A DNA stretch of 64,000 nucleotides, from the IMG/VR virus record IMGVR_UViG_3300030107_003448, positions 1 to 64,000 of that record; one strand, 5' to 3'. Position 1 is the stretch's first letter, and every line of letters begins with the position of its first letter. The translations under genes were made by a program, and so were the position numbers. Shown piece after piece: positions 1 through 64,000 of this stretch. The notes under the pieces are model-generated. The model was not told where the DNA came from. It saw only the letters and a program-made list of their open reading frames with translations, and made no database searches. This DNA comes from a virus.

Positions 1-231
1 CTTGTGCGCCAAAGAAGGAACATATAGTGTAGTCCAACCGTATGGGTGGGTCAAGGGTATTGGCTTGCGCAAAAAATAGGGAGAGCATGATGCTGTTTCC
101 CCCGCCCGATAGTTGCAAAGCCACAGCCTTATGCGAGCGTGACGCTAACCAGCAAACGCTGTGCTGAAAGCCATTGCTTGTGTGGCTTAGGTTATTGGTG
201 GCGTCATTTATCGAGGGTCACATACACAGGT

Positions 232-262
232 AAGAGGGTGACACCTTCGGTGTCACGCTCTT
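232..262. other. Strong hairpin (GTGACACC-TTC-GGTGTCAC core, extended by AAGAG/CTCTT around one mismatch) in non-coding left region
   Basis: Perfect 8-bp inverted repeat 238-245/249-256; flanks 232-236 pair with 258-262. Confidence 0.7.
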
Positions 263-350
263 TGCGTGATGGTAGTAAGGCTACGCTTACACGTGACTAC
301 TGTAAGTCAGCAACTCCTTACTGCTTTTCTATAGAATGTTGCACTGCTAG

Positions 351-413
351 ACAATTGTGCTAACATTTGTGCGGGGCTTAGGCGGAGGCACACAATTGTG
401 CTAACATTTGTGC
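351..413. repeat. 22-bp perfect direct repeat ACAATTGTGCTAACATTTGTGC x2
   Basis: Copies at 351-372 and 392-413; second overlaps palindrome CACAATTGTG (391-400); followed by AAAAATTT(T) tracts at about 440-490. Confidence 0.9.
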
Positions 414-514
414 TCCTTATAGTCACACACAGCGCTGAGAAAAAATTTGACTCAAACGACTTTCCGCACAAAAATTTTCAAAAATTTTATTGCCTCCGTT
501 TGATTCCCCCATAC

Positions 515-2260
515 ATGAGCAGGCAGCAATCTCACGAGCCTTATCACACTATGCCGTATGATGATTTGCTGTTTTGGATGGACCAATTACCAGAAGGCAC
601 CAAAGAACATAATGCTGTTTGGAATGAGATAGAAACAAGGGCAATCGAACAAGAAGGCTCTACAGTTCGTGATATTCTTAACCCAAAAAATGAAGCGGGA
701 GAAAAAGTAGACGAAGAAACTGCTTTGTATTATGAACCACAATTTAGAAATTTACCATATCAATATAGTCAAGGTTTTCGGGATGTTGAGGGTGCAGAAA
801 TTCCTATGCAAGATTTATTAGATGACAAAAAACCTCGTTATGAAAATTTCCAAGAAGATGTAGATGTAAGGATGGATGACATTAGAGAGGCTATGCCCGG
901 TCAATACAATGTTTGGTTGAACGATGCACAAAAAGTATATAATCATTTGAAAGAAGTAGCACCACCAGAAGTAGCACAGCAATATTTAAATCGTTATATT
1001 AATTTTGCAGAAACACATTTAGCAGATAGAACCCCCGAATATATGTCACAATGGTTTGACCACTATTTTGATGAAGGCCCAGAGCCAACAGCACCTATGT
1101 TTGAAAATCCTATACCTACAGACGAAACTATTTTTCAAGAATACCCGGGTAGAGATGGGATAAGTATGAATACTTATGATGTTAGTGGGTTTCCCCATAA
1201 TTTCCAAAGTAAATTAGCAAGTGAACCAATGAGCATCGCTATGCAGTTGCTCAAAGGTAAGTTTGATTTAATGCCGATGGAGGCTGCTAATGAATTATTG
1301 GCTTTTAGTGATGACCCAACAACCATACGCTGGCATAACGATAAATATGGATTAGGTTTGAGTGAAGAAGGTTTGTCTCAAGATGAAATGGATGAATTAC
1401 ATAGTCATATAATAGATAGCGATACTGCTTTTGACCCTTTGGTTCCGGGTGGGATAAGTCACGCAGAAAATGTTGAACAATATGAACAAGAATCAGGAAA
1501 ACAAGCAAGACCTATGGGGTTAAATATACAATTAGGAGATGTTCCTATTATTGACCCTACTAAACCCGAAACTTGGAAAGACGGACCCGGCACTACTTGG
1601 GTTGGGGGAAAACCCACAGTATCTCCGCAGATAACTCAGCAACCATTTCCTTACGACTTTGATTACATTCACCAAGGCGAACCAATGGACATCGCTATGC
1701 GGCTGCTCAAACTTGAATCAGATGAATTAGAATTAACACCACCGATGACTCAAGGTGTCGAAGAACAAATGCCTATACAAGAAAATATTCCTATGGTTGA
1801 TGAAAGCATGGGAGGCGGCTATTTAGATTGTGATTGCGCAGAACGAGTAAGAGAGTATGAAATAAATGAATTAAATAATGAAATACAATATGCTAAGTCG
1901 CTAATAGACTATCCAGAAGAAGCCCGTGCACAGTGGATAAGTGATACACTAAACGAAATTGAGTTTTTAGAAAATGCTAGTTGTGAAGATATAGAGAATC
2001 ATTATCATGACTCGTATAACAGAATGTGTGTTTCAAATGAGTTCAGTGAAGAAGACCAAATGAAATACGCAGGTGAACCAATGGACCTTGCATTTCAATT
2101 CCTTAAAGCACCTACTCCCTTTTGGCGAGATGATATAACTCCAGTAAAACCCAAACCGATTACACAAGAAGACAAAACAGCGCCATGTCCATATTGTGTA
2201 GTTTCATATGAATCATGTAAAGAATGTGGAGGAACCGGGAGGATAAATGTTAATCAGTAA
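515..2260 (+). CDS. Acidic multi-module protein with three internal EPM-x-x-A-x-x-x-LK tags and C-terminal CxxC..CxxCGGTG zinc finger; putative internal head (poly)protein
   Basis: ORF 398..2260; first ATG at 515 about 30 nt after a TTTTATT box; tags at 1223-1255, 1679-1711, 2075-2107. Confidence 0.7.
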   Translation: MSRQQSHEPYHTMPYDDLLFWMDQLPEGTKEHNAVWNEIETRAIEQEGSTVRDILNPKNEAGEKVDEETALYYEPQFRNLPYQYSQGFRDVEGAEIPMQDLLDDKKPRYENFQEDVDVRMDDIREAMPGQYNVWLNDAQKVYNHLKEVAPPEVAQQYLNRYINFAETHLADRTPEYMSQWFDHYFDEGPEPTAPMFENPIPTDETIFQEYPGRDGISMNTYDVSGFPHNFQSKLASEPMSIAMQLLKGKFDLMPMEAANELLAFSDDPTTIRWHNDKYGLGLSEEGLSQDEMDELHSHIIDSDTAFDPLVPGGISHAENVEQYEQESGKQARPMGLNIQLGDVPIIDPTKPETWKDGPGTTWVGGKPTVSPQITQQPFPYDFDYIHQGEPMDIAMRLLKLESDELELTPPMTQGVEEQMPIQENIPMVDESMGGGYLDCDCAERVREYEINELNNEIQYAKSLIDYPEEARAQWISDTLNEIEFLENASCEDIENHYHDSYNRMCVSNEFSEEDQMKYAGEPMDLAFQFLKAPTPFWRDDITPVKPKPITQEDKTAPCPYCVVSYESCKECGGTGRINVNQ

Positions 2261-2444
2261 TCCTCCAGAAATAGATGGTCCGAGACTAGCAGATGTTTGT
2301 GAACAAGTAAAAGGATGCCTTAATGGGGATATATTCAAATTTGGTCCAGTCGTTGCAGGTATTTTAATAATGGCCGAAGTTTTATTTTGGGCTTCATTGA
2401 GTGTTTTCATTGTAAAACGATTTAAGAGAAACAGGCAGGAGTGA
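2247..2444 (+). CDS. Small membrane protein
   Basis: 65 aa, hydrophobic PVVAGILIMAEVLFWASLSVFIV followed by basic tail; GGAGG upstream. Confidence 0.65.
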   Translation: MLISNPPEIDGPRLADVCEQVKGCLNGDIFKFGPVVAGILIMAEVLFWASLSVFIVKRFKRNRQE

Positions 2445-2445
2445 C

Positions 2446-2583
2446 ATGTACGATTTATTTTTGTGCTCTCTGTTTTTTTGGTCATTTATATTTGGTTTAT
2501 TCTATAAATCTGAAAAGACAAAAATTTGGGTAAGCATACCACCGAAACAAGCGCCTCCACCAGAAGCATTCAAAAAAGACTAG
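2446..2583 (+). CDS. 45-aa membrane microprotein (MYDLFLCSLFFWSFIFGLFYKSEK...)
   Basis: Read manually (below ORF-track cutoff); GGAGTGA SD directly upstream; N-terminal hydrophobic helix. Confidence 0.55.
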   Translation: MYDLFLCSLFFWSFIFGLFYKSEKTKIWVSIPPKQAPPPEAFKKD

Positions 2584-2638
2584 GTAGTTTACTTTTTACA
2601 CCTTACATATTTAAGCACTAAAGCACATTGGGCCTATC

Positions 2639-3532
2639 ATGGTCCGAGAAGTTACGATACATGAGGTTGGTCCTCGTGATGGTTTGCAAGGTTTGCCTTA
2701 TGTGCTTTCTGTGGACCAAAAAAGGCATTTTATTGAGGCTATAGCACATTCTGGAATTAAAAATATAGAGGTTGCTTCTTTTGTTCACCCGAAGTTAGTG
2801 CCCACTATGGCAAACGCCGAAGAAGTTTACAATGAAGTGGAATATTTACAATATGAACCATATCAAAATATGAATTTGAGCACTCTTGTTATGAATCAAC
2901 GTGGTTTTGATAGAGCATTAGAATCTGGAGTCGAAAATTTTAATATTTGCTTTTCTACCTCTGAAGAATTCAATAAAAGGAACTTTGGTAAAGAACAAAC
3001 GGAAATTTTACAAGAATACGCACAAATGTTACAAAATATACCTAAAAATCAAGTCAAAGTATACATTTCTTGCTTTTTTGGTTGCCCATTCAAAGGATTA
3101 ATGTCCGATAGCACATTATTGACTGCTTTTCAAGAAGCAGCCAAGTTAGGTAACACAATTGTGCTCTGTGACACCACTGGAAGGGCTTTTCCACTACATA
3201 TTAAGTATAATTTGGCTTTAGTTGCTACTTTACCCGAATATAAGCAAGTAAGCATTGCCTTACATCTACATGAAGGCGAAAAAGGCAAAGAATTCTTATT
3301 TGATAATATAAAAGCGGCTTTTGATTTTGGTATTAGGAATTTTGATACTAGTATCGGAGGAATTGGAGGCTGTCCGTTCATGCCTCACTCTGGCGGCAAT
3401 GTCCCAACCGAAGATTTAGTCGAATGGTGCGAAAAACAAAATATTGATTGCGGTATTGAGCGCAAAAATTTAGATTCTCTTATTAATTTAGTAAAAAATG
3501 AGTTTAGAGAAAAGGAGTGTGAAATAAGATGA
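2639..3532 (+). CDS. hmgL: Hydroxymethylglutaryl-CoA lyase (DRE-TIM metallolyase), auxiliary metabolic gene
   Basis: EVGPRDGLQ, IEVASFVHPKLVP, LCDTTG, metal-binding HLH and GGIGGCPF..SGGNVPTED motifs; 297 aa, full length. Confidence 0.9.
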   Translation: MVREVTIHEVGPRDGLQGLPYVLSVDQKRHFIEAIAHSGIKNIEVASFVHPKLVPTMANAEEVYNEVEYLQYEPYQNMNLSTLVMNQRGFDRALESGVENFNICFSTSEEFNKRNFGKEQTEILQEYAQMLQNIPKNQVKVYISCFFGCPFKGLMSDSTLLTAFQEAAKLGNTIVLCDTTGRAFPLHIKYNLALVATLPEYKQVSIALHLHEGEKGKEFLFDNIKAAFDFGIRNFDTSIGGIGGCPFMPHSGGNVPTEDLVEWCEKQNIDCGIERKNLDSLINLVKNEFREKECEIR

Positions 3533-3705
3533 ATATATGGATAGGGACCATAATATGTTTTGTTCTATCAGTTTTGTTTTATATTTGGTATGCAATTATC
3601 ACATTGTTGAAAAATATAGACATAACATTGACAGAAGAAGACATAGACGGTTTACAGCAAGATTTTAAGAATGGATTGAGGAATGTAGGGAGAAATAATG
3701 ATTAG
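3529..3705 (+). CDS. 58-aa membrane microprotein (MNIWIGTIICFVLSVLFYIWYAIITLLK...)
   Basis: Read manually; ATGA overlap with hmgL stop; N-terminal TM helix. Confidence 0.6.
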   Translation: MNIWIGTIICFVLSVLFYIWYAIITLLKNIDITLTEEDIDGLQQDFKNGLRNVGRNND

Positions 3706-3952
3706 ATTGTTAATGTATATCATGGGATATGTATATTGTTTTCTTGAACAGTTTGTATCTTACCCGAATGACGATATAATATTGGGTTTGCCTATTGACG
3801 AAGATTTGCAGCAAATGAGTAGAGCAGAATTGTGTGAATACATTGAAAGCAATACGCCTGCCAAAGGTTCATTTTGGCATTTAGATTCTACTAGCAAAAT
3901 TAGATTTGGTGCTCAAAACCTACGAAACGGTAAAATTAAACCCAAACAATAA
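3698..3952 (+). CDS. Hypothetical protein with hydrophobic N-terminus
   Basis: 84-aa ORF overlapping previous gene, GGGAG upstream. Confidence 0.6.
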   Translation: MIRLLMYIMGYVYCFLEQFVSYPNDDIILGLPIDEDLQQMSRAELCEYIESNTPAKGSFWHLDSTSKIRFGAQNLRNGKIKPKQ

Positions 3953-3977
3953 AAGTATGGTGTTTGGTATTTGAGTT

Positions 3978-4057
3978 TGGTCCGAGACCTCCGCTACAGT
4001 ACCTTTCTTACCCTATTTCTAACTACGGATAATTCCATTGGGAAGTTTCTCGGACCA
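3978..4057. other. Intergenic 80-nt element closed by perfect 10-bp inverted repeat TGGTCCGAGA/TCTCGGACCA (possible structured RNA or DNA site)
   Basis: Arms at 3978-3987 and 4048-4057; same 10-mer also at 2276-2285 and 2640-2649. Confidence 0.55.
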
Positions 4058-4095
4058 CCCTAACTATTATTATCCCTGTTACTTTACGCTATGAC

Positions 4096-4452
4096 ATGGC
4101 GAGTCTAGTAAGTCCGTTAGAAGCAGCATGGGCCGTGCTATTAAAACGAGACCCACATGAAGATGAAGACCCTTATTTAACTATGTATATGCAAGGTCAA
4201 GAAGAAGCAGATGAAGAAATGTATGGTGATTCATTTGACGAAGAAGGAAATCCTATTGAAGGTTTACCTAGTGCTCCCCGAAAAACACCAATGCCAAAAT
4301 TTGACACAGGTGCAGATAGCAAATTCAATTTACAAGAGCATGCTTTAGCAAATTTACTTGAACACGCCGAAGAAGCAGGAATGGGAGCAGGGCAATTCAA
4401 ACAACCAGCCCCAGAAATTCCAGAAGAAGAAGAAACTCCTCCGGAAGAATAA
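4096..4452 (+). CDS. Acidic protein with N-terminal SPLEAAWAVLLK tag
   Basis: 118-aa ORF; TTATTAT box about 25-30 nt upstream, no SD. Confidence 0.75.
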   Translation: MASLVSPLEAAWAVLLKRDPHEDEDPYLTMYMQGQEEADEEMYGDSFDEEGNPIEGLPSAPRKTPMPKFDTGADSKFNLQEHALANLLEHAEEAGMGAGQFKQPAPEIPEEEETPPEE

Positions 4453-4453
4453 G

Positions 4454-4615
4454 ATGACTCCAACACGTAGACTAGAAGTTCGTTGTCTATGTGGTAAATG
4501 GGGAAGATTAATTTGGAAAGGTAAAATCAAAGACAATAAAGATGTTTGTTCTTTTACTTGTTCTTGTGATGTGCCTAATGTAGATTATGATAATCCTTAC
4601 AAAGGATGGGATTAA
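4454..4615 (+). CDS. Cys-rich microprotein (CLCG...CSFTCSC)
   Basis: ATG 1 nt after previous stop within ORF 4358..4615. Confidence 0.5.
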   Translation: MTPTRRLEVRCLCGKWGRLIWKGKIKDNKDVCSFTCSCDVPNVDYDNPYKGWD

Positions 4616-4617
4616 AC

Positions 4618-4779
4618 TTATTTTCCATATCCTGCGCAATGTTTATCAGACATTTTTCTATTACACATTACTGCTTTATCTCCTTCTATATAATTACCAT
4701 ATGGGCATTGAGGATTTAGGCATTGCACAAAACCAAAAAAATTAGGAGTTTGTTTAGTTATTTTTTCTTTTTTAGTCAT
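4618..4779 (-). CDS. 53-aa Cys-rich (Zn-finger-like) microprotein MTKKEKITKQTPNFFGFVQCLNPQCPYG...
   Basis: Read manually; ATGA overlap with stop of 4776..5060. Confidence 0.55.
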   Translation of the reverse strand: MTKKEKITKQTPNFFGFVQCLNPQCPYGNYIEGDKAVMCNRKMSDKHCAGYGK

Positions 4780-5060
4780 ATTACTAACACCTCTGCTTTG
4801 AGAGTTCCTCTTTCTTTGAAATGTCTAGCCCGATTTGTGTGAGGGTCTTCTGGAACTAAAGTATGTTCTTGTGTATGACTCATATCTGGACCACCTTGTC
4901 CATAAATTCCTCTTTTCCTTCTTTCACGATTTAAATCTTCACGATATTCTACTCTTTTTGGATTAGATTCATATTGCGTATCATATTCTCTTTTATGTCG
5001 TAATGCTTCGGGGCTTGTAGCATGTTTAAGTAAATCCCACGCCGCATTAAGAGGTCTCAT
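4776..5060 (-). CDS. Small basic protein with N-terminal MRPLNAAWDLLK tag; weak resemblance to degenerate HNH-like phage proteins (DMSH...NRAR)
   Basis: 94-aa ORF; TTATA box about 25 nt upstream on minus strand. Confidence 0.7.
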   Translation of the reverse strand: MRPLNAAWDLLKHATSPEALRHKREYDTQYESNPKRVEYREDLNRERRKRGIYGQGGPDMSHTQEHTLVPEDPHTNRARHFKERGTLKAEVLVI

Positions 5061-5146
5061 TAAACTTCCCGATAACTAGGCATATAATCACTCTTTTCCC
5101 AAAAACGCTATCAATTGTGTTTATATCCCATGTCACAGGGCCAGAC

Positions 5147-8100
5147 ATGTCTATCGATGTTGCGTGGGATTTTTTAAAACAATCTAACCCAGAATGGGCT
5201 CAACCTACATTAGAAGATTGGGGCCTAGAACCGCCTAAACAAATTACCCCTAAAAAGAGACTTTTTCAACGAAAAAAAACTTCCCGCACCCCTGTCAAAG
5301 AGCGTCCTGTATGGCAGTTTAATCAAGAGCCGCCAATTTTCGATTTCGGACCCCACGCAATTAATCATGTGGATGACGAGGCGTTGAAAAACATACAAGA
5401 ATACGAAAACGATGAAACAGGAAAGACTTTACATGATGTTTGGAGAAGGGCAGAGAGAGGAGTGCCTAAGCAAGTGTGGTTGCAATTAGATAAACTTTTA
5501 GAAGGAAAAAACCAAAACACACGTTTATTAGATTATATATCTCCAAAAGATATGAAATTAACAGAGACTATACGTCACTCTCCATCAGCGAGTTTATCAC
5601 AAATGATACACAAGAGCATGATATTTAGTTTCTTATTAACAGAAAAAGAAATAAATGATATTACAGGAAATAATGTAACATTTTTACATGACCCACAAAA
5701 TAAACTTAATAAAATAGCCTCTACAATTAATAGTAAATTTTTAGCCCTATCTCATAATTTAAATGTCCCTCCTTTAATATTAAGTTTATATTTACATGAT
5801 ATGGCTCGTCCTGCCGAGAAATATATGGATGATGATGAACTACCAAAATATATAACTCATGGATATGAGGTAGGTCCTTTAAATTCTGAATTAAAAACAT
5901 CAGAAATAAACAAATGGTTACAAAATATAGCAAGTGGTATAATAGATGACGATAACTATATCGATTTAACTCATAGTATACGAGAATATATACAAAGCCC
6001 TGCGTTTAATGAAGAAGTATCACGCATTTTTGATGATGATATTCATGGTGATAATTCATTGGGACAAAACTTAATAAGAAATCATCAAGATGCTTTAGAG
6101 CGCCGAAATTCTAAACAAATGAGAGAAGGAACCACAACAAGGCGACCTTCTGCCGACATTTATAATGAAGCCGTAAAAATAACTAAAACAAAACTAAATG
6201 GTCTTGCAGATTTTATAATAAATGCAGATAAATGGTATAGAAACGGGGTAATAAATAATCCTCATATAAATAATCAAAGCGAAGGGGTGAGTTGGAAAGA
6301 TATAGACGGCCCTATTCATTCGGGCGGAAAGCACGGAGAACCTATTATAACAACTCGGAAAAATGTTACATTACCTCATTCTGAAAATATGATGGATTAT
6401 TATACGTCATTAAAATGGTTTAAAAAAGAATTCGGTTGGGATAACTTAAATTCGGATATTAAATGGAATAGTGTAGGAGATGGCTATAAATCAATGGAGC
6501 CCTCCGAAATTTATCACAAATTAGTAAAAGAAACATTTCCTACTAGTAATTATGTATTATTTGCGCCTTACGATAAAATAATCGATTATTTACAAGATTC
6601 CACAGGTTATACGTTTCCAAAATCTGTACAAAAAATGATAAAAGAAGGATGGGGAATAGAAACTGATTGGAACGATTATGCCCCACGGCATGCAAGAAAA
6701 TTGCAAGATATACAGCAGGCTCATGATACACATGATATGGTTCCTATACAACACACTGATATGGTAGGCCCTTTTATTAATATGACTAATACGAATAAAT
6801 GGGTCAAAAGAGAAGGAATAGGGCAACTAATGAATAGTGCCATTCTTAATCGCACGGGTCATCTTTTATCAGATATGCGAACACCGTCTGGACAAGCCTT
6901 TACTGATTCATTAGAGCAATTAATAAATATGTTTGGTGAATCTGATATATATGATAAATTCGGCTATCCATATCATAAAACTAAAGAAGACCGTCTGTCG
7001 GGTATTAAAAATTTCTTAATGCAACCATTTGGGGCAAAAAAGTTACAAAGTATGTTTGGTGTAGTTCCCGAGTGGGTAAAGCATATTTCCCGAGGTGGCG
7101 GTGCTAATACATACTCTACTTTTTTGCCATCAGATTTGGGAGAAAAAGAAAAAGAGAAGTTTATGTCTAAAGTGGAATTTAAAGATTTACCTGAAGATTG
7201 GCAGTACACTCTCAAAAATGTTGACCCGGAAGACTTTAGAGATGACCCCGAACTAGTGTCGATTTTAACAAAGTTAAAGGAAGAAGAAATGTTTGACTGG
7301 GATAATGACTGGGAAAAAATAACACCAGCGTCACGTGTAATACTAACAAATGCTTTACAAGAGGAAGACCTGCACGGTAGGAGAGAAAGATATTTACATT
7401 ATCAATTGCCTTCTCCTTGGGGAGAATTAAGGCCACAAAGCGATGTTTTACCTCCTTTACAAGTAAAAGATGCCCCCGATGTATTGATAGGTGACCGCCC
7501 TACTCCTTATTTTACAGATGACACTAGAATTACACCCGATAGAACACGAAATTTACAAAGGCTACAAAATCTTTTATCAAGTCGCTTAGAAGATTTAGGT
7601 GAGAGGGGTTTACGAGGAAGACAGCAAGCAGTAAAAACGTTACAAGGGGCCCCTACTGATGTATTATTAGAAAATTTGAAATGGCCCGGGGATTATGACC
7701 GCCTATTTACTGGGAAGCCTAGAATAAGAAGTTTAAAAAATTTAAAAGACAAATTAAATCCTAGTGGCGTACCCGCCGAGTATTACGATAGATTACGAAG
7801 TTGGCAAGATGAATGGAAAGGCGAACACAGTACTTCACCATATTCATATTTGACAGGAGAGTTTGATGCCGGGCGCAGTTCTCCAAGACGTGATACGTTC
7901 AGACCTTATCGAGGACAAACGACATTATTTCCTAAGTTCGTTTCAGATTCGGAGCGTGTTCTATCGGGTCCCCCACAACGTCAAGGTTTACCTACATGGC
8001 AAGAAGTAAAAGAAAGAAATAAAAATATACAACAAATGAAGAATATGTATCAGCAAATGGTTGAGCGATATGAGCCTAACTTCAATCCACAAGAAATGCA

Positions 8101-8221
8101 AGAGATGTTTCCGCCCCCATTTGAATTGGACTTAACCAGTTACCAAATGCTCCAAGATAGGGCTCCTTACCAACATGTAAACCCAATCAATTGGTCTATT
8201 CCTAATAACGAGGTGAATTAA
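5147..8221 (+). CDS. Large protein with N-terminal MSIDVAWDFLK tag, PIP-box-like motifs and possible GNAT-like segment
   Basis: ORF 5117..8221; ATG 5147 lies 27 nt after TTTATAT; QPTLEDW, QTTLFPKF, REGIGQLM..LLSDMRTPSG. Confidence 0.75.
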   Translation: MSIDVAWDFLKQSNPEWAQPTLEDWGLEPPKQITPKKRLFQRKKTSRTPVKERPVWQFNQEPPIFDFGPHAINHVDDEALKNIQEYENDETGKTLHDVWRRAERGVPKQVWLQLDKLLEGKNQNTRLLDYISPKDMKLTETIRHSPSASLSQMIHKSMIFSFLLTEKEINDITGNNVTFLHDPQNKLNKIASTINSKFLALSHNLNVPPLILSLYLHDMARPAEKYMDDDELPKYITHGYEVGPLNSELKTSEINKWLQNIASGIIDDDNYIDLTHSIREYIQSPAFNEEVSRIFDDDIHGDNSLGQNLIRNHQDALERRNSKQMREGTTTRRPSADIYNEAVKITKTKLNGLADFIINADKWYRNGVINNPHINNQSEGVSWKDIDGPIHSGGKHGEPIITTRKNVTLPHSENMMDYYTSLKWFKKEFGWDNLNSDIKWNSVGDGYKSMEPSEIYHKLVKETFPTSNYVLFAPYDKIIDYLQDSTGYTFPKSVQKMIKEGWGIETDWNDYAPRHARKLQDIQQAHDTHDMVPIQHTDMVGPFINMTNTNKWVKREGIGQLMNSAILNRTGHLLSDMRTPSGQAFTDSLEQLINMFGESDIYDKFGYPYHKTKEDRLSGIKNFLMQPFGAKKLQSMFGVVPEWVKHISRGGGANTYSTFLPSDLGEKEKEKFMSKVEFKDLPEDWQYTLKNVDPEDFRDDPELVSILTKLKEEEMFDWDNDWEKITPASRVILTNALQEEDLHGRRERYLHYQLPSPWGELRPQSDVLPPLQVKDAPDVLIGDRPTPYFTDDTRITPDRTRNLQRLQNLLSSRLEDLGERGLRGRQQAVKTLQGAPTDVLLENLKWPGDYDRLFTGKPRIRSLKNLKDKLNPSGVPAEYYDRLRSWQDEWKGEHSTSPYSYLTGEFDAGRSSPRRDTFRPYRGQTTLFPKFVSDSERVLSGPPQRQGLPTWQEVKERNKNIQQMKNMYQQMVERYEPNFNPQEMQEMFPPPFELDLTSYQMLQDRAPYQHVNPINWSIPNNEVN

Positions 8222-8223
8222 AT

Positions 8224-8403
8224 ATGCAACAACCCCCTTTAGAAGAAGAAAATGAAAGAGACGCAGCAGTTGCTCAAGCAAAAACAACTCAAGGCAAAAA
8301 GCCGGGAGATGCAAAATTTGGACAAAACGCTTTATTGATGACTAATAAAGCACACACTTTTGCTTTAAATTTAGCCCTTGAGGAACTTAAGAAACATACA
8401 TAA
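8224..8403 (+). CDS. 59-aa protein ending in tag-like ALNLALEELKK
   Basis: Read manually; GAGGTGA SD at about 8210-8216. Confidence 0.65.
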   Translation: MQQPPLEEENERDAAVAQAKTTQGKKPGDAKFGQNALLMTNKAHTFALNLALEELKKHT

Positions 8404-8435
8404 TCTTTATTTTGCCCTCTCGTGTGGCCTCTAAT

Positions 8436-8984
8436 ATGGCAAGCAGTAGTGATGAACAACAGGCCGAAATTAGATTAATGGGTTTAATACTCGCCCAATC
8501 TATTTTTGTTGGTGTAGCAGTTGGTATTTTTGAAGCGGAATTATGGTTGAAGTTAGATGGGGCATTAATGAATGGTATGACTTATTCAATGGCCGCTTTC
8601 GCAATGCAAGGGCTAGGCTATTATGTTTTCAAAATGTTTTTCCAACAAGGATTAGACGATAGAATGCATATACAAGAATCAGAGCGCAGAAGGCAAAGAC
8701 GTTATAATGATATGCAAAGAGTATTCGATACTCGTAGAGAAGACATGGAATTGCGTATGCAAGAAGCACAGATGGAACAAGAGTTACGTTGGATGGAAAA
8801 TAATCCCGGTAGAACTCCGTCTTGGGCCGCTTTAGAAAATGAACAAAAGATTTTCAATCCAAATCCTCCTGCTCATTCAGCAAATGTAGATGAATCTATG
8901 AATTTAGGAATTACATTTAATGAAAAAGACGAAACAGAGGCTCCTCGTGGAAAAGATGGAAAATTCAAAAAGAAAGAAGAATGA
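8436..8984 (+). CDS. Membrane protein (2 TM helices) with coiled-coil C-terminal part
   Basis: ORF 8412..8984; hydrophobic LMGLILAQSIFVGVAVGIF and MTYSMAAFAMQGLGYYVF, then E/R/Q-rich helix. Confidence 0.75.
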   Translation: MASSSDEQQAEIRLMGLILAQSIFVGVAVGIFEAELWLKLDGALMNGMTYSMAAFAMQGLGYYVFKMFFQQGLDDRMHIQESERRRQRRYNDMQRVFDTRREDMELRMQEAQMEQELRWMENNPGRTPSWAALENEQKIFNPNPPAHSANVDESMNLGITFNEKDETEAPRGKDGKFKKKEE

Positions 8985-8993
8985 GGTCTGTTT

Positions 8994-9239
8994 ATGGGCC
9001 GAATCTTTAAGACACCTAAAGACGATGCTACCGAGGCTACTTTACGGGCTATGCATTTAGCAAATGAATTAGATAATGCATATGAAAGAGTATGGGGATG
9101 GGGAAGGACTTTATTATTAGGAACTATTGCTGTTTTCATAGTATCTGCATATGAACATTATACTAATTGGAATTTATGGGAATCTACTGGTAATTGGATA
9201 AGTGATTGGGCTATTAGGCAACTGGAGAAATTGATTTGA
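8994..9239 (+). CDS. Single-TM membrane protein
   Basis: 81 aa; TLLLGTIAVFIVSAY; GAGGT upstream; abuts GTPase start. Confidence 0.75.
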   Translation: MGRIFKTPKDDATEATLRAMHLANELDNAYERVWGWGRTLLLGTIAVFIVSAYEHYTNWNLWESTGNWISDWAIRQLEKLI

Positions 9240-9956
9240 ATGTCTGCAATAGCAGGTTCCGCTCTTGTGGGTGGAATGGTATGGGCTAAAGAATTATGGA
9301 ATTATTGGAAACCACGTAGAGTTGGTATTTATGGCCCTTCAATGGTAGGTAAAACTACTTTAGATAGATTTATGACAACTCCCGGAGAAATGGAACCTAT
9401 ACCAGAAGAAGAACGCACTAACCATTATCGAATATTAGGTAAACATCTTTTACCAAAGCCTACAAGAAAAAGAATAGGTTGGAAAGGAGATAGGAGAGTA
9501 GTATATAGTTCTGATATTGGTGGAGAAGAAAGATTTTGGAGTTTATGGATTGATGATATGGTTCATCGTCAAGTTGAATCTGTTATATTTATGTTCGATG
9601 ATAGGTCATTAAGAGGAGGAGATGATGCATTACAAGCAGTTGGTGGTTTCAAATATTTAGTTGATTCAATTATTAATAAACAATATCGTTATCGTAAGTT
9701 TTCTACATGGTGGAAAGGCAAAAAATATGCACCTAAAAGTATTATGTTAGTAGCCAATAAAGCAGATAAATGGTGGGATGATAATGCTAGTATACTTTGG
9801 CAACAACAAAGACTTGGTGAACATAAAGTATTTGATGCTTTTCGACCAGATTTAATCAGATTACAAAAAGCAGGTATTCCTACTAGACGTAGTTTTATGG
9901 CTACAAGAATTGGTTGGCAGGTAGAGACCACATTAATTGATTTATTAACTGGTTGA
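9240..9956 (+). CDS. Ras-superfamily (Arf/Rab-like) small GTPase
   Basis: G1 GPSMVGKT, G2-like PT, G3 DIGGEERFWSLW, strand VIFMFD, G4 MLVANKAD, G5-like FMAT; hydrophobic/amphipathic N-terminal extension. Confidence 0.85.
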   Translation: MSAIAGSALVGGMVWAKELWNYWKPRRVGIYGPSMVGKTTLDRFMTTPGEMEPIPEEERTNHYRILGKHLLPKPTRKRIGWKGDRRVVYSSDIGGEERFWSLWIDDMVHRQVESVIFMFDDRSLRGGDDALQAVGGFKYLVDSIINKQYRYRKFSTWWKGKKYAPKSIMLVANKADKWWDDNASILWQQQRLGEHKVFDAFRPDLIRLQKAGIPTRRSFMATRIGWQVETTLIDLLTG

Positions 9957-9995
9957 TTTCGATAAGACTATATGAATCCCCGTATTCCGATAGGT

Positions 9996-10403
9996 ATGAT
10001 GAGCCCATTTGATATGGCATGGAGTGTATTAAAATCCGCTTCAACTGATTCTATATTAAAATTAAGAAGGATTCGTGAAGATGGCTCTGAAATTGGTCCT
10101 CATGAATTACAAGCGTTATTCCAAAGAGTGCATCAGTTAGATGCAATGTTTGAGCAGACTGGAAATCCTGAATTTAAACAACAAGCAGATGAATTGGCTC
10201 AAATGTTAGAAGGCGCTGTAACTAGAGGAGCAGAAAATTTTTACGGTCCTTTTGATATGACAGGAGTAGAAGAAGCCCCAATTATGCCAGCGTTTAGTAC
10301 CCAAACGGCTGAACCAGTAGACGTAGACACAGGCGCAATGGCTACTATGCCACACCAACAATCTGTGGGTGTTAAACAACCAGAACAAGAGCCAGAATAT
10401 TGA
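9996..10403 (+). CDS. Protein with N-terminal MMSPFDMAWSVLK tag
   Basis: ORF 9972..10403; likely start at 9996 or 9999. Confidence 0.7.
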   Translation: MMSPFDMAWSVLKSASTDSILKLRRIREDGSEIGPHELQALFQRVHQLDAMFEQTGNPEFKQQADELAQMLEGAVTRGAENFYGPFDMTGVEEAPIMPAFSTQTAEPVDVDTGAMATMPHQQSVGVKQPEQEPEY

Positions 10404-10450
10404 TTGCCCTCATGAGCAACCTTTTTTTGTCTGTTTCACTTGGAAGGTAC

Positions 10451-10639
10451 ATGGCGTACCCTACAGACACGACTTTAATTGTCCGCACTTCGACTAAAAG
10501 TGAGTCTTTACGAGTTACAATTCCACAATGGGTAGTGAAACAATTAAAGTTGAAGCCGGGTCACCGTGTACAATGGGAATTAAAACCACAAGGCGATGAG
10601 TTTCGTTTAATTTTAAACCCAATTAAAAAAGAGGAATAA
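10451..10639 (+). CDS. AbrB/MazE/SpoVT-type swapped-hairpin DNA-binding protein
   Basis: SLRVTIPQWVVKQLKLKPGHRVQW signature; ATG 10451 after GGAAGGT. Confidence 0.8.
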   Translation: MAYPTDTTLIVRTSTKSESLRVTIPQWVVKQLKLKPGHRVQWELKPQGDEFRLILNPIKKEE

Positions 10640-10641
10640 AT

Positions 10642-11646
10642 ATGAATTTTGGTTTACCGACATTTGGAACACAACAACAAGGAGCGCCTTTAGCGGCAGC
10701 AAACGAAGCGCATTTGAAAAGTTTGTCACAGCAAGGAAATATGTCTCTTAGTTATGCTGAATTAATGGAACAACAAGTTGCTCAGTCACAAATGCAAAAA
10801 GTGGCTATGGAGCATAATATAGAAGTTCCTAAAGTTAACTTTTATCCTAGCCGACACCCAAATCCATTAAAGGCTAGAAAGCAAGATATTAAACAAGCAT
10901 ATCGTTTACTTAAACCTGTTAAAAGGTCTATTTTTTCTCCTAGGCGCTGGTTATTTGGCGGTAAATATAAACATAATAAACAAAGTCATGTATGTGTAAT
11001 TGATGGTTGTGATGTTAGAACATTAATACAACACGATAATTTATACATGCGAATTACAGATGAAGAAACAGGGCGCAGTTTATGGGAAATGTATTGGCAA
11101 AACCCTGTAACAGGAGAGCCTAATGCTTTTGTCGCTCGTGAAGGAGTGACAAGTGGAAGAAAAATGGCAGGCACTTATTGCCCAGAACACTTACATTTGT
11201 ATCATTTATTGTGTAAATGGGAAGCAGAAGAAGAAAAAGAGAAACTCAACAATCCTAGAACAATTAAAGAAAGAATCAAAAAAGGTGTATCAACTGTTGC
11301 TGTGCCTGTATCTGTAGTTAAAAAGAAAGATAATACCCCTCCGATGCTTCAAAAATATGAGGGATTTTTTACAGAATTAAATAAAGATTCCAAAAAGACT
11401 GCTGGTATTGATGTTTTACATTATCAAAATCCAATAACAGGGTTAAATGATGTTACTATGATTGTTTTTGACTTAAGAATTTTTCAACATGAATTAGAAC
11501 AAATGGAATTACAAGCACAGGAAGCATTCCAAAATGTATTATTACAACAACAACAAGTCCAAGCCCAACAAACATCGATGGTTGCCCCACAAGCAGAATT
11601 AAATCAGCAACAAACTAATGAAGCAGGTATTACTGCGGGAGTATGA
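10642..11646 (+). CDS. Hypothetical protein, Q-rich termini, possible Zn site (CVIDGC...YCPEH)
   Basis: 334-aa ORF, GAGG SD. Confidence 0.75.
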   Translation: MNFGLPTFGTQQQGAPLAAANEAHLKSLSQQGNMSLSYAELMEQQVAQSQMQKVAMEHNIEVPKVNFYPSRHPNPLKARKQDIKQAYRLLKPVKRSIFSPRRWLFGGKYKHNKQSHVCVIDGCDVRTLIQHDNLYMRITDEETGRSLWEMYWQNPVTGEPNAFVAREGVTSGRKMAGTYCPEHLHLYHLLCKWEAEEEKEKLNNPRTIKERIKKGVSTVAVPVSVVKKKDNTPPMLQKYEGFFTELNKDSKKTAGIDVLHYQNPITGLNDVTMIVFDLRIFQHELEQMELQAQEAFQNVLLQQQQVQAQQTSMVAPQAELNQQQTNEAGITAGV

Positions 11647-12305
11647 TACGTATGGGATTATTTGGTAATAACGCACCCGCTAATGCTGGTCCTTCATTGA
11701 ATTTAAGTGCATCAGGAGCACCAGCAGTTAGCCCATTTCAAAATGTCGGAGTAGGTTTACCTGCTGCTCAACATGTGCCTCAACAACAAACTTTTATGGG
11801 CGGAATGATGGGAGGAATGGGAATGAACCAACAACAACAACAAATGATGCAAAATGGACAAATTACCCCCCCTTCAGAAACAGAAATAATGTTGGCTATG
11901 CTAAATTCTGGCTATCCTATAGAAAAATGGATTACAAGCACAGGTTTTCAAAACTTTGTCCAAATGATGTCAAATATGATGGAGTTAGCCATTGTAGGAT
12001 TTTTTCGTGACGCTAAATTCATACTAGATGAAGAAACAGGTATGATGTCACTTGACCCGACATCGTTACCGTCTAATTTACAAACTATTTCTAGCGAAAA
12101 TGTAGTTAATGAGTTTTCAAGTGTTGTGAGTAACGCAGACCAAGTTAAAAATATGCAAATGGCTCAACAACAACAAATTTTGACTTTTGCTCAACAAAGC
12201 ATGATGGGAGGCGCTTTAAATGCTGCTCTGACTAATCCCGGCATGATGGAAAAAATGGGCAGTGGAATAGGTTCACTAGGCCGTGGATTAATAGGAATGA
12301 AATAA
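11643..12305 (+). CDS. Hypothetical Q/M/G-rich protein with glycine-rich hydrophobic C-terminus
   Basis: 220-aa ORF, ATGA overlap. Confidence 0.75.
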   Translation: MIRMGLFGNNAPANAGPSLNLSASGAPAVSPFQNVGVGLPAAQHVPQQQTFMGGMMGGMGMNQQQQQMMQNGQITPPSETEIMLAMLNSGYPIEKWITSTGFQNFVQMMSNMMELAIVGFFRDAKFILDEETGMMSLDPTSLPSNLQTISSENVVNEFSSVVSNADQVKNMQMAQQQQILTFAQQSMMGGALNAALTNPGMMEKMGSGIGSLGRGLIGMK

Positions 12306-12314
12306 GGTGATAAA

Positions 12315-12560
12315 ATGAGAAAGCAACAACCAATACTTCCAATAGGATTTAGCGAAACAACAATGAGTATATTGAACCCAAAGAAAAGAGTTATCATAGA
12401 TATGATAATGGTACAATTACTAAGTTTAATGGCTACATTTACATTAATTTTAGTATTTGCAAGTGGTAGATTAGATTCTACTGAAATGACTTATGCTTTA
12501 GTAGGATTATTTGTTAGCATTTTAATGTTAGGAAGTGTTTACTCTCGCATAGCAAAGTGA
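12315..12560 (+). CDS. Small two-TM membrane protein (holin-like topology)
   Basis: 81 aa, two hydrophobic helices; AGGTGA-N4-ATG. Confidence 0.75.
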   Translation: MRKQQPILPIGFSETTMSILNPKKRVIIDMIMVQLLSLMATFTLILVFASGRLDSTEMTYALVGLFVSILMLGSVYSRIAK

Positions 12561-12793
12561 GCGTCCCATTTTCCTAATGGACAACTGCTACTCGCTAATG
12601 CAGTTTTAACTCTCATTTGACAACCACATTGAGTGCAACGATTAAGTGACTTTTGCCAATGAGGACATGATGCACAAATAGACCTTCTTTTTTCTTTAAT
12701 TTCTGGTGAAACATATCTTCTATAGAATACATCGCTTGCTGCTTTTTTAAGGTCTTTTAATGTAGACCTTGGGGCTCGTGGTAATCTCCGCAT
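12539..12793 (-). CDS. Small Cys-rich Zn-binding protein (CASC..CTQCGC..CPLGKW, DUF6171-like pattern)
   Basis: 84-aa ORF; TTTATG box about 27 nt upstream. Confidence 0.7.
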   Translation of the reverse strand: MRRLPRAPRSTLKDLKKAASDVFYRRYVSPEIKEKRRSICASCPHWQKSLNRCTQCGCQMRVKTALASSSCPLGKWDAHFAMRE

Positions 12794-12855
12794 TCATACT
12801 ATCCTATTCCTTTTTAACATAAAGGCTTATCCACTTGCTTAGTTTCACGTAGTCA

Positions 12856-13545
12856 ATGGCGGGGCGTGAGCGTGTGATGAAAAGGTCTTGCGCCTTTTGT
12901 CAATGCGAAGATAGAGATGCTTTAGAAGAAGAATTACAACAAGGCTTAATCTCTACAAAAGAGTTGGATAAAAAGATGGGTTGGAGGGCTAATACAGCAG
13001 ACCGTCATTTTCGTAATCACATGGGAGATTATGTAAAAGCCGCTAACCCTTCTTGTCCTATTTGTTCACACCCAGATAGGGCCGATATTGAGCGTTCATA
13101 TTACGAAGGCATCGTTAGTAGCGAAGAAATTGCTAATGAAACTAATGTTCCCGAATCTACTATTTATCATCATATGAAAATGCACTTCCAACCATTAGTG
13201 CAACGCAGTGCTGCTTTAGAAGTAGCCTTACAAGCAGGCACAGAAATCCAAACATTACGCCAAAACGTAGAAGGATTAAATCATAAATTACAACAATTAT
13301 TAGGAGAAGGTAGTGTGCACGAAGATGGATTTGTTCGTGATGCAGTATCTTTACATAAAGAAGTAAGAGAAAGCGTCAAAGATTTATTGAAGTTTGAAGA
13401 AAAATGGGCAGAACCAGAAGCACAAACTGTCAATCAAACAATTAATGTGTTAAAGGTAGAGTTAGCACAAGAAAGTCCAGAAGTGTGGAGGAGAGTTAAA
13501 AAGCGTTTGTTAGAACAAGACGCCGAAGTTGAGGTGGTAGAATGA
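12856..13545 (+). CDS. Probable terminase small subunit / DNA-binding protein with duplicated CxxC-HTH unit
   Basis: CAFCQCEDRDALE...HFRNH and CPICSHPDRADIE...EEIANETNVPESTIYHHMKMH, then coiled coil; first gene of the run leading to TerL. Confidence 0.5.
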   Translation: MAGRERVMKRSCAFCQCEDRDALEEELQQGLISTKELDKKMGWRANTADRHFRNHMGDYVKAANPSCPICSHPDRADIERSYYEGIVSSEEIANETNVPESTIYHHMKMHFQPLVQRSAALEVALQAGTEIQTLRQNVEGLNHKLQQLLGEGSVHEDGFVRDAVSLHKEVRESVKDLLKFEEKWAEPEAQTVNQTINVLKVELAQESPEVWRRVKKRLLEQDAEVEVVE

Positions 13546-13967
13546 AAGCCATCCATGTTCCAATGAATGTTTTGTTGGCATACGGCACACCTTATACTCC
13601 ATTTTTACATGGTAAGGATAAATTAAAACCAGAAGAAATTGAAATATTTTTTGATGGTGTGCATGAGTGTGTAGAACGTTGGTTGTATTATCTAAATCAA
13701 CAATTTATTGCTGAACCAATTCATTTACCATACCATGCCCCTGTTGAAAATCTAAGAGAATCTTTGTTAAGTTTAATGGAAGTTGATGATGAATCTGTAT
13801 TCCAAGTTAGAAAACAAGCACATCATGCAATTATTGAGTTTGAACATCTTTGCACTGATATGGCTCGTTCATTTACTCATCCTCCTCGTATTAAAGATTT
13901 TTATCATAATTTAGCAAGTAGGTCTAGGTCTACTTTAGAAAGTTTGACGGATGGTGATGTTAAATGA
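13542..13967 (+). CDS. Hypothetical protein
   Basis: 141-aa ORF, GAGGTGG SD, ATGA overlaps at both ends. Confidence 0.75.
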   Translation: MKAIHVPMNVLLAYGTPYTPFLHGKDKLKPEEIEIFFDGVHECVERWLYYLNQQFIAEPIHLPYHAPVENLRESLLSLMEVDDESVFQVRKQAHHAIIEFEHLCTDMARSFTHPPRIKDFYHNLASRSRSTLESLTDGDVK

Positions 13968-15847
13968 CTGCTCCAATGGGAAGGGGTTCTGATACCCGTT
14001 TATTCAACCCACGTTCTGAATCTACACGTATGTTTGGGTATGAAGAAGATGATTTAGGACATGCTCATGGTGAAGGAGACCCAGAAATTACAGCACAGAA
14101 ACGTGAAAAGAAGCGTGACGAAAAAGAAGATAAGAAAAAACGTCAACATTTACAGCATCTTAAAATTCAACATAAAGATGTTTTAGATATGTTACCAGAA
14201 GATGGTAAAGAAGCATCTCAAGAAGGAGACTTAGAATTAGGCAATAACGATGAAGCAGAAAATGAATTATCTGCATTAACTGGTGCTAGTGGTTCTCGTG
14301 GTGCTATGCTCGACCAAGCAGTTGGGGCAAAAACAGGAACTGGTTCTGCAATGGGTGGCACACCTCCTTTGCTTGGGCCGATGGGTGTTTACCGAAGTGA
14401 CGATGCTATGGAATTGGCTTGGGATGAATTAACAATCCGTAAAGATGAAGAAAATGTCGAAAAATGGTTACAAGCCATTCCCGCTCTTGTACAAGGAGCA
14501 GCAAGGGTTGCTGCAAAAGTAGCCCCTAAAATAAAGGAAGCGGGTAAAGCGTTTCTTGGATTTAAAGGAGCACAATCAGTATTAGGTGGTGGTGGACAAG
14601 CAGCAGCAACAGGGACACAAGCAGCAGCAACAGGGACACAAGCAGCAGCAACAGGGGCAACAGGAGCAGGGACAAGAGCAGTTGGAGTAGCAGATGACGT
14701 AGCGCCTCCTAAATCAGCAGGTCAAGAAGTACAAGAAAACGCTCAACAACAGCAGCAGCAACAACAGCAAGCAGGTCAACCACAAGCAGATTTAACTGCA
14801 CAAGCGACACAATTTAGAGACCAAACCCATGCAGATAAAGCAGCAGCCGAACAAGCAAGAGACGCAAGAGCATCAGGCCAAATAGCCGCTAGTGAGCCAA
14901 TGGATTATGCTTGGTCTCTTTTAACTAAATCAAAAAAAGATAAAGACGAAGGACCAATGGCTTCTGGTGATATAGGAACTGCTGGTACATCTATCGGTAG
15001 ACGTAAAGAACAAGCCGCTAAATGGGCTCACCCTCGTTTCAAAGGGCCTCCCGGAGGAAGAAGACCATGGACTGCAACTAGCCGTAGGGCTAAAGCAAGA
15101 AGCAGAACATTATCTCCTCGACATCGTGTTCATGACATTAAAGGTGGATTGATGAGTGCGCCTTTGGCTGTTCACATGTCTCACCTTGGTGTGCAAACTA
15201 AACAACCTATGCGGCAATTCCCAGAAAAATATCGTCAATATTATGGTCAACAATTACGTAGAAGACTGCAAGGTAATGTGCCTTTACCATATTCGCCCCA
15301 CGGTATTATGGGAGAAAGAACGCAAACTCCCGGACCAACAGGTGGAGGTATTCTTCCGGGTCAATTGCCGGGGCAAGCAGCAGCAGCCCGTATACCTTCA
15401 ATGCGCAGATTAGCAAGACCACGAGTTCCAAGACTACGTAGACCTACAGGTTTTGCCCCAATGACTCCGCCTAGTATACCTCAAGCGCCTTCTTTACCTC
15501 AACCTGCACAAGTAGGTTTGCCTTCTTCTTCAATTCAAATGTCTGATAAAGTAGGAGTAGGTAGTAGTTTACAAAAGAATTTAGATATTTTAAGGCCCGG
15601 CACATTTTCTTATTTACATAGTCGAGAAATCGCAAAACTTCTTAGAGAATTAAAAGAGGCTATGAAACACCAAAAGATGCAAAAATCAGGCGTTAAAGAT
15701 GTATCTGGTGCAGGTGAAACTAAACCTAAACATCCTGCTAATAGTCCAAGTAAAACAACTAGATTAGAAGGAGCAACTGAAACAGACCCAGATGATGACC
15801 CTCGATATTGGGGCATGGAACCATCTGCTATGATAGGAGCACATTGA
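13964..15847 (+). CDS. Low-complexity protein with two internal tags (DAMELAWDEL..RK, SEPMDYAWSLLTK); putative internal virion/ejection protein
   Basis: 627-aa ORF; A/G/Q-rich then R/P-rich segments. Confidence 0.7.
   Translation: MTAPMGRGSDTRLFNPRSESTRMFGYEEDDLGHAHGEGDPEITAQKREKKRDEKEDKKKRQHLQHLKIQHKDVLDMLPEDGKEASQEGDLELGNNDEAENELSALTGASGSRGAMLDQAVGAKTGTGSAMGGTPPLLGPMGVYRSDDAMELAWDELTIRKDEENVEKWLQAIPALVQGAARVAAKVAPKIKEAGKAFLGFKGAQSVLGGGGQAAATGTQAAATGTQAAATGATGAGTRAVGVADDVAPPKSAGQEVQENAQQQQQQQQQAGQPQADLTAQATQFRDQTHADKAAAEQARDARASGQIAASEPMDYAWSLLTKSKKDKDEGPMASGDIGTAGTSIGRRKEQAAKWAHPRFKGPPGGRRPWTATSRRAKARSRTLSPRHRVHDIKGGLMSAPLAVHMSHLGVQTKQPMRQFPEKYRQYYGQQLRRRLQGNVPLPYSPHGIMGERTQTPGPTGGGILPGQLPGQAAAARIPSMRRLARPRVPRLRRPTGFAPMTPPSIPQAPSLPQPAQVGLPSSSIQMSDKVGVGSSLQKNLDILRPGTFSYLHSREIAKLLRELKEAMKHQKMQKSGVKDVSGAGETKPKHPANSPSKTTRLEGATETDPDDDPRYWGMEPSAMIGAH
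14596..14656 (+). repeat. 21-bp tandem repeat (ACAAGCAGCAGCAACAGGGAC) x2.9 encoding QAAATGT
   Basis: Copies start at 14596, 14617 and 14638. Confidence 0.9.
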
Positions 15848-15848
15848 T

Positions 15849-17945
15849 ATGCCACAAATAATCGTACTCAATCCTGCTGAAATGCTACTTAAGTCATTTT
15901 TCAGAGAAGTAGTTGAGCCTGCTATTATCATGAAAGGAGACGGTGTCCTCTATATGGGCCCGGGCGGAAATAAACTGATGGGTTTTCCTCCAGAACATGC
16001 GTTCAATATGGACCCTAATGTGCCAGACCACCCTATGTGGTCACATGACCCTCATACAGGAGATTTGCTTGAAGGAGGAATGCATCCTATAGATGGCGCT
16101 TTATATCATTTACAAGAATTTTTGAGCAAACATGGGATTAAAGGCGTACAGGCAGAACAAATAATTCAACAAGCAATTGATGATTACAATAGAAGCCATA
16201 CCTCTGATAACCATCATTTACCACCTTTTAATTCTCCAGAATGGAGGAAATTAGTAATAGGCCCTCATCCTACTAATGTAGCCAGTAGTGAAATTGCTTC
16301 TCGTGGAAAAGATGGTAAATTATTTACTCATTATGGTAATAGAGGAGGGGCTATTGGTTTATTCCCTGAATCTGGGGCTATACCTTTCTATAAAGAATTA
16401 GAAAAAATTCTAACCGATATGGGTTTAGGACACGCTAGAGATGAATTAGAGTTTGTAAAATATCCAAATATTAGTGCCCAACATTTAGCCTCTAATGTAT
16501 ATCGTACTAAAAAAGGAGAATTATCTGCACACGGTATTGTTCCTTCTCATGTTTTAGAACAACATGGACCAGAAGGAGCATTATATGATGCAGCACATGG
16601 TGCTCGACATACATGGGAAACTGTGCATCATTTACCTCCTGCTATGTTTGCTCCGGGTTATGCTTTACGTTCTAATAGTGCAACCTTACGAGAAATGAAT
16701 GCACAGATAACTCAAGCATTAGCAACTGTGCCCCCTCAAAAATTACCAAATATACCAATTCAATTACACGATGGCACTAGAATGGGATTTAGAGAGGCTA
16801 TGTCAAATCCTAAAGCCAGAGAAATGCTGATTAATGATATGGCTACTTCTGCTGCATCTCAATATATGTTTGCAGGAGCAGGTAGTCCTGCTACACGCAC
16901 TAAAACAAGAGAAATTTTAGGACCTTTGATGGGAGAAGAAAATATTGAAGGTTTTGATATACACAGTTCTCATTCATACACAGGCACTCGTAGAAAAGGG
17001 AGAAGCCCACATTCTTTTGCTGCCAAAGTAGCGGCGGCGGCGGCAGCACATGGTCCTTGGGAAAAAGACTCATCACGTTCTGCTTTAGCAGATAATCCAC
17101 ATGGATTAAAACCAAATGCCGATTTTAATGAAATTGAAAGGCGTAGAATTGCTATTGAAGGACTTGCTGATTTATTATCTGCTGCTAATGGGCATGATAG
17201 ATGGACTCCAGATTGGGATAATTTACCAACAGAAGCATTGGCTTCTCGTGATATTGGTAACATGGGTCAAATATTACATGAACAAGTCCCAGACCATTTT
17301 TCAAATCGATTTTACACAGATTTGAATATTGCACCAATGGCTATGGCGGGTATACCTACAGGTATGGGACAAGGTCCTTCTGTTGTAGAACCTAAACCTG
17401 CACCTCCTCCAGCCCCTGCTCCACCTCCTGCACCTGTTCCACAGGCTGCAATTCCTAGTTCACCTGCGGCGACAATTATGAGACCACAAACCCCCGCTTT
17501 AGTTGCTGCTCGTCAACATATAGGTGCGCAACCTAGTATGGGAGAAAGACAAAGAGTAGCAGAAGATTATGGATTAAAAGTGCCAGAATTTGAAAGAAGA
17601 AGATACCTAGAAACAATGGGAGACCCTGCTCAGACATTTTTATCTCAATGGGGAATGAAATCTGAAACTCAACCAGTTGAAATGATTGACCGTATTGAAA
17701 AAGCAATGGAAGAATTACAACTTAAAGATGCTATTAGGGATGATTCAGTTATCAAGTATCTTCCAAATAAAAAGAATCTTAATTTTAATATAGAGGCTGA
17801 TGTATTATTTATGGCTCAACATGTAGGTTTGACTAAACATGATATTCGTTCTATTATAGTTTCAAAAGGCGATTGGCATCGTGTCGCTGATATATATCAA
17901 GTATCTCCTTCTATTGTAGGAGCAGTTAAGGTGGTGTTTTCATGA
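15849..17945 (+). CDS. Hypothetical His/Pro-rich protein, putative internal virion protein
   Basis: 698-aa ORF; N-terminal EMLLKS; PAPPP linker; QTFLSQW. Confidence 0.7.
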   Translation: MPQIIVLNPAEMLLKSFFREVVEPAIIMKGDGVLYMGPGGNKLMGFPPEHAFNMDPNVPDHPMWSHDPHTGDLLEGGMHPIDGALYHLQEFLSKHGIKGVQAEQIIQQAIDDYNRSHTSDNHHLPPFNSPEWRKLVIGPHPTNVASSEIASRGKDGKLFTHYGNRGGAIGLFPESGAIPFYKELEKILTDMGLGHARDELEFVKYPNISAQHLASNVYRTKKGELSAHGIVPSHVLEQHGPEGALYDAAHGARHTWETVHHLPPAMFAPGYALRSNSATLREMNAQITQALATVPPQKLPNIPIQLHDGTRMGFREAMSNPKAREMLINDMATSAASQYMFAGAGSPATRTKTREILGPLMGEENIEGFDIHSSHSYTGTRRKGRSPHSFAAKVAAAAAAHGPWEKDSSRSALADNPHGLKPNADFNEIERRRIAIEGLADLLSAANGHDRWTPDWDNLPTEALASRDIGNMGQILHEQVPDHFSNRFYTDLNIAPMAMAGIPTGMGQGPSVVEPKPAPPPAPAPPPAPVPQAAIPSSPAATIMRPQTPALVAARQHIGAQPSMGERQRVAEDYGLKVPEFERRRYLETMGDPAQTFLSQWGMKSETQPVEMIDRIEKAMEELQLKDAIRDDSVIKYLPNKKNLNFNIEADVLFMAQHVGLTKHDIRSIIVSKGDWHRVADIYQVSPSIVGAVKVVFS

Positions 17946-19351
17946 GTAATATTTTGGTGAGAAAAGGACCAAACATAGCAGAATCAGTAGAACCTGCTGT
18001 TACTGGTGGCTCATCTACCGCTATAATGCCCGGCGGTCAAATATTTTTTAGTGGACCAGCAGGTTATCAAATACCTATTGGAGGAGGTAGAAGTAAAGGA
18101 AATATTACTCCTTCGCAGCGAGATTTGACTCGTCTTAGTAGAGATAGACCTGCTATTGGAAATATTAAAGTAATGAAACCAGAACAAAGAGCGGTTTTGA
18201 ATCGACCAACAGCACCAGTAGATTCAGTGGGCGTTATACGTGATATGGGACGTAGAAATGAATTAGCCAGAGGAGCAAAGCGAGATAAATTAGCGAGACT
18301 ATTAGGTCGAGGGCTTGCTGGATATGCTGCTTTGGCCTCATCAGATAGTGATGATTTAATGGATGCAGGTGGCCGTATGTATGGTACTTATGCAGCAACC
18401 CGTGCTGCAACTGGAGAGGGTGCTCTTGAAGGTAGTTATGACCAAGACGAAGAAGGTAATATTACTAGAACTCCAAGTGCTTTTGAAAGAGGATTTGGAG
18501 ATTTAAGAGAAGGTGCCCAAGAAACTGGGGGCGCTATTGGTAGAGGACTAGTTGGAGTCAAAGATTGGGCTAAAGAAAAATGGAGTCAATTAAAAAATAA
18601 ATGGCCTACTAGAGAATCTGTAGCAGTAGAGCCGTCTATGTATGAAAGAATTGACGCAATGCCTCACCCTGCTCAAACATTGAGTGGGGGATATTTTGAC
18701 CCACGAATGCGAGCATTAGTGAGTGATGATTCACAATTAGCAGTAGACGCAGTGGCAAGAAGGCAAGCAAAACAACAAAGACAAAATCAAATAAATACTC
18801 AAAAGATAGGAGAAGTTCTTGTTAATCCAACAATGACTGGACAAGCCCCTCCACCACCAGTAGGTATGGCAACTGTAGGTATGAATATGCCTCCACCAAC
18901 TCAAGCCACAGGTTTCAACCCACAAGCAGTAGGCCAAGGAGAGGTGGGAACAGAACCTGTTATGAATACAACACCTACTGACCCCAAGCAAGGGACTCTT
19001 GACCCATGGTTGAATAATCCAAATCAACAACCAAATGCTGTTGGTGGAGGTCCAGAAGACCCATTTAAGGACTTAAAAGGAGAACCAATGGATATGGCTT
19101 GGTCATTATTGAAAGAAAATCAACCATGTAAAGATTGTGGGCAACCTGCCCCTACTAATTTTCGTATGCCGATTTGGGAATTAAATGGTTTATGTTTTGA
19201 TTGTATTGACAGAAGAATGAAAGAGATGGGGGCAACACAAGAAGCGAATGAAGAAACAGGGCAACCTGCAACAACAATGCGTGACTTACTTAATGCTAAA
19301 ATAAGTGAAGCAGGAATAGCAGGAGACCGACAAAGAGAGGATTTAGCATGA
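17942..19351 (+). CDS. Low-complexity protein with internal GEPMDMAWSLLK tag followed by CxxC..CxxC zinc finger
   Basis: 469-aa ORF, ATGA overlaps; tag at 19082-19114. Confidence 0.7.
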   Translation: MSNILVRKGPNIAESVEPAVTGGSSTAIMPGGQIFFSGPAGYQIPIGGGRSKGNITPSQRDLTRLSRDRPAIGNIKVMKPEQRAVLNRPTAPVDSVGVIRDMGRRNELARGAKRDKLARLLGRGLAGYAALASSDSDDLMDAGGRMYGTYAATRAATGEGALEGSYDQDEEGNITRTPSAFERGFGDLREGAQETGGAIGRGLVGVKDWAKEKWSQLKNKWPTRESVAVEPSMYERIDAMPHPAQTLSGGYFDPRMRALVSDDSQLAVDAVARRQAKQQRQNQINTQKIGEVLVNPTMTGQAPPPPVGMATVGMNMPPPTQATGFNPQAVGQGEVGTEPVMNTTPTDPKQGTLDPWLNNPNQQPNAVGGGPEDPFKDLKGEPMDMAWSLLKENQPCKDCGQPAPTNFRMPIWELNGLCFDCIDRRMKEMGATQEANEETGQPATTMRDLLNAKISEAGIAGDRQREDLA

Positions 19352-20811
19352 GTGACGTTAATCAACTCATTCGTGAAATGGACTGGGAAATGTCCTCTAA
19401 GTCTTTTGAATATTTTTTCACCGATGTATTAGGATATGATTACAATGCTCATCATGAGCAGTGGGTAGACCGTTTGAATAACAATAGATACTATGTTGTT
19501 AAAGCGGCTCGTGACCATGGTAAGTCTACATTGTTTATGTCATATGCACTATGGATTGCCGCATTTAATCCTAATACACATATCATGATATTTTCACACT
19601 CATTAGAACAGACACTTGAGCACATGCGTATGATTCGTAGTCATATTGAAGGTAATGATTTGCTTGTTCATTTGAAACCAACAGGACAGCCTTGGGCTAA
19701 ATCGTATTTTGAATTTTCAAATGGTAGTCGTCTTATGGCTAAATCGGTAGGTGGTGCTACTCGTGGTTTCCACCCCGATGTTGTAGTTTGTGATGATATT
19801 CTCTGGGGTTCGACTGCTGGAGAGTTAGCCAGAACTGCTGATTGGTTCTATTCCGTTCTATTACCAGTTCTGCACCACACTGGTCGTTTGATGATTGTTG
19901 GAACGCCGTTTTCGTATAATGACTTGTATACGGAATTAGAATCTAAAGATGCGTTTATTGTAGAAACATTTCCCGCTATGGATAGTGAAGGAGTAGCGTT
20001 ATGGCCTAATCGTTGGGATGAAGAATCTTTAATGCAAAGGCGTATGTCTATGCCTGCTATACAATTCGCTCGTGAATATCTCTGTGAGCCTATTCATGAT
20101 GTTGCGAGTATGTTCCCAATGGATATTTTAGAAACTGCTAGAGACCCCGATTTAGTTTTAATGAGTCGTGCCGAATCTGAATATAATGAAGCAGGTGAAG
20201 TAGCAGGCGTATTTGGTAATCATTTCATAGGTTGGGACCCTGCGATTGCGTCTGATAAAAACGCAGATTATACAGCAATGATAACTATGCGTACTATAGA
20301 TAATGTAAAACAAATTGTAAATCATGTTCATCAAAAAGGATTAAATTCTGAAGCACAAAAAAGGCATATTATTTTATTGAATAATAGATTTCAACCAGAC
20401 CTTATTGAACTAGAAGGTAATAATTTCCAAAGAATGTTTGAAACTGAATTAAGAGGAATGGATATACCGATAAGAACTTTCATGACTACACGTGCACGTA
20501 AAGAGAGTTTATTTATGAGTTTACTTATGGCTTTTGAACAAGGAGATATACGCACCCCTTATGGTAATGAAGAAAGCAAAAAGTTTACACACGAGTTAGA
20601 AACCGAGTTGAATAGATTTGGTATGACTAAGCAAGGTAAATTAGAAAGTGTAGGTGTGCACGATGACCTTGCTATGGCTTTAGCATTGGCTAATTGGGGT
20701 TCTAAAGAATTCAAAGGTAGTGTAGTTATGTTAGATGATTTCTTGCCCGGCTTTGGTGATTGGGTTGAAGGTAATTTAAGACCTGCGGGTCATGATTGGT
20801 TTGTGGAGTGA
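19348..20811 (+). CDS. terL: Terminase large subunit
   Basis: Walker A AARDHGKST, Walker B VVVCDD, IVGTP motif, RNase-H-like GWDPA and HDDLAMALALA. Confidence 0.95.
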   Translation: MSDVNQLIREMDWEMSSKSFEYFFTDVLGYDYNAHHEQWVDRLNNNRYYVVKAARDHGKSTLFMSYALWIAAFNPNTHIMIFSHSLEQTLEHMRMIRSHIEGNDLLVHLKPTGQPWAKSYFEFSNGSRLMAKSVGGATRGFHPDVVVCDDILWGSTAGELARTADWFYSVLLPVLHHTGRLMIVGTPFSYNDLYTELESKDAFIVETFPAMDSEGVALWPNRWDEESLMQRRMSMPAIQFAREYLCEPIHDVASMFPMDILETARDPDLVLMSRAESEYNEAGEVAGVFGNHFIGWDPAIASDKNADYTAMITMRTIDNVKQIVNHVHQKGLNSEAQKRHIILLNNRFQPDLIELEGNNFQRMFETELRGMDIPIRTFMTTRARKESLFMSLLMAFEQGDIRTPYGNEESKKFTHELETELNRFGMTKQGKLESVGVHDDLAMALALANWGSKEFKGSVVMLDDFLPGFGDWVEGNLRPAGHDWFVE

Positions 20812-20816
20812 TATAT

Positions 20817-22193
20817 ATGTGGGGTTCATCATTAGTCGGAGATGAGTATGATTTACCTATAGATATTAGTAATATTGATAGCCCTCTTACGAGGGCAATA
20901 ATTAAAGAGTTAGGTAAACACCCACACTTTGACAAAAAGCCCGGAGGGTTGGTAAGTATTGTAATTAGCCTACAAGGAAAGAAACCAAAAGAAGATACTA
21001 TCGAAGAAAAAAAGGATGAGAATATGACTAATAAATCTGCTTTACAATTTTCATCTGATGGCACTGGTTGGTTTGAAGACCAATTAGGTAAAAGTGCAGA
21101 TGCTATAGTCAAAGACTTGCGTAGAGCAAGAAGACACTATAAAGATTTCAAAGATGATATTGATACTATAATTCGTAGTGTCCAAGATTTAAAAAGTTTA
21201 GAAGTAGAAACTACTTTAAAAATGTATAATTGGATGGACGGCAGAGAATCCACTATACGAGATTTAGGATTATCTGATAGAGATTTAAAGTCTTTAAGAA
21301 AATTCGGAGGCGCTCGTGCTCATTCTTTAATTAAAGCATGTCAACAATGGGATAATGCAACTAGTGTAATTAAAACTTTAGAATCTGTAGAAGATGCTTG
21401 GGATAATAGTCAAAAACAAGATTGGGCTAATGCTATGCAATTAAGAAAAGATGCACGTAAGTCGTGGAGACACGCTTTACATCAAACAGACTCTCTTACT
21501 AAACATGAACAAGTATGGTTAGAAATCGCTCGTGAAGATTTATCACATCGAGGACCTATGAAAGCAGCAGATATAGTGAATAATATTTTAACGAAAGGAG
21601 TAGACCAAAATCAATTTAAGAGTTTAACACCTAAAGGTTTGGCTAGTCTTTTGAATATTTATGGAGAAGAAGTAGATATTATGAAAGGAGGACGTAGAGG
21701 ACAATATGTATTAATTAAAAATGACGCACTAGTTATTAAATCTGAACAAATTTGGCCATATGCTGCTGGCTTTTTAGATGCTGATGGTTATATTTCTATT
21801 ACTAAAAGAGGCGAACCTCGTGCTGGATTTATTGCTACTGGTTCACGTGGTAGAATTCATTGTGAACAATTACATAAAACATTAGGATGTGGTGTTTTAC
21901 AATTAGACCAAAAAATATACAAAGATGGACAAAGAAGCCAACATAGATTACAATTTTATTCAAAAGATGATATGAGAAAACTACTAAATGGAGTATTACC
22001 TCATTTACATATGAAAGATATTCAAGCCAAAGCAGTGTTAGAATTTTTAGATGCAGACGCAGAAAGAAAGCAACAATTACAGAAAGTAGTGCAATACGAA
22101 AATTGGAAAGACACACAAAAGGCTCAAGAACTGCTTACTGAGTGGGGTGTACAGGCCGAAGTCATCGGTAAGTGGACAGAGGGATTAATATGA
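20817..22193 (+). CDS. Protein with C-terminal LAGLIDADG domain and about 300-aa helical N-terminal extension
   Basis: YAAGFLDADGYISI, LHKTLGCGVL, LLNGVLPHLHMKDIQA; GGAGTGA SD before ATG 20817. Confidence 0.8.
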   Translation: MWGSSLVGDEYDLPIDISNIDSPLTRAIIKELGKHPHFDKKPGGLVSIVISLQGKKPKEDTIEEKKDENMTNKSALQFSSDGTGWFEDQLGKSADAIVKDLRRARRHYKDFKDDIDTIIRSVQDLKSLEVETTLKMYNWMDGRESTIRDLGLSDRDLKSLRKFGGARAHSLIKACQQWDNATSVIKTLESVEDAWDNSQKQDWANAMQLRKDARKSWRHALHQTDSLTKHEQVWLEIAREDLSHRGPMKAADIVNNILTKGVDQNQFKSLTPKGLASLLNIYGEEVDIMKGGRRGQYVLIKNDALVIKSEQIWPYAAGFLDADGYISITKRGEPRAGFIATGSRGRIHCEQLHKTLGCGVLQLDQKIYKDGQRSQHRLQFYSKDDMRKLLNGVLPHLHMKDIQAKAVLEFLDADAERKQQLQKVVQYENWKDTQKAQELLTEWGVQAEVIGKWTEGLI

Positions 22194-22732
22194 GACCAAT
22201 AGATATAGCATGGGACTTGTTGAAAGCAGCAGGTAGAGGCTCTCCAATAGGAGGAGGAGCGACTAAAGATTCGTTTAGTCATGGGCCGGGGCCAAGAGGA
22301 TTTCCCGGAAGCCCACGAGCATCAGAAAGAGTAGACAGACCGAGAGAAGGACCACCTATGGCTACCACTGGTCCTGTTAAACCTACTGGAACAGCAGATA
22401 CTGGTTTTATGAATATAAACGAAGGACAAGATGTAAGTGGTAGAGCAGCAGAAGAAGAAGCAATGTGGAGTGCTCTTAAAGATAGAACTCAAGCCGCAGC
22501 ACAAAGACACTCGTCATCTGCTATTAATAATGAACAAATGATAAATGATGCTCTTAGCGCTGATGATTTTACATATGATTTACATCACGATGATGAATTT
22601 GAAGGTGCAATGCCAGACGAAGAAAAAGAATATTTAACTCATCAAATGGAAAATTATCCAGCAGATTACGGAATTCAACCAAGAATAGGATGGCGCCAAA
22701 CCCCTGTACATCCCCCTGTACATCGTGGATAA
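22190..22732 (+). CDS. Low-complexity protein with N-terminal MRPIDIAWDLLK tag
   Basis: ATG 22190 overlaps upstream TGA (ATGA). Confidence 0.75.
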   Translation: MRPIDIAWDLLKAAGRGSPIGGGATKDSFSHGPGPRGFPGSPRASERVDRPREGPPMATTGPVKPTGTADTGFMNINEGQDVSGRAAEEEAMWSALKDRTQAAAQRHSSSAINNEQMINDALSADDFTYDLHHDDEFEGAMPDEEKEYLTHQMENYPADYGIQPRIGWRQTPVHPPVHRG

Positions 22733-22743
22733 AAGTGATTTGA

Positions 22744-24516
22744 ATGGCAGAAGGCGAAAGTAGAATTGGTAGATTTCTGTCTACATTAGCGAAACCTTTC
22801 AAACGTAGAGAAACCCCTGCTCCACAAATGCCACTTTGGACAAGTGGTATTCAAGAGCCTGTTTTAAGTCAAGGTATTACTTTACCTGCATTATATGCTG
22901 TATCTAATGAAAATCTTATTCTTAGAACTGTATTAAGCACAATTCGTCAAGAAATGTTTAGGAGAGGGTGGTTTTGGGAAAAGAAATTTCGACACAAATG
23001 TGATACTTGTGATATGGAATTCCAACATGATGTAGAAACTTGTGAAGATTGTGGAGGACCAGTGCGTACCCCCGACCATGATGATTTAATATATGCTAAA
23101 TGGTTATTTGAAAAAGACAATAGTATGGAACAAAACTTTTTACAAGTATTATCTGAAATTGAAAATGATTTAAATATCGTAGACGATGCTTTTTTAATTT
23201 TAGTAAAAGAGTATTTTGTAGATAAAGAAACTAATACTCCTGCTTTCTTTAGAATTAAAGAAATAATTAGAGGAGACCCTGTGTTTATGCGTATTGTTTC
23301 TGATAAAAGAGGAGTTAGGGGAGGGCGGTATAAAGTTTGCTTATTGCACCGTGACCAAGTTTCATATCCGGGCCAAGAAGATGAATGTCAAGTGTGTGGT
23401 AGTGAATTACATGATGTTCACCACATTAATACAGCAGGTTCTGGAAAAACTCAATATTATGTAGAAGGAGAAGTTATCCATGTTTCTAAATATAATCCTT
23501 CTAAATTATATGGACGTCCTCCTGTAAACACACTTTGGAGACAAGCCATGACATTAACAGCCATGGATAATTATATTTATACCGCTTATCAAAAGAGAAG
23601 GACCCCTAAAGGTATTATTTCTGTAACAACAGACAATTTAGAATCAATGAAATCATTTTGGAAATCTGTAGATGAAAAAATGGAGCGTGACCCTCACTAC
23701 GTGCCTCGTGTAGGTATTGAATCGAGTAGTGGTAGAGGTGGAGTAAATTGGGTTAAATTTATGGACACTTTAGAAGAAATGCAATATATCGCTGTTCGTG
23801 ATGAGATTAGAATGCGAATTGCTTCATTTTATGGAGTATCAAATGTATTTATGATGGACACTGGTAAATCTGGTGGTCTCAATAATGAAGGTATGCAAAT
23901 GGTTGTAACTAATAGGTCTGTAGAATTTGGACAGAAAGTATACAGCGATTTATTATTTCCAAAATTATTAGCCGCTATGGGTATTAAAGATTGGAAATTA
24001 ACTTTACGACCATCCGAAGAAGAAGATGAAGTCACTCGATTGCGTAGAGATGAGATGGAAGTTAATATTGCGCAAAGAATGATGATGCTTGGGTTTAAAC
24101 CTCAATTAATAGACGAACATGAAAAAGATATTCGGTTCTCTTATGCTGCTCCTTCACCAGAACAAATGGGTGCTATGCCACCCGGTGGTGGTGGAATGAT
24201 GCCACCCGGCGGGATGATGCCTCCGGGAGGTGGAATGATGCCTCCGGGAGGTGGAATGATGCCACCCGGTGGAATGCCACCTAATATGATGAGAGGAATG
24301 CCTATGGCTGGTGCAGGAATGCCTCCAATGCCTCCTTCTCAACCCGGCGGTGAAGGTGTAGGAATTAGAACTCCTAGTGGTCCTGCGGCACCAACAAGAG
24401 GGACTATGACTTCTGGTGCACCAGTTCAAACTACTCAACAAAGAGGAGTTCAACCCGGCCCTGCTGGACAAGCATCACAGGCTTTAATGAATGCTAGAAG
24501 ACCGAGAGGACTATAA
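22744..24516 (+). CDS. Portal protein with Zn-ribbon insertions and MPPGG-repeat C-terminal tail
   Basis: Position after TerL; DLNIVDDAFLIL, EVIHVSKYNPSKLYGRPP, RIASFYGVSNVFM portal-like motifs; CDTC/CEDC and CLLH/CQVC. Confidence 0.85.
   Translation: MAEGESRIGRFLSTLAKPFKRRETPAPQMPLWTSGIQEPVLSQGITLPALYAVSNENLILRTVLSTIRQEMFRRGWFWEKKFRHKCDTCDMEFQHDVETCEDCGGPVRTPDHDDLIYAKWLFEKDNSMEQNFLQVLSEIENDLNIVDDAFLILVKEYFVDKETNTPAFFRIKEIIRGDPVFMRIVSDKRGVRGGRYKVCLLHRDQVSYPGQEDECQVCGSELHDVHHINTAGSGKTQYYVEGEVIHVSKYNPSKLYGRPPVNTLWRQAMTLTAMDNYIYTAYQKRRTPKGIISVTTDNLESMKSFWKSVDEKMERDPHYVPRVGIESSSGRGGVNWVKFMDTLEEMQYIAVRDEIRMRIASFYGVSNVFMMDTGKSGGLNNEGMQMVVTNRSVEFGQKVYSDLLFPKLLAAMGIKDWKLTLRPSEEEDEVTRLRRDEMEVNIAQRMMMLGFKPQLIDEHEKDIRFSYAAPSPEQMGAMPPGGGGMMPPGGMMPPGGGMMPPGGGMMPPGGMPPNMMRGMPMAGAGMPPMPPSQPGGEGVGIRTPSGPAAPTRGTMTSGAPVQTTQQRGVQPGPAGQASQALMNARRPRGL
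24175..24285 (+). repeat. Imperfect tandem repeat encoding (M)MPPGG(G) x5-6
   Basis: ATGCCWCCSGGN units in portal 3' end. Confidence 0.8.
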
Positions 24517-24560
24517 GAAGGTTCAAGGAGTGCTTACATATCGGACATACAGGTGAGACA

Positions 24561-24899
24561 ATGACAGACCTAAGTAAAATGGACCCTATGGCTAGAAAAT
24601 TGCAGGTCGAAATCGAAGCATTTCACAAAGCAATAGAAGGAGGAGACGCATCCAGTGCACGCTCTCATATCATGGAAATTCAAAAGTTTGCTGATTATTT
24701 AGCAGATGATATTGATATGGCTGTGAAGAAAGCAGAAAAATTACAAGGACCAAACGATGTATATGCAGGAGGAGTTCCTGTAATGAAGTTTAATGAAACA
24801 CAAAATGTATTTGATGTTTCACAACGTAATGATGTGTTGCCCGGAACAATTTTACCTGCTAGAACAGGTAATATTATGAAACCATGGAGAAAGGTGTAA
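24561..24899 (+). CDS. Small head-module protein (scaffold-like)
   Basis: 112 aa; AGGTGA-N4-ATG. Confidence 0.75.
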   Translation: MTDLSKMDPMARKLQVEIEAFHKAIEGGDASSARSHIMEIQKFADYLADDIDMAVKKAEKLQGPNDVYAGGVPVMKFNETQNVFDVSQRNDVLPGTILPARTGNIMKPWRKV

Positions 24900-24903
24900 A
24901 ACT

Positions 24904-25281
24904 ATGACAGAAAGTAATCAAGATGCAGCCAGCACTTTAATGACTGCACTTATTACTAAAATGGAAAGTATGGATAGTGACATACATTTACTTAAAGCAG
25001 AAAATCAAAGACTAAGACGAATGATTTCTAATCCTAATTCTTTAATGAAAAAAATGGGCCTTGTATCAATGTCCACTCCTTTTGCAGAAGATGTTCAACC
25101 AGACGGTTTTAGAGAAGATTTAGGAGAACAAGCAGTGTTAAAAGGGATTGATTCGCCTAGTAATAATTTAGAATTCCACAATACATCTTGGGATGATATT
25201 CACGAAATGGCCGACCAAGCAAAAGCAGCAGGTCACGTGGATGAGCCCTTTAAAGTGATTAGTGGGAGGGATGAATCATGA
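24904..25281 (+). CDS. Coiled-coil head-module protein
   Basis: 125 aa; LITKMESMDSDIHLLKAENQRL heptads. Confidence 0.75.
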   Translation: MTESNQDAASTLMTALITKMESMDSDIHLLKAENQRLRRMISNPNSLMKKMGLVSMSTPFAEDVQPDGFREDLGEQAVLKGIDSPSNNLEFHNTSWDDIHEMADQAKAAGHVDEPFKVISGRDES

Positions 25282-25790
25282 AACCACGTTGGACAGACAC
25301 TTCACCTCGTGTAGGTAAATTAATGGAAAAAGCAAAAGAATTAGACACTCGTATAGAAAAAGCACAAATGTGCCCTTGTGGTAGTGGGAAACCAAAAGCA
25401 GAATGTTGCCCTAATGTTAAGAAAGCAGGTTGGGAAAGCGCTCCTACAGAAGGTTCTAAAATCGGTGGCGCTAATTTAGAAATAGAAACTGGTGGCCGTA
25501 TTGCACAAAGACCACAATATTGGACTAATCAAAGTCTTATAGAAGTAGAAGATGTAACCAATAAGGGCGCTTCTCCTGTAGCAAAAGACCCTGTTAAAAT
25601 GATGGATGCACCGCCTCATCAATATGGACCAAATGGTTCTACAAAACATTTACATGAAAGCGGTTCTGATACTACAACTGATGCTTTAACAAAATCTGAA
25701 GACACAGTTCTAGGTTCATTACATAATGGTGATAACTTCCGTTTACGTAAAATTGCAGAAAACACAGAGGGCCTTGCTCGGAGACTTTGA
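25278..25790 (+). CDS. Head-module protein containing a SEC-C-type metal-binding motif
   Basis: CPCGSGKPKAECC; GGGAGGG SD. Confidence 0.75.
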   Translation: MKPRWTDTSPRVGKLMEKAKELDTRIEKAQMCPCGSGKPKAECCPNVKKAGWESAPTEGSKIGGANLEIETGGRIAQRPQYWTNQSLIEVEDVTNKGASPVAKDPVKMMDAPPHQYGPNGSTKHLHESGSDTTTDALTKSEDTVLGSLHNGDNFRLRKIAENTEGLARRL

Positions 25791-25809
25791 TACCGGGTGA
25801 GTGATGTGA

Positions 25810-28800
25810 ATGAAGCAAGAAGGACCAATTGAGATTTATGAACGAGCACGTACTACGCTAGTTAAATCTTTAATGGATGGGCTTGATGTCCGTAACTCTG
25901 CTGCTGATTTTTACTTTTCTTTATTAAATTTACAAAGACACGAAGTTATATATCCTTGGAAAGAAGAAGATTCTTCTCTCCAAAAGATGGCTGATATAAT
26001 TTTGAAAGATAGGTGGGAAGGAGACGATACTAGAATGGATTGGATGTTTCCTGCTGTATTAGGAGAAGGCGGAGGGTATGATGCTATAAGAGAAACAGAA
26101 GGCTCTTTAGTAAATCATAATTGGAAAGGCAGAATTAAACCATTCCATCCTCCTGTTATATGGGAAGGTGGCAAACAAGTATTTGGTAATAAAATCAAAA
26201 GTGGATTAATGCATGGTACATGGCCGGGATTAAGACACCCTAAGCCCGGAGAAGATATACACTTTGCAAATGACCATGGGTTTAGTTCAGATAATCATCC
26301 ATTATTACAAGGGTTAAATTTTGGTATGCCTCAATTTGTAGAAACATTAGCATCTTTTTATTTACGTCCAGACCCTAACACTCCTTCTCTTGCAGAACAA
26401 ATTGCTGAAAAAGAACGTAAATATGAAACACATCATGCTAACCACGCAATTACTAATTCTTTATCTCGTAGTGAACCACGTTCAGAAATAGAGGAAACTC
26501 CATCTAAAAAAGAAATACCAACAGAAGGAGAAGACCCATTGAAAGAAGTACAAGATTTATATGATAGTTTAGATATTCCAGAAAGAGGTTGGTGGGAAAA
26601 TAGTTCTAAACAAACACATAAAGACAGGAAAGACGAAACTCGTTATCCGTTTTTAGGACCATTATTAGGACAAGGCGAAGGAGTGCATGGTGTGCATTCA
26701 AATGATATGTATAATAATCATTATCAAAATTGGATTGCAAATAACCCAGATGTATTAAAAAATGCAAAAGGAAAAACTGAACAAGAAAAAGAATGGAATG
26801 CAAGAAAAGAACATATGAATCATATGGCTAATCAATGGGTAAATGGAGAAAATCATATTGATGATACAGGGGAGGAACATTCTGCTAAGTTAGGATGGCT
26901 TAGTTATATGTTAGGTTTAGAATTTTTAGAACCAAAAGAACGCACTGATATTATTAATCATATGATGGAACACGGAACTGATTATAATCAAAATTCCCCA
27001 CATATATCAATGGGTAGAATAAAACGTAATTTCATGCAAAGGTCATTACCAGAGTATTTATGGTGGTATAGGCATTCTCATATGAATGGTCCTAATTTAA
27101 ATCAAGTATTAGAAAGACCCTTTAATTATGATGGAGATATAGGACATCAAGAATTAGCAGAAATGACTCAAATGCTAGGAGCAGGAGAAGAAGGAGACAA
27201 TATGCATGATATTTTAATAGACCACTTTAATGAATTAATGGGTAAAGAAGGTCCATCTGCTCATACTCTTTTACCAATAATAAATCCAGAAACTGGTAAA
27301 ATCAAAAAACAAAAACATCATGCTCAACGTAGCCCATTTTTAAGCCCTCATACTCTAAGTATGTTAGCAGGTTATGATGAAGATGGAAATGAATTTGATG
27401 AACACCCATTATTTGGTGAAGCGTGGGATGGGGCTAGATTGAGCCCTAAAGAATATCAAATGCTATTAAATGAAGCCAGAAAAAAAACTGGTAACAATCT
27501 AAATTCTATGAATATACGCAATGCGGCTATAACTCATCGTGCGGCATATGGTCCTTCTAAAGCAGATATAGAAAATCATAATTTAGATGATTTTTATTTA
27601 ACAGATACAAATGGACCACATACAGAAACTTTTGCCAGCCATTTCCATAAACCGTTTAATAAAGGAGGTATGAATAGGTCTGTAATGTCTTATTTAGAAA
27701 CATTGCATGATTTTTTGACAACAGGATTAACAGATGATATAGATTCTCAAAACAGAGGGCGTGATATTTTTAGTCATTCATTATTTGGTACTGGCTCACA
27801 TGCACCGGATGGAGAAAAACAAAGTTTAACTTTTAGAGAAGATATGTTAGGTTTACTTGGTTCTATTTTAGGGCCTGTAACAAGACCTCCTGTTACTAAA
27901 GATATGGAGACTGGAGAAAAATGGGCACCAGAAGGAGATAGATTAGCAGGTATTATGAATTTATGGGAGACTTCCTCTCCTACACCTATGGATGAAAACC
28001 TAAATCCTATTACTCCTCCTCGTTTACCAAAAACTAATATTACATTAACTAGTTCTAGCAATCATCCTAATTTTTCAGAAAAAGCAATGAGAATGGCAGA
28101 TAATCAAAGAAAAAGTGAATTGGGCACTACAATGGATTGGCACATGGATGGCCGTAATTTACATACATATGCACCATTTACAAGATTTGAATCACCTTAT
28201 CAAATGCATATCAATCCTCGCACAGGAGGAGTTGCGTCTAATCGTTTAACTACTTTGCTAGGCCGTTTACACCCTCCAACTAAACCCATGCGCACAAAAA
28301 CATTAAATTTCAAAGATGTAATGGGAGGTAAAGTTAATCCAGAACATTTGCCTACAGGGAATCTTGATATGTGGTTAGAACAACAAGGTTTAGTCCAAAA
28401 ACCTATGATGGGCGAAGGTATAATGTCTGGTGGCGCAGATATGAATATAGTAAGAGCAATGAGAGAATTAGGACCGCATGCTTCTCCAGAAAGTATTGCT
28501 CATCATCTTGGTTTAATACCACCAGAACCTAGCCCACAAGATGCTTCTATCAATGAAGAAGGCCAGACCCCTCATCAAGTATGGCAAAATAAGAGAGAAG
28601 AACTATTCCAAAAAATAAGCCAAACTATGAATCATTTACCAGAAAAACCAACAACTCCAGAAGAAGATGCAATGTTAGATAGAGCCGACACTATCCTAAA
28701 TGAATTACATCATTTAGAAATAGGTATACAAGAAGCAGAAAAACAAGGAGATGTTAATAAAGTCAAAGAATTAACTGATGAATTTAGTTTTATGCAAGAA

Positions 28801-31602
28801 GATTTACGTCAATTAGAACAATCATTAAGCGTAATGCCTATTAGAGATACAGAAAAAATGCATGGTAAAGCCTTGTGGCCTGTTACTCAACATAATGAAA
28901 TGTTAAATAGTCACTATGATGCTATTACTAATGTTGCTAAACAATTAAAAGAAAAAATGGAAGAAGAACATCCAGATTTATTTTCATTAGATGACCCACA
29001 AACTGCTTTATCTAATATGATGCAATTGTTTAGATTTGCTAATCGTTATTTAATGGATATGCCTCATGAATTTCATGGCCAACATGCTTTTGGTTATGGC
29101 GAAAATGAAACTAGAACAAAAAGTGCTGCTGATTTATTAGGCACATCACAAAGTCCTTTTGCTTCAATAGCACAAGGAATGCAAGGATTAGAGGCTAGAA
29201 CAATTAACCCTAACCACAGTGTTGAAGAAGTAATGCAATTATTAGATATGGATTCAGATAATCCAATACATCAACAAAATGCCCAAAAGATATTACAAAG
29301 TTTAAATGGTGAGGCAAAAATACCATTAAAAATATCAGAACTCCATTCTTCTGGTTTAATTCCTAGAGTAAACCCAATTGATGGAGATTTACATGAATTA
29401 GCCCATGGAGGCGATGAACAATTACAACATGGTTTAAGACAGGCTCATCAATTATTTAATCTCAAAAATAAAGAAGCAACAGCACATGGGTTAGAATGGA
29501 TTCAATCTGAACCAATAGAAGAAAGAAGGGTTATGCCTCGTTCTGGTGGTAGTGGTCGCTCTAAAGTTAAACAATATAATAATAGATTAGACGGTATTGA
29601 TAGATTAAATTCTTTTATTCTAATGAACCCTAATGTGGAAATGCCGGGACAAATGCCCGATATAGTAGAAAAAAGAGCACAATGGGGTCATTTCCCAATT
29701 GGTGCTGTAAGTCCCAATAATAATACAATTTTAGATTTATTAGAAGCAGACCGTATGAATTGGGGTTGGGGAATGAGCCCAGACTTTATGCCTCGGTTTG
29801 GGGCAGATGGTAGTGTCCATGTAATGCGTTCTGATGTGCCAGTCCCTACTCGTTTACATAGTGTGCCAGAACCATATTTATTACAAGTATTCCCAGAAGC
29901 AAGCGAATTATTAAATGGTCCAGATTTGCATTTACAAGAACCTAATATGATGACAATGTCATCTATGGGCTCTTTACCCACAGATAACTCTGATACTTTA
30001 TTGGCATCAGAAGACACTCTTAGTTTGTTAAATTTAACAGACCCAGATAGTATGTTAATCAAAGCAGGCCCAGAAGGATGGGCCCCACCTATTCGGCCAA
30101 TGCATCGTATTTTTAAACAAAAAGATTTAGACGCCCTAAAAGGATTTAGTGGAGACTGGGTTGTTAATTCTATTATTGAAGGAGATAGATTAATTGTTAA
30201 AAAGAAAGGAGGGCGGATTACTGCTTATGATGAAAATGGCTCTCGTAAATCTTTAGATACAGGAATGCCGGGCTCATTTAAATCTATATCAGATGACGAT
30301 TATGTTATAGATGGTATTCTTTCTAAAGACGAAGATTATTTCCAAGTTCTTGATATTATCAAACATATGGGAGACGATGTGGCTGATTTATTGACACATG
30401 AAAGAGTTAAACTATTGAGAGCACATTATTCTAGTAATGATAAAGTAGAAATCCCTGCTCCACATAATACTAGAACAACAGATGAAGAAGGACTTAAGAA
30501 GGCTTTAGAAAATCTCAAAGGAGATAAAAAGATGTATCTATTGAGAGATTCTCAATCTACTTATATGAAAGGAGAAAGAAGACATCCTAAATGGGTATTA
30601 TTGCGTTCACCAAAAGAATTGAATTTTATTGTATTAGACCGTAAAGGGAAAGGGCCTTACTCTTATAGATTAGGAGCAGGGCCATTATTAGATAATGAAG
30701 GATTAGGAAATAGAGCCAAATCTATAGATGAGAAACCATATATGGATATTGGCACAATTGTCCGTAGTGATGAAACATATAATGTGGGAGACATTGTTAG
30801 TGTAGGAGTAGACAGCGTTACTCAAAATAGTAGAAGCGGTAGAGATGTTTATACTATTCAAGCCCAAGATATTACAGGAGATGGATATGGAGAAGGTCCT
30901 GCAAGTTTAGAGACATTATCTCTACTAACTAAATCTCATTCCCCTATACTATGGCCTCATGCTGTTACTTTAGCAAATAATAATATTCATGTAAGTTTGC
31001 CTTGTTTAGAAGATAATGTTGTCTATAAAGCAAGTGAATGGCCAGAAGGTTGGCAATTACATTCACCTAGTGCATTGATGGGTGATATGTCTGATAATTC
31101 ATATGCTATCCGATTATCTGAAAGTTTGAAACCTTATTGGACTCCAATAGCAGGTGCGTTATTGAAAGGTATGGATAACATAGAAGAAGAAAAGAAAGAA
31201 GAAGTGCATGAGTCTGAAGATGATGCTGAACCATTAATTGAGCCTAAGAAAATTAAAGACACATTCCATAAGCCCGAAGATGAAATGGTTAAACGAGCAT
31301 TAGAAACTGCACTACGTGCACTTGATATGCTTCACAAAGAACGTACTACTTCAACAGGTGCACAAGGCTTAGGTTTAGATTATGGCACACCTACAGAGTC
31401 TCCACAAGGCCCAACTAAGTTAGTTAATGAGTCTGCTCTCCCAGATTGGGATATGAAGAAAAGACCTGCTATCGACCCAGAAAGGCCATGGAAGAAGAAA
31501 AACAGCAACTCAACTGATGAAATACATGAAAAAATTAAAACAGAAGATGGAGACGTGGCAGATTTAGACGTGACTACAGATGAGGCGACACTATCTATTT
31601 GA
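25810..31602 (+). CDS. 1930-aa protein with C-terminal ATP-dependent DNA-ligase-like domain lacking catalytic lysines
   Basis: SIIEGDRL (motif I, no K), YVIDGIL (III), FQVLDII (IIIa), LLRDSQSTYMKGERRHPKWVLLR (IV-V), followed by OB-like region. Confidence 0.7.
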   Translation: MKQEGPIEIYERARTTLVKSLMDGLDVRNSAADFYFSLLNLQRHEVIYPWKEEDSSLQKMADIILKDRWEGDDTRMDWMFPAVLGEGGGYDAIRETEGSLVNHNWKGRIKPFHPPVIWEGGKQVFGNKIKSGLMHGTWPGLRHPKPGEDIHFANDHGFSSDNHPLLQGLNFGMPQFVETLASFYLRPDPNTPSLAEQIAEKERKYETHHANHAITNSLSRSEPRSEIEETPSKKEIPTEGEDPLKEVQDLYDSLDIPERGWWENSSKQTHKDRKDETRYPFLGPLLGQGEGVHGVHSNDMYNNHYQNWIANNPDVLKNAKGKTEQEKEWNARKEHMNHMANQWVNGENHIDDTGEEHSAKLGWLSYMLGLEFLEPKERTDIINHMMEHGTDYNQNSPHISMGRIKRNFMQRSLPEYLWWYRHSHMNGPNLNQVLERPFNYDGDIGHQELAEMTQMLGAGEEGDNMHDILIDHFNELMGKEGPSAHTLLPIINPETGKIKKQKHHAQRSPFLSPHTLSMLAGYDEDGNEFDEHPLFGEAWDGARLSPKEYQMLLNEARKKTGNNLNSMNIRNAAITHRAAYGPSKADIENHNLDDFYLTDTNGPHTETFASHFHKPFNKGGMNRSVMSYLETLHDFLTTGLTDDIDSQNRGRDIFSHSLFGTGSHAPDGEKQSLTFREDMLGLLGSILGPVTRPPVTKDMETGEKWAPEGDRLAGIMNLWETSSPTPMDENLNPITPPRLPKTNITLTSSSNHPNFSEKAMRMADNQRKSELGTTMDWHMDGRNLHTYAPFTRFESPYQMHINPRTGGVASNRLTTLLGRLHPPTKPMRTKTLNFKDVMGGKVNPEHLPTGNLDMWLEQQGLVQKPMMGEGIMSGGADMNIVRAMRELGPHASPESIAHHLGLIPPEPSPQDASINEEGQTPHQVWQNKREELFQKISQTMNHLPEKPTTPEEDAMLDRADTILNELHHLEIGIQEAEKQGDVNKVKELTDEFSFMQEDLRQLEQSLSVMPIRDTEKMHGKALWPVTQHNEMLNSHYDAITNVAKQLKEKMEEEHPDLFSLDDPQTALSNMMQLFRFANRYLMDMPHEFHGQHAFGYGENETRTKSAADLLGTSQSPFASIAQGMQGLEARTINPNHSVEEVMQLLDMDSDNPIHQQNAQKILQSLNGEAKIPLKISELHSSGLIPRVNPIDGDLHELAHGGDEQLQHGLRQAHQLFNLKNKEATAHGLEWIQSEPIEERRVMPRSGGSGRSKVKQYNNRLDGIDRLNSFILMNPNVEMPGQMPDIVEKRAQWGHFPIGAVSPNNNTILDLLEADRMNWGWGMSPDFMPRFGADGSVHVMRSDVPVPTRLHSVPEPYLLQVFPEASELLNGPDLHLQEPNMMTMSSMGSLPTDNSDTLLASEDTLSLLNLTDPDSMLIKAGPEGWAPPIRPMHRIFKQKDLDALKGFSGDWVVNSIIEGDRLIVKKKGGRITAYDENGSRKSLDTGMPGSFKSISDDDYVIDGILSKDEDYFQVLDIIKHMGDDVADLLTHERVKLLRAHYSSNDKVEIPAPHNTRTTDEEGLKKALENLKGDKKMYLLRDSQSTYMKGERRHPKWVLLRSPKELNFIVLDRKGKGPYSYRLGAGPLLDNEGLGNRAKSIDEKPYMDIGTIVRSDETYNVGDIVSVGVDSVTQNSRSGRDVYTIQAQDITGDGYGEGPASLETLSLLTKSHSPILWPHAVTLANNNIHVSLPCLEDNVVYKASEWPEGWQLHSPSALMGDMSDNSYAIRLSESLKPYWTPIAGALLKGMDNIEEEKKEEVHESEDDAEPLIEPKKIKDTFHKPEDEMVKRALETALRALDMLHKERTTSTGAQGLGLDYGTPTESPQGPTKLVNESALPDWDMKKRPAIDPERPWKKKNSNSTDEIHEKIKTEDGDVADLDVTTDEATLSI

Positions 31603-31646
31603 AACTGAGGGTATTATATACATGAACAAATTTGGAGGTAGATTGT

Positions 31647-33014
31647 GTGTTATCTGAACCAAGACTCCGGACACTCCCTAGAGAGGGTATTACTATCCTT
31701 AAAGGGAATGACCTTGTTGTCGCAGGATATGCAAGCGTAGAATTGGTAGATAAACAAGGTGACTTAATAACAAAGGAGGCATTAAAGAACGCATTTCATA
31801 AATTCATGGAAAACCCGGGATATAGAAATGTACAATTAGCGCACTCAAATATACAAGTAGGAGAAGTAGTCGGAGAACATACAGATACAAGTGGGAGGTT
31901 ATGGAAAAGCGAAGTTGACGATGTCGGAATGTTTGTAGTAGTAAAACTGAGAAATGACATCGAAAAAGCCAGAGAAGTCGCAGCCGAAATCCGAAAAGGC
32001 AATCTTAAAGGATTTAGTATAGGTGGACAAGCATTCAAAAGGATGAATAAAAGTGACAAAGAACATGGCTCTTATACAGAAATATCGAAACTAGAACTTC
32101 ATGAAGTAACAATCTGCGAAAAAGGAATAAACCCAGAAGCACAATTTAGAATATTAAAACAAGATAAAGGTGAAAAAATGACAATAGAAAAAAATGAGCA
32201 AACAGATACTCTTGACCAATTATCAAGTGTATTAAATCGTTTGGAAGGTAGAATTGATTCTATGGAAAAAGGCGAAATGCCTCCATTCATGGAAGATAAG
32301 AAAGAATCCAAAGACGATAAGAAAGAAGAAAAAGAAAACGGCGACAATGGTGACAATGGTGACGATATGGAAAAATCACAATACAGTGATGTTATTTCCA
32401 GTGAATATTTGTCATGGTTAGAAGACACAGTAAAAAGCGGTGGTGTAGATACTGCTGCTGCTCGTGCTCACTTTGACCAAACCAACAAAGCACAACTTGG
32501 AGGCTATGATACAGGTAGCCCGGGTAGTGACCATGGACAAGCAGCCGGTAGAACTCAAACAGAAGGTAAACCAGAAGTACCAAAGGCTAACTTTGGGACT
32601 GGAGGAAAAGGTAAGGCTTCTAGTATGAACAAAGGACAATTCTTGAATCCTTCCAATGTAAGTTCAACAGACATGGAAGCAGCATACCAAGTGTATAAAG
32701 CAGCAAGAATTGAACAAGAAATGAAACAAAACCTTGGAGACATTTACAATGAGAGATTCGCAAAAGAAGCACAAGTAGAAAAATCAGAAGCAGCAAAACG
32801 TTCTTTTGATGCTCGTGGACCTCTTGGTGAAATCCAAAAATCACTTAGTGCGCTATCAGAAAGAATTGATAACCTATCAAGTGATAATACAGGAGTTACA
32901 TTACAAAAATCACAAAATGTAAGTAACGTTGAAATTCCATCTACAGAACAATTAGCAACAATGGAGTGGAATGATGTCCACAACCTAGCAAACAGTGTAT
33001 GGAGAGGAGAGTGA
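31647..33014 (+). CDS. HK97-type prohead protease fused to scaffold domain
   Basis: VAGYASVELVDKQGDLI, QLAH, LKGFSIGG, LHEVTIC..GINPEA; GGAGGT SD before GTG 31647; K-S/K-A-rich acidic C-terminal part. Confidence 0.9.
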   Translation: MLSEPRLRTLPREGITILKGNDLVVAGYASVELVDKQGDLITKEALKNAFHKFMENPGYRNVQLAHSNIQVGEVVGEHTDTSGRLWKSEVDDVGMFVVVKLRNDIEKAREVAAEIRKGNLKGFSIGGQAFKRMNKSDKEHGSYTEISKLELHEVTICEKGINPEAQFRILKQDKGEKMTIEKNEQTDTLDQLSSVLNRLEGRIDSMEKGEMPPFMEDKKESKDDKKEEKENGDNGDNGDDMEKSQYSDVISSEYLSWLEDTVKSGGVDTAAARAHFDQTNKAQLGGYDTGSPGSDHGQAAGRTQTEGKPEVPKANFGTGGKGKASSMNKGQFLNPSNVSSTDMEAAYQVYKAARIEQEMKQNLGDIYNERFAKEAQVEKSEAAKRSFDARGPLGEIQKSLSALSERIDNLSSDNTGVTLQKSQNVSNVEIPSTEQLATMEWNDVHNLANSVWRGE

Positions 33015-33019
33015 ATAAA

Positions 33020-34153
33020 ATGGCAAGAAATTATATACGAACAGTCACAGACTTAGAAAGATATTATTATGGTGCAGGAAACGCTATGGGATATTCCTAC
33101 AGTGGTTCTGAACTATTAAAAAGCGATAGCCCAATGATGAGTACCACAGCAGGTACATACCAAGCAATCTATGGAAGAAAAGTATGGAGTCAATTGAACC
33201 AAGAATTCAATGCTTTCTCTATACTACCTAAGAAACCATGGGACAGAAGTGGATGGCGAATTATCACTGGCAGAGCATCCTTCACAAAAGGTGGCGGTGT
33301 AGCAGAGAATGCAACTCTACCAGACACAACAAAACCAACATTCCTACATGTTGCAGCAAAACCAAAGACAGTTGCTCACACATTCGATATGAGTGAAGTA
33401 GCAATCTTCCTTGCTGACAAAGATGATGGTATGGGTGACATCAGACAAGTTCTAAAAGAAGAAATGGGTAAACACCATGCAGAACATGTCAACAGAATGT
33501 TACTACAAGACATGGACACAGTAGCAGGTAACGACTTTGAATCATTAGACCGTATCACAAGTGATGCAGGTTCATCAATGGGCGGTACATATGGTGCAGC
33601 AACAGACCACGACTTGTATTCAATTACTAGAGATGCATCTTCTGCCTTCCACAGTGCAGAAGTAAGTGTAAGTGGTACAAAAGGGACTAACAGAACTCTA
33701 TCACTAGACCACTTGGATGCAATATTCCAACAAATCTGGACTCGTGGTGGAAATCCAAAAGTATTAATGACAGGATATGACACATTAATGAGAATCCAAC
33801 AATTGTTGCAAACACAACAAAGATTCATGGAAGAAAAGAGAGTTACTCCAACATTCAATGGTGTTAAAGGTGTACCCGGTATCGAAGCAGGATTTGTAGT
33901 AGCAACTTACAATGGTGTGCCACTAATCCCATCCAAAGATGTAACAGCAGATGGAATTAGTCGTATATATGCACTCGACACAGATTACACATGGTTCAGT
34001 ACTGCAATACCAACGCAATACTTTGAATCTGGAATTGAAACTGGTGACCCATTCGGTATCAACCGTCTAGGTCAAGAAGGACTATACAGAACAATGGGCG
34101 AAGTATGGTGCTCATTCTTCGGAGGACAAGGTTCAATACGTGACCTAAGTTGA
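33020..34153 (+). CDS. Major capsid protein (HK97 fold)
   Basis: Follows protease; GGVAENATLP, YNGVPLIPS; strong SD GGAGAGGAG; highly biased codon usage. Confidence 0.9.
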   Translation: MARNYIRTVTDLERYYYGAGNAMGYSYSGSELLKSDSPMMSTTAGTYQAIYGRKVWSQLNQEFNAFSILPKKPWDRSGWRIITGRASFTKGGGVAENATLPDTTKPTFLHVAAKPKTVAHTFDMSEVAIFLADKDDGMGDIRQVLKEEMGKHHAEHVNRMLLQDMDTVAGNDFESLDRITSDAGSSMGGTYGAATDHDLYSITRDASSAFHSAEVSVSGTKGTNRTLSLDHLDAIFQQIWTRGGNPKVLMTGYDTLMRIQQLLQTQQRFMEEKRVTPTFNGVKGVPGIEAGFVVATYNGVPLIPSKDVTADGISRIYALDTDYTWFSTAIPTQYFESGIETGDPFGINRLGQEGLYRTMGEVWCSFFGGQGSIRDLS

Positions 34154-34191
34154 GGATTAATGGAGAAAAAAATTAAAGGAGATGAAAAATT

Positions 34192-34614
34192 ATGGTAGCA
34201 ACAACAGGAGCAAGCGGAATAATATACACATATGGCGGCGCAGGAACCGTTAGAATAGCAGAAGAATTTGTCCTAGAACTATATGCAGGAAGTCCAGTAG
34301 ACGACACAGCATGGTTAGACGGTGGAGCAGCAGCAGGTAACTATCCCGGTAATATTGATGTATTCCAAGCAAAGAATAGTGAAACAACAAAAGCAGCAGG
34401 AGGAATGAAATTAGTTGGGCTTAGGGTCAGTACGGCACAAGCAAATACAGATACAATTACTCTAAGTGGTAATGCAACTAAAGTACAATCAGTAATGTTT
34501 GGTAGCACAGACCGTGATGGAACAACAACAGTAACGTTCCCAAATGGTGTGTTGACTTTTGCAGTAGCAGGAACAGCAGTAGTCGGTGCTAAAATCTGGA
34601 TGATTGTCTCTTAA
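34192..34614 (+). CDS. Virion structural protein (capsid decoration-like)
   Basis: 140 aa, A/G/T-rich beta protein right after MCP, similar codon bias. Confidence 0.6.
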   Translation: MVATTGASGIIYTYGGAGTVRIAEEFVLELYAGSPVDDTAWLDGGAAAGNYPGNIDVFQAKNSETTKAAGGMKLVGLRVSTAQANTDTITLSGNATKVQSVMFGSTDRDGTTTVTFPNGVLTFAVAGTAVVGAKIWMIVS

Positions 34615-34624
34615 GGTGATTTAA

Positions 34625-35038
34625 TTGCCTAAAGTGACCTTCCTTGGTCCGTTCTATAGACGGAGAGCCCCCGATAAGAGTGAAGATTGGGAGCGAGGTA
34701 TAACCAGAACTGTAACACAAGCATGGTTAGATGAATGGAAACATTGTTTAACTTCAACTCATTTTAGAATTGAAGGGGATAACCCTGTTAAAACTATGGA
34801 CGATGATGGTATACCAGACAAAGATTGGACCAACAAAGATATTAAAGCATGGCTAGATAAATATGATGCAAAACCTACTGGCTATGCAACTAAGACACAA
34901 CTACTTAATATAGTAGATACATTAATGAATCCAGAGAAAATTGACGAAGTAGAAGACGTAGTAGATACGGCTCCTATGGAAGACGATGAGGACAACCTTC
35001 AAGAGGTGTCTCCATCTGGAGAGGATATAACGGAGTGA
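34625..35038 (+). CDS. Protein with HeH/LEM-like segment and acidic tail
   Basis: WTNKDIKAWLDKYDAKPTGYATKTQLLNIV; AGGTGA before TTG. Confidence 0.6.
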   Translation: MPKVTFLGPFYRRRAPDKSEDWERGITRTVTQAWLDEWKHCLTSTHFRIEGDNPVKTMDDDGIPDKDWTNKDIKAWLDKYDAKPTGYATKTQLLNIVDTLMNPEKIDEVEDVVDTAPMEDDEDNLQEVSPSGEDITE

Positions 35039-35043
35039 TTTAA

Positions 35044-35574
35044 ATGGCCGCAGGAAATACAAAAGACACAAGAGTTCATGTATTGGGAGACCTTTACATG
35101 TTGACAGGAACTTTCACAGATGGTGGGTTAGACGTTTATTACGGAGACCACATAAGCACAGTATTAGCAGCAGGTGCTAATTCTACTGAACTATACGCTA
35201 CAAATGTTACAAAAGATGGTGCGCTTTCAGCAGGAGCAACAGGTACATTCACAGTTGCAACAGTAGATATGAGACTTCACTTCAATGTTGGTGATACAAT
35301 TTATGATTCAGCAGGAGACAGAGTCGGAGTAGTTAGTGCTATGGCAGCAGATGCTACAGGCATGGAAGTTACAAAAGTTCTCAAAGATATTGGTAATACT
35401 GATGTATTATACAAAAAAGGTGTAGCAAAACCCGCAGTAACTCTGATGAATACTGGATTAGACGTTGGTATTGATACTAAAAACAAGTACATCGTAATTG
35501 ATGGTGGTAATTTAGGGGCTGCGAGTAGGGCACACACCATTGATGGTACATGGTGGATTTTAGGACAACGCTGA
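35044..35574 (+). CDS. Virion structural beta protein
   Basis: 176 aa; contains FNVGDTIYDSAGDRVGVV module shared with tail proteins. Confidence 0.65.
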   Translation: MAAGNTKDTRVHVLGDLYMLTGTFTDGGLDVYYGDHISTVLAAGANSTELYATNVTKDGALSAGATGTFTVATVDMRLHFNVGDTIYDSAGDRVGVVSAMAADATGMEVTKVLKDIGNTDVLYKKGVAKPAVTLMNTGLDVGIDTKNKYIVIDGGNLGAASRAHTIDGTWWILGQR

Positions 35575-35589
35575 TGGGGGTAAAGACCC

Positions 35590-36084
35590 ATGGCGCACGC
35601 AGCAATCAATATACAGGAATATAGATTTCCTGCTAATGGTCCATATTATACAGGACTAAGTGTTAAAACAGAAGTTACTATTAATGCAACTGGTACTTCA
35701 AGTGTAGTAACTAACGATGCTGCTGATGCAGATACAGATTTTACTACTGCTAACGCATTAGCATGTTTAAAAGACAACGCAAAGGCCAATAGTGCTACTA
35801 GACTATATGTTAAAAATTCTGATATTACTGGTCTTACTGGTCTAGGTTATACATATATTGGTTTTGTTAGTGGTACAAATGTAGGAACCGATGCAGAAAC
35901 TTTTACATTAACAGAAGCGGCTTCATTAACTATTCCTGCTGATACTAAATTATATTCTGCTACTTTTGCACCAATGCTTAATGGTCGTATTGTAGATACT
36001 ATAGCAGGAGCATCGAGCAAAGTTACTGGTGTTGATATAAATACAGTAAGAGGAGAAATCTGTGTTGTTGTTAATTATTCATGA
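35590..36084 (+). CDS. Virion structural beta protein
   Basis: 164 aa, T/A/G-rich. Confidence 0.6.
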   Translation: MAHAAINIQEYRFPANGPYYTGLSVKTEVTINATGTSSVVTNDAADADTDFTTANALACLKDNAKANSATRLYVKNSDITGLTGLGYTYIGFVSGTNVGTDAETFTLTEAASLTIPADTKLYSATFAPMLNGRIVDTIAGASSKVTGVDINTVRGEICVVVNYS

Positions 36085-36093
36085 TGTGATACA

Positions 36094-36387
36094 ATGAAAC
36101 AAGAGACAATGGAATTGCAAGATATTATGCGTCTACAAAAACAAGGTTATTCATCTGTAGAATCATATGGCGACTCTAGTGTAATAAATAAAGAAAAACC
36201 ATTACAAGGTGTCACACATAAACAAAGACAACGTAATACTGACGTAAGAGATGTATTAAATATTGGAGCAGGTACACGCTGCACAGGTTGTGGATTACTA
36301 TACTTTTGTTGGACAGAAATATGCAGCGCATGCGGAAAGGTTATGGATTTCAACCTCGGAGACCGTGATGAGGTGAATCGACTATGA
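36094..36387 (+). CDS. Zn-ribbon protein
   Basis: CTGCG...CSACG. Confidence 0.7.
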   Translation: MKQETMELQDIMRLQKQGYSSVESYGDSSVINKEKPLQGVTHKQRQRNTDVRDVLNIGAGTRCTGCGLLYFCWTEICSACGKVMDFNLGDRDEVNRL

Positions 36388-36908
36388 GCAACATTTTAGT
36401 TAAAATGCCTGTGAAACCAAACAGACAAAAAGTATTTTGGAATAAAGGAGGAGAAGAAGCAGCCGCTCCTATGAAACTACAATCATGGGCTAATAAGGTA
36501 GCCTTTTCAGAAGGACTACAAGGAGAAGAAGCAGTCGCACGTAGAGATGAATTAATGAGGCAGGCTGTACAAGACCCAAAACAATTCAAAGAATTACAAT
36601 TTATGAGTGACCCAATTCCTTTTGATGACGTAGCAACTGATGCAGAAGCGGATTTCGCATTAAGAGAAGAAGAATTAGGGCAAGCAACCGAAGAAGGTAC
36701 AATACCAAATGAAACTCAAGAAGATATTGATGCTGATAAGAAAAGATTTGCAGAAGGTGCACCAGAAGAAGGAGCATCTGCAAGTGCTCCAGTTCCTACA
36801 GGACAAAGAAGCCTAGATGAATGGATGAGCGATGAAAAGAAAACTTCCTTTGACCCACACCCCGGAGACGTAATGCTAAAAGCCATCCGTGCACGTCTTG
36901 GATGGTGA
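36384..36908 (+). CDS. Acidic protein, N-terminus MSNILVK, with PIP-box-like QRSLDEW
   Basis: 174 aa; GAGGTGA SD. Confidence 0.7.
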   Translation: MSNILVKMPVKPNRQKVFWNKGGEEAAAPMKLQSWANKVAFSEGLQGEEAVARRDELMRQAVQDPKQFKELQFMSDPIPFDDVATDAEADFALREEELGQATEEGTIPNETQEDIDADKKRFAEGAPEEGASASAPVPTGQRSLDEWMSDEKKTSFDPHPGDVMLKAIRARLGW

Positions 36909-36920
36909 GGGGGATGAAGG

Positions 36921-38507
36921 ATGCCAATAGTTTACTCACCCGGTGAAGCAGAAGTAAGACCTCTTGACCCTACTGCTGTTGTATATACTACTGCACAAAG
37001 AGTAGCAGATTTACTTGAAATTGATAAACCAGAGCCAGTCTTAGTTTCTGCTAATTCTGACACTGGGGCTATGTATATTCTTGGCTCTGATTTAAGAGAA
37101 CATGGTTTTGAAGCAGGAGATACTGTATTTGTATACAGCGATGCAGACCCTGTTGGTGAAACATTAACAATTAACACAGTAGCAAGTAGTGCAGGAGGAG
37201 ATAGTGCAGGTGTAGGATATGTTAAAATTACATTTACTACTAGCCCTTTAACTGCTGCTGATTATCAAGTAGCAGATAATGCATATATTCAAAATCAAGC
37301 AAGTTTCACAAATCGTAAAGGCAGAGGAGTTACTAAATCTAAAGTAGAAAATCTTATTCTTCGTGCCCAAGATATTATCGATAATAAAACACATAATTCT
37401 TGGAGACCATATTTGGTTGCTGGAGAATACCTTAATTTTGATACATATAAGCCATATAGAAGGCGATATTATACAGATTATGTAGGTACAGCCCCTCTTT
37501 TATTCCGTAATGTTCAACAAATCCTTCGTCTTGAATTATGGCAAGGTGACGATTATAGGGAAATAGGAGCAGCAGAAGCACGAATTCATTTACCCGAAGA
37601 TGTAAGAGCCATTTCTGGTTCTATTGTGATGTCTCCCGGTAATGGTAGTGCGGCTACACTTACTGCTGGAACTAGTAGTGCACAATGGAGAGCAGACTTT
37701 GATTCAACAACTACTGCTCAAAATCTTGCTGACTTAATTAACAAAGAAGATAGAGTAAGTAAAGGCCAAGTTGCATTTTCTCCTACTTTTACATTAGAAG
37801 GTAGTTCTAATCCTGTAGCAATTCATAATGAGTTTTTGGCAAGTGCTAATTCTGATTATGGAACTGGTAAAGTTAAAGTCACTAGTATGAGACCAGTAAA
37901 AGCAGGAGAGAGTTGCTCTATTGTTACTACAGATAGTAGTATTACATTTAAAGAAACTTCAACCCATACTGCTACTGTTACTAGTGTTGTCTCTACTACA
38001 ATTAACGTAGACTCTACTGCGGATTTTGCAACTGCTGGAGTTTGTGTAAAAGGAGATACTGTCTTTAGGTATACAGGAAAAACAGCAACAAGTTTTACTG
38101 GTTGTGTATCAGTTACAGGTAGCCCTATTGCTGATATTACTGCAACTATTACTCAAGATACATTTGTGGTAGACCTCCAAGGAGGCAGCAGTAGTGGAGA
38201 TAGTGGCCGTCTTAGAGATTGGTGGTATGATGCAGAAATGGGTATTATTTATTTTAACAACTCATATCCTTTCTTTGAATGGAATGCTATTAAAGTAGCA
38301 TATATTTATGGAGAAAGATATATAGAAAAAGCCATTGAAGATGTATGCACTAAGATGGTCGCAATTGAATTGTTAATGAGTGATGACCGTAGTGTGCTTA
38401 TTCCAGAGGGTACACAGAATGTTGATTTAACATCTAAAATACAACTCTGGCAAAAAGACATTGAAACTATATTACCCCGATACCGAGAAGTGGTGGTGTT
38501 TGAGTAA
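36921..38507 (+). CDS. Head-tail adaptor-like protein with inserted beta domains
   Basis: N-terminal YTTAQRVADLL, LILRAQDIIDNKT, C-terminal IEDVCTKMVAIELL typical of adaptors; position. Confidence 0.6.
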   Translation: MPIVYSPGEAEVRPLDPTAVVYTTAQRVADLLEIDKPEPVLVSANSDTGAMYILGSDLREHGFEAGDTVFVYSDADPVGETLTINTVASSAGGDSAGVGYVKITFTTSPLTAADYQVADNAYIQNQASFTNRKGRGVTKSKVENLILRAQDIIDNKTHNSWRPYLVAGEYLNFDTYKPYRRRYYTDYVGTAPLLFRNVQQILRLELWQGDDYREIGAAEARIHLPEDVRAISGSIVMSPGNGSAATLTAGTSSAQWRADFDSTTTAQNLADLINKEDRVSKGQVAFSPTFTLEGSSNPVAIHNEFLASANSDYGTGKVKVTSMRPVKAGESCSIVTTDSSITFKETSTHTATVTSVVSTTINVDSTADFATAGVCVKGDTVFRYTGKTATSFTGCVSVTGSPIADITATITQDTFVVDLQGGSSSGDSGRLRDWWYDAEMGIIYFNNSYPFFEWNAIKVAYIYGERYIEKAIEDVCTKMVAIELLMSDDRSVLIPEGTQNVDLTSKIQLWQKDIETILPRYREVVVFE

Positions 38508-38923
38508 TGCCCGATAATAGCGTGCAAGTGGGTTCTAAGTTTTTCCCTGCTGACCCTAAATTTGAACCAGATAAATGGGAAAAAGAAACAATTGGTAGAG
38601 ACCCTACATCTCGTGCTTATGCTAAAGACTTAAGAAAAGAGTTTGATATAACTACTAATGCTCAAATGATGCAAGAGACATTAGACCAAATGAGGAATAG
38701 TGACCCTGCTAAAAAACAACGATTAATGAATATAGAAGCACAAAATGAAGATTATTTCATAAGTGAAACAGGAGGATATATACATGCAGATAGTAAGAGG
38801 CCAGCGACAGAAGGAGCAATTAAAAAATGGGAAACAAGAGTTAATCGCACCTTAGTTCTAAATCACCCTTCAATGAGAGACTTTCCACCATATGCCCGTG
38901 ATGCAATAAGGAGGGCTGCATAA
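38507..38923 (+). CDS. Hypothetical neck-region protein
   Basis: 138 aa, TAATG coupling. Confidence 0.65.
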   Translation: MPDNSVQVGSKFFPADPKFEPDKWEKETIGRDPTSRAYAKDLRKEFDITTNAQMMQETLDQMRNSDPAKKQRLMNIEAQNEDYFISETGGYIHADSKRPATEGAIKKWETRVNRTLVLNHPSMRDFPPYARDAIRRAA

Positions 38924-39372
38924 TGGTAGCAACATGGACAGAAACAATCCCTTTAGTAAAAGGGCTATTAGATGATGGATGGAATAGAGGTAACACAAAT
39001 AACATTAAACCTATTATTCAAGATATTGCAGAAATAGCACCAGAGAGAGGAAAGCGTTTAGACCTCAATAAACACGATTATGTGTTGATTTATGAGACAG
39101 CACATAACGAAGAAGCACCAGAACTATTCTATGATTTTGTAACAACTCGTGTAAATCTAACTGTAGATATGAGAACAATAAGAAGCAGAGAACATTTATA
39201 CAAGATGGAAAATGAAGTGCGGAGAGTTATACACGCAAACAGAAAGGGAGATGCGACCAATTATGACCGTTTACTATTTAAAGTAAGGACAGATTTGAGT
39301 GACAGAACTAAGCGCTTATGGCGGTTTACATTTCAAATCGAGGTCATTACATTTGCAGAATTGATTCCATAA
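38923..39372 (+). CDS. Probable tail terminator/completion protein
   Basis: 149 aa immediately before tail tube; VNLTVDMRT..EVRRVI..RFTFQIEV pattern. Confidence 0.55.
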   Translation: MVATWTETIPLVKGLLDDGWNRGNTNNIKPIIQDIAEIAPERGKRLDLNKHDYVLIYETAHNEEAPELFYDFVTTRVNLTVDMRTIRSREHLYKMENEVRRVIHANRKGDATNYDRLLFKVRTDLSDRTKRLWRFTFQIEVITFAELIP

Positions 39373-39410
39373 GGTTTAGAGGCTAATTAGTTATCGGAGG
39401 GACGAAGCGC

Positions 39411-41942
39411 ATGCCATCAACAGTATACAAGGGAGATTTAGCAGAAGTAACAATGGGTCACGAAAGTGGTCTATATATCGAAGATGACCATTGGGGAGCA
39501 TTAGTTTTTACAACATCAGCAGGGACTGGAGATTCTTCAATTATTACTTTTTCTGGCACAAGTAGTCACGCTACTGGCTATCTTTTTGATAGTAGCCATA
39601 GATTACTTTATCCAACTAATATGCTTGTAGGAGCACGTTTAATTGTAAAAGGTGGTGGAAATTTTGGGGATGATGATTGGGAGGCTACTGGTAGAGAATA
39701 TACAATTATCGCTAATAGTCTTACTACAATCACAGTATCTCCTGCTATGAAGTATACTGGTGGTTCTGATACTGGTGATGTTCTTATTATACCTGCATTT
39801 AGTGTGCCTTCGCCAGATGTAACTAATACATCTTATGCTGTTGGAACATCAGCAAAAGAAGCCAAAGAATCATTACTTACAGACCAATTTATTGGAATTG
39901 CTGGAACAGTAGGATTACCAGAAACTAAAGTAGATTTGAAACGTTATCATGTAGTTGGTGTCGGTAGAGATGTTGTAGTACAAGCGCCGGGTAAATTCAC
40001 TAATGAAGGAGGTTCATTGGAAGTTATGGTAAATAATGCTAGATGGTTTTATTATTGTTTAGGTAAAATGTCATCTGTCCCAAGCCATAAAGCACTTATC
40101 GAAGCGTCTAATTGGTACACAACTGCACCAATTGCTTCTGCACTTGATGCAGGACAGATATATATTGATACACCAGATAGAACCCTAAAAACAACTGCTG
40201 GTTCTACTCTTGCTCCCGGCCACTATGTGTATATTAGAGACGGTAATGCAGGTTCAGATGCTAACGATGTTGTCGGTTCTAATTTGCTACCTATACATCA
40301 ACATAAAGAAGTGAATTTGGCTACCGCAGGTGATGTGACAAGTAGCCCTTCTTATTTTGGTTCATTACATTCTGCTAATGTACCTAGCCACGATGCGCCC
40401 CATTTTGATGCAACTGGTAGGTCTGAAATTAGAAGAATCGCAGCGATAGATACTGATAACGATAGAATTTATTTAGATGAACCGCTTTGTTTTTCACATA
40501 AAGTATCAGCAACAACTACTACAATCAACGATGTTAGTGGATATGCAATAGGAGAAACTGGTGCGATGACTGTAGATGAAGGGGGCAGTGCTGGTGTAGC
40601 ATTACAACACTTTGCAGTAGGAGATACTATTTTTACGGCTAATGGTGCTGAAATTGGAGTTTTAACTGCTGTTACAGATACCCAACTTACTTGCGGTGGG
40701 GGCACTAGAACAGCAGTTGCGAATAATGATATTATACATTTATCTGCTATTTCGTTCCTTGAATTTAGAGCGGCTGTAGCAAATACTACTATAAAAATAA
40801 ATAATGGTGGAGGATATGCAGTAGGAGAAACTGGTGCTATGACTGTAGACACTACTAACCCTAATACAATATTGGCTGTTGGGACAACTCTTTACAATGC
40901 TAGTGGTGGAATACTAGGTAAAGTTACAGTAATGGCTTCTAATTCAATTACAATAGGCGGTGGATTAGAAATAGCAGTAATTGATAACCAAGATTTGTAT
41001 TGGATGAGAAGCCCTAATATTACTTCTGATGGAGAATTAGGAGATTCTGTAGACCATCTTATATTTAGTAAAGATACTATTCCGTCTTTTTCAATTGAGA
41101 CATCTCTGCGTAGCCGTGATGTAGGGGCGTATAACCAAGAAGATGCTTCTAATGCGCCGGGTAGTTCTACTGATGCTAAAATATTGACTAGAGTATTCCG
41201 TGGTTGTAAAGTAAAAGATTGGTCTTTAACTGCTGATACAGATGCCGCAGTAAAAATGAGTGTGAATTTTGATTCGGCTTATTGTTATACTGATACTGGT
41301 AGACTAGAAGCAACAGCCTCTAATCGTGGTGACCGATTACAAGCACATAGAATGTTTGAAAATACAGCCAATACATTAGAAGCACGTAAAGAATCTGGTA
41401 TTGCTCAATATGGACAAAAACCATATTTCTTTTACAATGGCACACTTACTGTTGGTGGAGTAGCAATAGCACAAGTAACTAACTTTACCCTAAGTGGAAG
41501 CACTGGTGTAACTTATCATCACACAATTCGTGGCACACCAGCCGCTAGTAGCACAGGTATGACTGGAGCAGCAGGTCATGTTTTATCTACAGAACAAGTG
41601 CCATTTGGTGGTAGCCGTAATGCCTCTTTAGCAGTTGAAGGAAAAGAAACCTTTGATTTGAATATGGAAGTTATCGTAGATGACCCAATTTTCTGGCATC
41701 ATATGAGAACTACAACTGAATTTAATAATGCTATTGGTTCTAATGCAGATGGTATAGTTTTGAAATTACACAAACAAGGAGCAGGTACAAGTAGAGAACG
41801 TATGACAATAATTATAGATGATTTCTTTATTACAGAAGCACCTTTACCGATTCCAGAAGATAAAGGTGTAATCCGCAGCAGTCTAAAAATTGCACCAAAG
41901 CATGTGCGTATTTTGGCTACTGATACATTGTATCATTATTGA
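39411..41942 (+). CDS. Major tail (tube) protein enlarged by inserted beta modules
   Basis: PSFSIET..RVFRGCKVKDWSL, VTNFTLSG, FDLNMEV tube-like motifs; upstream of chaperone and tape measure. Confidence 0.7.
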   Translation: MPSTVYKGDLAEVTMGHESGLYIEDDHWGALVFTTSAGTGDSSIITFSGTSSHATGYLFDSSHRLLYPTNMLVGARLIVKGGGNFGDDDWEATGREYTIIANSLTTITVSPAMKYTGGSDTGDVLIIPAFSVPSPDVTNTSYAVGTSAKEAKESLLTDQFIGIAGTVGLPETKVDLKRYHVVGVGRDVVVQAPGKFTNEGGSLEVMVNNARWFYYCLGKMSSVPSHKALIEASNWYTTAPIASALDAGQIYIDTPDRTLKTTAGSTLAPGHYVYIRDGNAGSDANDVVGSNLLPIHQHKEVNLATAGDVTSSPSYFGSLHSANVPSHDAPHFDATGRSEIRRIAAIDTDNDRIYLDEPLCFSHKVSATTTTINDVSGYAIGETGAMTVDEGGSAGVALQHFAVGDTIFTANGAEIGVLTAVTDTQLTCGGGTRTAVANNDIIHLSAISFLEFRAAVANTTIKINNGGGYAVGETGAMTVDTTNPNTILAVGTTLYNASGGILGKVTVMASNSITIGGGLEIAVIDNQDLYWMRSPNITSDGELGDSVDHLIFSKDTIPSFSIETSLRSRDVGAYNQEDASNAPGSSTDAKILTRVFRGCKVKDWSLTADTDAAVKMSVNFDSAYCYTDTGRLEATASNRGDRLQAHRMFENTANTLEARKESGIAQYGQKPYFFYNGTLTVGGVAIAQVTNFTLSGSTGVTYHHTIRGTPAASSTGMTGAAGHVLSTEQVPFGGSRNASLAVEGKETFDLNMEVIVDDPIFWHHMRTTTEFNNAIGSNADGIVLKLHKQGAGTSRERMTIIIDDFFITEAPLPIPEDKGVIRSSLKIAPKHVRILATDTLYHY

Positions 41943-41951
41943 GGTGACAGA

Positions 41952-42368
41952 ATGGCTAGAATTTACATGAATCCATCTACTGCTCAAAACATGATGAAAT
42001 CTATAGATGACCCGTCATGGGTTAAATCTGCTAAAGAAGTATTAGCATCAGCCGATACATTTGACCCAGAAGCAGGTAAAGCAACCGATGTTCCTTTTGT
42101 AGAAGAAGTTACAGACGAATATGATAACCTTACTGTTGCTGAATTAAAAGAATTATTAAAAGCAAGAGGGTTATCTATTGCTGGCGTTAAAGCCGACCTT
42201 ATCCAACGTTTGCGTCTCGATGATGCAAATACATCAAATTCCACCGAAGCCCCCGTTGAAGAAGCGGCTGTTGAGGAGGAAACGGAAGCACCATCCACGC
42301 AAGAGGATGCTGTTACCAATGAAGCCAATGAAGGTGAAGTAAGTGAGTCAAAGGAGAATAGCGGATAA
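41952..42368 (+). CDS. SAP-domain protein with acidic tail
   Basis: LTVAELKELLKARGLSIAGVKADLIQRL. Confidence 0.8.
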   Translation: MARIYMNPSTAQNMMKSIDDPSWVKSAKEVLASADTFDPEAGKATDVPFVEEVTDEYDNLTVAELKELLKARGLSIAGVKADLIQRLRLDDANTSNSTEAPVEEAAVEEETEAPSTQEDAVTNEANEGEVSESKENSG

Positions 42369-42726
42369 AAATACACTAATAAGAAATGAACAAACAGTGC
42401 AAAAGCATGAAATTGAAACAGACCCAGAAGACCCCGATGTCTTTATGGAGGTCTGGATTAAAGAATTAACATTTCTGGACATACAAAAAGCAGCACAGAA
42501 TATGCTAAAATTAAATGATTCCGGAGGAGTTGATTTTTCTTTTGAAGGTTATTGGTCACATGCTTTTGAAAATTTCATAGTGAAAACAAACCCTCCTATG
42601 ACAACACAAGAATTATTAAATCTCAAAGGATTTGTCGGTGACAAACTCTCTAAAGTGCTTCCTCAACCTAATGAATTAGTGGAGGAAATGCAAGGGGGGT
42701 TTCACAACGCTACCGAGACAGAGTAA
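42343..42726 (+). CDS. Tail assembly chaperone (lambda G-like)
   Basis: 127 aa between tube and tape measure; AGGTGA before GTG; GGGGGGTTT near 3' end. Confidence 0.7.
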   Translation: MSQRRIADKNTLIRNEQTVQKHEIETDPEDPDVFMEVWIKELTFLDIQKAAQNMLKLNDSGGVDFSFEGYWSHAFENFIVKTNPPMTTQELLNLKGFVGDKLSKVLPQPNELVEEMQGGFHNATETE

Positions 42727-43001
42727 AGAGATTCTTATCTCAAAAACAGGTAGCGAGCCCAGAAGACCACGCTTTACATTTAGAATATTGGGCGGTAATA
42801 ATTGCTCAACATTTTCATATTTCTCCAATGGAGGTTTATTCAATGCCTCCTTTAATGGTACAGAAATTATTAGGATGGGTATTAGCACTAACTGATGAGA
42901 GGGAGAGGATGATGCAAGAAACTAAAGGAAAAAGCAGCACTACAAGCAAAGATGTTGTAAGCCTTGACTATTCTGCTTGGTTCAACGAGGAGGGCATCTA
43001 A
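42693..43001 (+). CDS. Frameshift extension (lambda GT-like) of tail chaperone, -1 frame
   Basis: -1 frame open 42675-43001 with no early ATG: VSQRYRDRVKRFLS...IAQHFHISPMEVYSMP...WFNEEGI*; stop overlaps tape-measure ATG. Confidence 0.7.
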   Translation, partial: RGVSQRYRDRVKRFLSQKQVASPEDHALHLEYWAVIIAQHFHISPMEVYSMPPLMVQKLLGWVLALTDERERMMQETKGKSSTTSKDVVSLDYSAWFNEEGI

Positions 43002-44263
43002 TGGTAGCAGTATCGGCGGCAGTTACTTTGGCTAATGCTTTTTCGGCAGCAAGTGCTGGTGCTGCTAAAGTTCAACAAAAAATAACTGAAATAAGTAATA
43101 CTTTGAGCACTAAATGGAATGAATTCAAAAACAAAGTTAAAGAAAATTGGCCAGATGTTTTAACTAAATCATATTGGACTAATGAAGAAGGGACAGGAGT
43201 ATTTGATTTTAATATTGATTGGGGAGCGTTATTTGCGTGGATTCCAGAAGGAATATTCACTAAGGCATATTGGACTAATGACGAGGGGTCGGGTGTTTTA
43301 GACTTCGATATAGATTGGGGCGCATTATTTTCATGGGTCCCAGAAGGAATTTTTACAAAAGCATATTGGAGTAATGATGAAGGTACTGGTGTTTTAGATT
43401 TTGATATAGATTGGGGTGCTTTATTTTCATGGGACCCTTCTCCCAATAGTGTTTTTCATGAAGATTATTGGTTTAATGACGAAGGTACAGGAGCATTAGA
43501 TTTTGATATAGATTGGGGTGCTTTGTTTAGTTGGGTGCCCGATGGCATTTTTACTAAAGATTATTGGACAAATAATGAAGGGACAGGTGTATTAAATTTT
43601 GATATAGATTGGGGAGGAATATTCTCATGGGTGCCTACTGGTGTCTTTTCAAAAACATATTGGACAAACAACGAAGGCACAGGTGTATTAGATTTTGATA
43701 TAGATTGGGATGGTATTTTTTCTTTTTCTCTACCCGCAATATTAACTAAAGATTATTGGACAAATAATGAAGGCACAGGTGTATTAGATTTTAATATCGA
43801 TTGGAGTGAAATATGGAGTGGTTTTATTCCAGATTGGTTAGAAGATTTTAGTATAGGAGATAGTATGAATGCTATAGGAGATACTCTTTGGAGCGCTGTA
43901 AAAGGCCCTTTAAACGATATGATTGGCGGACTTAATTCATTGGTGGCTTATGATTTACCAGTGATTGGTCCTATACAAGATTTAGAATTATTAAGCGGTA
44001 TGTTTCCTATCCCTGCATTGGCGGCAGGTGGTGTAGTAACAGGTCCTACTCTTGCTATGATTGGTGAAGCAGGACCAGAAGCCGTAATACCATTAGATAG
44101 GTCTGGTTTACAAACTGGTAGTCAAACTTTCAATATGTCATTCAACTTAAGTGGTATGACAGACCGTTCAGATAAAAGACAAATGGCTCGTGAAATCAGT
44201 GATTTAATTCAACAAGAATTGAGAAGAACTGTGGGAGCAAATACAACAAGAGGTAGGTTCTAA
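43001..44263 (+). CDS. Short tape-measure-like protein with seven 32-aa Trp-rich repeats
   Basis: Position; C-terminal LAAGGVVTGPTLAMIGEAGPEAVIPL motif typical of tape-measure proteins. Confidence 0.75.
   Translation: MVAVSAAVTLANAFSAASAGAAKVQQKITEISNTLSTKWNEFKNKVKENWPDVLTKSYWTNEEGTGVFDFNIDWGALFAWIPEGIFTKAYWTNDEGSGVLDFDIDWGALFSWVPEGIFTKAYWSNDEGTGVLDFDIDWGALFSWDPSPNSVFHEDYWFNDEGTGALDFDIDWGALFSWVPDGIFTKDYWTNNEGTGVLNFDIDWGGIFSWVPTGVFSKTYWTNNEGTGVLDFDIDWDGIFSFSLPAILTKDYWTNNEGTGVLDFNIDWSEIWSGFIPDWLEDFSIGDSMNAIGDTLWSAVKGPLNDMIGGLNSLVAYDLPVIGPIQDLELLSGMFPIPALAAGGVVTGPTLAMIGEAGPEAVIPLDRSGLQTGSQTFNMSFNLSGMTDRSDKRQMAREISDLIQQELRRTVGANTTRGRF
43163..43840 (+). repeat. About 96-bp tandem repeat x7 (TKxYWTNxEGTGVLDFDIDWGxLFSWVPxGIF)
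   Basis: Seen in translation and DNA; third unit is 2 aa longer. Confidence 0.9.
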
Positions 44264-45453
44264 TGGCTTCGACAGGTGTACCCATTCGTTTAGTTAGAAA
44301 TGATGGTGAACTTATTCCTTTAATGGCTGAAAATATAACTTTTACAGTCGATAGAAGTGTGCCTACTATGTCTATGCCTTTGACTGGAAATACTAGAGTA
44401 GGTATGGATTTGAATCGGTCTAAAGCAATGATTGTCGTAACTGGAATATTAACAGACGATGAATCAAATCTTATTCAAACAGGTTCATATTCCAAAGCCA
44501 CTGTTGATTTTTCTTTTACACAAACAAATGGTCAAACTTGGTATCATAGTGATTTTGCTTCTGATTCTAATTTTACCAGAACGTTAGGCATATATTCCGA
44601 TGAAGGTAGTAAAAACTTTGTTTTTTATTTAGATAGCAGTGTGTCTATTGGTACGGGAGTAAGTAGCATGGGAGTTGGTAATACAATAGTAAAAGTGCCT
44701 GTGGGAGGTGCGTCAAGTGCCAGTGCTATTACTGCTAAATTAGTAACTGCGATTACTCAAACTAGTCATCCTACTGGCTATAGCGCAGGGCAAAGACCGG
44801 GTGATTTTTTTACAGCCACACAAGCAAATAGTTCAAGAAATAGTTCTAGTGTAGGAACTAATGCTGTTCTTGAAATTACACATAAAAAAATTGGACCAAC
44901 AAAGAGTAGTACACCTAACTGGGGAGGAGGATGGGGTGTTGGTAATGAGACTTATTGGAAACATCCTTACATTACTACATTTGCTGGAGGCAGTGAAAAT
45001 GTAGGAAAATCGGCAGGAGATAAAGCCATGGATTTGTATGGCACATTAAACAATATGAATAACGGTGGTGCTGTTGGGGGTAGTCTTACTTGGATAGCAG
45101 GATTATTCGGTGTTGATGATGAAGAAGGTTGGGGTGGGCCGCAAGCCGCTTTAGATAATAAATATGGAGATTATATTATAGGTATTCAAATCCCTTATGA
45201 TTCTAAAGTTCAAGCGACTACAGGAACAGTCCAACGTAATTTTTTCATGCCCACAGGAGGCTCTCATACAAGACATAGTAAAGGCTCTACAGCAAATGAA
45301 AATGAAGTCAGTGTGGATTTTAACCCATATTGGAAAGAAGGAGACTATACTGGAATAAAAGGCACTGTTAAACAATTCCAAATGAGTTATGATGCTGGTG
45401 AAACAGTTTATAATTACCAACTATCATTTTTACCAGTTGATTGGATTTTATGA
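44263..45453 (+). CDS. Distal tail / baseplate protein with insertion
   Basis: 396 aa directly after tape measure (TAATG coupling). Confidence 0.55.
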   Translation: MASTGVPIRLVRNDGELIPLMAENITFTVDRSVPTMSMPLTGNTRVGMDLNRSKAMIVVTGILTDDESNLIQTGSYSKATVDFSFTQTNGQTWYHSDFASDSNFTRTLGIYSDEGSKNFVFYLDSSVSIGTGVSSMGVGNTIVKVPVGGASSASAITAKLVTAITQTSHPTGYSAGQRPGDFFTATQANSSRNSSSVGTNAVLEITHKKIGPTKSSTPNWGGGWGVGNETYWKHPYITTFAGGSENVGKSAGDKAMDLYGTLNNMNNGGAVGGSLTWIAGLFGVDDEEGWGGPQAALDNKYGDYIIGIQIPYDSKVQATTGTVQRNFFMPTGGSHTRHSKGSTANENEVSVDFNPYWKEGDYTGIKGTVKQFQMSYDAGETVYNYQLSFLPVDWIL

Positions 45454-45462
45454 GGTTTTAAT

Positions 45463-48400
45463 ATGGTAGTAGTATCAAAGGCAGGGCACGCTCTTGTATT
45501 AAATGGTATCAGTGATGGTATTATTATCCCAGATTCTCATTTTTCTCATACAGGTATTCAAAGTGAAAGAGGGGATTTTTCTGGCCCTAGTATAGATAAT
45601 GTTGCTTTAAACACACAATCAGATACAACTGGTATAGGTAGATTACATACTTTAACTATTGAAGCATGGGTAAAACCAGATTGCGGTGGAGTGGTTCTTA
45701 GTAAAGATGGTTTGTTTGAATTAAAAGTAGGACAAGTAGGAGAACCCGGGCCTGCTGTTTTAACTGCTCATATGAATAATCCACATCAAAATAAAACAAT
45801 TATCGTTGCTAGTGCTATTAAAAATACAGGCACCCCTAGATGGGAAGGTACAGTTTTTCCTCGGCATGGAGTTGATGTACACGGCTCTTACAATAGTGAT
45901 GCTTCTGCTACAATTGCTACTGGATTAAATATAGGACATAGGGAATTATTACATGTAGTCGGTCTTATCAGTAGCAATAAAGTTGCTTTATTTATTAATG
46001 GGACTTTAATGGCTCAAGAATTATTACCGACAGGAGATTTCATGCTTGATTTTTCTAGCAGTGATATATTTATCGGGGGTAAAGGAGGAGAATTTCGTGG
46101 AGCAATTGAATCTGTTCATTTATCAAGAGGGTTTGATGCTCAAATTCTTAAACCAGACCCCCCTATAATAAATAATAATACAATTGCTATTTGGAGATTT
46201 GAAGAACCTGCTGAAGTCCATAATACTGTTTATCAAAGTGGAGGGGAAACAGCAGCAGCCGATGGTAGCACGAAAACTGTTTCATTGTCAACTGCTGATG
46301 CTCAATCTTTAATTGCTACAATTACAGGTAATGCATATGATTCTACTTCTCCTTCCCTTGATTTAACTGCTTCTCCTTACTCTAGTGGTAATTATAAAGT
46401 AATGGATTTAGTTAGCGCCCCTGCTAGTCCTACTACAATTTTAGTGCCTCATACTCCTTATAATATTCTATTTAACCCAGATGGTTTAAATTTGAGCACT
46501 AAAAAGCCTAATCAAAAACCCCCAGAACGTTTGCGTTTATTAGGAATAAATGGCTCTACTGGTGTAATTAGTGTTGAAAGTATTCATTTAGATTTTTCAA
46601 TAGCAGGGGCACGTAGAGGGTTATTGCATAGTAAAACAGCAAATGTAGATGACCATTTTGTATTAATTTCTGGAGATTTATTAATTGATGGTGGAACTGG
46701 TCAACCTTATCAGCCCCCTCATTATGGTTCACAAGTTATTGATAGAACAGGACAAATGGTAATTGACGAAGGTAACTTTCAATACCATGGTTTAATTTAT
46801 TCTTCCAGAATGGCTACTACTACAACAGATAGTGATAATCCATATGCTGTCGTCTGGCCTTCTATAGATACAAAATTCCAAATGGGACATACTGGTAGAC
46901 ACACATTATCTATTCAAGAAGGACATCATTATTTACGACAATTACCAACACCGAATAATGAAATTATACACCAAAGCACAGACGCATCTGCTGATATTGC
47001 AGAAATTTATTTTGACGCATCCCACAAAGGATTAGAATCTGTTATACCTATTAATAGTAGATTAGATATTTATCGTGAAAGTCTAATATCGCCTGTTAGT
47101 AATATTATTAATTCTAGTTGGGCCTTTGGATTAGTCGATAATGGTAAAGCAGAAGGAAGTGGTCGAGAATTATTAGCCATAGGTGGAGTAGGTGCTAAAA
47201 CTGGAATAGGGCAGACGATATTTGACTATACTCCATTTTTATTGAAAGGTCCTATTGAAGCGCCATCGATGTCGCACGATTTTACTAATTATCGTAAACA
47301 TCATTTGCGACCAATTACTAAAAGTAGAATTGCTATTTTATCTGTACCTTCTTTAAATGATGCCTCTTTTGTAGGTGCAGGAAATCAAATAGCGCCTTTT
47401 GTTCAAATTCATTATAATGCTGTAGATATAACTGGACAAAGCGTAGGCTGTAAAGATAGTGGAGTAGAAATTGATAATGGTGGTGGATATACCGCAGGTA
47501 CTGCAACTTCTATGCAAGTATCTACTGTGGATATTAGAACAAAATTTGTAGTAGGCGATGCCGTATTTACTTCAAACGGAGATTTACTTGGTGTGATTAC
47601 TGCTATACCAGATGGTACACATTTTACTATAGGAGCAGGGACTAATGTAGCAGTAGCAGATAATGATAATTTATTTTCAATTAATCCTTTTTTACTAATA
47701 GAAAAAACTGTGCCTTCTGCTGATACTGTTTTAAATTCTACTGGGCCTGTAACAGTATACGATGCTATTCTTAATGACTTAGCAGATGCTGCAAAAGATA
47801 CACAATTATATGCGCCGGGTGGTTTAATTACTTTAGATACTTCAAATTCAGATGGGCAGTTACCCGATGTTGAATTAGAAAGTTTATTTCAATCAGACCC
47901 AGAAGAAGGAATCCATAATGAAGACGAATTAAATGAATCTTTAACTCCTCAAAATTATAGTTTGGTTCATCCTAGTGATGTGGCGAAAGCAAATCCTCAA
48001 CTCATCAATGCAGAACATACTACTATTGCTCATGATGCTGTATTCCATAGACTAGTGATTAATCAACAAAATATAGATTTAATAAATCAGTTAACAGAAA
48101 GTGCAAATTATTTTAGAAGAAATTCAAGTATTACAGGTAGTGGCGCAGGCGGTTACGATATAGGCAACACTAGTGCTGCTAGTCATTTAAATGAATCTTT
48201 TGATATTATATCTGCTAGAAAAATAGATGGGATGGAAAGTCAGTCTAAGCAGTTTTTGATACACCCTAGCGATAGGGCTCGTTTTTCTCAATTAACTAAA
48301 TTAAATACTACAAATAGTCGCCCCGAAGAACCAAATATAGTTTCTATTCAATATTTAATGACAAAAACAAGAGCGACTTCTATATCTTCTCAAGAGGGGT

Positions 48401-51400
48401 CTTCTGATAGACAAGTAGAAATGATATGCACTGGATTAATAGGAGATGCTGGAGCAATAGGTATTGATGTATTAGGTAGTGGGGCACCAGATTCTCATGC
48501 TATTAAAGAAGTAATGCCGGGCGCACCTGTTGTAACTGTTACATTAGGAGGACCCGGGCAAGGTGCTGTGAATACTAAACCTACGTATGACCCATCACCA
48601 TTCACGAGACTGGGTTGGAATACTCGTAAAGATTGCGGGGCTATTATTACTAATATAGCAGCCACTGGAGGCACAGTAGCATGGACTGTCGCTCCTTTAA
48701 ATAACGCTTCTACAGATTTGGCCAGTTGGGGAACATATTGTTTCCCTAGGGTAGGAAGAATTTATTTAGAAAATGGAGCGCACGCTGCATATAATGCTAA
48801 ATCGGGTGCTTCTTTCACTATGGATGGCACTGCTTCTGGCCTAGCCTCATCTGGTAAATATATCAAACCAGATGGCACCCCTGCTGATGGATATGCTGAA
48901 TGGTTAGTTGCTTGTGGTTTAACTGCTAATTCTAAATGTAATTTCAAAGTATTTGTTGATGGTAGTTTTGGAGAAGATACTGTTTGTAATGACGGCTCTA
49001 CTATTAATGATAGAATGTTTCAAACTATGGACAGTGTCACCCATGATTATCAATTAGGGACACAATATGCTTCTACTCGTTCATTAGTAGAAATACCAAT
49101 ATTCCCAGATTTATTATTTACTAATACAGAAAGATGTATTAATCCGGGACCAGATAACTCATTAAAACTCCATATAGATGCTACATATACAGCACACAAT
49201 TGGGCACCAAGCCCTGTAGGAAGAAGATGTCCTTCTTATTCGCCTAGAGATAGAACTGCTTTTGGTGTTTCTGGGCATAAAATATCATTACAAAGTTCAC
49301 TCAAAGGCGCTCATATTACAGGCGACCCTTATCTAAATGGTGGTGATTTACGTTTACCAGTTTCTAATTACTCATTATTTCAAAATAGCACAACAACCCC
49401 TACTACATTAGGGGGTAAAAATCTCAGCACTCGTTACTTTAAAGCATTTTTAGCAAATGGAGAATGGGCTACTTATACGACATCTCATTCTGGTGGCTAT
49501 TTAATTTTAACAAATGGACCAAGCACCGATGTAGGTAAAGATATGTCGGATAATTTCTTAGAAACTGTTGAGCCCGGTATGAGTATTTTTCCGGGACCTT
49601 CTTTAATTAATGATAATCTTATGCCTATTAGAGACCACCCAACAGTAGCATCTGCTGCTTATGAAGGCAGGTCTTCGTATTATTATAATAGGTCTAACGT
49701 GCAAACCCAAGGCGGAAATATAGATTATGGTTTAAGGCAATATGTATCAGCAATCGAATTGAAAGCAGGCCCTCGTGAGAATCCTCATTTACCTAAAACC
49801 AAAAATAAAAGAGCACGCAGCACAGTAGTTTCGTGGACTGCGGGCAGTCATCTTTTGATATTAGATGATGCGTCTGATTTCCCGTTAGGTGGAACTACTC
49901 TATTATATTTGAATGGGGCTACTCATCAATTTCAATATAGAGTAGCATATATTGACACCAGTGGAAATGAGCAAACTGCTCATTATAAAGCCGAAGCCGT
50001 TACTGGAAATAATATTATTTTATCTTCTGGATTATATAGTGGAAGTTGGAATCCTCCTGTAGGCACAGAAATTTATGTTAAAGATTTCCATAATATTACA
50101 GCAAATAAATACCCCGAAGTAATAGAAGAAATACCATTGAGTAATGCTTGGCTTAATCCATATGCTGCTGGTGGTTTGAGAGAAGGAGATACTGTTTGGA
50201 TGAATATGCATTATACAAATCCGCACGCAGTTGAAGGATTGTTTTGTAAAAGCCATGGAGTATTCGATGAATCAAAAGTGCATACTATGTTTAATGGGGG
50301 CGAAGGTCTATTTACTACAACCCCAAGAAGCAGTATTCCTATGGAAAATTTCCTTATTGGTAATACATGTTTAGAAACAGCCAAAAATTTAGTGCAACAT
50401 ATTAACCAAACTGTAACTAAAAACTTTGAAACATTAGGAAGAAAGAAGACTTTTACTGATAATACTTGTGATACTAACCACACTTCTGGTTTATCTGATG
50501 GCACAACTACAAGCGTTAGGCATATCACACACACTGCTAATTCTAATATTGTAGCAGGTTTGTTGGTAAGCGGCACAGGCATCCCAGATGGGGCATATAT
50601 TACTGCAATTAACACTGCTACTTGTTTTACTATAAGTGCAGATACTAGTGCCACAAATACAAATACAACTCTTACTTTTACCACTCCTACACATGCTCCT
50701 GTTGCCTTTTTAGACCCATATCAAGCAACAGAAACATTTGCTCGTGTATTACTTTATGATGTATCGCAAGATAGAGAATTTATCGCTATGCAAGATTTAC
50801 ATATGCAAGTGCAAACATCTCCTCAAACACCTAAACTTGGCAGCCCTGCTAGTTACTTAGTATCAGGGCCTGCTGCCTTTGATGGGACTCCAGTTAGTGC
50901 TAATTATAGCACAGAAATAGATGTTGCTAATGGTTTCCCGTCACAAGTTAAATCTCATTCTCCTACTGCTGCTTCTGAATATATAGAATCTGCATACACA
51001 CATAGTGCTCATTGGAACCAATATGCCCCTGTAGGTTTAAGCGCAGGATTTGAACATACAATCAATTCTTTTAGTTGTTTAGGAGATTTTGGTCATGCAA
51101 GAGTGAAAGAGTCTGCTTGTTGCCCCGATACTGCTTATTTGACACATGCGTATAGACAAAGCGGTGCTGCTGAGACTTCAGAAACAATTTATTCTACTAC
51201 TTTTGATACCCCAATGGGAACAAGAGTAATTCCTTCTTTTTTATGTTTGAAAGGAATTCGTAATGAAGCATTAGATTTATCTCAATATGCTGACACTAAG
51301 TTGCAATATTTACCTCAATGGACTCAAATGGATTTCGTAAGACGATTGACTGTCGACCTTGGTGAAATTGGGCTAAGAGAAGGAGTAACAGATATAGAAG

Positions 51401-54400
51401 CAGCCATAAATGAAGTAGTGCGCTTAATTAATCAAGCAGGAGCATTAAAAGGCAGAACACACGCTAGAAGACCTGCTAGTCAATATCCCGGTGAAACAGA
51501 TAGATTAGATATTGATAACGTTGGTCCTAACCCAGATGTATCTCATTCTGATTCTGATGCATCTGCTCCTCATTTATCTGCTGATTTCTCTGCAACAGGC
51601 TCTACTCATGACCCTGCTCCGTTTTGGGAAAATAGTATTAGTTTTGCAAGTCATGATAGAGGTTCTCATATGGGTTATGTAAGAGCCCATGTAGGTAGAG
51701 TTGTAGAAGATTCAGATGGAAATGAAGGCTATACTATAGTCATACACAGCACTATACCGGGAGCAAGTGGGCGTAATTTCTGTATATGGTTGGATAATTC
51801 TAAAGGACAATCCGCATATAAGCCTCAATTTTTAATTGGCCATGGTGGAAGATTCCGTAATTTCTGGTGTAGACCAGATGAAATGACTTTAGAAAACATG
51901 CACCCTGCTCCTATGCCTATCAATAAAGACGGGAGGCCCTTTGCTCCTATTACAACTCTTAAAGAAATATTACCACCAGAAGAATCGACTGATGAATATG
52001 TGAATAATTTGTATTTAGGTAAAGGAGTATTAAGCACAGCAGGGGCTTCTAGTGATGGTACAGAAAATGCCAATACTGTAGGTGTAACTGGTAATCACCA
52101 AAATACTGTATATGACGAATCTTATGAAACTCAAGGGACAGAATCTGTATTAGTAGAAGGACTGCGTGCAGGTACTCCTGCTTTGGCTCGTATCAATTTT
52201 GGAGGTATGGTCATGGCAGGTATTCCCGGTTGGTCACCTAAAGCGGGCCAGTGGGGTTGTGGCCGAACTGGTAATACCCGCTACCTAGCAGCATATGGTC
52301 AAACTACTGTTGGGGGTTTTAATTATGTTAAGTATAATTCAAGCACTAATGGACATGTTCCTAGCGATGATTATAAAGATGAAAATATCGGTAATGGTAA
52401 TTTATATGGAATTAAATTAACTGACCATTTAGGTAGAACTCATATTATTCGTTTTATTTATTCCCAATTTGAAGAATCTTTCACAAACGATTTAACAGAA
52501 TTACCCCCAACAATCGACCAAGAAATTTGTATTTGGTTTGACGATAGGGATGTAGGACAAGGCGGTTTTACAATTGGCCGACATATGTTAGGCGAAGGTG
52601 ATGTATGTGCTAAATCTGCTTTAAGTGTAAACGATGAGTTTGTAGGAAATAAATGGGGCCCTTACCCTTCTCCATTCGTAGGATTAGGAGTTACTGCTAG
52701 TACAGCATGGGATGCTGCCAATACCAAATTAACTGTAGTATTAGCGGCACCTTATGATACATCTAGTGCTTTAGGTGCTCACCCAGATATATTAGGATAT
52801 ATGGGATTCCCAGATTCTGGTGTCTTACAATATAACGGTAATAGTAAATCTGGTGTTACTTTATCTTATACATCTCGTACCCATAATAATGAAAACGGAC
52901 CACATGTATTTTATGGAGTGACAGGTAATGGTGCTTTGGCTCATAATCAAGCAGGTAATATTACTTCTCGTATAAATTGGAATACGTTATTAACAGACGA
53001 AATTATTGCTGCTGCTGTCGAATTTGCTATTAATATGGATGACCCTAATAGTATTAGTGTTACTAAAACTAGATTTGATTGCACAGAAATGTATGCTGCT
53101 GATGGTAAAAAATTAAAAGATTGGGGTTTAACTAAAAATTCTATACGAATAAGAGCGCATAGTAAAACAAGTAGAGTTACTCCTTTAAATTGTTTATTTG
53201 AAGCAACTACTGCAAAAGATTGGGGAATCCACGCTAGTACTATTTTAGCAGAACACGGCACTGCTGAAACTAGTGAAACACGTATACCGACAGGGTATTT
53301 ACCTGCCACTGTATTAAATTTAAAAACAAGATATTATGGAACTAATGCAAATACTGCTACACCTGTTGTAGTAGATAGTGCAAATAATGTTATCGATACT
53401 ACAGTATGGAAAGATAATTTACGTGGCACTCGTTTTATAGATACGCCCGGAGATTTAATCATACCTAGGATTGACAGCCCTTCTGTCGAAATTGATGGCA
53501 GTACACATAGCGCAGGCGAAGTGCAGACTACGAATGGGGATTCATTCTGGCATGTATTAAGACCTACATCAACTGGTGGATTTGGAGAAAGAAAACGTAT
53601 TTGGTGGAATGAAAAAGAATGGGCATTAGTTACTGGTTCTGTCCAGAGTGGGCCTCGTCATCAGTTCGATTGGCCTACTACAGCAGAACAAGCAATATCT
53701 GCTAACTGGGAAACCGAATTAACAGATTTAGGCACTAATGCCGCTTTGGTTTATACTCATACAAATATAGAACATGCTAACGAATTTGATGGACTAAGGT
53801 TAACAGGTAATACAGGTGGGGAGCCATTAGTATATTTCCGTGGAGCACGAGATAGTGTTGACCATGAGGTTCCACTATACTTTGGTGGTGGATTTAGTGG
53901 TGTAACATTAGATATTAATGATGGCACACAAAATGACTATAGTGATTTCTATACTCACCCATATGCTAATGGTCCAACAGGTAGCACAGGTTTACAAAAC
54001 ATAGGTGAAAAATCTACTTCTTATTGTTTGCTAGATGCACATGCTATGTTGGCTATGTTCCCCGGAACTCCTTATTTAGATGACCATAAAGGACAAAACA
54101 ATCCTCCATATTTTAATCAAAATTCTATTTTGAGTCATGATATGGCAGGAGGGGCTATGACTCATCCTGACGGAAATACTCGATATGGTGCTGTCGCAAG
54201 AGGTAGTAGAAGTGTTAGTAAATACGTCCCAGTTACAGTCCCTAGCCCTATAGTATTGCGGTTTTCACATCCACACGCTCGTTATCATCCTGCTTTATTT
54301 TCAGAAGGAGGCTATCAAGATTCAGATACTTATAGTATGTATGTGGTATTTGGTCCCGGACAATCTTTTCCTATGAATAATGCGGTTTCTACTGAACCCC

Positions 54401-57400
54401 AAGTAGGTATATTCCATGCTCTATCAGGTAATATGTGGTCTTCTACACCACCATATAGTGATTGGACAGGCGGCGGCACTCCTGAATCTACCTATTTACC
54501 TAATTTATTAGTTTGTGGAGGAGGAGACCATATAAGTATGGCAGGTTCTTTAGATGTATATTTACCTCCTAGTAATAATCAACAAAGAGGAAATTTAGCA
54601 GGGTGGAATTATGAAATGAATTGGGAGCCTGCTCAAGGCATGCCTAATCTTATTACAGAAATTAATTCTGCTACTTCTTCTATCCGCTATGGGTTTGACC
54701 AAGGGGCTAACGAAGGAAGATATTATGGTAATCATTTTAAAGCACCTACTACTAATTCAACTTCTCCACCATTTTCGCATCCATTCGATTCTCCTGCTCT
54801 TAATTCAGTTCCTGCGAGCACTTCTGTTATACGGACTAGTGGATTTAAATGGCATATGGATGGGGGTTATCATCCCGGTGGACATTGGCTTGATAATTGT
54901 GTATTGAAAAATACATATCAACCTATAGCCAATGCCCCTATTCCTAATAAATTCACTTCTGGAAGCAGTCCCGGTGACAAAGGCACCCCTTATCCTGCTG
55001 CTTTTAGAGTAGGCTCACTTTTAACAGCAGCATATATGAATAGTGATTCTGCACAAGCGGCAAGTGGAGATACTACTGGTAACGATGTAATTTTAATTGA
55101 TGCTACCCGTTGCCAAAACGCAGAAGAATTAGCCACAGTTATATCTTGCGCTATTAATGAATTTCCCGGAAAGGCAGGATTAAAATCATTAGGAGGTACA
55201 TTTTTACCTTCATTCCAAAATAGTCATAAACAAGATAAATATGGGTGGGTTCCACTTCTTGGAGAAAATGCTAGTTACACCGAAGGGACTTCTATACCTA
55301 ATGGTCATGTAACTATAACTAACCCTAATGGAGGAGGTTCGACTGTTATGCCTCCTATACCACGTTATGGTTGGATTAGAACTGTTAGAGGAGGAAACCA
55401 TGGTCCTATAGTCGGAGATTATAGTGCAGGGGCAACAGGAACTTTTGCTCCATATGTTGCTGTAGATTCTACTACTACAGCAGGAGACCTCAAATTTATT
55501 CTTGGAGCAAATGGTGGAGGGCATATGAAATTTTGTGACCCTATTAGCACAACAGCCACTCCTCCATATGTTACTGCCGCTACATTAAACGCTGAATTAG
55601 ACCATGGTGTATATGTTTGGTCTAAAACTGGTAATTGGATTTACAACAATGGTAGACCTACTGGTAGAATGTCTAAGAATGCAGATACTAGTAGTGCTAT
55701 CAACGCTAATAGCCAAGACCATATGTGTCATGTTCATTTTAATGGTCTCACTGATGCAATAGACCGCACTAGACCTATTGGGGCAATAGGCTGGCATGGA
55801 GAAAGATATTCTTATTTAAATAGTTTAATTTTAGATAACGGAGCGCCTGTAGCAGGCACTGCTGTATATTCAGCAGGATTAGGAGCATGGTATAGTGAGT
55901 TAGGTTTTTCTCCTTATGGTTCTATGACAACTTGTAATTCTATAGCAAGTAAAGTATCAAGAAATGATAATCAACAACTTTTCCCTGCACAATGTCCTAG
56001 TGGTTTAAGTTCTCGACATTTAATAGCCGTAACATATGAATCAGAAATGGCTATAGTAGCCAAGGCTATGCAAGATGGTCAAGTGTGTGGTGGAGATTGG
56101 TTGTATAAAGCACAAGCAGTTGGAACAGGTACAACTTCTGCTGTTACCCCTCCTAACACAACCGCAGGCACACGTAAATGGAGTCCTAATATTCAAAATC
56201 TTTCTCGATATACTGCTCCTGCTACAGGAGGACCTAATGTTGAGGCTCAATTCATTAAAGACCAAATCCAACCTTATCAAGCAGGAGTAATAACTGGTCT
56301 TACTATCACTAGTGGAGGAAGTGGGTATAGTGCTGGCACTGCTGATTTAACTGGTGGTTCTGGAAGTGGAGCATCTATTACTTATACAGTAAATTCTGGT
56401 GCTGTTAACGCTATCACGGCTATCGCATCCGCAGGGACAGGTTATCAGATAGGTGATGTGTTAACAGTCGGTGGCGGTGGAGGTAATGCTACAGTTACTG
56501 TAAGCGCTGGTACAGGTTATTGGTCTTCTGAAGTTACCACTACTGCTCATTTATTGCATCCTGTAATTAGTGCAGATGGTGGAGCATCTGAAGGAGTGTT
56601 ATCTACTCCTTGCGCTTCTCCTACAGGCGATTTATTTTGGGAAGAATCTACTGTTGTAGGTAATAGGTTTCATGTAGATGACAATAATTATCGAGTAAAA
56701 TGCACTGAAAATACTGATGCTAATTTTAATGCTGTCGAAGATGATACAGACCCTTGGGGATATTGGAAAGATAAATCAGCAGGGCGTAATTTCAATGTTG
56801 AACATATTGTTTGGAAAAGAATGGATGGCGGAAATCTTACTATGCCTGCTTCTAATGCTCGTGGTTTAGGAGCAGTGCCTTGGTTATGGAGAGGAACTCC
56901 CGGATATGCAGGTAGTTACAAAACAGGAGAGACCATTTATGGTAATTGTAGATTTAGTTTTGAAACTACTAATTCGGCAATGTTCCCAATTATACAAGCA
57001 CAAGAGTTAAGCCATCCTCAATTGGCTGAACAACATCCTTTTGAATTAAGAAATATTTTGATGATACCTAATGAAGATTTACAATTTGAATCTATGGAAG
57101 TAATAGATGATACAGGCCAAACCCACACAATAGAAGGTGGGTCTCCATTAGGTACAATTATTCGTGACTTTGAAAAAATTAGCGATAGAGGCTCAGAAGG
57201 TTTGTCTCCGTCTTTAGCAAATAGTGGATTAGCACCTAATATGAAAATTCAACTACCTCATCCAGATGCTATTCCGGGCAACATAGTAGTTCGTTCTGGA
57301 TTCGATAGAATACAATCATACCAAAATGAAACAATTGGTAGTGGAGGTATGATGCATCCTGCTCAACCAGAACAAGGGGTCAAAGACATGTTTGCAGAAC

Positions 57401-60400
57401 CAGATAGTGCACTTGGTCCAAGGACGTGGCCTACATGGGAAAATAAAGGATGGGAACATATTTCTCAAGATGCAGATGATGTTAGTATAGAAGCAGGTAA
57501 AACTAGATTATCTTTCCCAGACACCCATAGTCAAGGCTGGCCGAATCATACTAATGATAATCCTTTAGAAACAGCATATGAACAACACGATAGAACTCTA
57601 TATTTCCATATTACTAAAATGGGTCACACTAGTACAAGCAGAGAGCCTACTTGTATTAGCACCAGCACTGGTATGGTAGAAAGTCAAACTATTACTTATT
57701 CAAGTCATAATGCTTCTGCGGGCACATTAACTGCTAGTGCTACTATTAATGCTAATATATTCAAAGCAGAGACAGGAACTTCTGATAGTAGATATTTTGC
57801 TCGTGTAGAAGATAGCACAGGGCAAGGTGCTGTATTTTCTTTTACTAATACGAGCAGTGCTAATTTTACAGGTGTTAAATTTGAGCCAAACTTTGAAACA
57901 TTTATAGCAGGTAAAACAGGATTAACTATCAAGCCTTCTTATTATGTACCTGCTGGTTCTACTAGATTTTTTGCTGCTAGAAGATTAAGAGACCACTGTG
58001 AAATTTCTGGTAATAGTCCAGATATGAGAAAATTACCATGGCATACAATCATTAATGACGCTGCTGATGCGTTTTCTGCTATAATTGTACCAGAAACCAT
58101 GATGACTCCTATGCCTATTCCAAGAATGGGCCACCATTATGTGACACCTACTATGTCTTTTATGCCGGGGCATTTTACTCATCCGTTTTATGAAAATGCT
58201 TTTTCATTACAATTTGGTTGTAGCAATGCTAATGTTTCTCCTGAAGAAGACAAATATACACAAAGCGCTTTAGACCCAGACACAGGAGTACATCCTGTCA
58301 TTAATAATATATCTACACATAATCCTTTAGTTTGGTTTTCAACTCCTTCTAGTCCTTATCGTCCTAGTGATATACATGGAGGAGCATTTACATTACTTAC
58401 GGAAACTAAAGTAGCCTACGATGGATATGGAATTGCTGCTTCTAAAGGAGATGCAGGAACAGAAAATGCTACAGGCCGACATATATTATATTTAGAAGCG
58501 GCTTCGTCTTATAGTTTAAAATCACATTTCCCCGACCCTATGGAAGTAGGTGCATATCAAATCATAATTCAACCTAATGTGCACAAACAACAATTACAAG
58601 GGTTTCATAATAATCATGGCACAGCCACTAAAGGTCCTGATGAAGGAGGGACTAAAGTAGTAGAGTTAACTGGTCAACAAGTCAATTTGGTAGTAGGTAT
58701 TTCCCATGACCCGGGAGGCACTGTGAACCCAGATGGTAGTATAGCCTTATTGTTAGCAGAAGCAACCATGGCTGATACTCGTGGGTGTGAAATTTTTATC
58801 AACGAAGTCATGTTAGATTTCAGTCCAGATTCTGGAGAACAATTTACTAATATTCCTCCGTTGGGATTATACAATCCATTAGGTGTAAATGAAAATACAT
58901 CACCGCCTTTCTCAAGAAAGAGCCTTCCATATAGACCGGGAACTTTTGATAGGGCTACTCCGGGATATACTATTACCGTTCCTTGGTGGGCTATTTTACA
59001 TAGAGAAAGACCACCAGCGCCCGGCGCTTCTGCTAATACAACTGCTGGATTTAGGCATTTAGAATGGCATAAGCCAGATGATTATTATCAATTTTGTAGA
59101 GCGACATATGGGGCAATAGGAGCGCAGATTACTTTAGCGGGTTACCCTTCTTTATATGCAGATACATATGCCCCACATCAAAATTTACGTAGTTTAAATC
59201 CTCATTGTAAAGTATTGAGTGCTACATTAGATAGTGGTAGTGGTATTGGAGGAGTAGGCACAATCGTTGTCGACAATAATGAAACATTCCCAGTTTATCC
59301 ATATTATGGAGAAATATTAGAATACATAGATTACCTTGGAGTTAGACAACGTGCTACATATGCGACTAGAGATGGTCATTTAGGTTCTAATATAACTAAT
59401 GGTCCTGCTATATTCAAAAATGTAACTGCTCTTACTTTGGATTTTTGGCCTAATATAGTATCAGTCCCTAAAATGAAAGATGGTATTATTAAATTATCAA
59501 GACCTTATGATAATTTTGTTACAGGAGATATTTTCACAAAATCTACTAGCAGTGCTATTACTCGTGTATTACCTCAAACATTACATGGTACAAGAGATAC
59601 TAATAGTCTGCATATGGGAGATGCATATCTATGTTTATGGCACCCTAATTTAGGTAGACCATATACTTTTTATAGTGATAACACAAGTAGAAGTTTCCAA
59701 GTATATGCTGCGGTAGATGCTTCTGTAAATAAAAATCCATACAACGCTCCTCCAGAACATTTTGAAACTATACACTATCATGATTTCTTATACAGTATTA
59801 GTAAAGGTCCTTTCGGCTTCCATATGGGAGCAACTGACCCCGAAGGAGACGGTACATATGCTGAAATGAAAGGGCTGTTAACAGGTACTATTACGGCAGG
59901 TGGTAGTGGACATGCAGCCACAGATGTACTTACTTTAACCGCAGGGACTGGATTCTTAGGCACTTCTGCGACTGTTACAGTTTCTACCGTAAGCACAGGA
60001 GCAGTAACTGCGTTTGCTATAACTACAGCAGGGGCAGGATATTCAGTAGGTGACGTTTTATCACAAACAGCCACTACTGGTAGTGGTTCTAGTTTCCAAT
60101 TAACGATAACTGCTATAGGTTCATTTGATTCAACAAAAGTCCCTCAAGGAGATGCTACTAGACATTACACAGGTTTCTGGCCCGGAGGTAGTCGTGGTGG
60201 TCCGGGAGCAAGTAGATTAGATGGTTATGGATATATCAAAGCGGGGTGGGGAGACAATGATTTCGGTATGGATTGTAAACCTTATGCTTTAGATGGGGGT
60301 GTTGCTGGTGGTATTGCAAGAAGTACCCACGCTACTTTATTAGCAGCAGGCGATAATATACACGGTAGACAATTTTGTTTTGGATATAGATTTGCTGTAA

Positions 60401-62565
60401 GACCTCCGTTCAATAGGCCACGTTGGGCATTAAGTGTAAGAGGAATAGATGAAGCAGGCGGTAGCGCCACTAGTCCACATTTATTAGCAGGTTATGGGCA
60501 TGGTCCTTTTGTTGCTCAAGATAATTTAACAAGCGGGTGGAAAGAAAATGCCCATGCTAATTTAGGCACAACAGATGTAAATTGGAGTGCTACTACTACA
60601 GGTATTCTGGAGAGACAGACACAAGCCAGCGCTATGTTACAGAACGACCAATTAGGTAAACAAGTAAGATATAGTGAAGGTAGGCGTATTACTCGACCAT
60701 TTGGTTGTCCTGTAAGAACAATACGTAATGCTTCTACTATGAGGAAGAAATTCCCGGGCGACAATAGAGGAAAAGATATTGATGAATTAGCCGATGCTCA
60801 TCGTTTCTATATGATAGATTGGTGGGGTAATACTCGTGGTGAAGATGTGCGTAGATTCCCTGCACGTGGATTTGGTATACGCCCTGCTTGGGACCCACAA
60901 GATGTATACACACACGCAGGTAATACTACTAATCCTCAACTCCATGAGACTACTGTTATGTTATATCCTGCTGGTCTTAGTGATTGGTCTAGTGTGGGTG
61001 GAGTTGTTGCGGCGACCATCAGTGCAGGTGGTAGTGGATATAGTGCAGCCACAGCAGCAACAACTGGAGGAAGTGGAACAGGCTGCACTGTTACTTATAC
61101 AATAAGTGGCTCTGCTGTTAATGGTATTACTGCTTTTGCTACAAGAGGAACTGGATATGTAGTAGGCGATGTATTAACTATTTCTGGTGGTGGTGGTAAT
61201 GCAACAATTACAATAACTACTTTAGATGATTATCCAAGTGAACAACAAGGTAATGCTAATTCTGGTAACCAAGTAGGGCTGTCTCCTTCTGATATGAAAG
61301 TAGATTGGTTTAATCCTTTATCTGCACATAGAGTAGGAGATAGAGGGGATGGTAGAGGAGTTAGATGGTCTACTGCATTTAATGAAAATTTATTACAAGA
61401 AATTGATGTGCCTGTATTAACTACTGGTCTAGTAGTTTCACATAGCACAGCAGAGCCCCCATTTGGTACAGGATATTTACGGCCTTCAAATGATATATTA
61501 GGGGCTAAAGAGTTGCCTCGTGGTATTAGTAGTAGATTAGGTATTGCTGAACATGGTTTATTAAAACCAGAGGCTAATGTTAGTGAAAATGTAGAAACAT
61601 TAACTGGCACATTTACTAGTGGTGGTGAAACTTTAGCAGACCCATTCTCTCGTGGTGCACCTCGTATTGGTCTTGATGCTGATACAGTCTCTGAATTAAG
61701 TGGAGGTCAAGAAATAGACCACATAGGTATATCTACACAAGCCTATAGTTTACACACTGATACAGAAGTAGGACAGAGATTATCTATTAGAGGTGCTATT
61801 GATAGTGGAGATGAAAGTGTAACTTTAGATAACTTTGATTTAACATCTTTGTCTTTTGCTACAAATCCTACTAATAGTGTTGTAAGAGTTTCTAATGCGC
61901 ACGCAATATGGGCTTTAGGTGGAACATATATTTTAGAAGCCAAGAGTTATGCTGGTACATTTAATGATGCTGAATGGGGAGAAGGAAGTGCATCTAGTTC
62001 TTCTAACCCATATCAAGATTCTAACCATGACCCTACTACTGGCACAGGAGTTCAAACAAATCGTGCAGATAAAACAATTAGATTCTTAATGAGACCATTC
62101 CGTAGATTAGATAATAGGCATATAGAACTATTTAGACCAAAAGGAATGAACACAGGTCCACAAGTAAATAATGATGGTTATCGTGCTACAGCAGGTGGTA
62201 AATATGGATTGTTTAATTATGATATGCCTAATGCTCGTAGTGGCACAATCAATCCGACTAACCCTCCTTATCAACCATCTTATACATTCAATACTAGTGG
62301 TGTAATTACTTCAACAGGACCAAAAATACCCGGTGCTGATGTATCAACTATGGGCTTAAGCACTACAGTAGGTCGTATTATCATAAGTGAAAATACATTA
62401 GAACACTTTAGGTCTGATGCTCCTCGTAGAACAGCCGTTAAAGACGATGGTTCAAGTGCCACTAGAACAGACTATACAGTTCAACCACGACATAGTCAAA
62501 CATTACATCCGAAAGGTGAATCGGGCACAGATAGTTTTAACACAGGAGACCACAGTGCGGAGTGA
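45463..62565 (+). CDS. Giant 5700-aa tail/adhesion protein with N-terminal LamG/concanavalin-like domain and repeated beta modules
   Basis: TIEAWVKP, HVVG, LFINGTL, IFIGG, FRGAIESVHLS, IWRFEE; three (S/A)GGSG(Y/H)...GYxVGDVL modules; uninterrupted 17.1-kb ORF. Confidence 0.8.
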   Translation: MVVVSKAGHALVLNGISDGIIIPDSHFSHTGIQSERGDFSGPSIDNVALNTQSDTTGIGRLHTLTIEAWVKPDCGGVVLSKDGLFELKVGQVGEPGPAVLTAHMNNPHQNKTIIVASAIKNTGTPRWEGTVFPRHGVDVHGSYNSDASATIATGLNIGHRELLHVVGLISSNKVALFINGTLMAQELLPTGDFMLDFSSSDIFIGGKGGEFRGAIESVHLSRGFDAQILKPDPPIINNNTIAIWRFEEPAEVHNTVYQSGGETAAADGSTKTVSLSTADAQSLIATITGNAYDSTSPSLDLTASPYSSGNYKVMDLVSAPASPTTILVPHTPYNILFNPDGLNLSTKKPNQKPPERLRLLGINGSTGVISVESIHLDFSIAGARRGLLHSKTANVDDHFVLISGDLLIDGGTGQPYQPPHYGSQVIDRTGQMVIDEGNFQYHGLIYSSRMATTTTDSDNPYAVVWPSIDTKFQMGHTGRHTLSIQEGHHYLRQLPTPNNEIIHQSTDASADIAEIYFDASHKGLESVIPINSRLDIYRESLISPVSNIINSSWAFGLVDNGKAEGSGRELLAIGGVGAKTGIGQTIFDYTPFLLKGPIEAPSMSHDFTNYRKHHLRPITKSRIAILSVPSLNDASFVGAGNQIAPFVQIHYNAVDITGQSVGCKDSGVEIDNGGGYTAGTATSMQVSTVDIRTKFVVGDAVFTSNGDLLGVITAIPDGTHFTIGAGTNVAVADNDNLFSINPFLLIEKTVPSADTVLNSTGPVTVYDAILNDLADAAKDTQLYAPGGLITLDTSNSDGQLPDVELESLFQSDPEEGIHNEDELNESLTPQNYSLVHPSDVAKANPQLINAEHTTIAHDAVFHRLVINQQNIDLINQLTESANYFRRNSSITGSGAGGYDIGNTSAASHLNESFDIISARKIDGMESQSKQFLIHPSDRARFSQLTKLNTTNSRPEEPNIVSIQYLMTKTRATSISSQEGSSDRQVEMICTGLIGDAGAIGIDVLGSGAPDSHAIKEVMPGAPVVTVTLGGPGQGAVNTKPTYDPSPFTRLGWNTRKDCGAIITNIAATGGTVAWTVAPLNNASTDLASWGTYCFPRVGRIYLENGAHAAYNAKSGASFTMDGTASGLASSGKYIKPDGTPADGYAEWLVACGLTANSKCNFKVFVDGSFGEDTVCNDGSTINDRMFQTMDSVTHDYQLGTQYASTRSLVEIPIFPDLLFTNTERCINPGPDNSLKLHIDATYTAHNWAPSPVGRRCPSYSPRDRTAFGVSGHKISLQSSLKGAHITGDPYLNGGDLRLPVSNYSLFQNSTTTPTTLGGKNLSTRYFKAFLANGEWATYTTSHSGGYLILTNGPSTDVGKDMSDNFLETVEPGMSIFPGPSLINDNLMPIRDHPTVASAAYEGRSSYYYNRSNVQTQGGNIDYGLRQYVSAIELKAGPRENPHLPKTKNKRARSTVVSWTAGSHLLILDDASDFPLGGTTLLYLNGATHQFQYRVAYIDTSGNEQTAHYKAEAVTGNNIILSSGLYSGSWNPPVGTEIYVKDFHNITANKYPEVIEEIPLSNAWLNPYAAGGLREGDTVWMNMHYTNPHAVEGLFCKSHGVFDESKVHTMFNGGEGLFTTTPRSSIPMENFLIGNTCLETAKNLVQHINQTVTKNFETLGRKKTFTDNTCDTNHTSGLSDGTTTSVRHITHTANSNIVAGLLVSGTGIPDGAYITAINTATCFTISADTSATNTNTTLTFTTPTHAPVAFLDPYQATETFARVLLYDVSQDREFIAMQDLHMQVQTSPQTPKLGSPASYLVSGPAAFDGTPVSANYSTEIDVANGFPSQVKSHSPTAASEYIESAYTHSAHWNQYAPVGLSAGFEHTINSFSCLGDFGHARVKESACCPDTAYLTHAYRQSGAAETSETIYSTTFDTPMGTRVIPSFLCLKGIRNEALDLSQYADTKLQYLPQWTQMDFVRRLTVDLGEIGLREGVTDIEAAINEVVRLINQAGALKGRTHARRPASQYPGETDRLDIDNVGPNPDVSHSDSDASAPHLSADFSATGSTHDPAPFWENSISFASHDRGSHMGYVRAHVGRVVEDSDGNEGYTIVIHSTIPGASGRNFCIWLDNSKGQSAYKPQFLIGHGGRFRNFWCRPDEMTLENMHPAPMPINKDGRPFAPITTLKEILPPEESTDEYVNNLYLGKGVLSTAGASSDGTENANTVGVTGNHQNTVYDESYETQGTESVLVEGLRAGTPALARINFGGMVMAGIPGWSPKAGQWGCGRTGNTRYLAAYGQTTVGGFNYVKYNSSTNGHVPSDDYKDENIGNGNLYGIKLTDHLGRTHIIRFIYSQFEESFTNDLTELPPTIDQEICIWFDDRDVGQGGFTIGRHMLGEGDVCAKSALSVNDEFVGNKWGPYPSPFVGLGVTASTAWDAANTKLTVVLAAPYDTSSALGAHPDILGYMGFPDSGVLQYNGNSKSGVTLSYTSRTHNNENGPHVFYGVTGNGALAHNQAGNITSRINWNTLLTDEIIAAAVEFAINMDDPNSISVTKTRFDCTEMYAADGKKLKDWGLTKNSIRIRAHSKTSRVTPLNCLFEATTAKDWGIHASTILAEHGTAETSETRIPTGYLPATVLNLKTRYYGTNANTATPVVVDSANNVIDTTVWKDNLRGTRFIDTPGDLIIPRIDSPSVEIDGSTHSAGEVQTTNGDSFWHVLRPTSTGGFGERKRIWWNEKEWALVTGSVQSGPRHQFDWPTTAEQAISANWETELTDLGTNAALVYTHTNIEHANEFDGLRLTGNTGGEPLVYFRGARDSVDHEVPLYFGGGFSGVTLDINDGTQNDYSDFYTHPYANGPTGSTGLQNIGEKSTSYCLLDAHAMLAMFPGTPYLDDHKGQNNPPYFNQNSILSHDMAGGAMTHPDGNTRYGAVARGSRSVSKYVPVTVPSPIVLRFSHPHARYHPALFSEGGYQDSDTYSMYVVFGPGQSFPMNNAVSTEPQVGIFHALSGNMWSSTPPYSDWTGGGTPESTYLPNLLVCGGGDHISMAGSLDVYLPPSNNQQRGNLAGWNYEMNWEPAQGMPNLITEINSATSSIRYGFDQGANEGRYYGNHFKAPTTNSTSPPFSHPFDSPALNSVPASTSVIRTSGFKWHMDGGYHPGGHWLDNCVLKNTYQPIANAPIPNKFTSGSSPGDKGTPYPAAFRVGSLLTAAYMNSDSAQAASGDTTGNDVILIDATRCQNAEELATVISCAINEFPGKAGLKSLGGTFLPSFQNSHKQDKYGWVPLLGENASYTEGTSIPNGHVTITNPNGGGSTVMPPIPRYGWIRTVRGGNHGPIVGDYSAGATGTFAPYVAVDSTTTAGDLKFILGANGGGHMKFCDPISTTATPPYVTAATLNAELDHGVYVWSKTGNWIYNNGRPTGRMSKNADTSSAINANSQDHMCHVHFNGLTDAIDRTRPIGAIGWHGERYSYLNSLILDNGAPVAGTAVYSAGLGAWYSELGFSPYGSMTTCNSIASKVSRNDNQQLFPAQCPSGLSSRHLIAVTYESEMAIVAKAMQDGQVCGGDWLYKAQAVGTGTTSAVTPPNTTAGTRKWSPNIQNLSRYTAPATGGPNVEAQFIKDQIQPYQAGVITGLTITSGGSGYSAGTADLTGGSGSGASITYTVNSGAVNAITAIASAGTGYQIGDVLTVGGGGGNATVTVSAGTGYWSSEVTTTAHLLHPVISADGGASEGVLSTPCASPTGDLFWEESTVVGNRFHVDDNNYRVKCTENTDANFNAVEDDTDPWGYWKDKSAGRNFNVEHIVWKRMDGGNLTMPASNARGLGAVPWLWRGTPGYAGSYKTGETIYGNCRFSFETTNSAMFPIIQAQELSHPQLAEQHPFELRNILMIPNEDLQFESMEVIDDTGQTHTIEGGSPLGTIIRDFEKISDRGSEGLSPSLANSGLAPNMKIQLPHPDAIPGNIVVRSGFDRIQSYQNETIGSGGMMHPAQPEQGVKDMFAEPDSALGPRTWPTWENKGWEHISQDADDVSIEAGKTRLSFPDTHSQGWPNHTNDNPLETAYEQHDRTLYFHITKMGHTSTSREPTCISTSTGMVESQTITYSSHNASAGTLTASATINANIFKAETGTSDSRYFARVEDSTGQGAVFSFTNTSSANFTGVKFEPNFETFIAGKTGLTIKPSYYVPAGSTRFFAARRLRDHCEISGNSPDMRKLPWHTIINDAADAFSAIIVPETMMTPMPIPRMGHHYVTPTMSFMPGHFTHPFYENAFSLQFGCSNANVSPEEDKYTQSALDPDTGVHPVINNISTHNPLVWFSTPSSPYRPSDIHGGAFTLLTETKVAYDGYGIAASKGDAGTENATGRHILYLEAASSYSLKSHFPDPMEVGAYQIIIQPNVHKQQLQGFHNNHGTATKGPDEGGTKVVELTGQQVNLVVGISHDPGGTVNPDGSIALLLAEATMADTRGCEIFINEVMLDFSPDSGEQFTNIPPLGLYNPLGVNENTSPPFSRKSLPYRPGTFDRATPGYTITVPWWAILHRERPPAPGASANTTAGFRHLEWHKPDDYYQFCRATYGAIGAQITLAGYPSLYADTYAPHQNLRSLNPHCKVLSATLDSGSGIGGVGTIVVDNNETFPVYPYYGEILEYIDYLGVRQRATYATRDGHLGSNITNGPAIFKNVTALTLDFWPNIVSVPKMKDGIIKLSRPYDNFVTGDIFTKSTSSAITRVLPQTLHGTRDTNSLHMGDAYLCLWHPNLGRPYTFYSDNTSRSFQVYAAVDASVNKNPYNAPPEHFETIHYHDFLYSISKGPFGFHMGATDPEGDGTYAEMKGLLTGTITAGGSGHAATDVLTLTAGTGFLGTSATVTVSTVSTGAVTAFAITTAGAGYSVGDVLSQTATTGSGSSFQLTITAIGSFDSTKVPQGDATRHYTGFWPGGSRGGPGASRLDGYGYIKAGWGDNDFGMDCKPYALDGGVAGGIARSTHATLLAAGDNIHGRQFCFGYRFAVRPPFNRPRWALSVRGIDEAGGSATSPHLLAGYGHGPFVAQDNLTSGWKENAHANLGTTDVNWSATTTGILERQTQASAMLQNDQLGKQVRYSEGRRITRPFGCPVRTIRNASTMRKKFPGDNRGKDIDELADAHRFYMIDWWGNTRGEDVRRFPARGFGIRPAWDPQDVYTHAGNTTNPQLHETTVMLYPAGLSDWSSVGGVVAATISAGGSGYSAATAATTGGSGTGCTVTYTISGSAVNGITAFATRGTGYVVGDVLTISGGGGNATITITTLDDYPSEQQGNANSGNQVGLSPSDMKVDWFNPLSAHRVGDRGDGRGVRWSTAFNENLLQEIDVPVLTTGLVVSHSTAEPPFGTGYLRPSNDILGAKELPRGISSRLGIAEHGLLKPEANVSENVETLTGTFTSGGETLADPFSRGAPRIGLDADTVSELSGGQEIDHIGISTQAYSLHTDTEVGQRLSIRGAIDSGDESVTLDNFDLTSLSFATNPTNSVVRVSNAHAIWALGGTYILEAKSYAGTFNDAEWGEGSASSSSNPYQDSNHDPTTGTGVQTNRADKTIRFLMRPFRRLDNRHIELFRPKGMNTGPQVNNDGYRATAGGKYGLFNYDMPNARSGTINPTNPPYQPSYTFNTSGVITSTGPKIPGADVSTMGLSTTVGRIIISENTLEHFRSDAPRRTAVKDDGSSATRTDYTVQPRHSQTLHPKGESGTDSFNTGDHSAE

Positions 62566-62569
62566 TAAT

Positions 62570-64000
62570 ATGGCTTTAGTAAAAAATACCAATACAGGCA
62601 GGTCTGATGCAGACCAACCTAGTGCTATGAAACATATTCGTTCTCCAGTATTTGTTGATAACTGTATACATTATGCTATTTATTCCACAGATTCTACTAG
62701 TAAGAAAATGAAAGTTACACCATCCACGGGCGGGGAATTTCAACTAACTCATGACCGTTCTTATCTAACTGTTGAAGAAGAAAGCGCTATCAGATTGGTC
62801 CATAATCCTATATCGGGTCACAATTATACAGGAAGTGTGTTTTTCAATGATGGAAAATTGACTAGCACAGCCACTATTCCTTCTATTCTATATGGAGCAG
62901 AAGATGACTCTTTACGTCTAGTAGGTAAAGAGTTAGAAAACGCTACTATAGGTTCTCGTTTAATACTAAATAACATGAAAGGTAGGAATTTGTTTGGTAT
63001 AGGTTTCGATGAGACCCATGTTAGATTAGGACAAGAAATAGATATAGGGTTAAGAACCACAGACCTTGCTTTAAAATTAGCAGAACCTACTATGGCTAAA
63101 ATATTACCTTCTGTTAACATTTCAGATAAAAATAAAATCTCTACAACTAACGAAGAACGCATAAAACACAGTCGTAAATTTTTATCCCAAGATTTCTATG
63201 GTGTTAATTTAGTAACAGCCTTAAGATATGTAGGTAGACATGATGGGCGCATTTTATACAATGACCGTTGGGGTAATTTGTTATATTTACCGTTCCGTTC
63301 TGGTGGTAAGGGTAGAACAATGCAAGGTTGGTATTCGTTTGGTAACCAAACTAAAACTTCTGTAGAAAATAGCCCAAATCGAATCACTGTATTAGGTAAA
63401 CAAAGAGCATTAAACCATCTTGCCCATGTTACTATGGATGACCGCTCTAATCAAACTGTAAAAGATGGAAGTAATATAATAAAAGAAGGTCCTCCGATAA
63501 ATGACCCTAGTGTTAAAAATTTATCTTCTGCTAGAAGGGTAGCAAGACAAATTTTACGCTCTCATGATGCTATGAAAAATAAAAAAGCACAAACAGGGGT
63601 TCCACATTCTTGGGATATTAAAGCAGGGGATGTAGTTAGGTTTGAAGGGACAGCAAGTGGTGCTGAAATAGTTACAATTTCTCGTGCTACCCATCGTTTA
63701 CAGGAAAAGAAAAGTGATTTTGAATTTTTATCTTTATCTACAGGCGTAGAGGGCGTGTTACAAGGCGTGACTGAAAGCGCTTTGTCTATGGGTGATTTAA
63801 TGGAAGATAATATAGTGCAATCACAAGAAGAAAATTTCAGTTTCTTTATGGGTATAGAAATTAAGATTAATTTATACATGAGACAAAGAGTTGTCTCTGT
63901 TAAAGGGAAAAGGCTTGGTTCTCATAATGGAAGTATTATTGGGCGTAAACGTCAAACTAATTATGCAGCAGAAACTGATAATAATGGAGAAACAATGGGC
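62570..64000 (+). CDS. Baseplate hub/tail-tip-like protein, truncated by window end
   Basis: GGAGTGA SD, ATG 62570 (MALVKNTNTGRS...); frame stays open to 64000; ILYNDRWGNLLY..PNRITVLG..IKAGDVV hub-like pattern. Confidence 0.6.
   Translation, partial: MALVKNTNTGRSDADQPSAMKHIRSPVFVDNCIHYAIYSTDSTSKKMKVTPSTGGEFQLTHDRSYLTVEEESAIRLVHNPISGHNYTGSVFFNDGKLTSTATIPSILYGAEDDSLRLVGKELENATIGSRLILNNMKGRNLFGIGFDETHVRLGQEIDIGLRTTDLALKLAEPTMAKILPSVNISDKNKISTTNEERIKHSRKFLSQDFYGVNLVTALRYVGRHDGRILYNDRWGNLLYLPFRSGGKGRTMQGWYSFGNQTKTSVENSPNRITVLGKQRALNHLAHVTMDDRSNQTVKDGSNIIKEGPPINDPSVKNLSSARRVARQILRSHDAMKNKKAQTGVPHSWDIKAGDVVRFEGTASGAEIVTISRATHRLQEKKSDFEFLSLSTGVEGVLQGVTESALSMGDLMEDNIVQSQEENFSFFMGIEIKINLYMRQRVVSVKGKRLGSHNGSIIGRKRQTNYAAETDNNGETMG

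Follow-up and report, generated by a model that had tools for sequence, protein, structure and literature searches.

Why does one short peptide recur on many otherwise unrelated proteins of a magrovirus, an archaeal virus known from the ocean but not in culture? In the 64,000-nucleotide window analyzed here (positions 1 to 64,000 of IMG/VR record IMGVR_UViG_3300030107_003448), a helix of 10 to 12 residues ending in Leu-Leu-Lys is found on many unrelated, apparently soluble late proteins, at their start, at their joints, or at their end. An initial annotation had listed the motif at 11 pairs of coordinates, and every translation reads exactly as listed there. The recurrence goes far beyond chance: AW.[LFVIM]LK occurs 5 times versus a mean of 0.04 and a maximum of 2 in 500 proteome shuffles, A[WFM].hL.?K occurs 12 times versus 0.37 in proteome shuffles, and a chance origin of the tag is excluded. 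A profile of 13 columns, derived from 140 instances of the tag (A2; cutoff, E ≤ 10), recovered 10 sites over the entire 100,678-bp genome, spanning 1.2 to 22.2 kb, each of them on the original list. A supposed weaker C-terminal copy, ALNLALEELKK (gene 8224-8403), gained no support from profile A2 and was left out of the count. Loose tag patterns also hit the portal, but falsely: its D-D-A-F-L-I-L-V-K is a motif conserved in portals.

All copies but one lie on the plus strand. The open reading frame (ORF) at 515-2260 contains three internal tags: E-P-M-S-I-A-M-Q-L-L-K (1223-1255; profile E value, 4.9e-4) and E-P-M-D-I-A-M-R-L-L-K (1679-1711; 3.6e-5), both read from the translation, and a third (2075-2107; 2.1e-5) that precedes a CxxCxGxG zinc-finger module. 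An acidic 118-residue protein (4096-4452) bears a near-N-terminal tag at 4111-4146, a weak profile match (E value, 0.03) representing a variant with an additional Leu, A-W-A-V-L-L-K. The minus-strand copy, M-R-P-L-N-A-A-W-D-L-L-K (5025-5060; 1.9e-4), opens a basic 94-residue protein (4776-5060) corresponding to a phrog_6437/DUF5872-like module; its AlphaFold2 model shows the tag as a separate helix (residues 2 to 13) followed by a break at residues 14 to 16, and untagged homologues exist in T7-like cyanophages (Syn5 gp50). N-terminal tags also begin an orphan 1,024-residue protein (5147-8221; M-S-I-D-V-A-W-D-F-L-K at 5147-5179; 4.5e-3), for which homologue and fold searches gave no lead, and an acidic 134-residue protein (9999-10403; M-S-P-F-D-M-A-W-S-V-L-K at 9999-10034; 6.0e-6). 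In the protein encoded at 13964-15847, the translation at 14402-14443 reads A-W-D-E-L-T-I-R-K and is unscored by the profile; we consider this a decayed internal copy because aligned orthologues hold a variant tag, ...A-W-S-E-L-L-K, at the same position. A second internal tag of this protein (14894-14929; 2.0e-4) lies upstream of a conserved module of about 310 residues, very basic and rich in Pro, that is common to all relatives. The best profile match (19082-19114; 3.1e-6) is internal to the protein encoded at 17942-19351, immediately upstream of the large terminase gene, and precedes a zinc-ribbon module; in the orthologues, this tag is nearly C-terminal. Finally, M-R-P-I-D-I-A-W-D-L-L-K (22190-22225; 6.1e-6) opens a 180-residue protein encoded directly upstream of the portal gene.

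The N-terminal form of the tag, M-x-P-h-D-x-A-W-x-h-L-K, begins at Met1, with a leader of 12 residues in 54 and of 13 residues in 19 of the 116 cases with an upstream Met, and the internal form reads [GS]-E-P-M-D-x-A-W-x-L-L-K. The tag is most likely an amphipathic helix of two to three turns with a Pro/Asp N-cap and a terminal Lys, its hydrophobic face most probably being made up of Ala-Trp, the final Leu, and whichever residue comes after Pro (h-x-x-x-W-x-x-L). Its flanks contain 64 to 67% disorder-promoting residues. Among 269 tags on 227 proteins from this genome and its relatives, 125 are N-terminal and 128 internal, in agreement with the placement at the N terminus or between domains described initially; a further class, beyond that description, comprises 16 C-terminal tags with 0 to 11 residues past the Lys.

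The tag is specific to a single virus lineage, the magroviruses, which are tailed and infect archaea of the Poseidoniales (Marine Group II). Profile A2 finds 12 or 13 sites in each of four complete relatives. A strict search with a 41-bit DNA pattern for E-P-M-D-x-A-W-x-L-L-K yielded 41 stretches with 48 sites in the IMG/VR viral contigs, all 48 in frame within long ORFs, and 38 of these stretches have BLAST matches to proteins of this genome; in 596 Gb of prokaryote genomes, the pattern occurs at two places only, one of which is a misbinned magrovirus contig. Selection on the tag acts at the protein level; the G/S-E-P codons differ synonymously between copies, and the commonest DNA upstream of the tag is GGC/AGC-GAA-CCA. 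The proposal that the tag is a portable label is borne out by its presence on 219 distinct proteins, which fall into 158 clusters and bear as many as 6 tags each. Twelve of the 41 multimember module clusters are found both as stand-alone N-tagged proteins and behind internal tags, and the tag behaves with its downstream module as a portable unit. A profile of the tag plus the DUF5872 module matched 986 representative clusters; among the best 150 of these, most are multimodular, with 1 to 7 tags at a median spacing of 162 residues. Modules are extensively shuffled between genomes, and the cyanophage (T7-like) or pelagiphage homologues of the DUF5872-like and K-L-C-P...Y-P-S-A-Y-A-N-G-W modules begin without a tag.

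Carriers of the tag are found near head genes. In five complete genomes, 48 of 50 tags are encoded on the same strand as terminase and capsid; one tagged gene of the present genome (4776-5060) lies on the opposite strand. Here, the tagged genes border those for the large terminase subunit (19348-20811, plus strand; Pfam Terminase_6C and Terminase_6N), which marks the morphogenesis block that holds them, and the portal protein (22744-24516, plus strand; Pfam), while in relatives they are inserted within the head-tail module. As expected from the initial annotation, the tag is absent from tail and replication proteins, and it is also missing from capsid-shell and early-arm proteins. The carriers appear from their sequences to be soluble, a membrane-like segment being present in 2 of 227 tagged proteins versus 300 of 2,018 untagged ORFs. 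Pfam families (HD_4, SLOG, GNAT, DnaJ zinc finger, and several DUFs) account for only about 19 of the 148 tagged representatives, and the earlier label of "injected effectors" has few annotations behind it; many carriers are long, disordered, strongly basic, or strongly acidic, rather than compact effectors.

The hypothesis that we tentatively favor, giving it a little less than an even chance, likens the tag to the capsid-targeting sequence of phage T4, here joined to a cut specific for Lys; that the tag docks, is cleaved, and delivers its cargo is inferred. Candidate cutter and docking partner is the protein encoded at 31632-33014 (plus strand), in which a prohead serine protease (Pfam Peptidase_S78, residues 29 to 176) is joined to a scaffold-like C-terminal half. 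The end of the tag had been likened to "h-h-K" sites of the head proteins, and these sites are conserved in part. Capsid K41 is invariant in relatives, as are, in an alignment of 57 relatives, protease-scaffold K24 (31701-31703), K176 (32157-32159), K403 (32838-32840), and K426 (32907-32909), all on the plus strand, whereas M-E-K-G (K213, 47%) and M-E-K-S (K248, 35%) are not conserved. The capsid leader ends in S-E-L-L-K (33107-33121, plus strand; residues 37 to 41 of ORF 32999-34153), identical to the end of the tag variant A-W-S-E-L-L-K, and the motif [DE]-[LI]-L-K-[AS]-D is invariant in 80 of 80 relatives, making its K/[AS]-D junction a candidate maturation site. This junction aligns with the M-S-K/A-D of haloviruses despite a leader of 34 versus about 100 residues; the leader boundary has no structural support, since the AlphaFold2 model of the capsid protein has a pLDDT of 32. 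The protease leader always ends in h-h-K/[GSA], K403 and K426 lie in the context [LIF]-x-K/[SA], and K426 is within a gap-rich, hypervariable scaffold linker. The F-R-I-L-K that closes the protease domain is simply the strand with which an S78 fold normally ends, and the hydrophobic-x-Lys rule itself carries little information.

In the tag, Lys is located at position +4 or +5 after the Trp in 216 of 222 contexts, with Arg at +4 in only 2. Pro directly follows the tag Lys in 0 of 223 cases, though it makes up 9 to 17% of residues at +2 to +6, and DUF5872 modules without the A-W half are still preceded by V-V-K or L-V-K. The strict Lys, the missing Pro, and the invariant Lys sites of the head proteins are hints of cleavage after the tag Lys. 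The missing Pro could also be a matter of helix geometry and not of a scissile bond, since residues that form or cap helices (A, E, M, Q, G, N, S) predominate directly after the Lys. A ten-residue conserved helix far exceeds what a protease needs, which is a point against cleavage, and docking may be the sole function, because a cut at the 16 C-terminal tags would achieve nothing.

The most serious alternative, which we nonetheless regard as unlikely, is that the tag is a helical docking motif for some other common hub, with neither a capsid role nor cleavage. The hub could be the group II chaperonin that the virus encodes (66746-68293, minus strand), a product of the small GTPase operon, the portal or terminase, or some protein of the host. 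Such a motif would work alike at N-terminal, internal, and C-terminal positions, in linkers and ends with disorder-prone surroundings, as the tag does; its ten conserved residues with an invariant Trp resemble a groove-binding helix, with a spacing that we take to be the same as that of the p53/MDM2 peptide, and the AlphaFold2 model with its separate helix fits this as well. However, a host hub would have to be hijacked by a motif foreign to the host, since the strict motif is in no host genome, and the tag is missing from replication and early-arm proteins. Docking alone also leaves unexplained why Lys is almost never Arg, why Pro does not follow it, and why the tag variant matches the capsid S-E-L-L-K. 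A point against the favored reading is that the tag profile did not match the scaffold's conserved C-terminal tail (M-[SD]-W-[DSN]-[DE]-V-H-x-L-A), and therefore mimicry of this tail is not evident in this lineage.

The converse, a processing signal alone, is rather improbable. The tags would then be polyprotein joints, cut in the cytoplasm, without capsid loading, by a Lys-specific protease, whether that of the prohead or a different one. This would account for proteins with up to 6 or 7 tags at a median spacing of 162 residues, for the same modules being found both alone and fused, and for a strict Lys that Pro never follows, but cuts at N-terminal (125 of 269) and C-terminal (16 of 269) tags would have no obvious purpose. 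Moreover, prohead proteases are normally active only within proheads, as established for HK97 and T4, and the proteins of the window that were scanned revealed no further gene for a protease.

It is very doubtful that the tag acts in DNA as a recombination linker promoting cassette shuffling at module borders, in the manner of the conserved junction motifs of polymorphic toxins. The modules are widely shuffled, but this may be a by-product of the tag rather than its purpose; the peptide is kept through synonymous codon changes, finding its copies required a degenerate DNA pattern, and N-terminal and internal copies differ in sequence while keeping the same helix pattern. Least credible, and unsupported by the counts, is a role of internal tags as concealed starts of genes, G-E-P-M in frame serving as a Shine-Dalgarno sequence plus ATG from which modules are also translated alone: it would explain an otherwise unexplained excess of Met at the hydrophobic position (102 of 131 internal versus 32 of 123 N-terminal tags), but among the Met codons of internal tags just 17% are preceded by GGTGA and 2% by GAGG (versus 30% at true starts), the commonest upstream form is GGC/AGC-GAA-CCA, and E and P are kept as residues through synonymous codons.

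We found no published description of the tag. Its closest known counterpart is the T4 capsid-targeting sequence, which reportedly goes back to Mullaney and Black in 1996. The T4 internal proteins are unrelated apart from this short N-terminal sequence, which binds the prohead core and is removed from IPI-III and Alt by the gp21 prohead protease (PMC3012670; PMC7411985). In both systems, a short N-terminal peptide (10 to 20 residues in T4, 12 in the magrovirus) is the sole common feature of otherwise unrelated, fast-changing proteins, ends at the protease's own cleavage motif (the magrovirus cut being predicted), and is encoded by genes among or near head genes. The two sequences are unrelated, however, and the magrovirus protease is of the S78 rather than the T4 gp21 type, with a cut predicted after Lys instead of Glu. 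The magrovirus tag is also internal, up to 6 or 7 times per protein, and C-terminal; its host is an archaeon.

In HK97 maturation, the Peptidase_S78 protease gp4 cuts the capsid protein gp5 after Lys103. The magrovirus protease belongs to the same family, and the capsid leader likewise closes on an invariant Lys with Ser or Ala next to it, although this cut site is deduced from conservation; we know of no loading of extra cargo through a shared tag in HK97. In the giant phages SPN3US and phiKZ, the prohead protease recognizes A-x-E and cuts the N-terminal propeptides of head and ejection proteins there (PMC7411985, PMC5694885). There, too, many head-internal proteins depend on one protease and one motif, and the propeptides were proposed to target proteins into the prohead, but they are 100 to 130 residues long, unlike a short peptide held in common. 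Encapsulin cargo-loading peptides are reminiscent of the tag in that a short conserved peptide docks diverse cargo inside an HK97-fold shell; they are usually C-terminal and uncleaved, show no sequence likeness to the tag, and serve a cellular compartment without portal or protease. Packaging into heads, proposed here for the magrovirus modules, is also seen with variable effector or antidefense modules, the MuF-type polymorphic toxins of temperate phages and the Dar proteins of phage P1, where loading relies on a folded head-protein domain or dedicated partner proteins rather than on a 12-residue tag (PMC9024508, PMC12810830).

If the tag is indeed a capsid address with a Lys cut, its helix would attach soluble cargo modules, late in infection, to some component inside the prohead as this assembles; either the scaffold part of the protease-scaffold protein or the leader of the capsid protein is the likeliest partner. 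The Peptidase_S78 protease would then cut after the tag Lys under the same hydrophobic-x-Lys rule as for the capsid leader, its own leader, and the scaffold linkers, stripping N-terminal tags and splitting the multitag proteins, like beads on a string, into modules. Tagged proteins would thus be present in virions, and the freed modules would remain in the head beside the DNA and enter the next host cell.

Every one of the 11 copies of the tag P-h-D-x-A-W-x-h-L-K listed in the initial annotation translates as written, and the motif exceeds its frequency in shuffled sequence: AW.hLK occurs 5 times versus 0.04 in 500 proteome shuffles, and a looser pattern 12 times versus 0.37 in the shuffled proteome. 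A profile of 13 columns built from 140 tag instances (A2), searched against the whole genome at E ≤ 10, found 10 sites, all between 1.2 and 22.2 kb and all among the copies reported initially; the tail block (24-62 kb) and the replication arm gave no match. The C-terminal ALNLALEELKK of the gene at 8224-8403, previously counted as a weaker copy, was not matched by A2, and we no longer regard it as a tag. The copy at 14402, within a largely low-complexity 627-aa protein (13964-15847) with no PDB match, is orthologous to the A-W-S-E-L-L-K variant and has decayed. Separately, positions 15849-15893 (+) encode a 15-residue leader of an untagged 698-aa protein that ends P-A-E-M-L-L-K/S (the slash marks the junction after Lys); it corresponds to the tag's C-terminal half without A-W and may be a degenerate or minimal leader.

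The tag takes related forms according to its place in the protein. N-terminal copies read M-x-[PA]-[FMIL]-[DEN]-x-A-W-x-h-L-K from Met1, and number 125; in the 116 that have an upstream Met, the leader is 12 residues long in 54 and 13 in 19. Internal copies read [GS]-E-P-M-[DE]-[IL]-A-[WMF]-[RQ]-L-L-K, often with a [FW]-Q-D-x-x-x extension upstream, and 16 of 269 tags are C-terminal, with 0 to 11 residues beyond the Lys. With the spacing h-x-x-x-W-x-x-L, the Trp, the last Leu and the hydrophobic residue that follows Pro lie together on a single face of a helix, and in the AlphaFold2 model of the 94-aa protein (4776-5060, minus strand) the tag forms a helix over residues 2 to 13, followed by a break. 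The flanks are rich in disorder-promoting residues. The tag, a conserved peptide of at most 12 residues in a non-globular context, on unrelated carriers and independent of position, has these traits in common with helical short linear motifs (docking peptides).

The full virus record spans 100,678 bp, of which the window is the first 64 kb, and fits what has been published on magroviruses, a group of tailed viruses whose hosts are Marine Group II archaea (PMC5434244). The large terminase (19348-20811), which is 69 to 86% identical in more than 260 IMG/VR contigs of about 90 to 110 kb each, is followed by an HNH endonuclease (20796-22193) and the portal (22744-24516). The HK97-fold capsid protein (32999-34153; SU10_MCP match), 32 to 33% identical to those of the haloviruses HVTV-1 and HCTV-1, is encoded next to a fusion of a Peptidase_S78 prohead protease with a scaffold-like half (31632-33014; Peptidase_S78 E = 6.9e-12, also Peptidase_S78_2). 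An archaeal-type replication set lies on the opposite strand in the remainder of the genome. Between portal and protease lies a 1,930-aa protein (25810-31602, +), whose position suggests a head-internal protein; its sole Pfam hint, below threshold, is Snurportin m3G-cap-binding/nucleotidyltransferase-like (residues 1445-1548). The structural block closes with a 5,700-aa ORF of 17.1 kb (45463-62565, +), probably a giant fibre or adhesin, in which a concanavalin A-like/Laminin_G_3 domain near the N terminus is the only Pfam match. Upstream of the terminase block, a 229-aa protein (12856-13545, +) that has Cys clusters and matches HTH_20 may be a small terminase or a regulator of late genes. An intact, untagged HMGL-like gene of the HMG-CoA lyase family (2639-3532, +; E = 9e-26) has tagged neighbours.

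A search of related genomes with the tag profile, proposed at the outset, gave 12 to 13 matches in each of four complete relatives (107 to 110 kb). The distinct tagged proteins that we count across 201 related loci number 219 and fall into 158 sequence clusters, otherwise unrelated to one another; these loci include arrays of five to seven adjacent small genes with a tag at every start. The structural-gene strand carries 48 of the 50 tags in the five complete genomes, and tagged genes in the relatives interrupt the conserved head-tail genes. The most extreme "beads-on-a-string" case seen is a 5'-open ORF of 1,205 aa (L169:1-3615, +) in a 108.6-kb relative, where six tags are spaced 100 to 340 aa apart. 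A degenerate DNA pattern for E-P-M-D-x-A-W-x-L-L-K (about 41 bits) hit 41 stretches of IMG/VR viral contigs at 48 sites, all 48 in frame within long ORFs; BLAST matched 38 of these 41 stretches to proteins of the present genome. In 596 Gb of prokaryote genomes the same pattern occurs at only two places. One is L202, a contig of a "Parvibaculum sp." MAG (NZQM01000026.1), which bears the tag and is syntenic with 9 to 18 kb of the window, and is thus a contig of a magrovirus that was binned in error with a bacterial MAG. We take the second match as chance, since no long ORF there contains the tag and nothing there matches the genome's proteins. This one-genome-per-species collection (596 Gb scanned) thus lacks the strict internal form, so the hosts appear not to use that form. 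The magrovirus papers that we searched do not mention the motif.

What follows the tag is modular. When tagged proteins were cut at their tags and the pieces clustered, 12 of 41 multi-member clusters contained modules that stand alone behind an N-terminal tag and also occur behind internal tags, and the modules of the ORF at 515-2260 reappear in relatives in a different order and with different partners. The tag and its downstream module are a portable unit. Searched with a profile that joins the tag to the DUF5872-like module, 1.84 billion proteins yielded 986 representative clusters; the best 150 of these are mostly multi-module, with one to seven tags spaced at a median of 162 aa. Two modules have untagged homologues in T7-like cyanophages and pelagiphages, such as Syn5 gp50 and a small P-SCSP2 gene between the scaffold and capsid genes, which start directly with the module; the tag thus appears to be a lineage-specific addition. 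The 94-aa basic protein is homologous to Syn5 gp50 and to small genes of other T7-like cyanophages. Its model (pLDDT 80.6) comprises three helices, a beta hairpin and a helix, and Foldseek found no match in the PDB at E ≤ 0.001. An HNH-like beta-beta-alpha core was suspected from the module's invariant S-H-T...N-R-A-R-H; we do not claim it.

Few of the carriers match a Pfam family. Pfam and PHROGs returned nothing for the window's eight tagged proteins beyond phrog_6437 in the 94-aa protein, and the N-tagged 1024-aa protein (5147-8221) has no PDB sequence match, no ESM Atlas match and no homologue besides itself. Among 148 tagged representatives, Pfam recognized DUF5872 (6), DUF6321 (4), SLOG/YAcAr (2), HD_4 (2) and, once each, DUF7831, a DnaJ zinc finger, GNAT, DprA and a capping-enzyme C-domain. 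Tagged modules include several that are very basic and others that are long, acidic or disordered. A membrane-like segment is present in 2 of 227 tagged proteins versus 300 of 2018 ORFs that lack a tag. The tag is missing from every tail, capsid-shell and replication protein, as the initial annotation had expected for the tail and replication proteins.

In a count that did not impose a Lys at the end of the tag, Lys stands at +4 or +5 from Trp in 216 of 222 [PA]-h-[DEN]-x-A-W contexts, and Arg at +4 in only 2 of the 222. Pro never follows the Lys directly (0 of 223), yet accounts for 9 to 17% of residues at +2 to +6. Helix geometry could also explain its absence next to the Lys, since that position is mostly filled by residues that form or cap helices. 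The capsid leader ends in [DE]-[LI]-L-K/[AS]-D, invariant in 80 relatives, and here reads S-E-L-L-K, the same as the end of the A-W-S-E-L-L-K tag variant. This junction aligns with halovirus M-S-K/A-D and V-S-K/A-D, with conserved sequence after it; the leader is about 100 aa long in haloviruses versus 34 here. The pattern recalls the delta domain of HK97, which is cut after Lys103. The AlphaFold2 model of the capsid protein reached only pLDDT 32, the alignment being too shallow, and the HFTV1 cryo-EM preprint is silent on capsid cleavage. In 57 protease-scaffold sequences (47 to 72% identical), Lys is invariant at four informative places: residue 24, where a variable N-terminal leader ends (h-h-K/[GSA]); residue 176, at the protease/scaffold border; residue 403 ([LI]-x-K/[AS]); and residue 426 ([LIF]-x-K/[SA]), within a gap-rich hypervariable linker. 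V-V-K or L-V-K still precedes those DUF5872 modules in which the A-W half is missing. These sites would fit a putative protease rule of a hydrophobic residue at P3 and/or P2 and Lys at P1, a rule that carries little information. The scaffold tail M-[SD]-W-[DSN]-[DE]-V-H-x-L-A (32955-33011, +) is near-invariant in the 57 relatives; mimicry of this tail by the tag is not evident, as the tag profile does not match it.

By analogy, the closest known system is the capsid targeting sequence of T4, an N-terminal peptide of 10 to 20 residues that is the sole feature common to diverse internal proteins; the peptide binds the core of the prohead, and the prohead protease cleaves it off (PMC3012670, PMC7411985). 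The magrovirus tag shares this format and genomic logic: it too is a short N-terminal peptide on unrelated proteins of one virus. As T4 peptides carry the motif of their own protease, the tag's h-L-K ending resembles the invariant Lys sites of the capsid leader, protease leader and scaffold linkers, and may be such a motif. In contrast with T4, where a gp21-type protease cuts after Glu, the magrovirus has an S78 family protease and Lys, and its tag is also found internally and C-terminally. The Peptidase_S78 match and the terminal Lys make the tag an analogue of the T4 system rather than a member by descent. The literature searched yielded no magrovirus virion proteome and no link to capsid targeting in archaeal tailed viruses; to our knowledge, no magrovirus has ever been cultured.

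We tentatively favor a model that combines docking, cleavage and packaging, to which we give somewhat less than an even chance. A soluble module would gain the 12-residue helix, alone or chained in multi-tag polyproteins; the helix would dock the module in the prohead, a Lys-specific cut would free it, and the freed modules would travel into the next Poseidoniales cell. The existence of C-terminal copies argues for docking, not cutting, as the primary function, and the tags, retained and highly conserved wherever the modules of a multi-module protein meet, argue for processing at these joints as well. The full delivery scheme, in which docked and cut modules are carried into the next Poseidoniales cell, including small basic, DNA-binding-like ones borrowed from cyanophages and pelagiphages, is a possibility that we hold a little more loosely. 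Docking to a hub other than the prohead would also be served by an amphipathic peptide on unrelated carriers, and we consider it unlikely beside the Lys sites shared with the capsid and protease. That the tag is a processing signal only, as its terminal Lys might suggest, is more doubtful in view of the C-terminal copies. Readings at the DNA level are less probable again: the G/S-E-P codons vary synonymously, so selection acts on the peptide. One such reading, that internal tags are hidden gene starts with a Shine-Dalgarno sequence and ATG, could draw on the near-exclusive Met at that position (102 of 131 internal tags), but is weakened, and in our view rejected, by the rarity of GGTGA (17%) and GAGG (2%, versus 30% at true starts) before internal tag Met codons. 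PCNA-binding (PIP box) and ESCRT MIM-like readings were dropped, as replication proteins are untagged and the patterns differ.

In the surface ocean, magroviruses belong to the most abundant viruses, and for most of their genes no function is known. At least a tenth of their proteins now fall into a single functional class by virtue of one short tag. If the delivery scheme is true, at least one in ten proteins of some of the most abundant archaeal viruses in the ocean would be virion-borne cargo. Should the favored model hold, the tag would be the first address system for capsid cargo in any archaeal virus, the solution of T4 having been invented independently a second time with a protease of the HK97 type. 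Proteins could then be packaged into HK97-fold shells by means of a 12-residue handle. The model would also account for the viruses' hypervariable gene arrays as exchangeable cargo, possibly counter-defence proteins.

Follow-up and report, generated by a model that had tools for sequence, protein, structure and literature searches.

The window, by which we mean the whole 64,000-nucleotide stretch of viral DNA analysed here, contains at positions 8436–12560 a compact block of plus-strand genes running from o190 to o81b, with intergenic distances of 9, 0, 15, −4, 2, −4 and 9 nt; the block is closed by a convergent minus-strand gene (12539–12793). Its third gene encodes a small GTPase. Re-reading returned the open reading frames and coordinates of the first-pass annotation, the gene list of which had passed over o143 (9972–10403). 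The operon with membrane proteins that it described is also borne out: the block is operon-like, with o190 and o81 upstream of the GTPase gene. The core cassette is composed of a membrane protein (o190), a small single-pass protein (o81), the GTPase, o334 and o220.

The GTPase (9240–9956, plus strand) is 238 amino acids long. As read from the sequence, it contains a G1 motif, GPSMVGKT (residues 32–39; nt 9333–9356), a G3 motif, DIGG-E (residues 92–96, with DIGG at 92–95; nt 9513–9527), followed by W100 and W103, and a G4 motif, NKAD (residues 173–176; nt 9756–9767). These three had been reported earlier as marking a stand-alone GTPase and are confirmed; a candidate G2 (Thr60 in RTNH, the switch-I Thr) and a G5 (MAT, residues 220–222) are also seen. 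Among 273 unique full-length relatives, G1 (GxxxxGK[ST]) is kept in 270, RTx[HG] in 265 and Dx[GA]G in 270, with NKxD and MAT/VSA/ISA kept in nearly all, a degree of conservation that far exceeds chance. Glu96 occupies the position of the catalytic Gln. The replacement of Gln by Glu is real in this protein but is not a property of the family: by residue counts (Q 146, E 91, D 25 and H 6), Gln is the commonest state and Glu is specific to a sub-clade. With a single exception, members with a recognisable G3 have a polar residue (Q, E, D, H or N) here, and GTP hydrolysis is therefore probably kept.

The protein is almost certainly a genuine stand-alone Arf-like small GTPase. It falls within the small-GTPase fold, and the Arf family fills the best 14 VIA rows of its structure comparison. 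Its best full-domain profile matches in the PDB are ArfR1, Arl8 and Arl10; the family profile reaches Asgard ArfR1 and Arl8 at 1e-6 to 1e-5 and Rab33 at 4e-4. Thus, of the initial description as Arf/Rab-like, the Arf part is supported by both fold and profile, whereas the Rab likeness is weaker. PF00025 is carried by the nearest named Atlas clusters, weak Arf matches are found in 4 of 17 relatives (best 6e-4) and Roc matches in 6 of 17, and some family members bear the JGI label ‘GTPase SAR1 family protein’. The GTPase itself has no Pfam match at E up to 0.1, and a PF00025 search of the genome returned nothing at E up to 1. Compared with Arf and Arl proteins (Arf1, Arf6, Arl1, Arl8 and Asgard ArfR1, PDB 8OUM/8OUN), it lies below the PF00025 cut-off and is about 60 residues longer owing to three insertions, in the switch-I, α3 and α4 regions. 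It has Ser2 instead of Gly2, and so no myristoylation motif, and Glu96 instead of the catalytic Gln, the sequence reading DIGGE...W103. A Ras/Rab-type DxAG is found in 25 family members and characterizes the clade 2 relatives. Furthermore, the cassette partners are unrelated to known ArfGAPs and ArfGEFs, and the gene is carried by a virus of a non-Asgard archaeon.

For this family, a phmmer search over 1.84 billion representatives gave only 75 matches, all context-checked relatives (P0126-, P0128- and P0147-type) are on virus-type contigs, and among 185,579 species genomes only three short contigs carry the gene. No match was obtained in 50,697 phage records, in keeping with the earlier remark that such a GTPase is unusual for a head-tail virus, and the searchable literature holds no description of the cassette. 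From these searches, the family is a deeply divergent, virus-only Arf-like branch, very far from any cellular GTPase, and is restricted to magrovirus-type tailed viruses of marine archaea. In this it differs from the small GTPases of giant eukaryotic viruses, such as the mimivirus Rab (PDB 5XC5), which are clear Rab homologues from eukaryotic hosts; here, the family is confined to viruses and the virus is a prokaryotic tailed virus.

This distribution bears on whether the cassette acts on host functions, with the GTPase mimicking or disturbing a host small-GTPase pathway (vesiculation, polarity or division) or the membrane proteins blocking superinfection. Viral membrane proteins often mediate exclusion, and the restriction of the cassette to a marine lineage suggests a host-tied function. 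Archaea also use small GTPases for vesicle formation: ArvABC is an archaeal vesiculating GTPase operon, and ArvA acts on the cell membrane (PMC10927574). The ArvA–ArvB–ArvC (OapABC) system resembles the viral cassette in combining a small GTPase of the archaeal world, with an N-terminal hydrophobic helix, and dedicated operon partners, one of which bears Cys and His residues. However, the viral partners are different proteins and include integral membrane proteins. OapB (PF09846, DUF2073) is absent from the six-frame translated genome, in a search for which Haloferax and Methanosarcina served as matching controls, and OapC (PF09845, DUF2072, a Zn-ribbon protein) is absent from the whole genome. 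The analogy with ArvA/OapA drawn in the first-pass annotation thus fails at the operon level. The remoteness of the family from cellular GTPases and its viral location make a recent host-derived mimic unlikely, and a dedicated set of five genes, partners included, suggests a self-sufficient machine. We therefore regard action on host pathways or exclusion as improbable.

Several cassette products are predicted to contact the membrane. The GTPase begins with a predicted hydrophobic helix (residues 2–23; nt 9243–9308, plus strand) that is greasy over about 14 residues, and a hydrophobic N terminus is present in every one of the four virus clades. This helix had been likened to the hydrophobic or amphipathic helix of Arf. 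Its hydrophobic character stands, but its hydrophobic moment is no higher than that of shuffled sequences and it is thus not significantly amphipathic; with a KD of 1.07 over 19 residues, it is too short for a transmembrane (TM) segment. On these grounds, the GTPase itself is a putative membrane binder.

The first core gene, o190 (8436–8984, plus strand), has an ATG start, with an upstream TTG at 8412 also possible. Its product has one strong TM segment (residues 14–32; KD 2.27) and a second hydrophobic stretch that is sub-threshold, followed in the C-terminal part by a helix of about 105 amino acids rich in R, E, Q and M, probably cytoplasmic, and a Lys-rich tail. The two TMs previously assigned to this coiled-coil protein are clear in relatives from two other clades but not here. 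Of the 97 loci of clades 1–3, 95 have a homologue (between-clade hhalign probability 93–96%); clade 4 has at this position a 2-TM analogue without detectable homology to o190. The product of o81 (8994–9239, plus strand), the stop codon of which touches the GTPase start codon, combines a polar stretch of about 37 amino acids at the N terminus with one TM and a C-terminal tail rich in Trp. Of the 80 clade-1 loci, 79 have this gene; jackhmmer detected it in 13 divergent loci, and open reading frames of 72–79 amino acids with the same architecture lie immediately 5′ of the GTPase gene in all four clades. At the far end of the block, o81b (12315–12560, plus strand) encodes an 81-residue hairpin protein with TMs at 30–48 and 58–76. 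It occurs in 80 clade-1 and 12 clade-2 loci and is absent from this position in clades 3 and 4. In size and topology o81b is a putative holin-like protein; o190 and o81b both fit a holin in these respects but have no holin match in Pfam, PHROG or NCBIfam. The TM segments of o190, o81 and o81b support the view that the cassette is probably a membrane-associated module.

Between the GTPase and o334 lie two genes that, from their distribution, are clade-specific accessory insertions outside the conserved core. The variable o143 (9972–10403, plus strand) is found by tblastn in only 5 of 80 related loci and has no family match in Pfam, PHROG or NCBIfam. The next gene (10400–10639, plus strand) encodes a small AbrB/MazE-like (SpoVT-AbrB) protein with weak PrlF and ChpS antitoxin matches in NCBIfam; 77 of the 80 clade-1 loci carry the gene, and clades 2–4 lack it altogether. 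Its initial designation as an AbrB regulator holds only as a sub-threshold call (PF04014, E 5.2e-4, 20.4 bits, under the 24.7-bit cut-off), and it is not part of the core.

The two soluble-type partners show no likeness to any known GAP, GEF, coat or lytic protein. The orphan soluble protein o334 (10642–11646, plus strand) has a confidently folded core at residues ~75–210, with an AF2 pLDDT of 75 for the protein; it has no PDB match by sequence or fold and no family match in Pfam, PHROG or NCBIfam. In the alignment, C118 and C180 are invariant and H183 and H188 near-invariant. It is the partner most faithfully linked to the GTPase: the four clades give 180 loci, 175 of which have the two genes side by side, and in clades 2 and 3 these abut or overlap. 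The Gln/Met/Gly-rich protein o220 (11643–12305, plus strand; 11% Met) has a conserved MGLFG-type N terminus, a central domain with an invariant E–N pair and, at the C terminus, a hydrophobic tail rich in Gly that may be a membrane binder. By profile comparison it is homologous across all four clades (hhalign 99% for clade 1 versus 2, 71–81% for clades 1/2 versus 4 and 96% for clade 3 versus 4).

Synteny across related viruses reveals that the neighbours are co-conserved with the GTPase: four clades retain the core, even after relocation and with GTPase identity as low as about 30%. Gene order is identical in all 80 clade-1 loci. For o190 and o81, homology holds in three clades, and clade 4 has proteins of matching architecture. 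In this last clade the cassette is placed between the MCP and tail genes instead of upstream of the terminase region, with its internal order kept; thus, it relocates as one unit. Conservation of gene order is widespread in these viruses, and co-conservation could partly be inherited synteny, an explanation weakened by the clade-4 relocation. Of the records selected by MCP, the 10 that extend sufficiently far upstream all have the GTPase gene; the five that lack it are cut off within 23 kb on that side of the MCP gene. The cassette is always co-oriented with the morphogenetic block, inside or adjoining it, a late-block position that fits morphogenesis as well as egress.

The clade-4 location, a usual site of head-completion and ejection genes, raises the question of whether the cassette proteins are packaged or act as assembly chaperones, for instance as ejection or pilot proteins whose GTPase-controlled assembly would give a channel through the host membrane during entry. 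Ejection proteins are typically small and hydrophobic (P22 and T7). By contrast, no cassette protein has a structural PHROG or Pfam match; a weak ‘head closure’ match of o220 (E 0.053) was not reproduced in 24 relatives, which gave no consistent PHROG match; and some 20 kb separate the cassette from the head genes in the clade of the window. Moreover, a profile search found neither the GTPase nor o334 in HCTV-1 and HVTV-1 (Druskaviridae; MCP 33% identical), the closest cultured relatives, so the cassette is not generally required for such virions. We know of no precedent for a packaged small GTPase. A role in the virion is thus quite improbable.

A second reading is that the GTPase and its partners set up or label a membrane-bound site at which replication or virion assembly takes place, or target and insert viral membrane proteins in an SR-β/Sar1-like manner, with the Met-rich o220 handling hydrophobic segments. 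Sar1 with Sec12 and Sec23/24 (COPII), and SR-β with SR-α, likewise combine a membrane-proximal Arf-like switch, an integral membrane partner and soluble effectors, and Sar1 and SR-β have at the catalytic position the His also seen in some viral relatives. The Arf/Sar/SR-β-like fold, the greasy N terminus, the two integral membrane partners, the Met content and hydrophobic tail of o220 and the location beside or inside the morphogenetic block all agree with such a platform, which we nonetheless consider unlikely.

The virus genome is 100.7 kb long, 94% complete, with about 95 open reading frames. With 38% GC and genes for thermosome, SNF2 and PolB, it would appear to be a group-A magrovirus infecting Marine Group II archaea (PMC5434244), and the host setting envisaged previously (a wall-less host, Haloferax) is a poor fit. 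Searches of the ~95 open reading frames turned up no lysin, peptidase or holin family, a 5,700-residue one having been scanned against Pfam only. The lack of a recognisable lysin, noted before for the window, thus extends to the whole genome, and no conventional lysis cassette was found elsewhere in it. To our knowledge, the lysis proteins of archaeal viruses are largely unknown, and a lack of Pfam matches does not for this reason prove the genome to be free of lysins. The way in which tailed archaeal viruses exit the cell is still an open question (PMC10791045).

We propose that the cassette is a GTP-switched device acting late in infection on the host cytoplasmic membrane, the likeliest outcome being timed remodelling or breaching for virion exit; we place this just short of an even chance. 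Egress specifically is a more tentative assignment, and no likelier is its fullest form, a GTPase-timed egress machine in which the Arf-like switch licenses or recruits the small membrane proteins and replaces holin–endolysin logic. A late, host-directed role is favoured by the constant co-orientation with the morphogenetic block and by the absence of the GTPase and o334 from HCTV-1 and HVTV-1, and exit by the lack of another lysis candidate among the open reading frames. When GTP-bound, the GTPase would insert its greasy N-terminal helix into the membrane beside o190 and o81. The o334 protein may be a dedicated regulator or effector of the GTPase, possibly through a Cys/His metal site, a proposal alongside which we note the o334–GTPase gene overlap in two other clades. 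The o220 protein would be recruited to the membrane by its hydrophobic tail and, in this clade, the two-TM o81b would add a holin-like element. The membrane would be opened at a set time and virions would leave, the cassette substituting for the missing holin–endolysin genes. It resembles holin–endolysin cassettes in being a compact unit on the late strand with small 1–2 TM proteins that have charged tails (o190 and o81b); however, it has no lytic enzyme or holin family match, and a GTPase with two orphan soluble proteins occurs in no described lysis cassette.

With this cassette, the Arf-like GTPases gain a deeply divergent virus-only branch with two partners of unknown fold. The five core genes and the two-TM protein of this clade form a small set that can be cloned and tested. 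If the proposal is true, one of the most abundant virus groups of the surface ocean would have its first identified release mechanism, and Arf-style membrane control would extend beyond eukaryotes and Asgard archaea.

The 238-aa GTPase (9240-9956) carries the G1 (GPSMVGKT), G3 (DIGG, with Glu96 and then W100 and W103) and G4 (NKAD) motifs claimed for it in the first-pass annotation, together with a switch-I Thr in RT60NH and a G5 reading MAT. Its close relatives in marine metagenomes number 474. The motifs are kept in ~270 of the 273 unique full-length relatives and, among the matches listed, full-length relatives are all near 238 aa. Judged by this motif conservation and constant length, the gene is real and under selection for nucleotide binding. 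The catalytic position is occupied by Gln (146), Glu (91), Asp (25) or His (6), and is polar in all members with a recognizable G3 except one, suggesting that GTP hydrolysis is kept across the family. One clade has DxAG at G3, as in Ras/Rab-type proteins.

No Pfam, PHROG or NCBIfam model was significant for the GTPase, it reached no significance in a PF00025 search of the genome, and only 75 matches, many of them fragments, came from searching 1.84 billion representative proteins with the single sequence. Searched against PDB sequences, the family profile (A1) ranked Asgard ArfR1 first (1.7e-6), followed by Arl8/Arl10 (7e-6 to 2e-5), then Rab33B, Arl5 and IFT22 (about 4e-4 to 8e-4) and, lower, Arf1, Sar1, G-alpha, SR-beta and Ras. 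AlphaFold gives a confident model (pLDDT 86, pTM 0.85), and the language-model neighbours are viral clusters first, then bacterial clusters partly with PF00025. We conclude that the protein belongs to the Ras superfamily and is Arf-like, but lies outside the curated Arf family, from which it differs in three insertions and in having no Gly2; of the earlier Arf/Rab-like assignment, the Arf part is better supported than the Rab part. Some members bear the automatic JGI label 'GTPase SAR1 family protein', so the GTPase domain had already been recognized by pipelines. The N-terminal helix, described earlier as hydrophobic and amphipathic, is indeed greasy, but its amphipathicity is not demonstrable. 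A search for longer proteins found no fused forms, which is weak evidence.

The viral sequence is a single contig of 100,678 bp (CheckV completeness 94%), and the window covers its first 64 kb, with a GC content of ~38%. The plus strand carries a head–tail morphogenetic block with the large terminase (19348-20811, +), portal (22744-24516, +), prohead protease (31632-33014, +) and HK97-type capsid protein (32999-34153, +). Minus-strand genes in the remainder of the contig encode DNA polymerase B, a thermosome-type chaperonin and an SNF2 helicase; clamp-loader, nuclease and TFIIB genes are found there as well. Philosof et al. (PMC5434244) reported a thermosome subunit from groups A and D of the magroviruses, and an SNF2 helicase from group A; because both are present here, the genome looks like that of a group-A magrovirus, and from the same study we infer Marine Group II archaea (Poseidoniales) as the host. 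The capsid protein is 33% identical to those of the Druskaviridae haloviruses HCTV-1 and HVTV-1, the nearest cultured relatives by this protein. The TFIIB/TFB homologue, just beyond the window and beside the thermosome gene (65847-66395 of the whole genome, G000, minus strand; L001:3821-4741), combines a TFIIB zinc ribbon with a pair of cyclin-like repeats (E 9e-21 and 2e-16); through such a factor for transcription initiation, the virus could reprogramme the host RNA polymerase. The window also holds a gene of the HMG-CoA lyase family (HMGL-like; 2639-3532, Pfam E 9e-26); to our knowledge, viruses of this type are described in the literature as having no auxiliary metabolic genes. A single 5,700-aa ORF lies 3' of the tail genes (45463-62565); Pfam matches it in one place only, a Laminin_G_3/concanavalin-like domain close to the N-terminus (E 2.4e-7).

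The GTPase gene is part of a one-strand cassette (o190, o81, GTPase, o143, AbrB-like gene, o334, o220 and o81b; 8436-12560, +), the ORF positions of which, as annotated earlier, were confirmed on the sequence. The intergenic gaps are 9, 0, 15, −4, 2, −4 and 9 nt, and the 3' end of the gene string is closed by a convergent gene. An AT-rich box, CTTTATTTT, in 8400-8435, ~25 nt upstream of the ATG at 8436, could be a candidate archaeal TATA element giving a leaderless cassette transcript. A bacterial sigma-70/terminator scan found fewer sites than in shuffles; its consensus is bacterial and not applicable to archaea. The minus-strand gene at 12539-12793 shares 22 nt with the 3' end of o81b and encodes an 84-aa Cys-rich protein with a match to PHROG 13558 (E 1.9e-15) and a weak one to DUF6171; roughly half of the related loci have it.

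In 80 IMG/VR loci of the window's own clade, clade 1 (GTPase identity 61-81%), the order is essentially invariant: o190, o81, GTPase, (AbrB), o334, o220 and o81b, then an HTH/zinc-ribbon protein. Three more distant clades (2–4) were added to these. Using iterative profiles over the four clades, the GTPase and o334 were found together in 175 of 180 loci, and hhalign identified o220 as homologous in every clade. Clades 1–3 have homologous versions of the two upstream membrane proteins; clade 4 has others of equal size, position and topology in their place. The claimed coupling of the GTPase to its neighbours holds for the upstream membrane proteins, o334 and o220 but not for the AbrB-like gene, which, like o143, is an insertion specific to the window's clade, and the AbrB match of which is itself sub-threshold. 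The clade-4 members are complete genomes of ~100 kb that have the cassette between the capsid and tail genes; the window has it ~20 kb upstream of the head genes. Because it keeps its internal order while changing genome position, the cassette is a functional unit and not mere inherited synteny. Each of the clade-4 records G016-G019 (those of loci L110, L168, L181 and L157) has two separate polymerase B matches, which in three of the four are in separate frames with stops between, a pattern recalling the split polymerase gene of group-B magroviruses (PMC5434244). The chaperonin gene is absent from these complete genomes.

The core of o334 is confidently modelled, with C118 and C180 invariant and H183 and H188 near-invariant; no relatives were detectable by sequence or fold. 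In clades 2 and 3 its gene abuts or overlaps that of the GTPase (gaps of −22 to +22 nt), which points to o334 as a direct partner of the GTPase. A complex prediction for o334 residues 60-312 (alignment A3) with the GTPase (A1) scored 0.00 (mark, 0.32) and is uninformative either way. The o220 protein is rich in Gln, Met and Gly; a conserved MGLFG-type start is followed by a central domain and then by a hydrophobic Gly-rich C-terminal tail. A PHROG hint that it is the head closure protein Hc1 (E 0.053) was rejected, as it was not reproduced in 24 relatives. The 81-aa o81b is a two-TM hairpin, and o190 has one strong TM and a weaker hydrophobic stretch in place of the two TMs first assigned to it. 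The N-termini of o81 and o220 (8994-9010 and 11652-11666; also the o220 relatives in alignment A5) are of MG(R/I)IF and MGLFG type. They resemble eukaryotic Arf or N-myristoylation starts, which may be coincidence; we know of no N-myristoyltransferase in archaea. None of the cassette partners matches OapB (PF09846) or OapC (PF09845), and the parallel drawn earlier with ArvA/OapA is accordingly reduced to a loose analogy with ArvABC (OapABC), the archaeal vesiculating GTPase operon.

We favour a membrane-directed late function for the cassette, on indications from sequence and gene context. One is the presence of membrane partners and the greasy N-terminus of the GTPase. Another is the constant association with the morphogenetic strand. 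A third is that related haloviruses with similar virions have no cassette. Finally, the earlier remark that there is no recognizable lysin holds for the about 95 ORFs of the genome, among which no peptidase or holin was recognized either. Egress would be the leading specific reading, a tentative one and less likely than not; its rivals are a membrane assembly or targeting platform, a role in the virion or in ejection, and host interference.

By our searches, the GTPase family is restricted to viruses. In tblastn, none of 50,697 phage records matched the GTPase; the cassette region, the GTPase and o334 had no blastn or tblastn matches in the phage collection; and the GTPase and o334 profiles matched neither HCTV-1, HVTV-1 nor a Methanomassiliicoccales virus. 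As a positive control, the same GTPase profile matches magrovirus records. Among 15 IMG/VR records chosen by capsid protein alone, ten have the GTPase, including the sole 100%-complete one; the other five all stop <23 kb upstream of the capsid gene, short of where the cassette lies in this genome. No IMG/VR loci were found for the distant relatives P0129 and P0170, and the searchable papers on magroviruses or other Poseidoniales viruses make no mention of a GTPase. Across 185,579 prokaryotic species (one genome each), the family occurs only on three GTDB contigs of 8-16 kb (L100, NZMJ01000140.1; L101, JABLTJ010000060.1; L102, NZQM01000026.1). These cassette contigs are of magrovirus type and sit in MAGs labelled Maricaulis, Parvibaculum and an Asgard archaeon; most simply, they are probably mis-binned viral DNA, and could give rise to wrong host predictions or unfounded claims of gene transfer.
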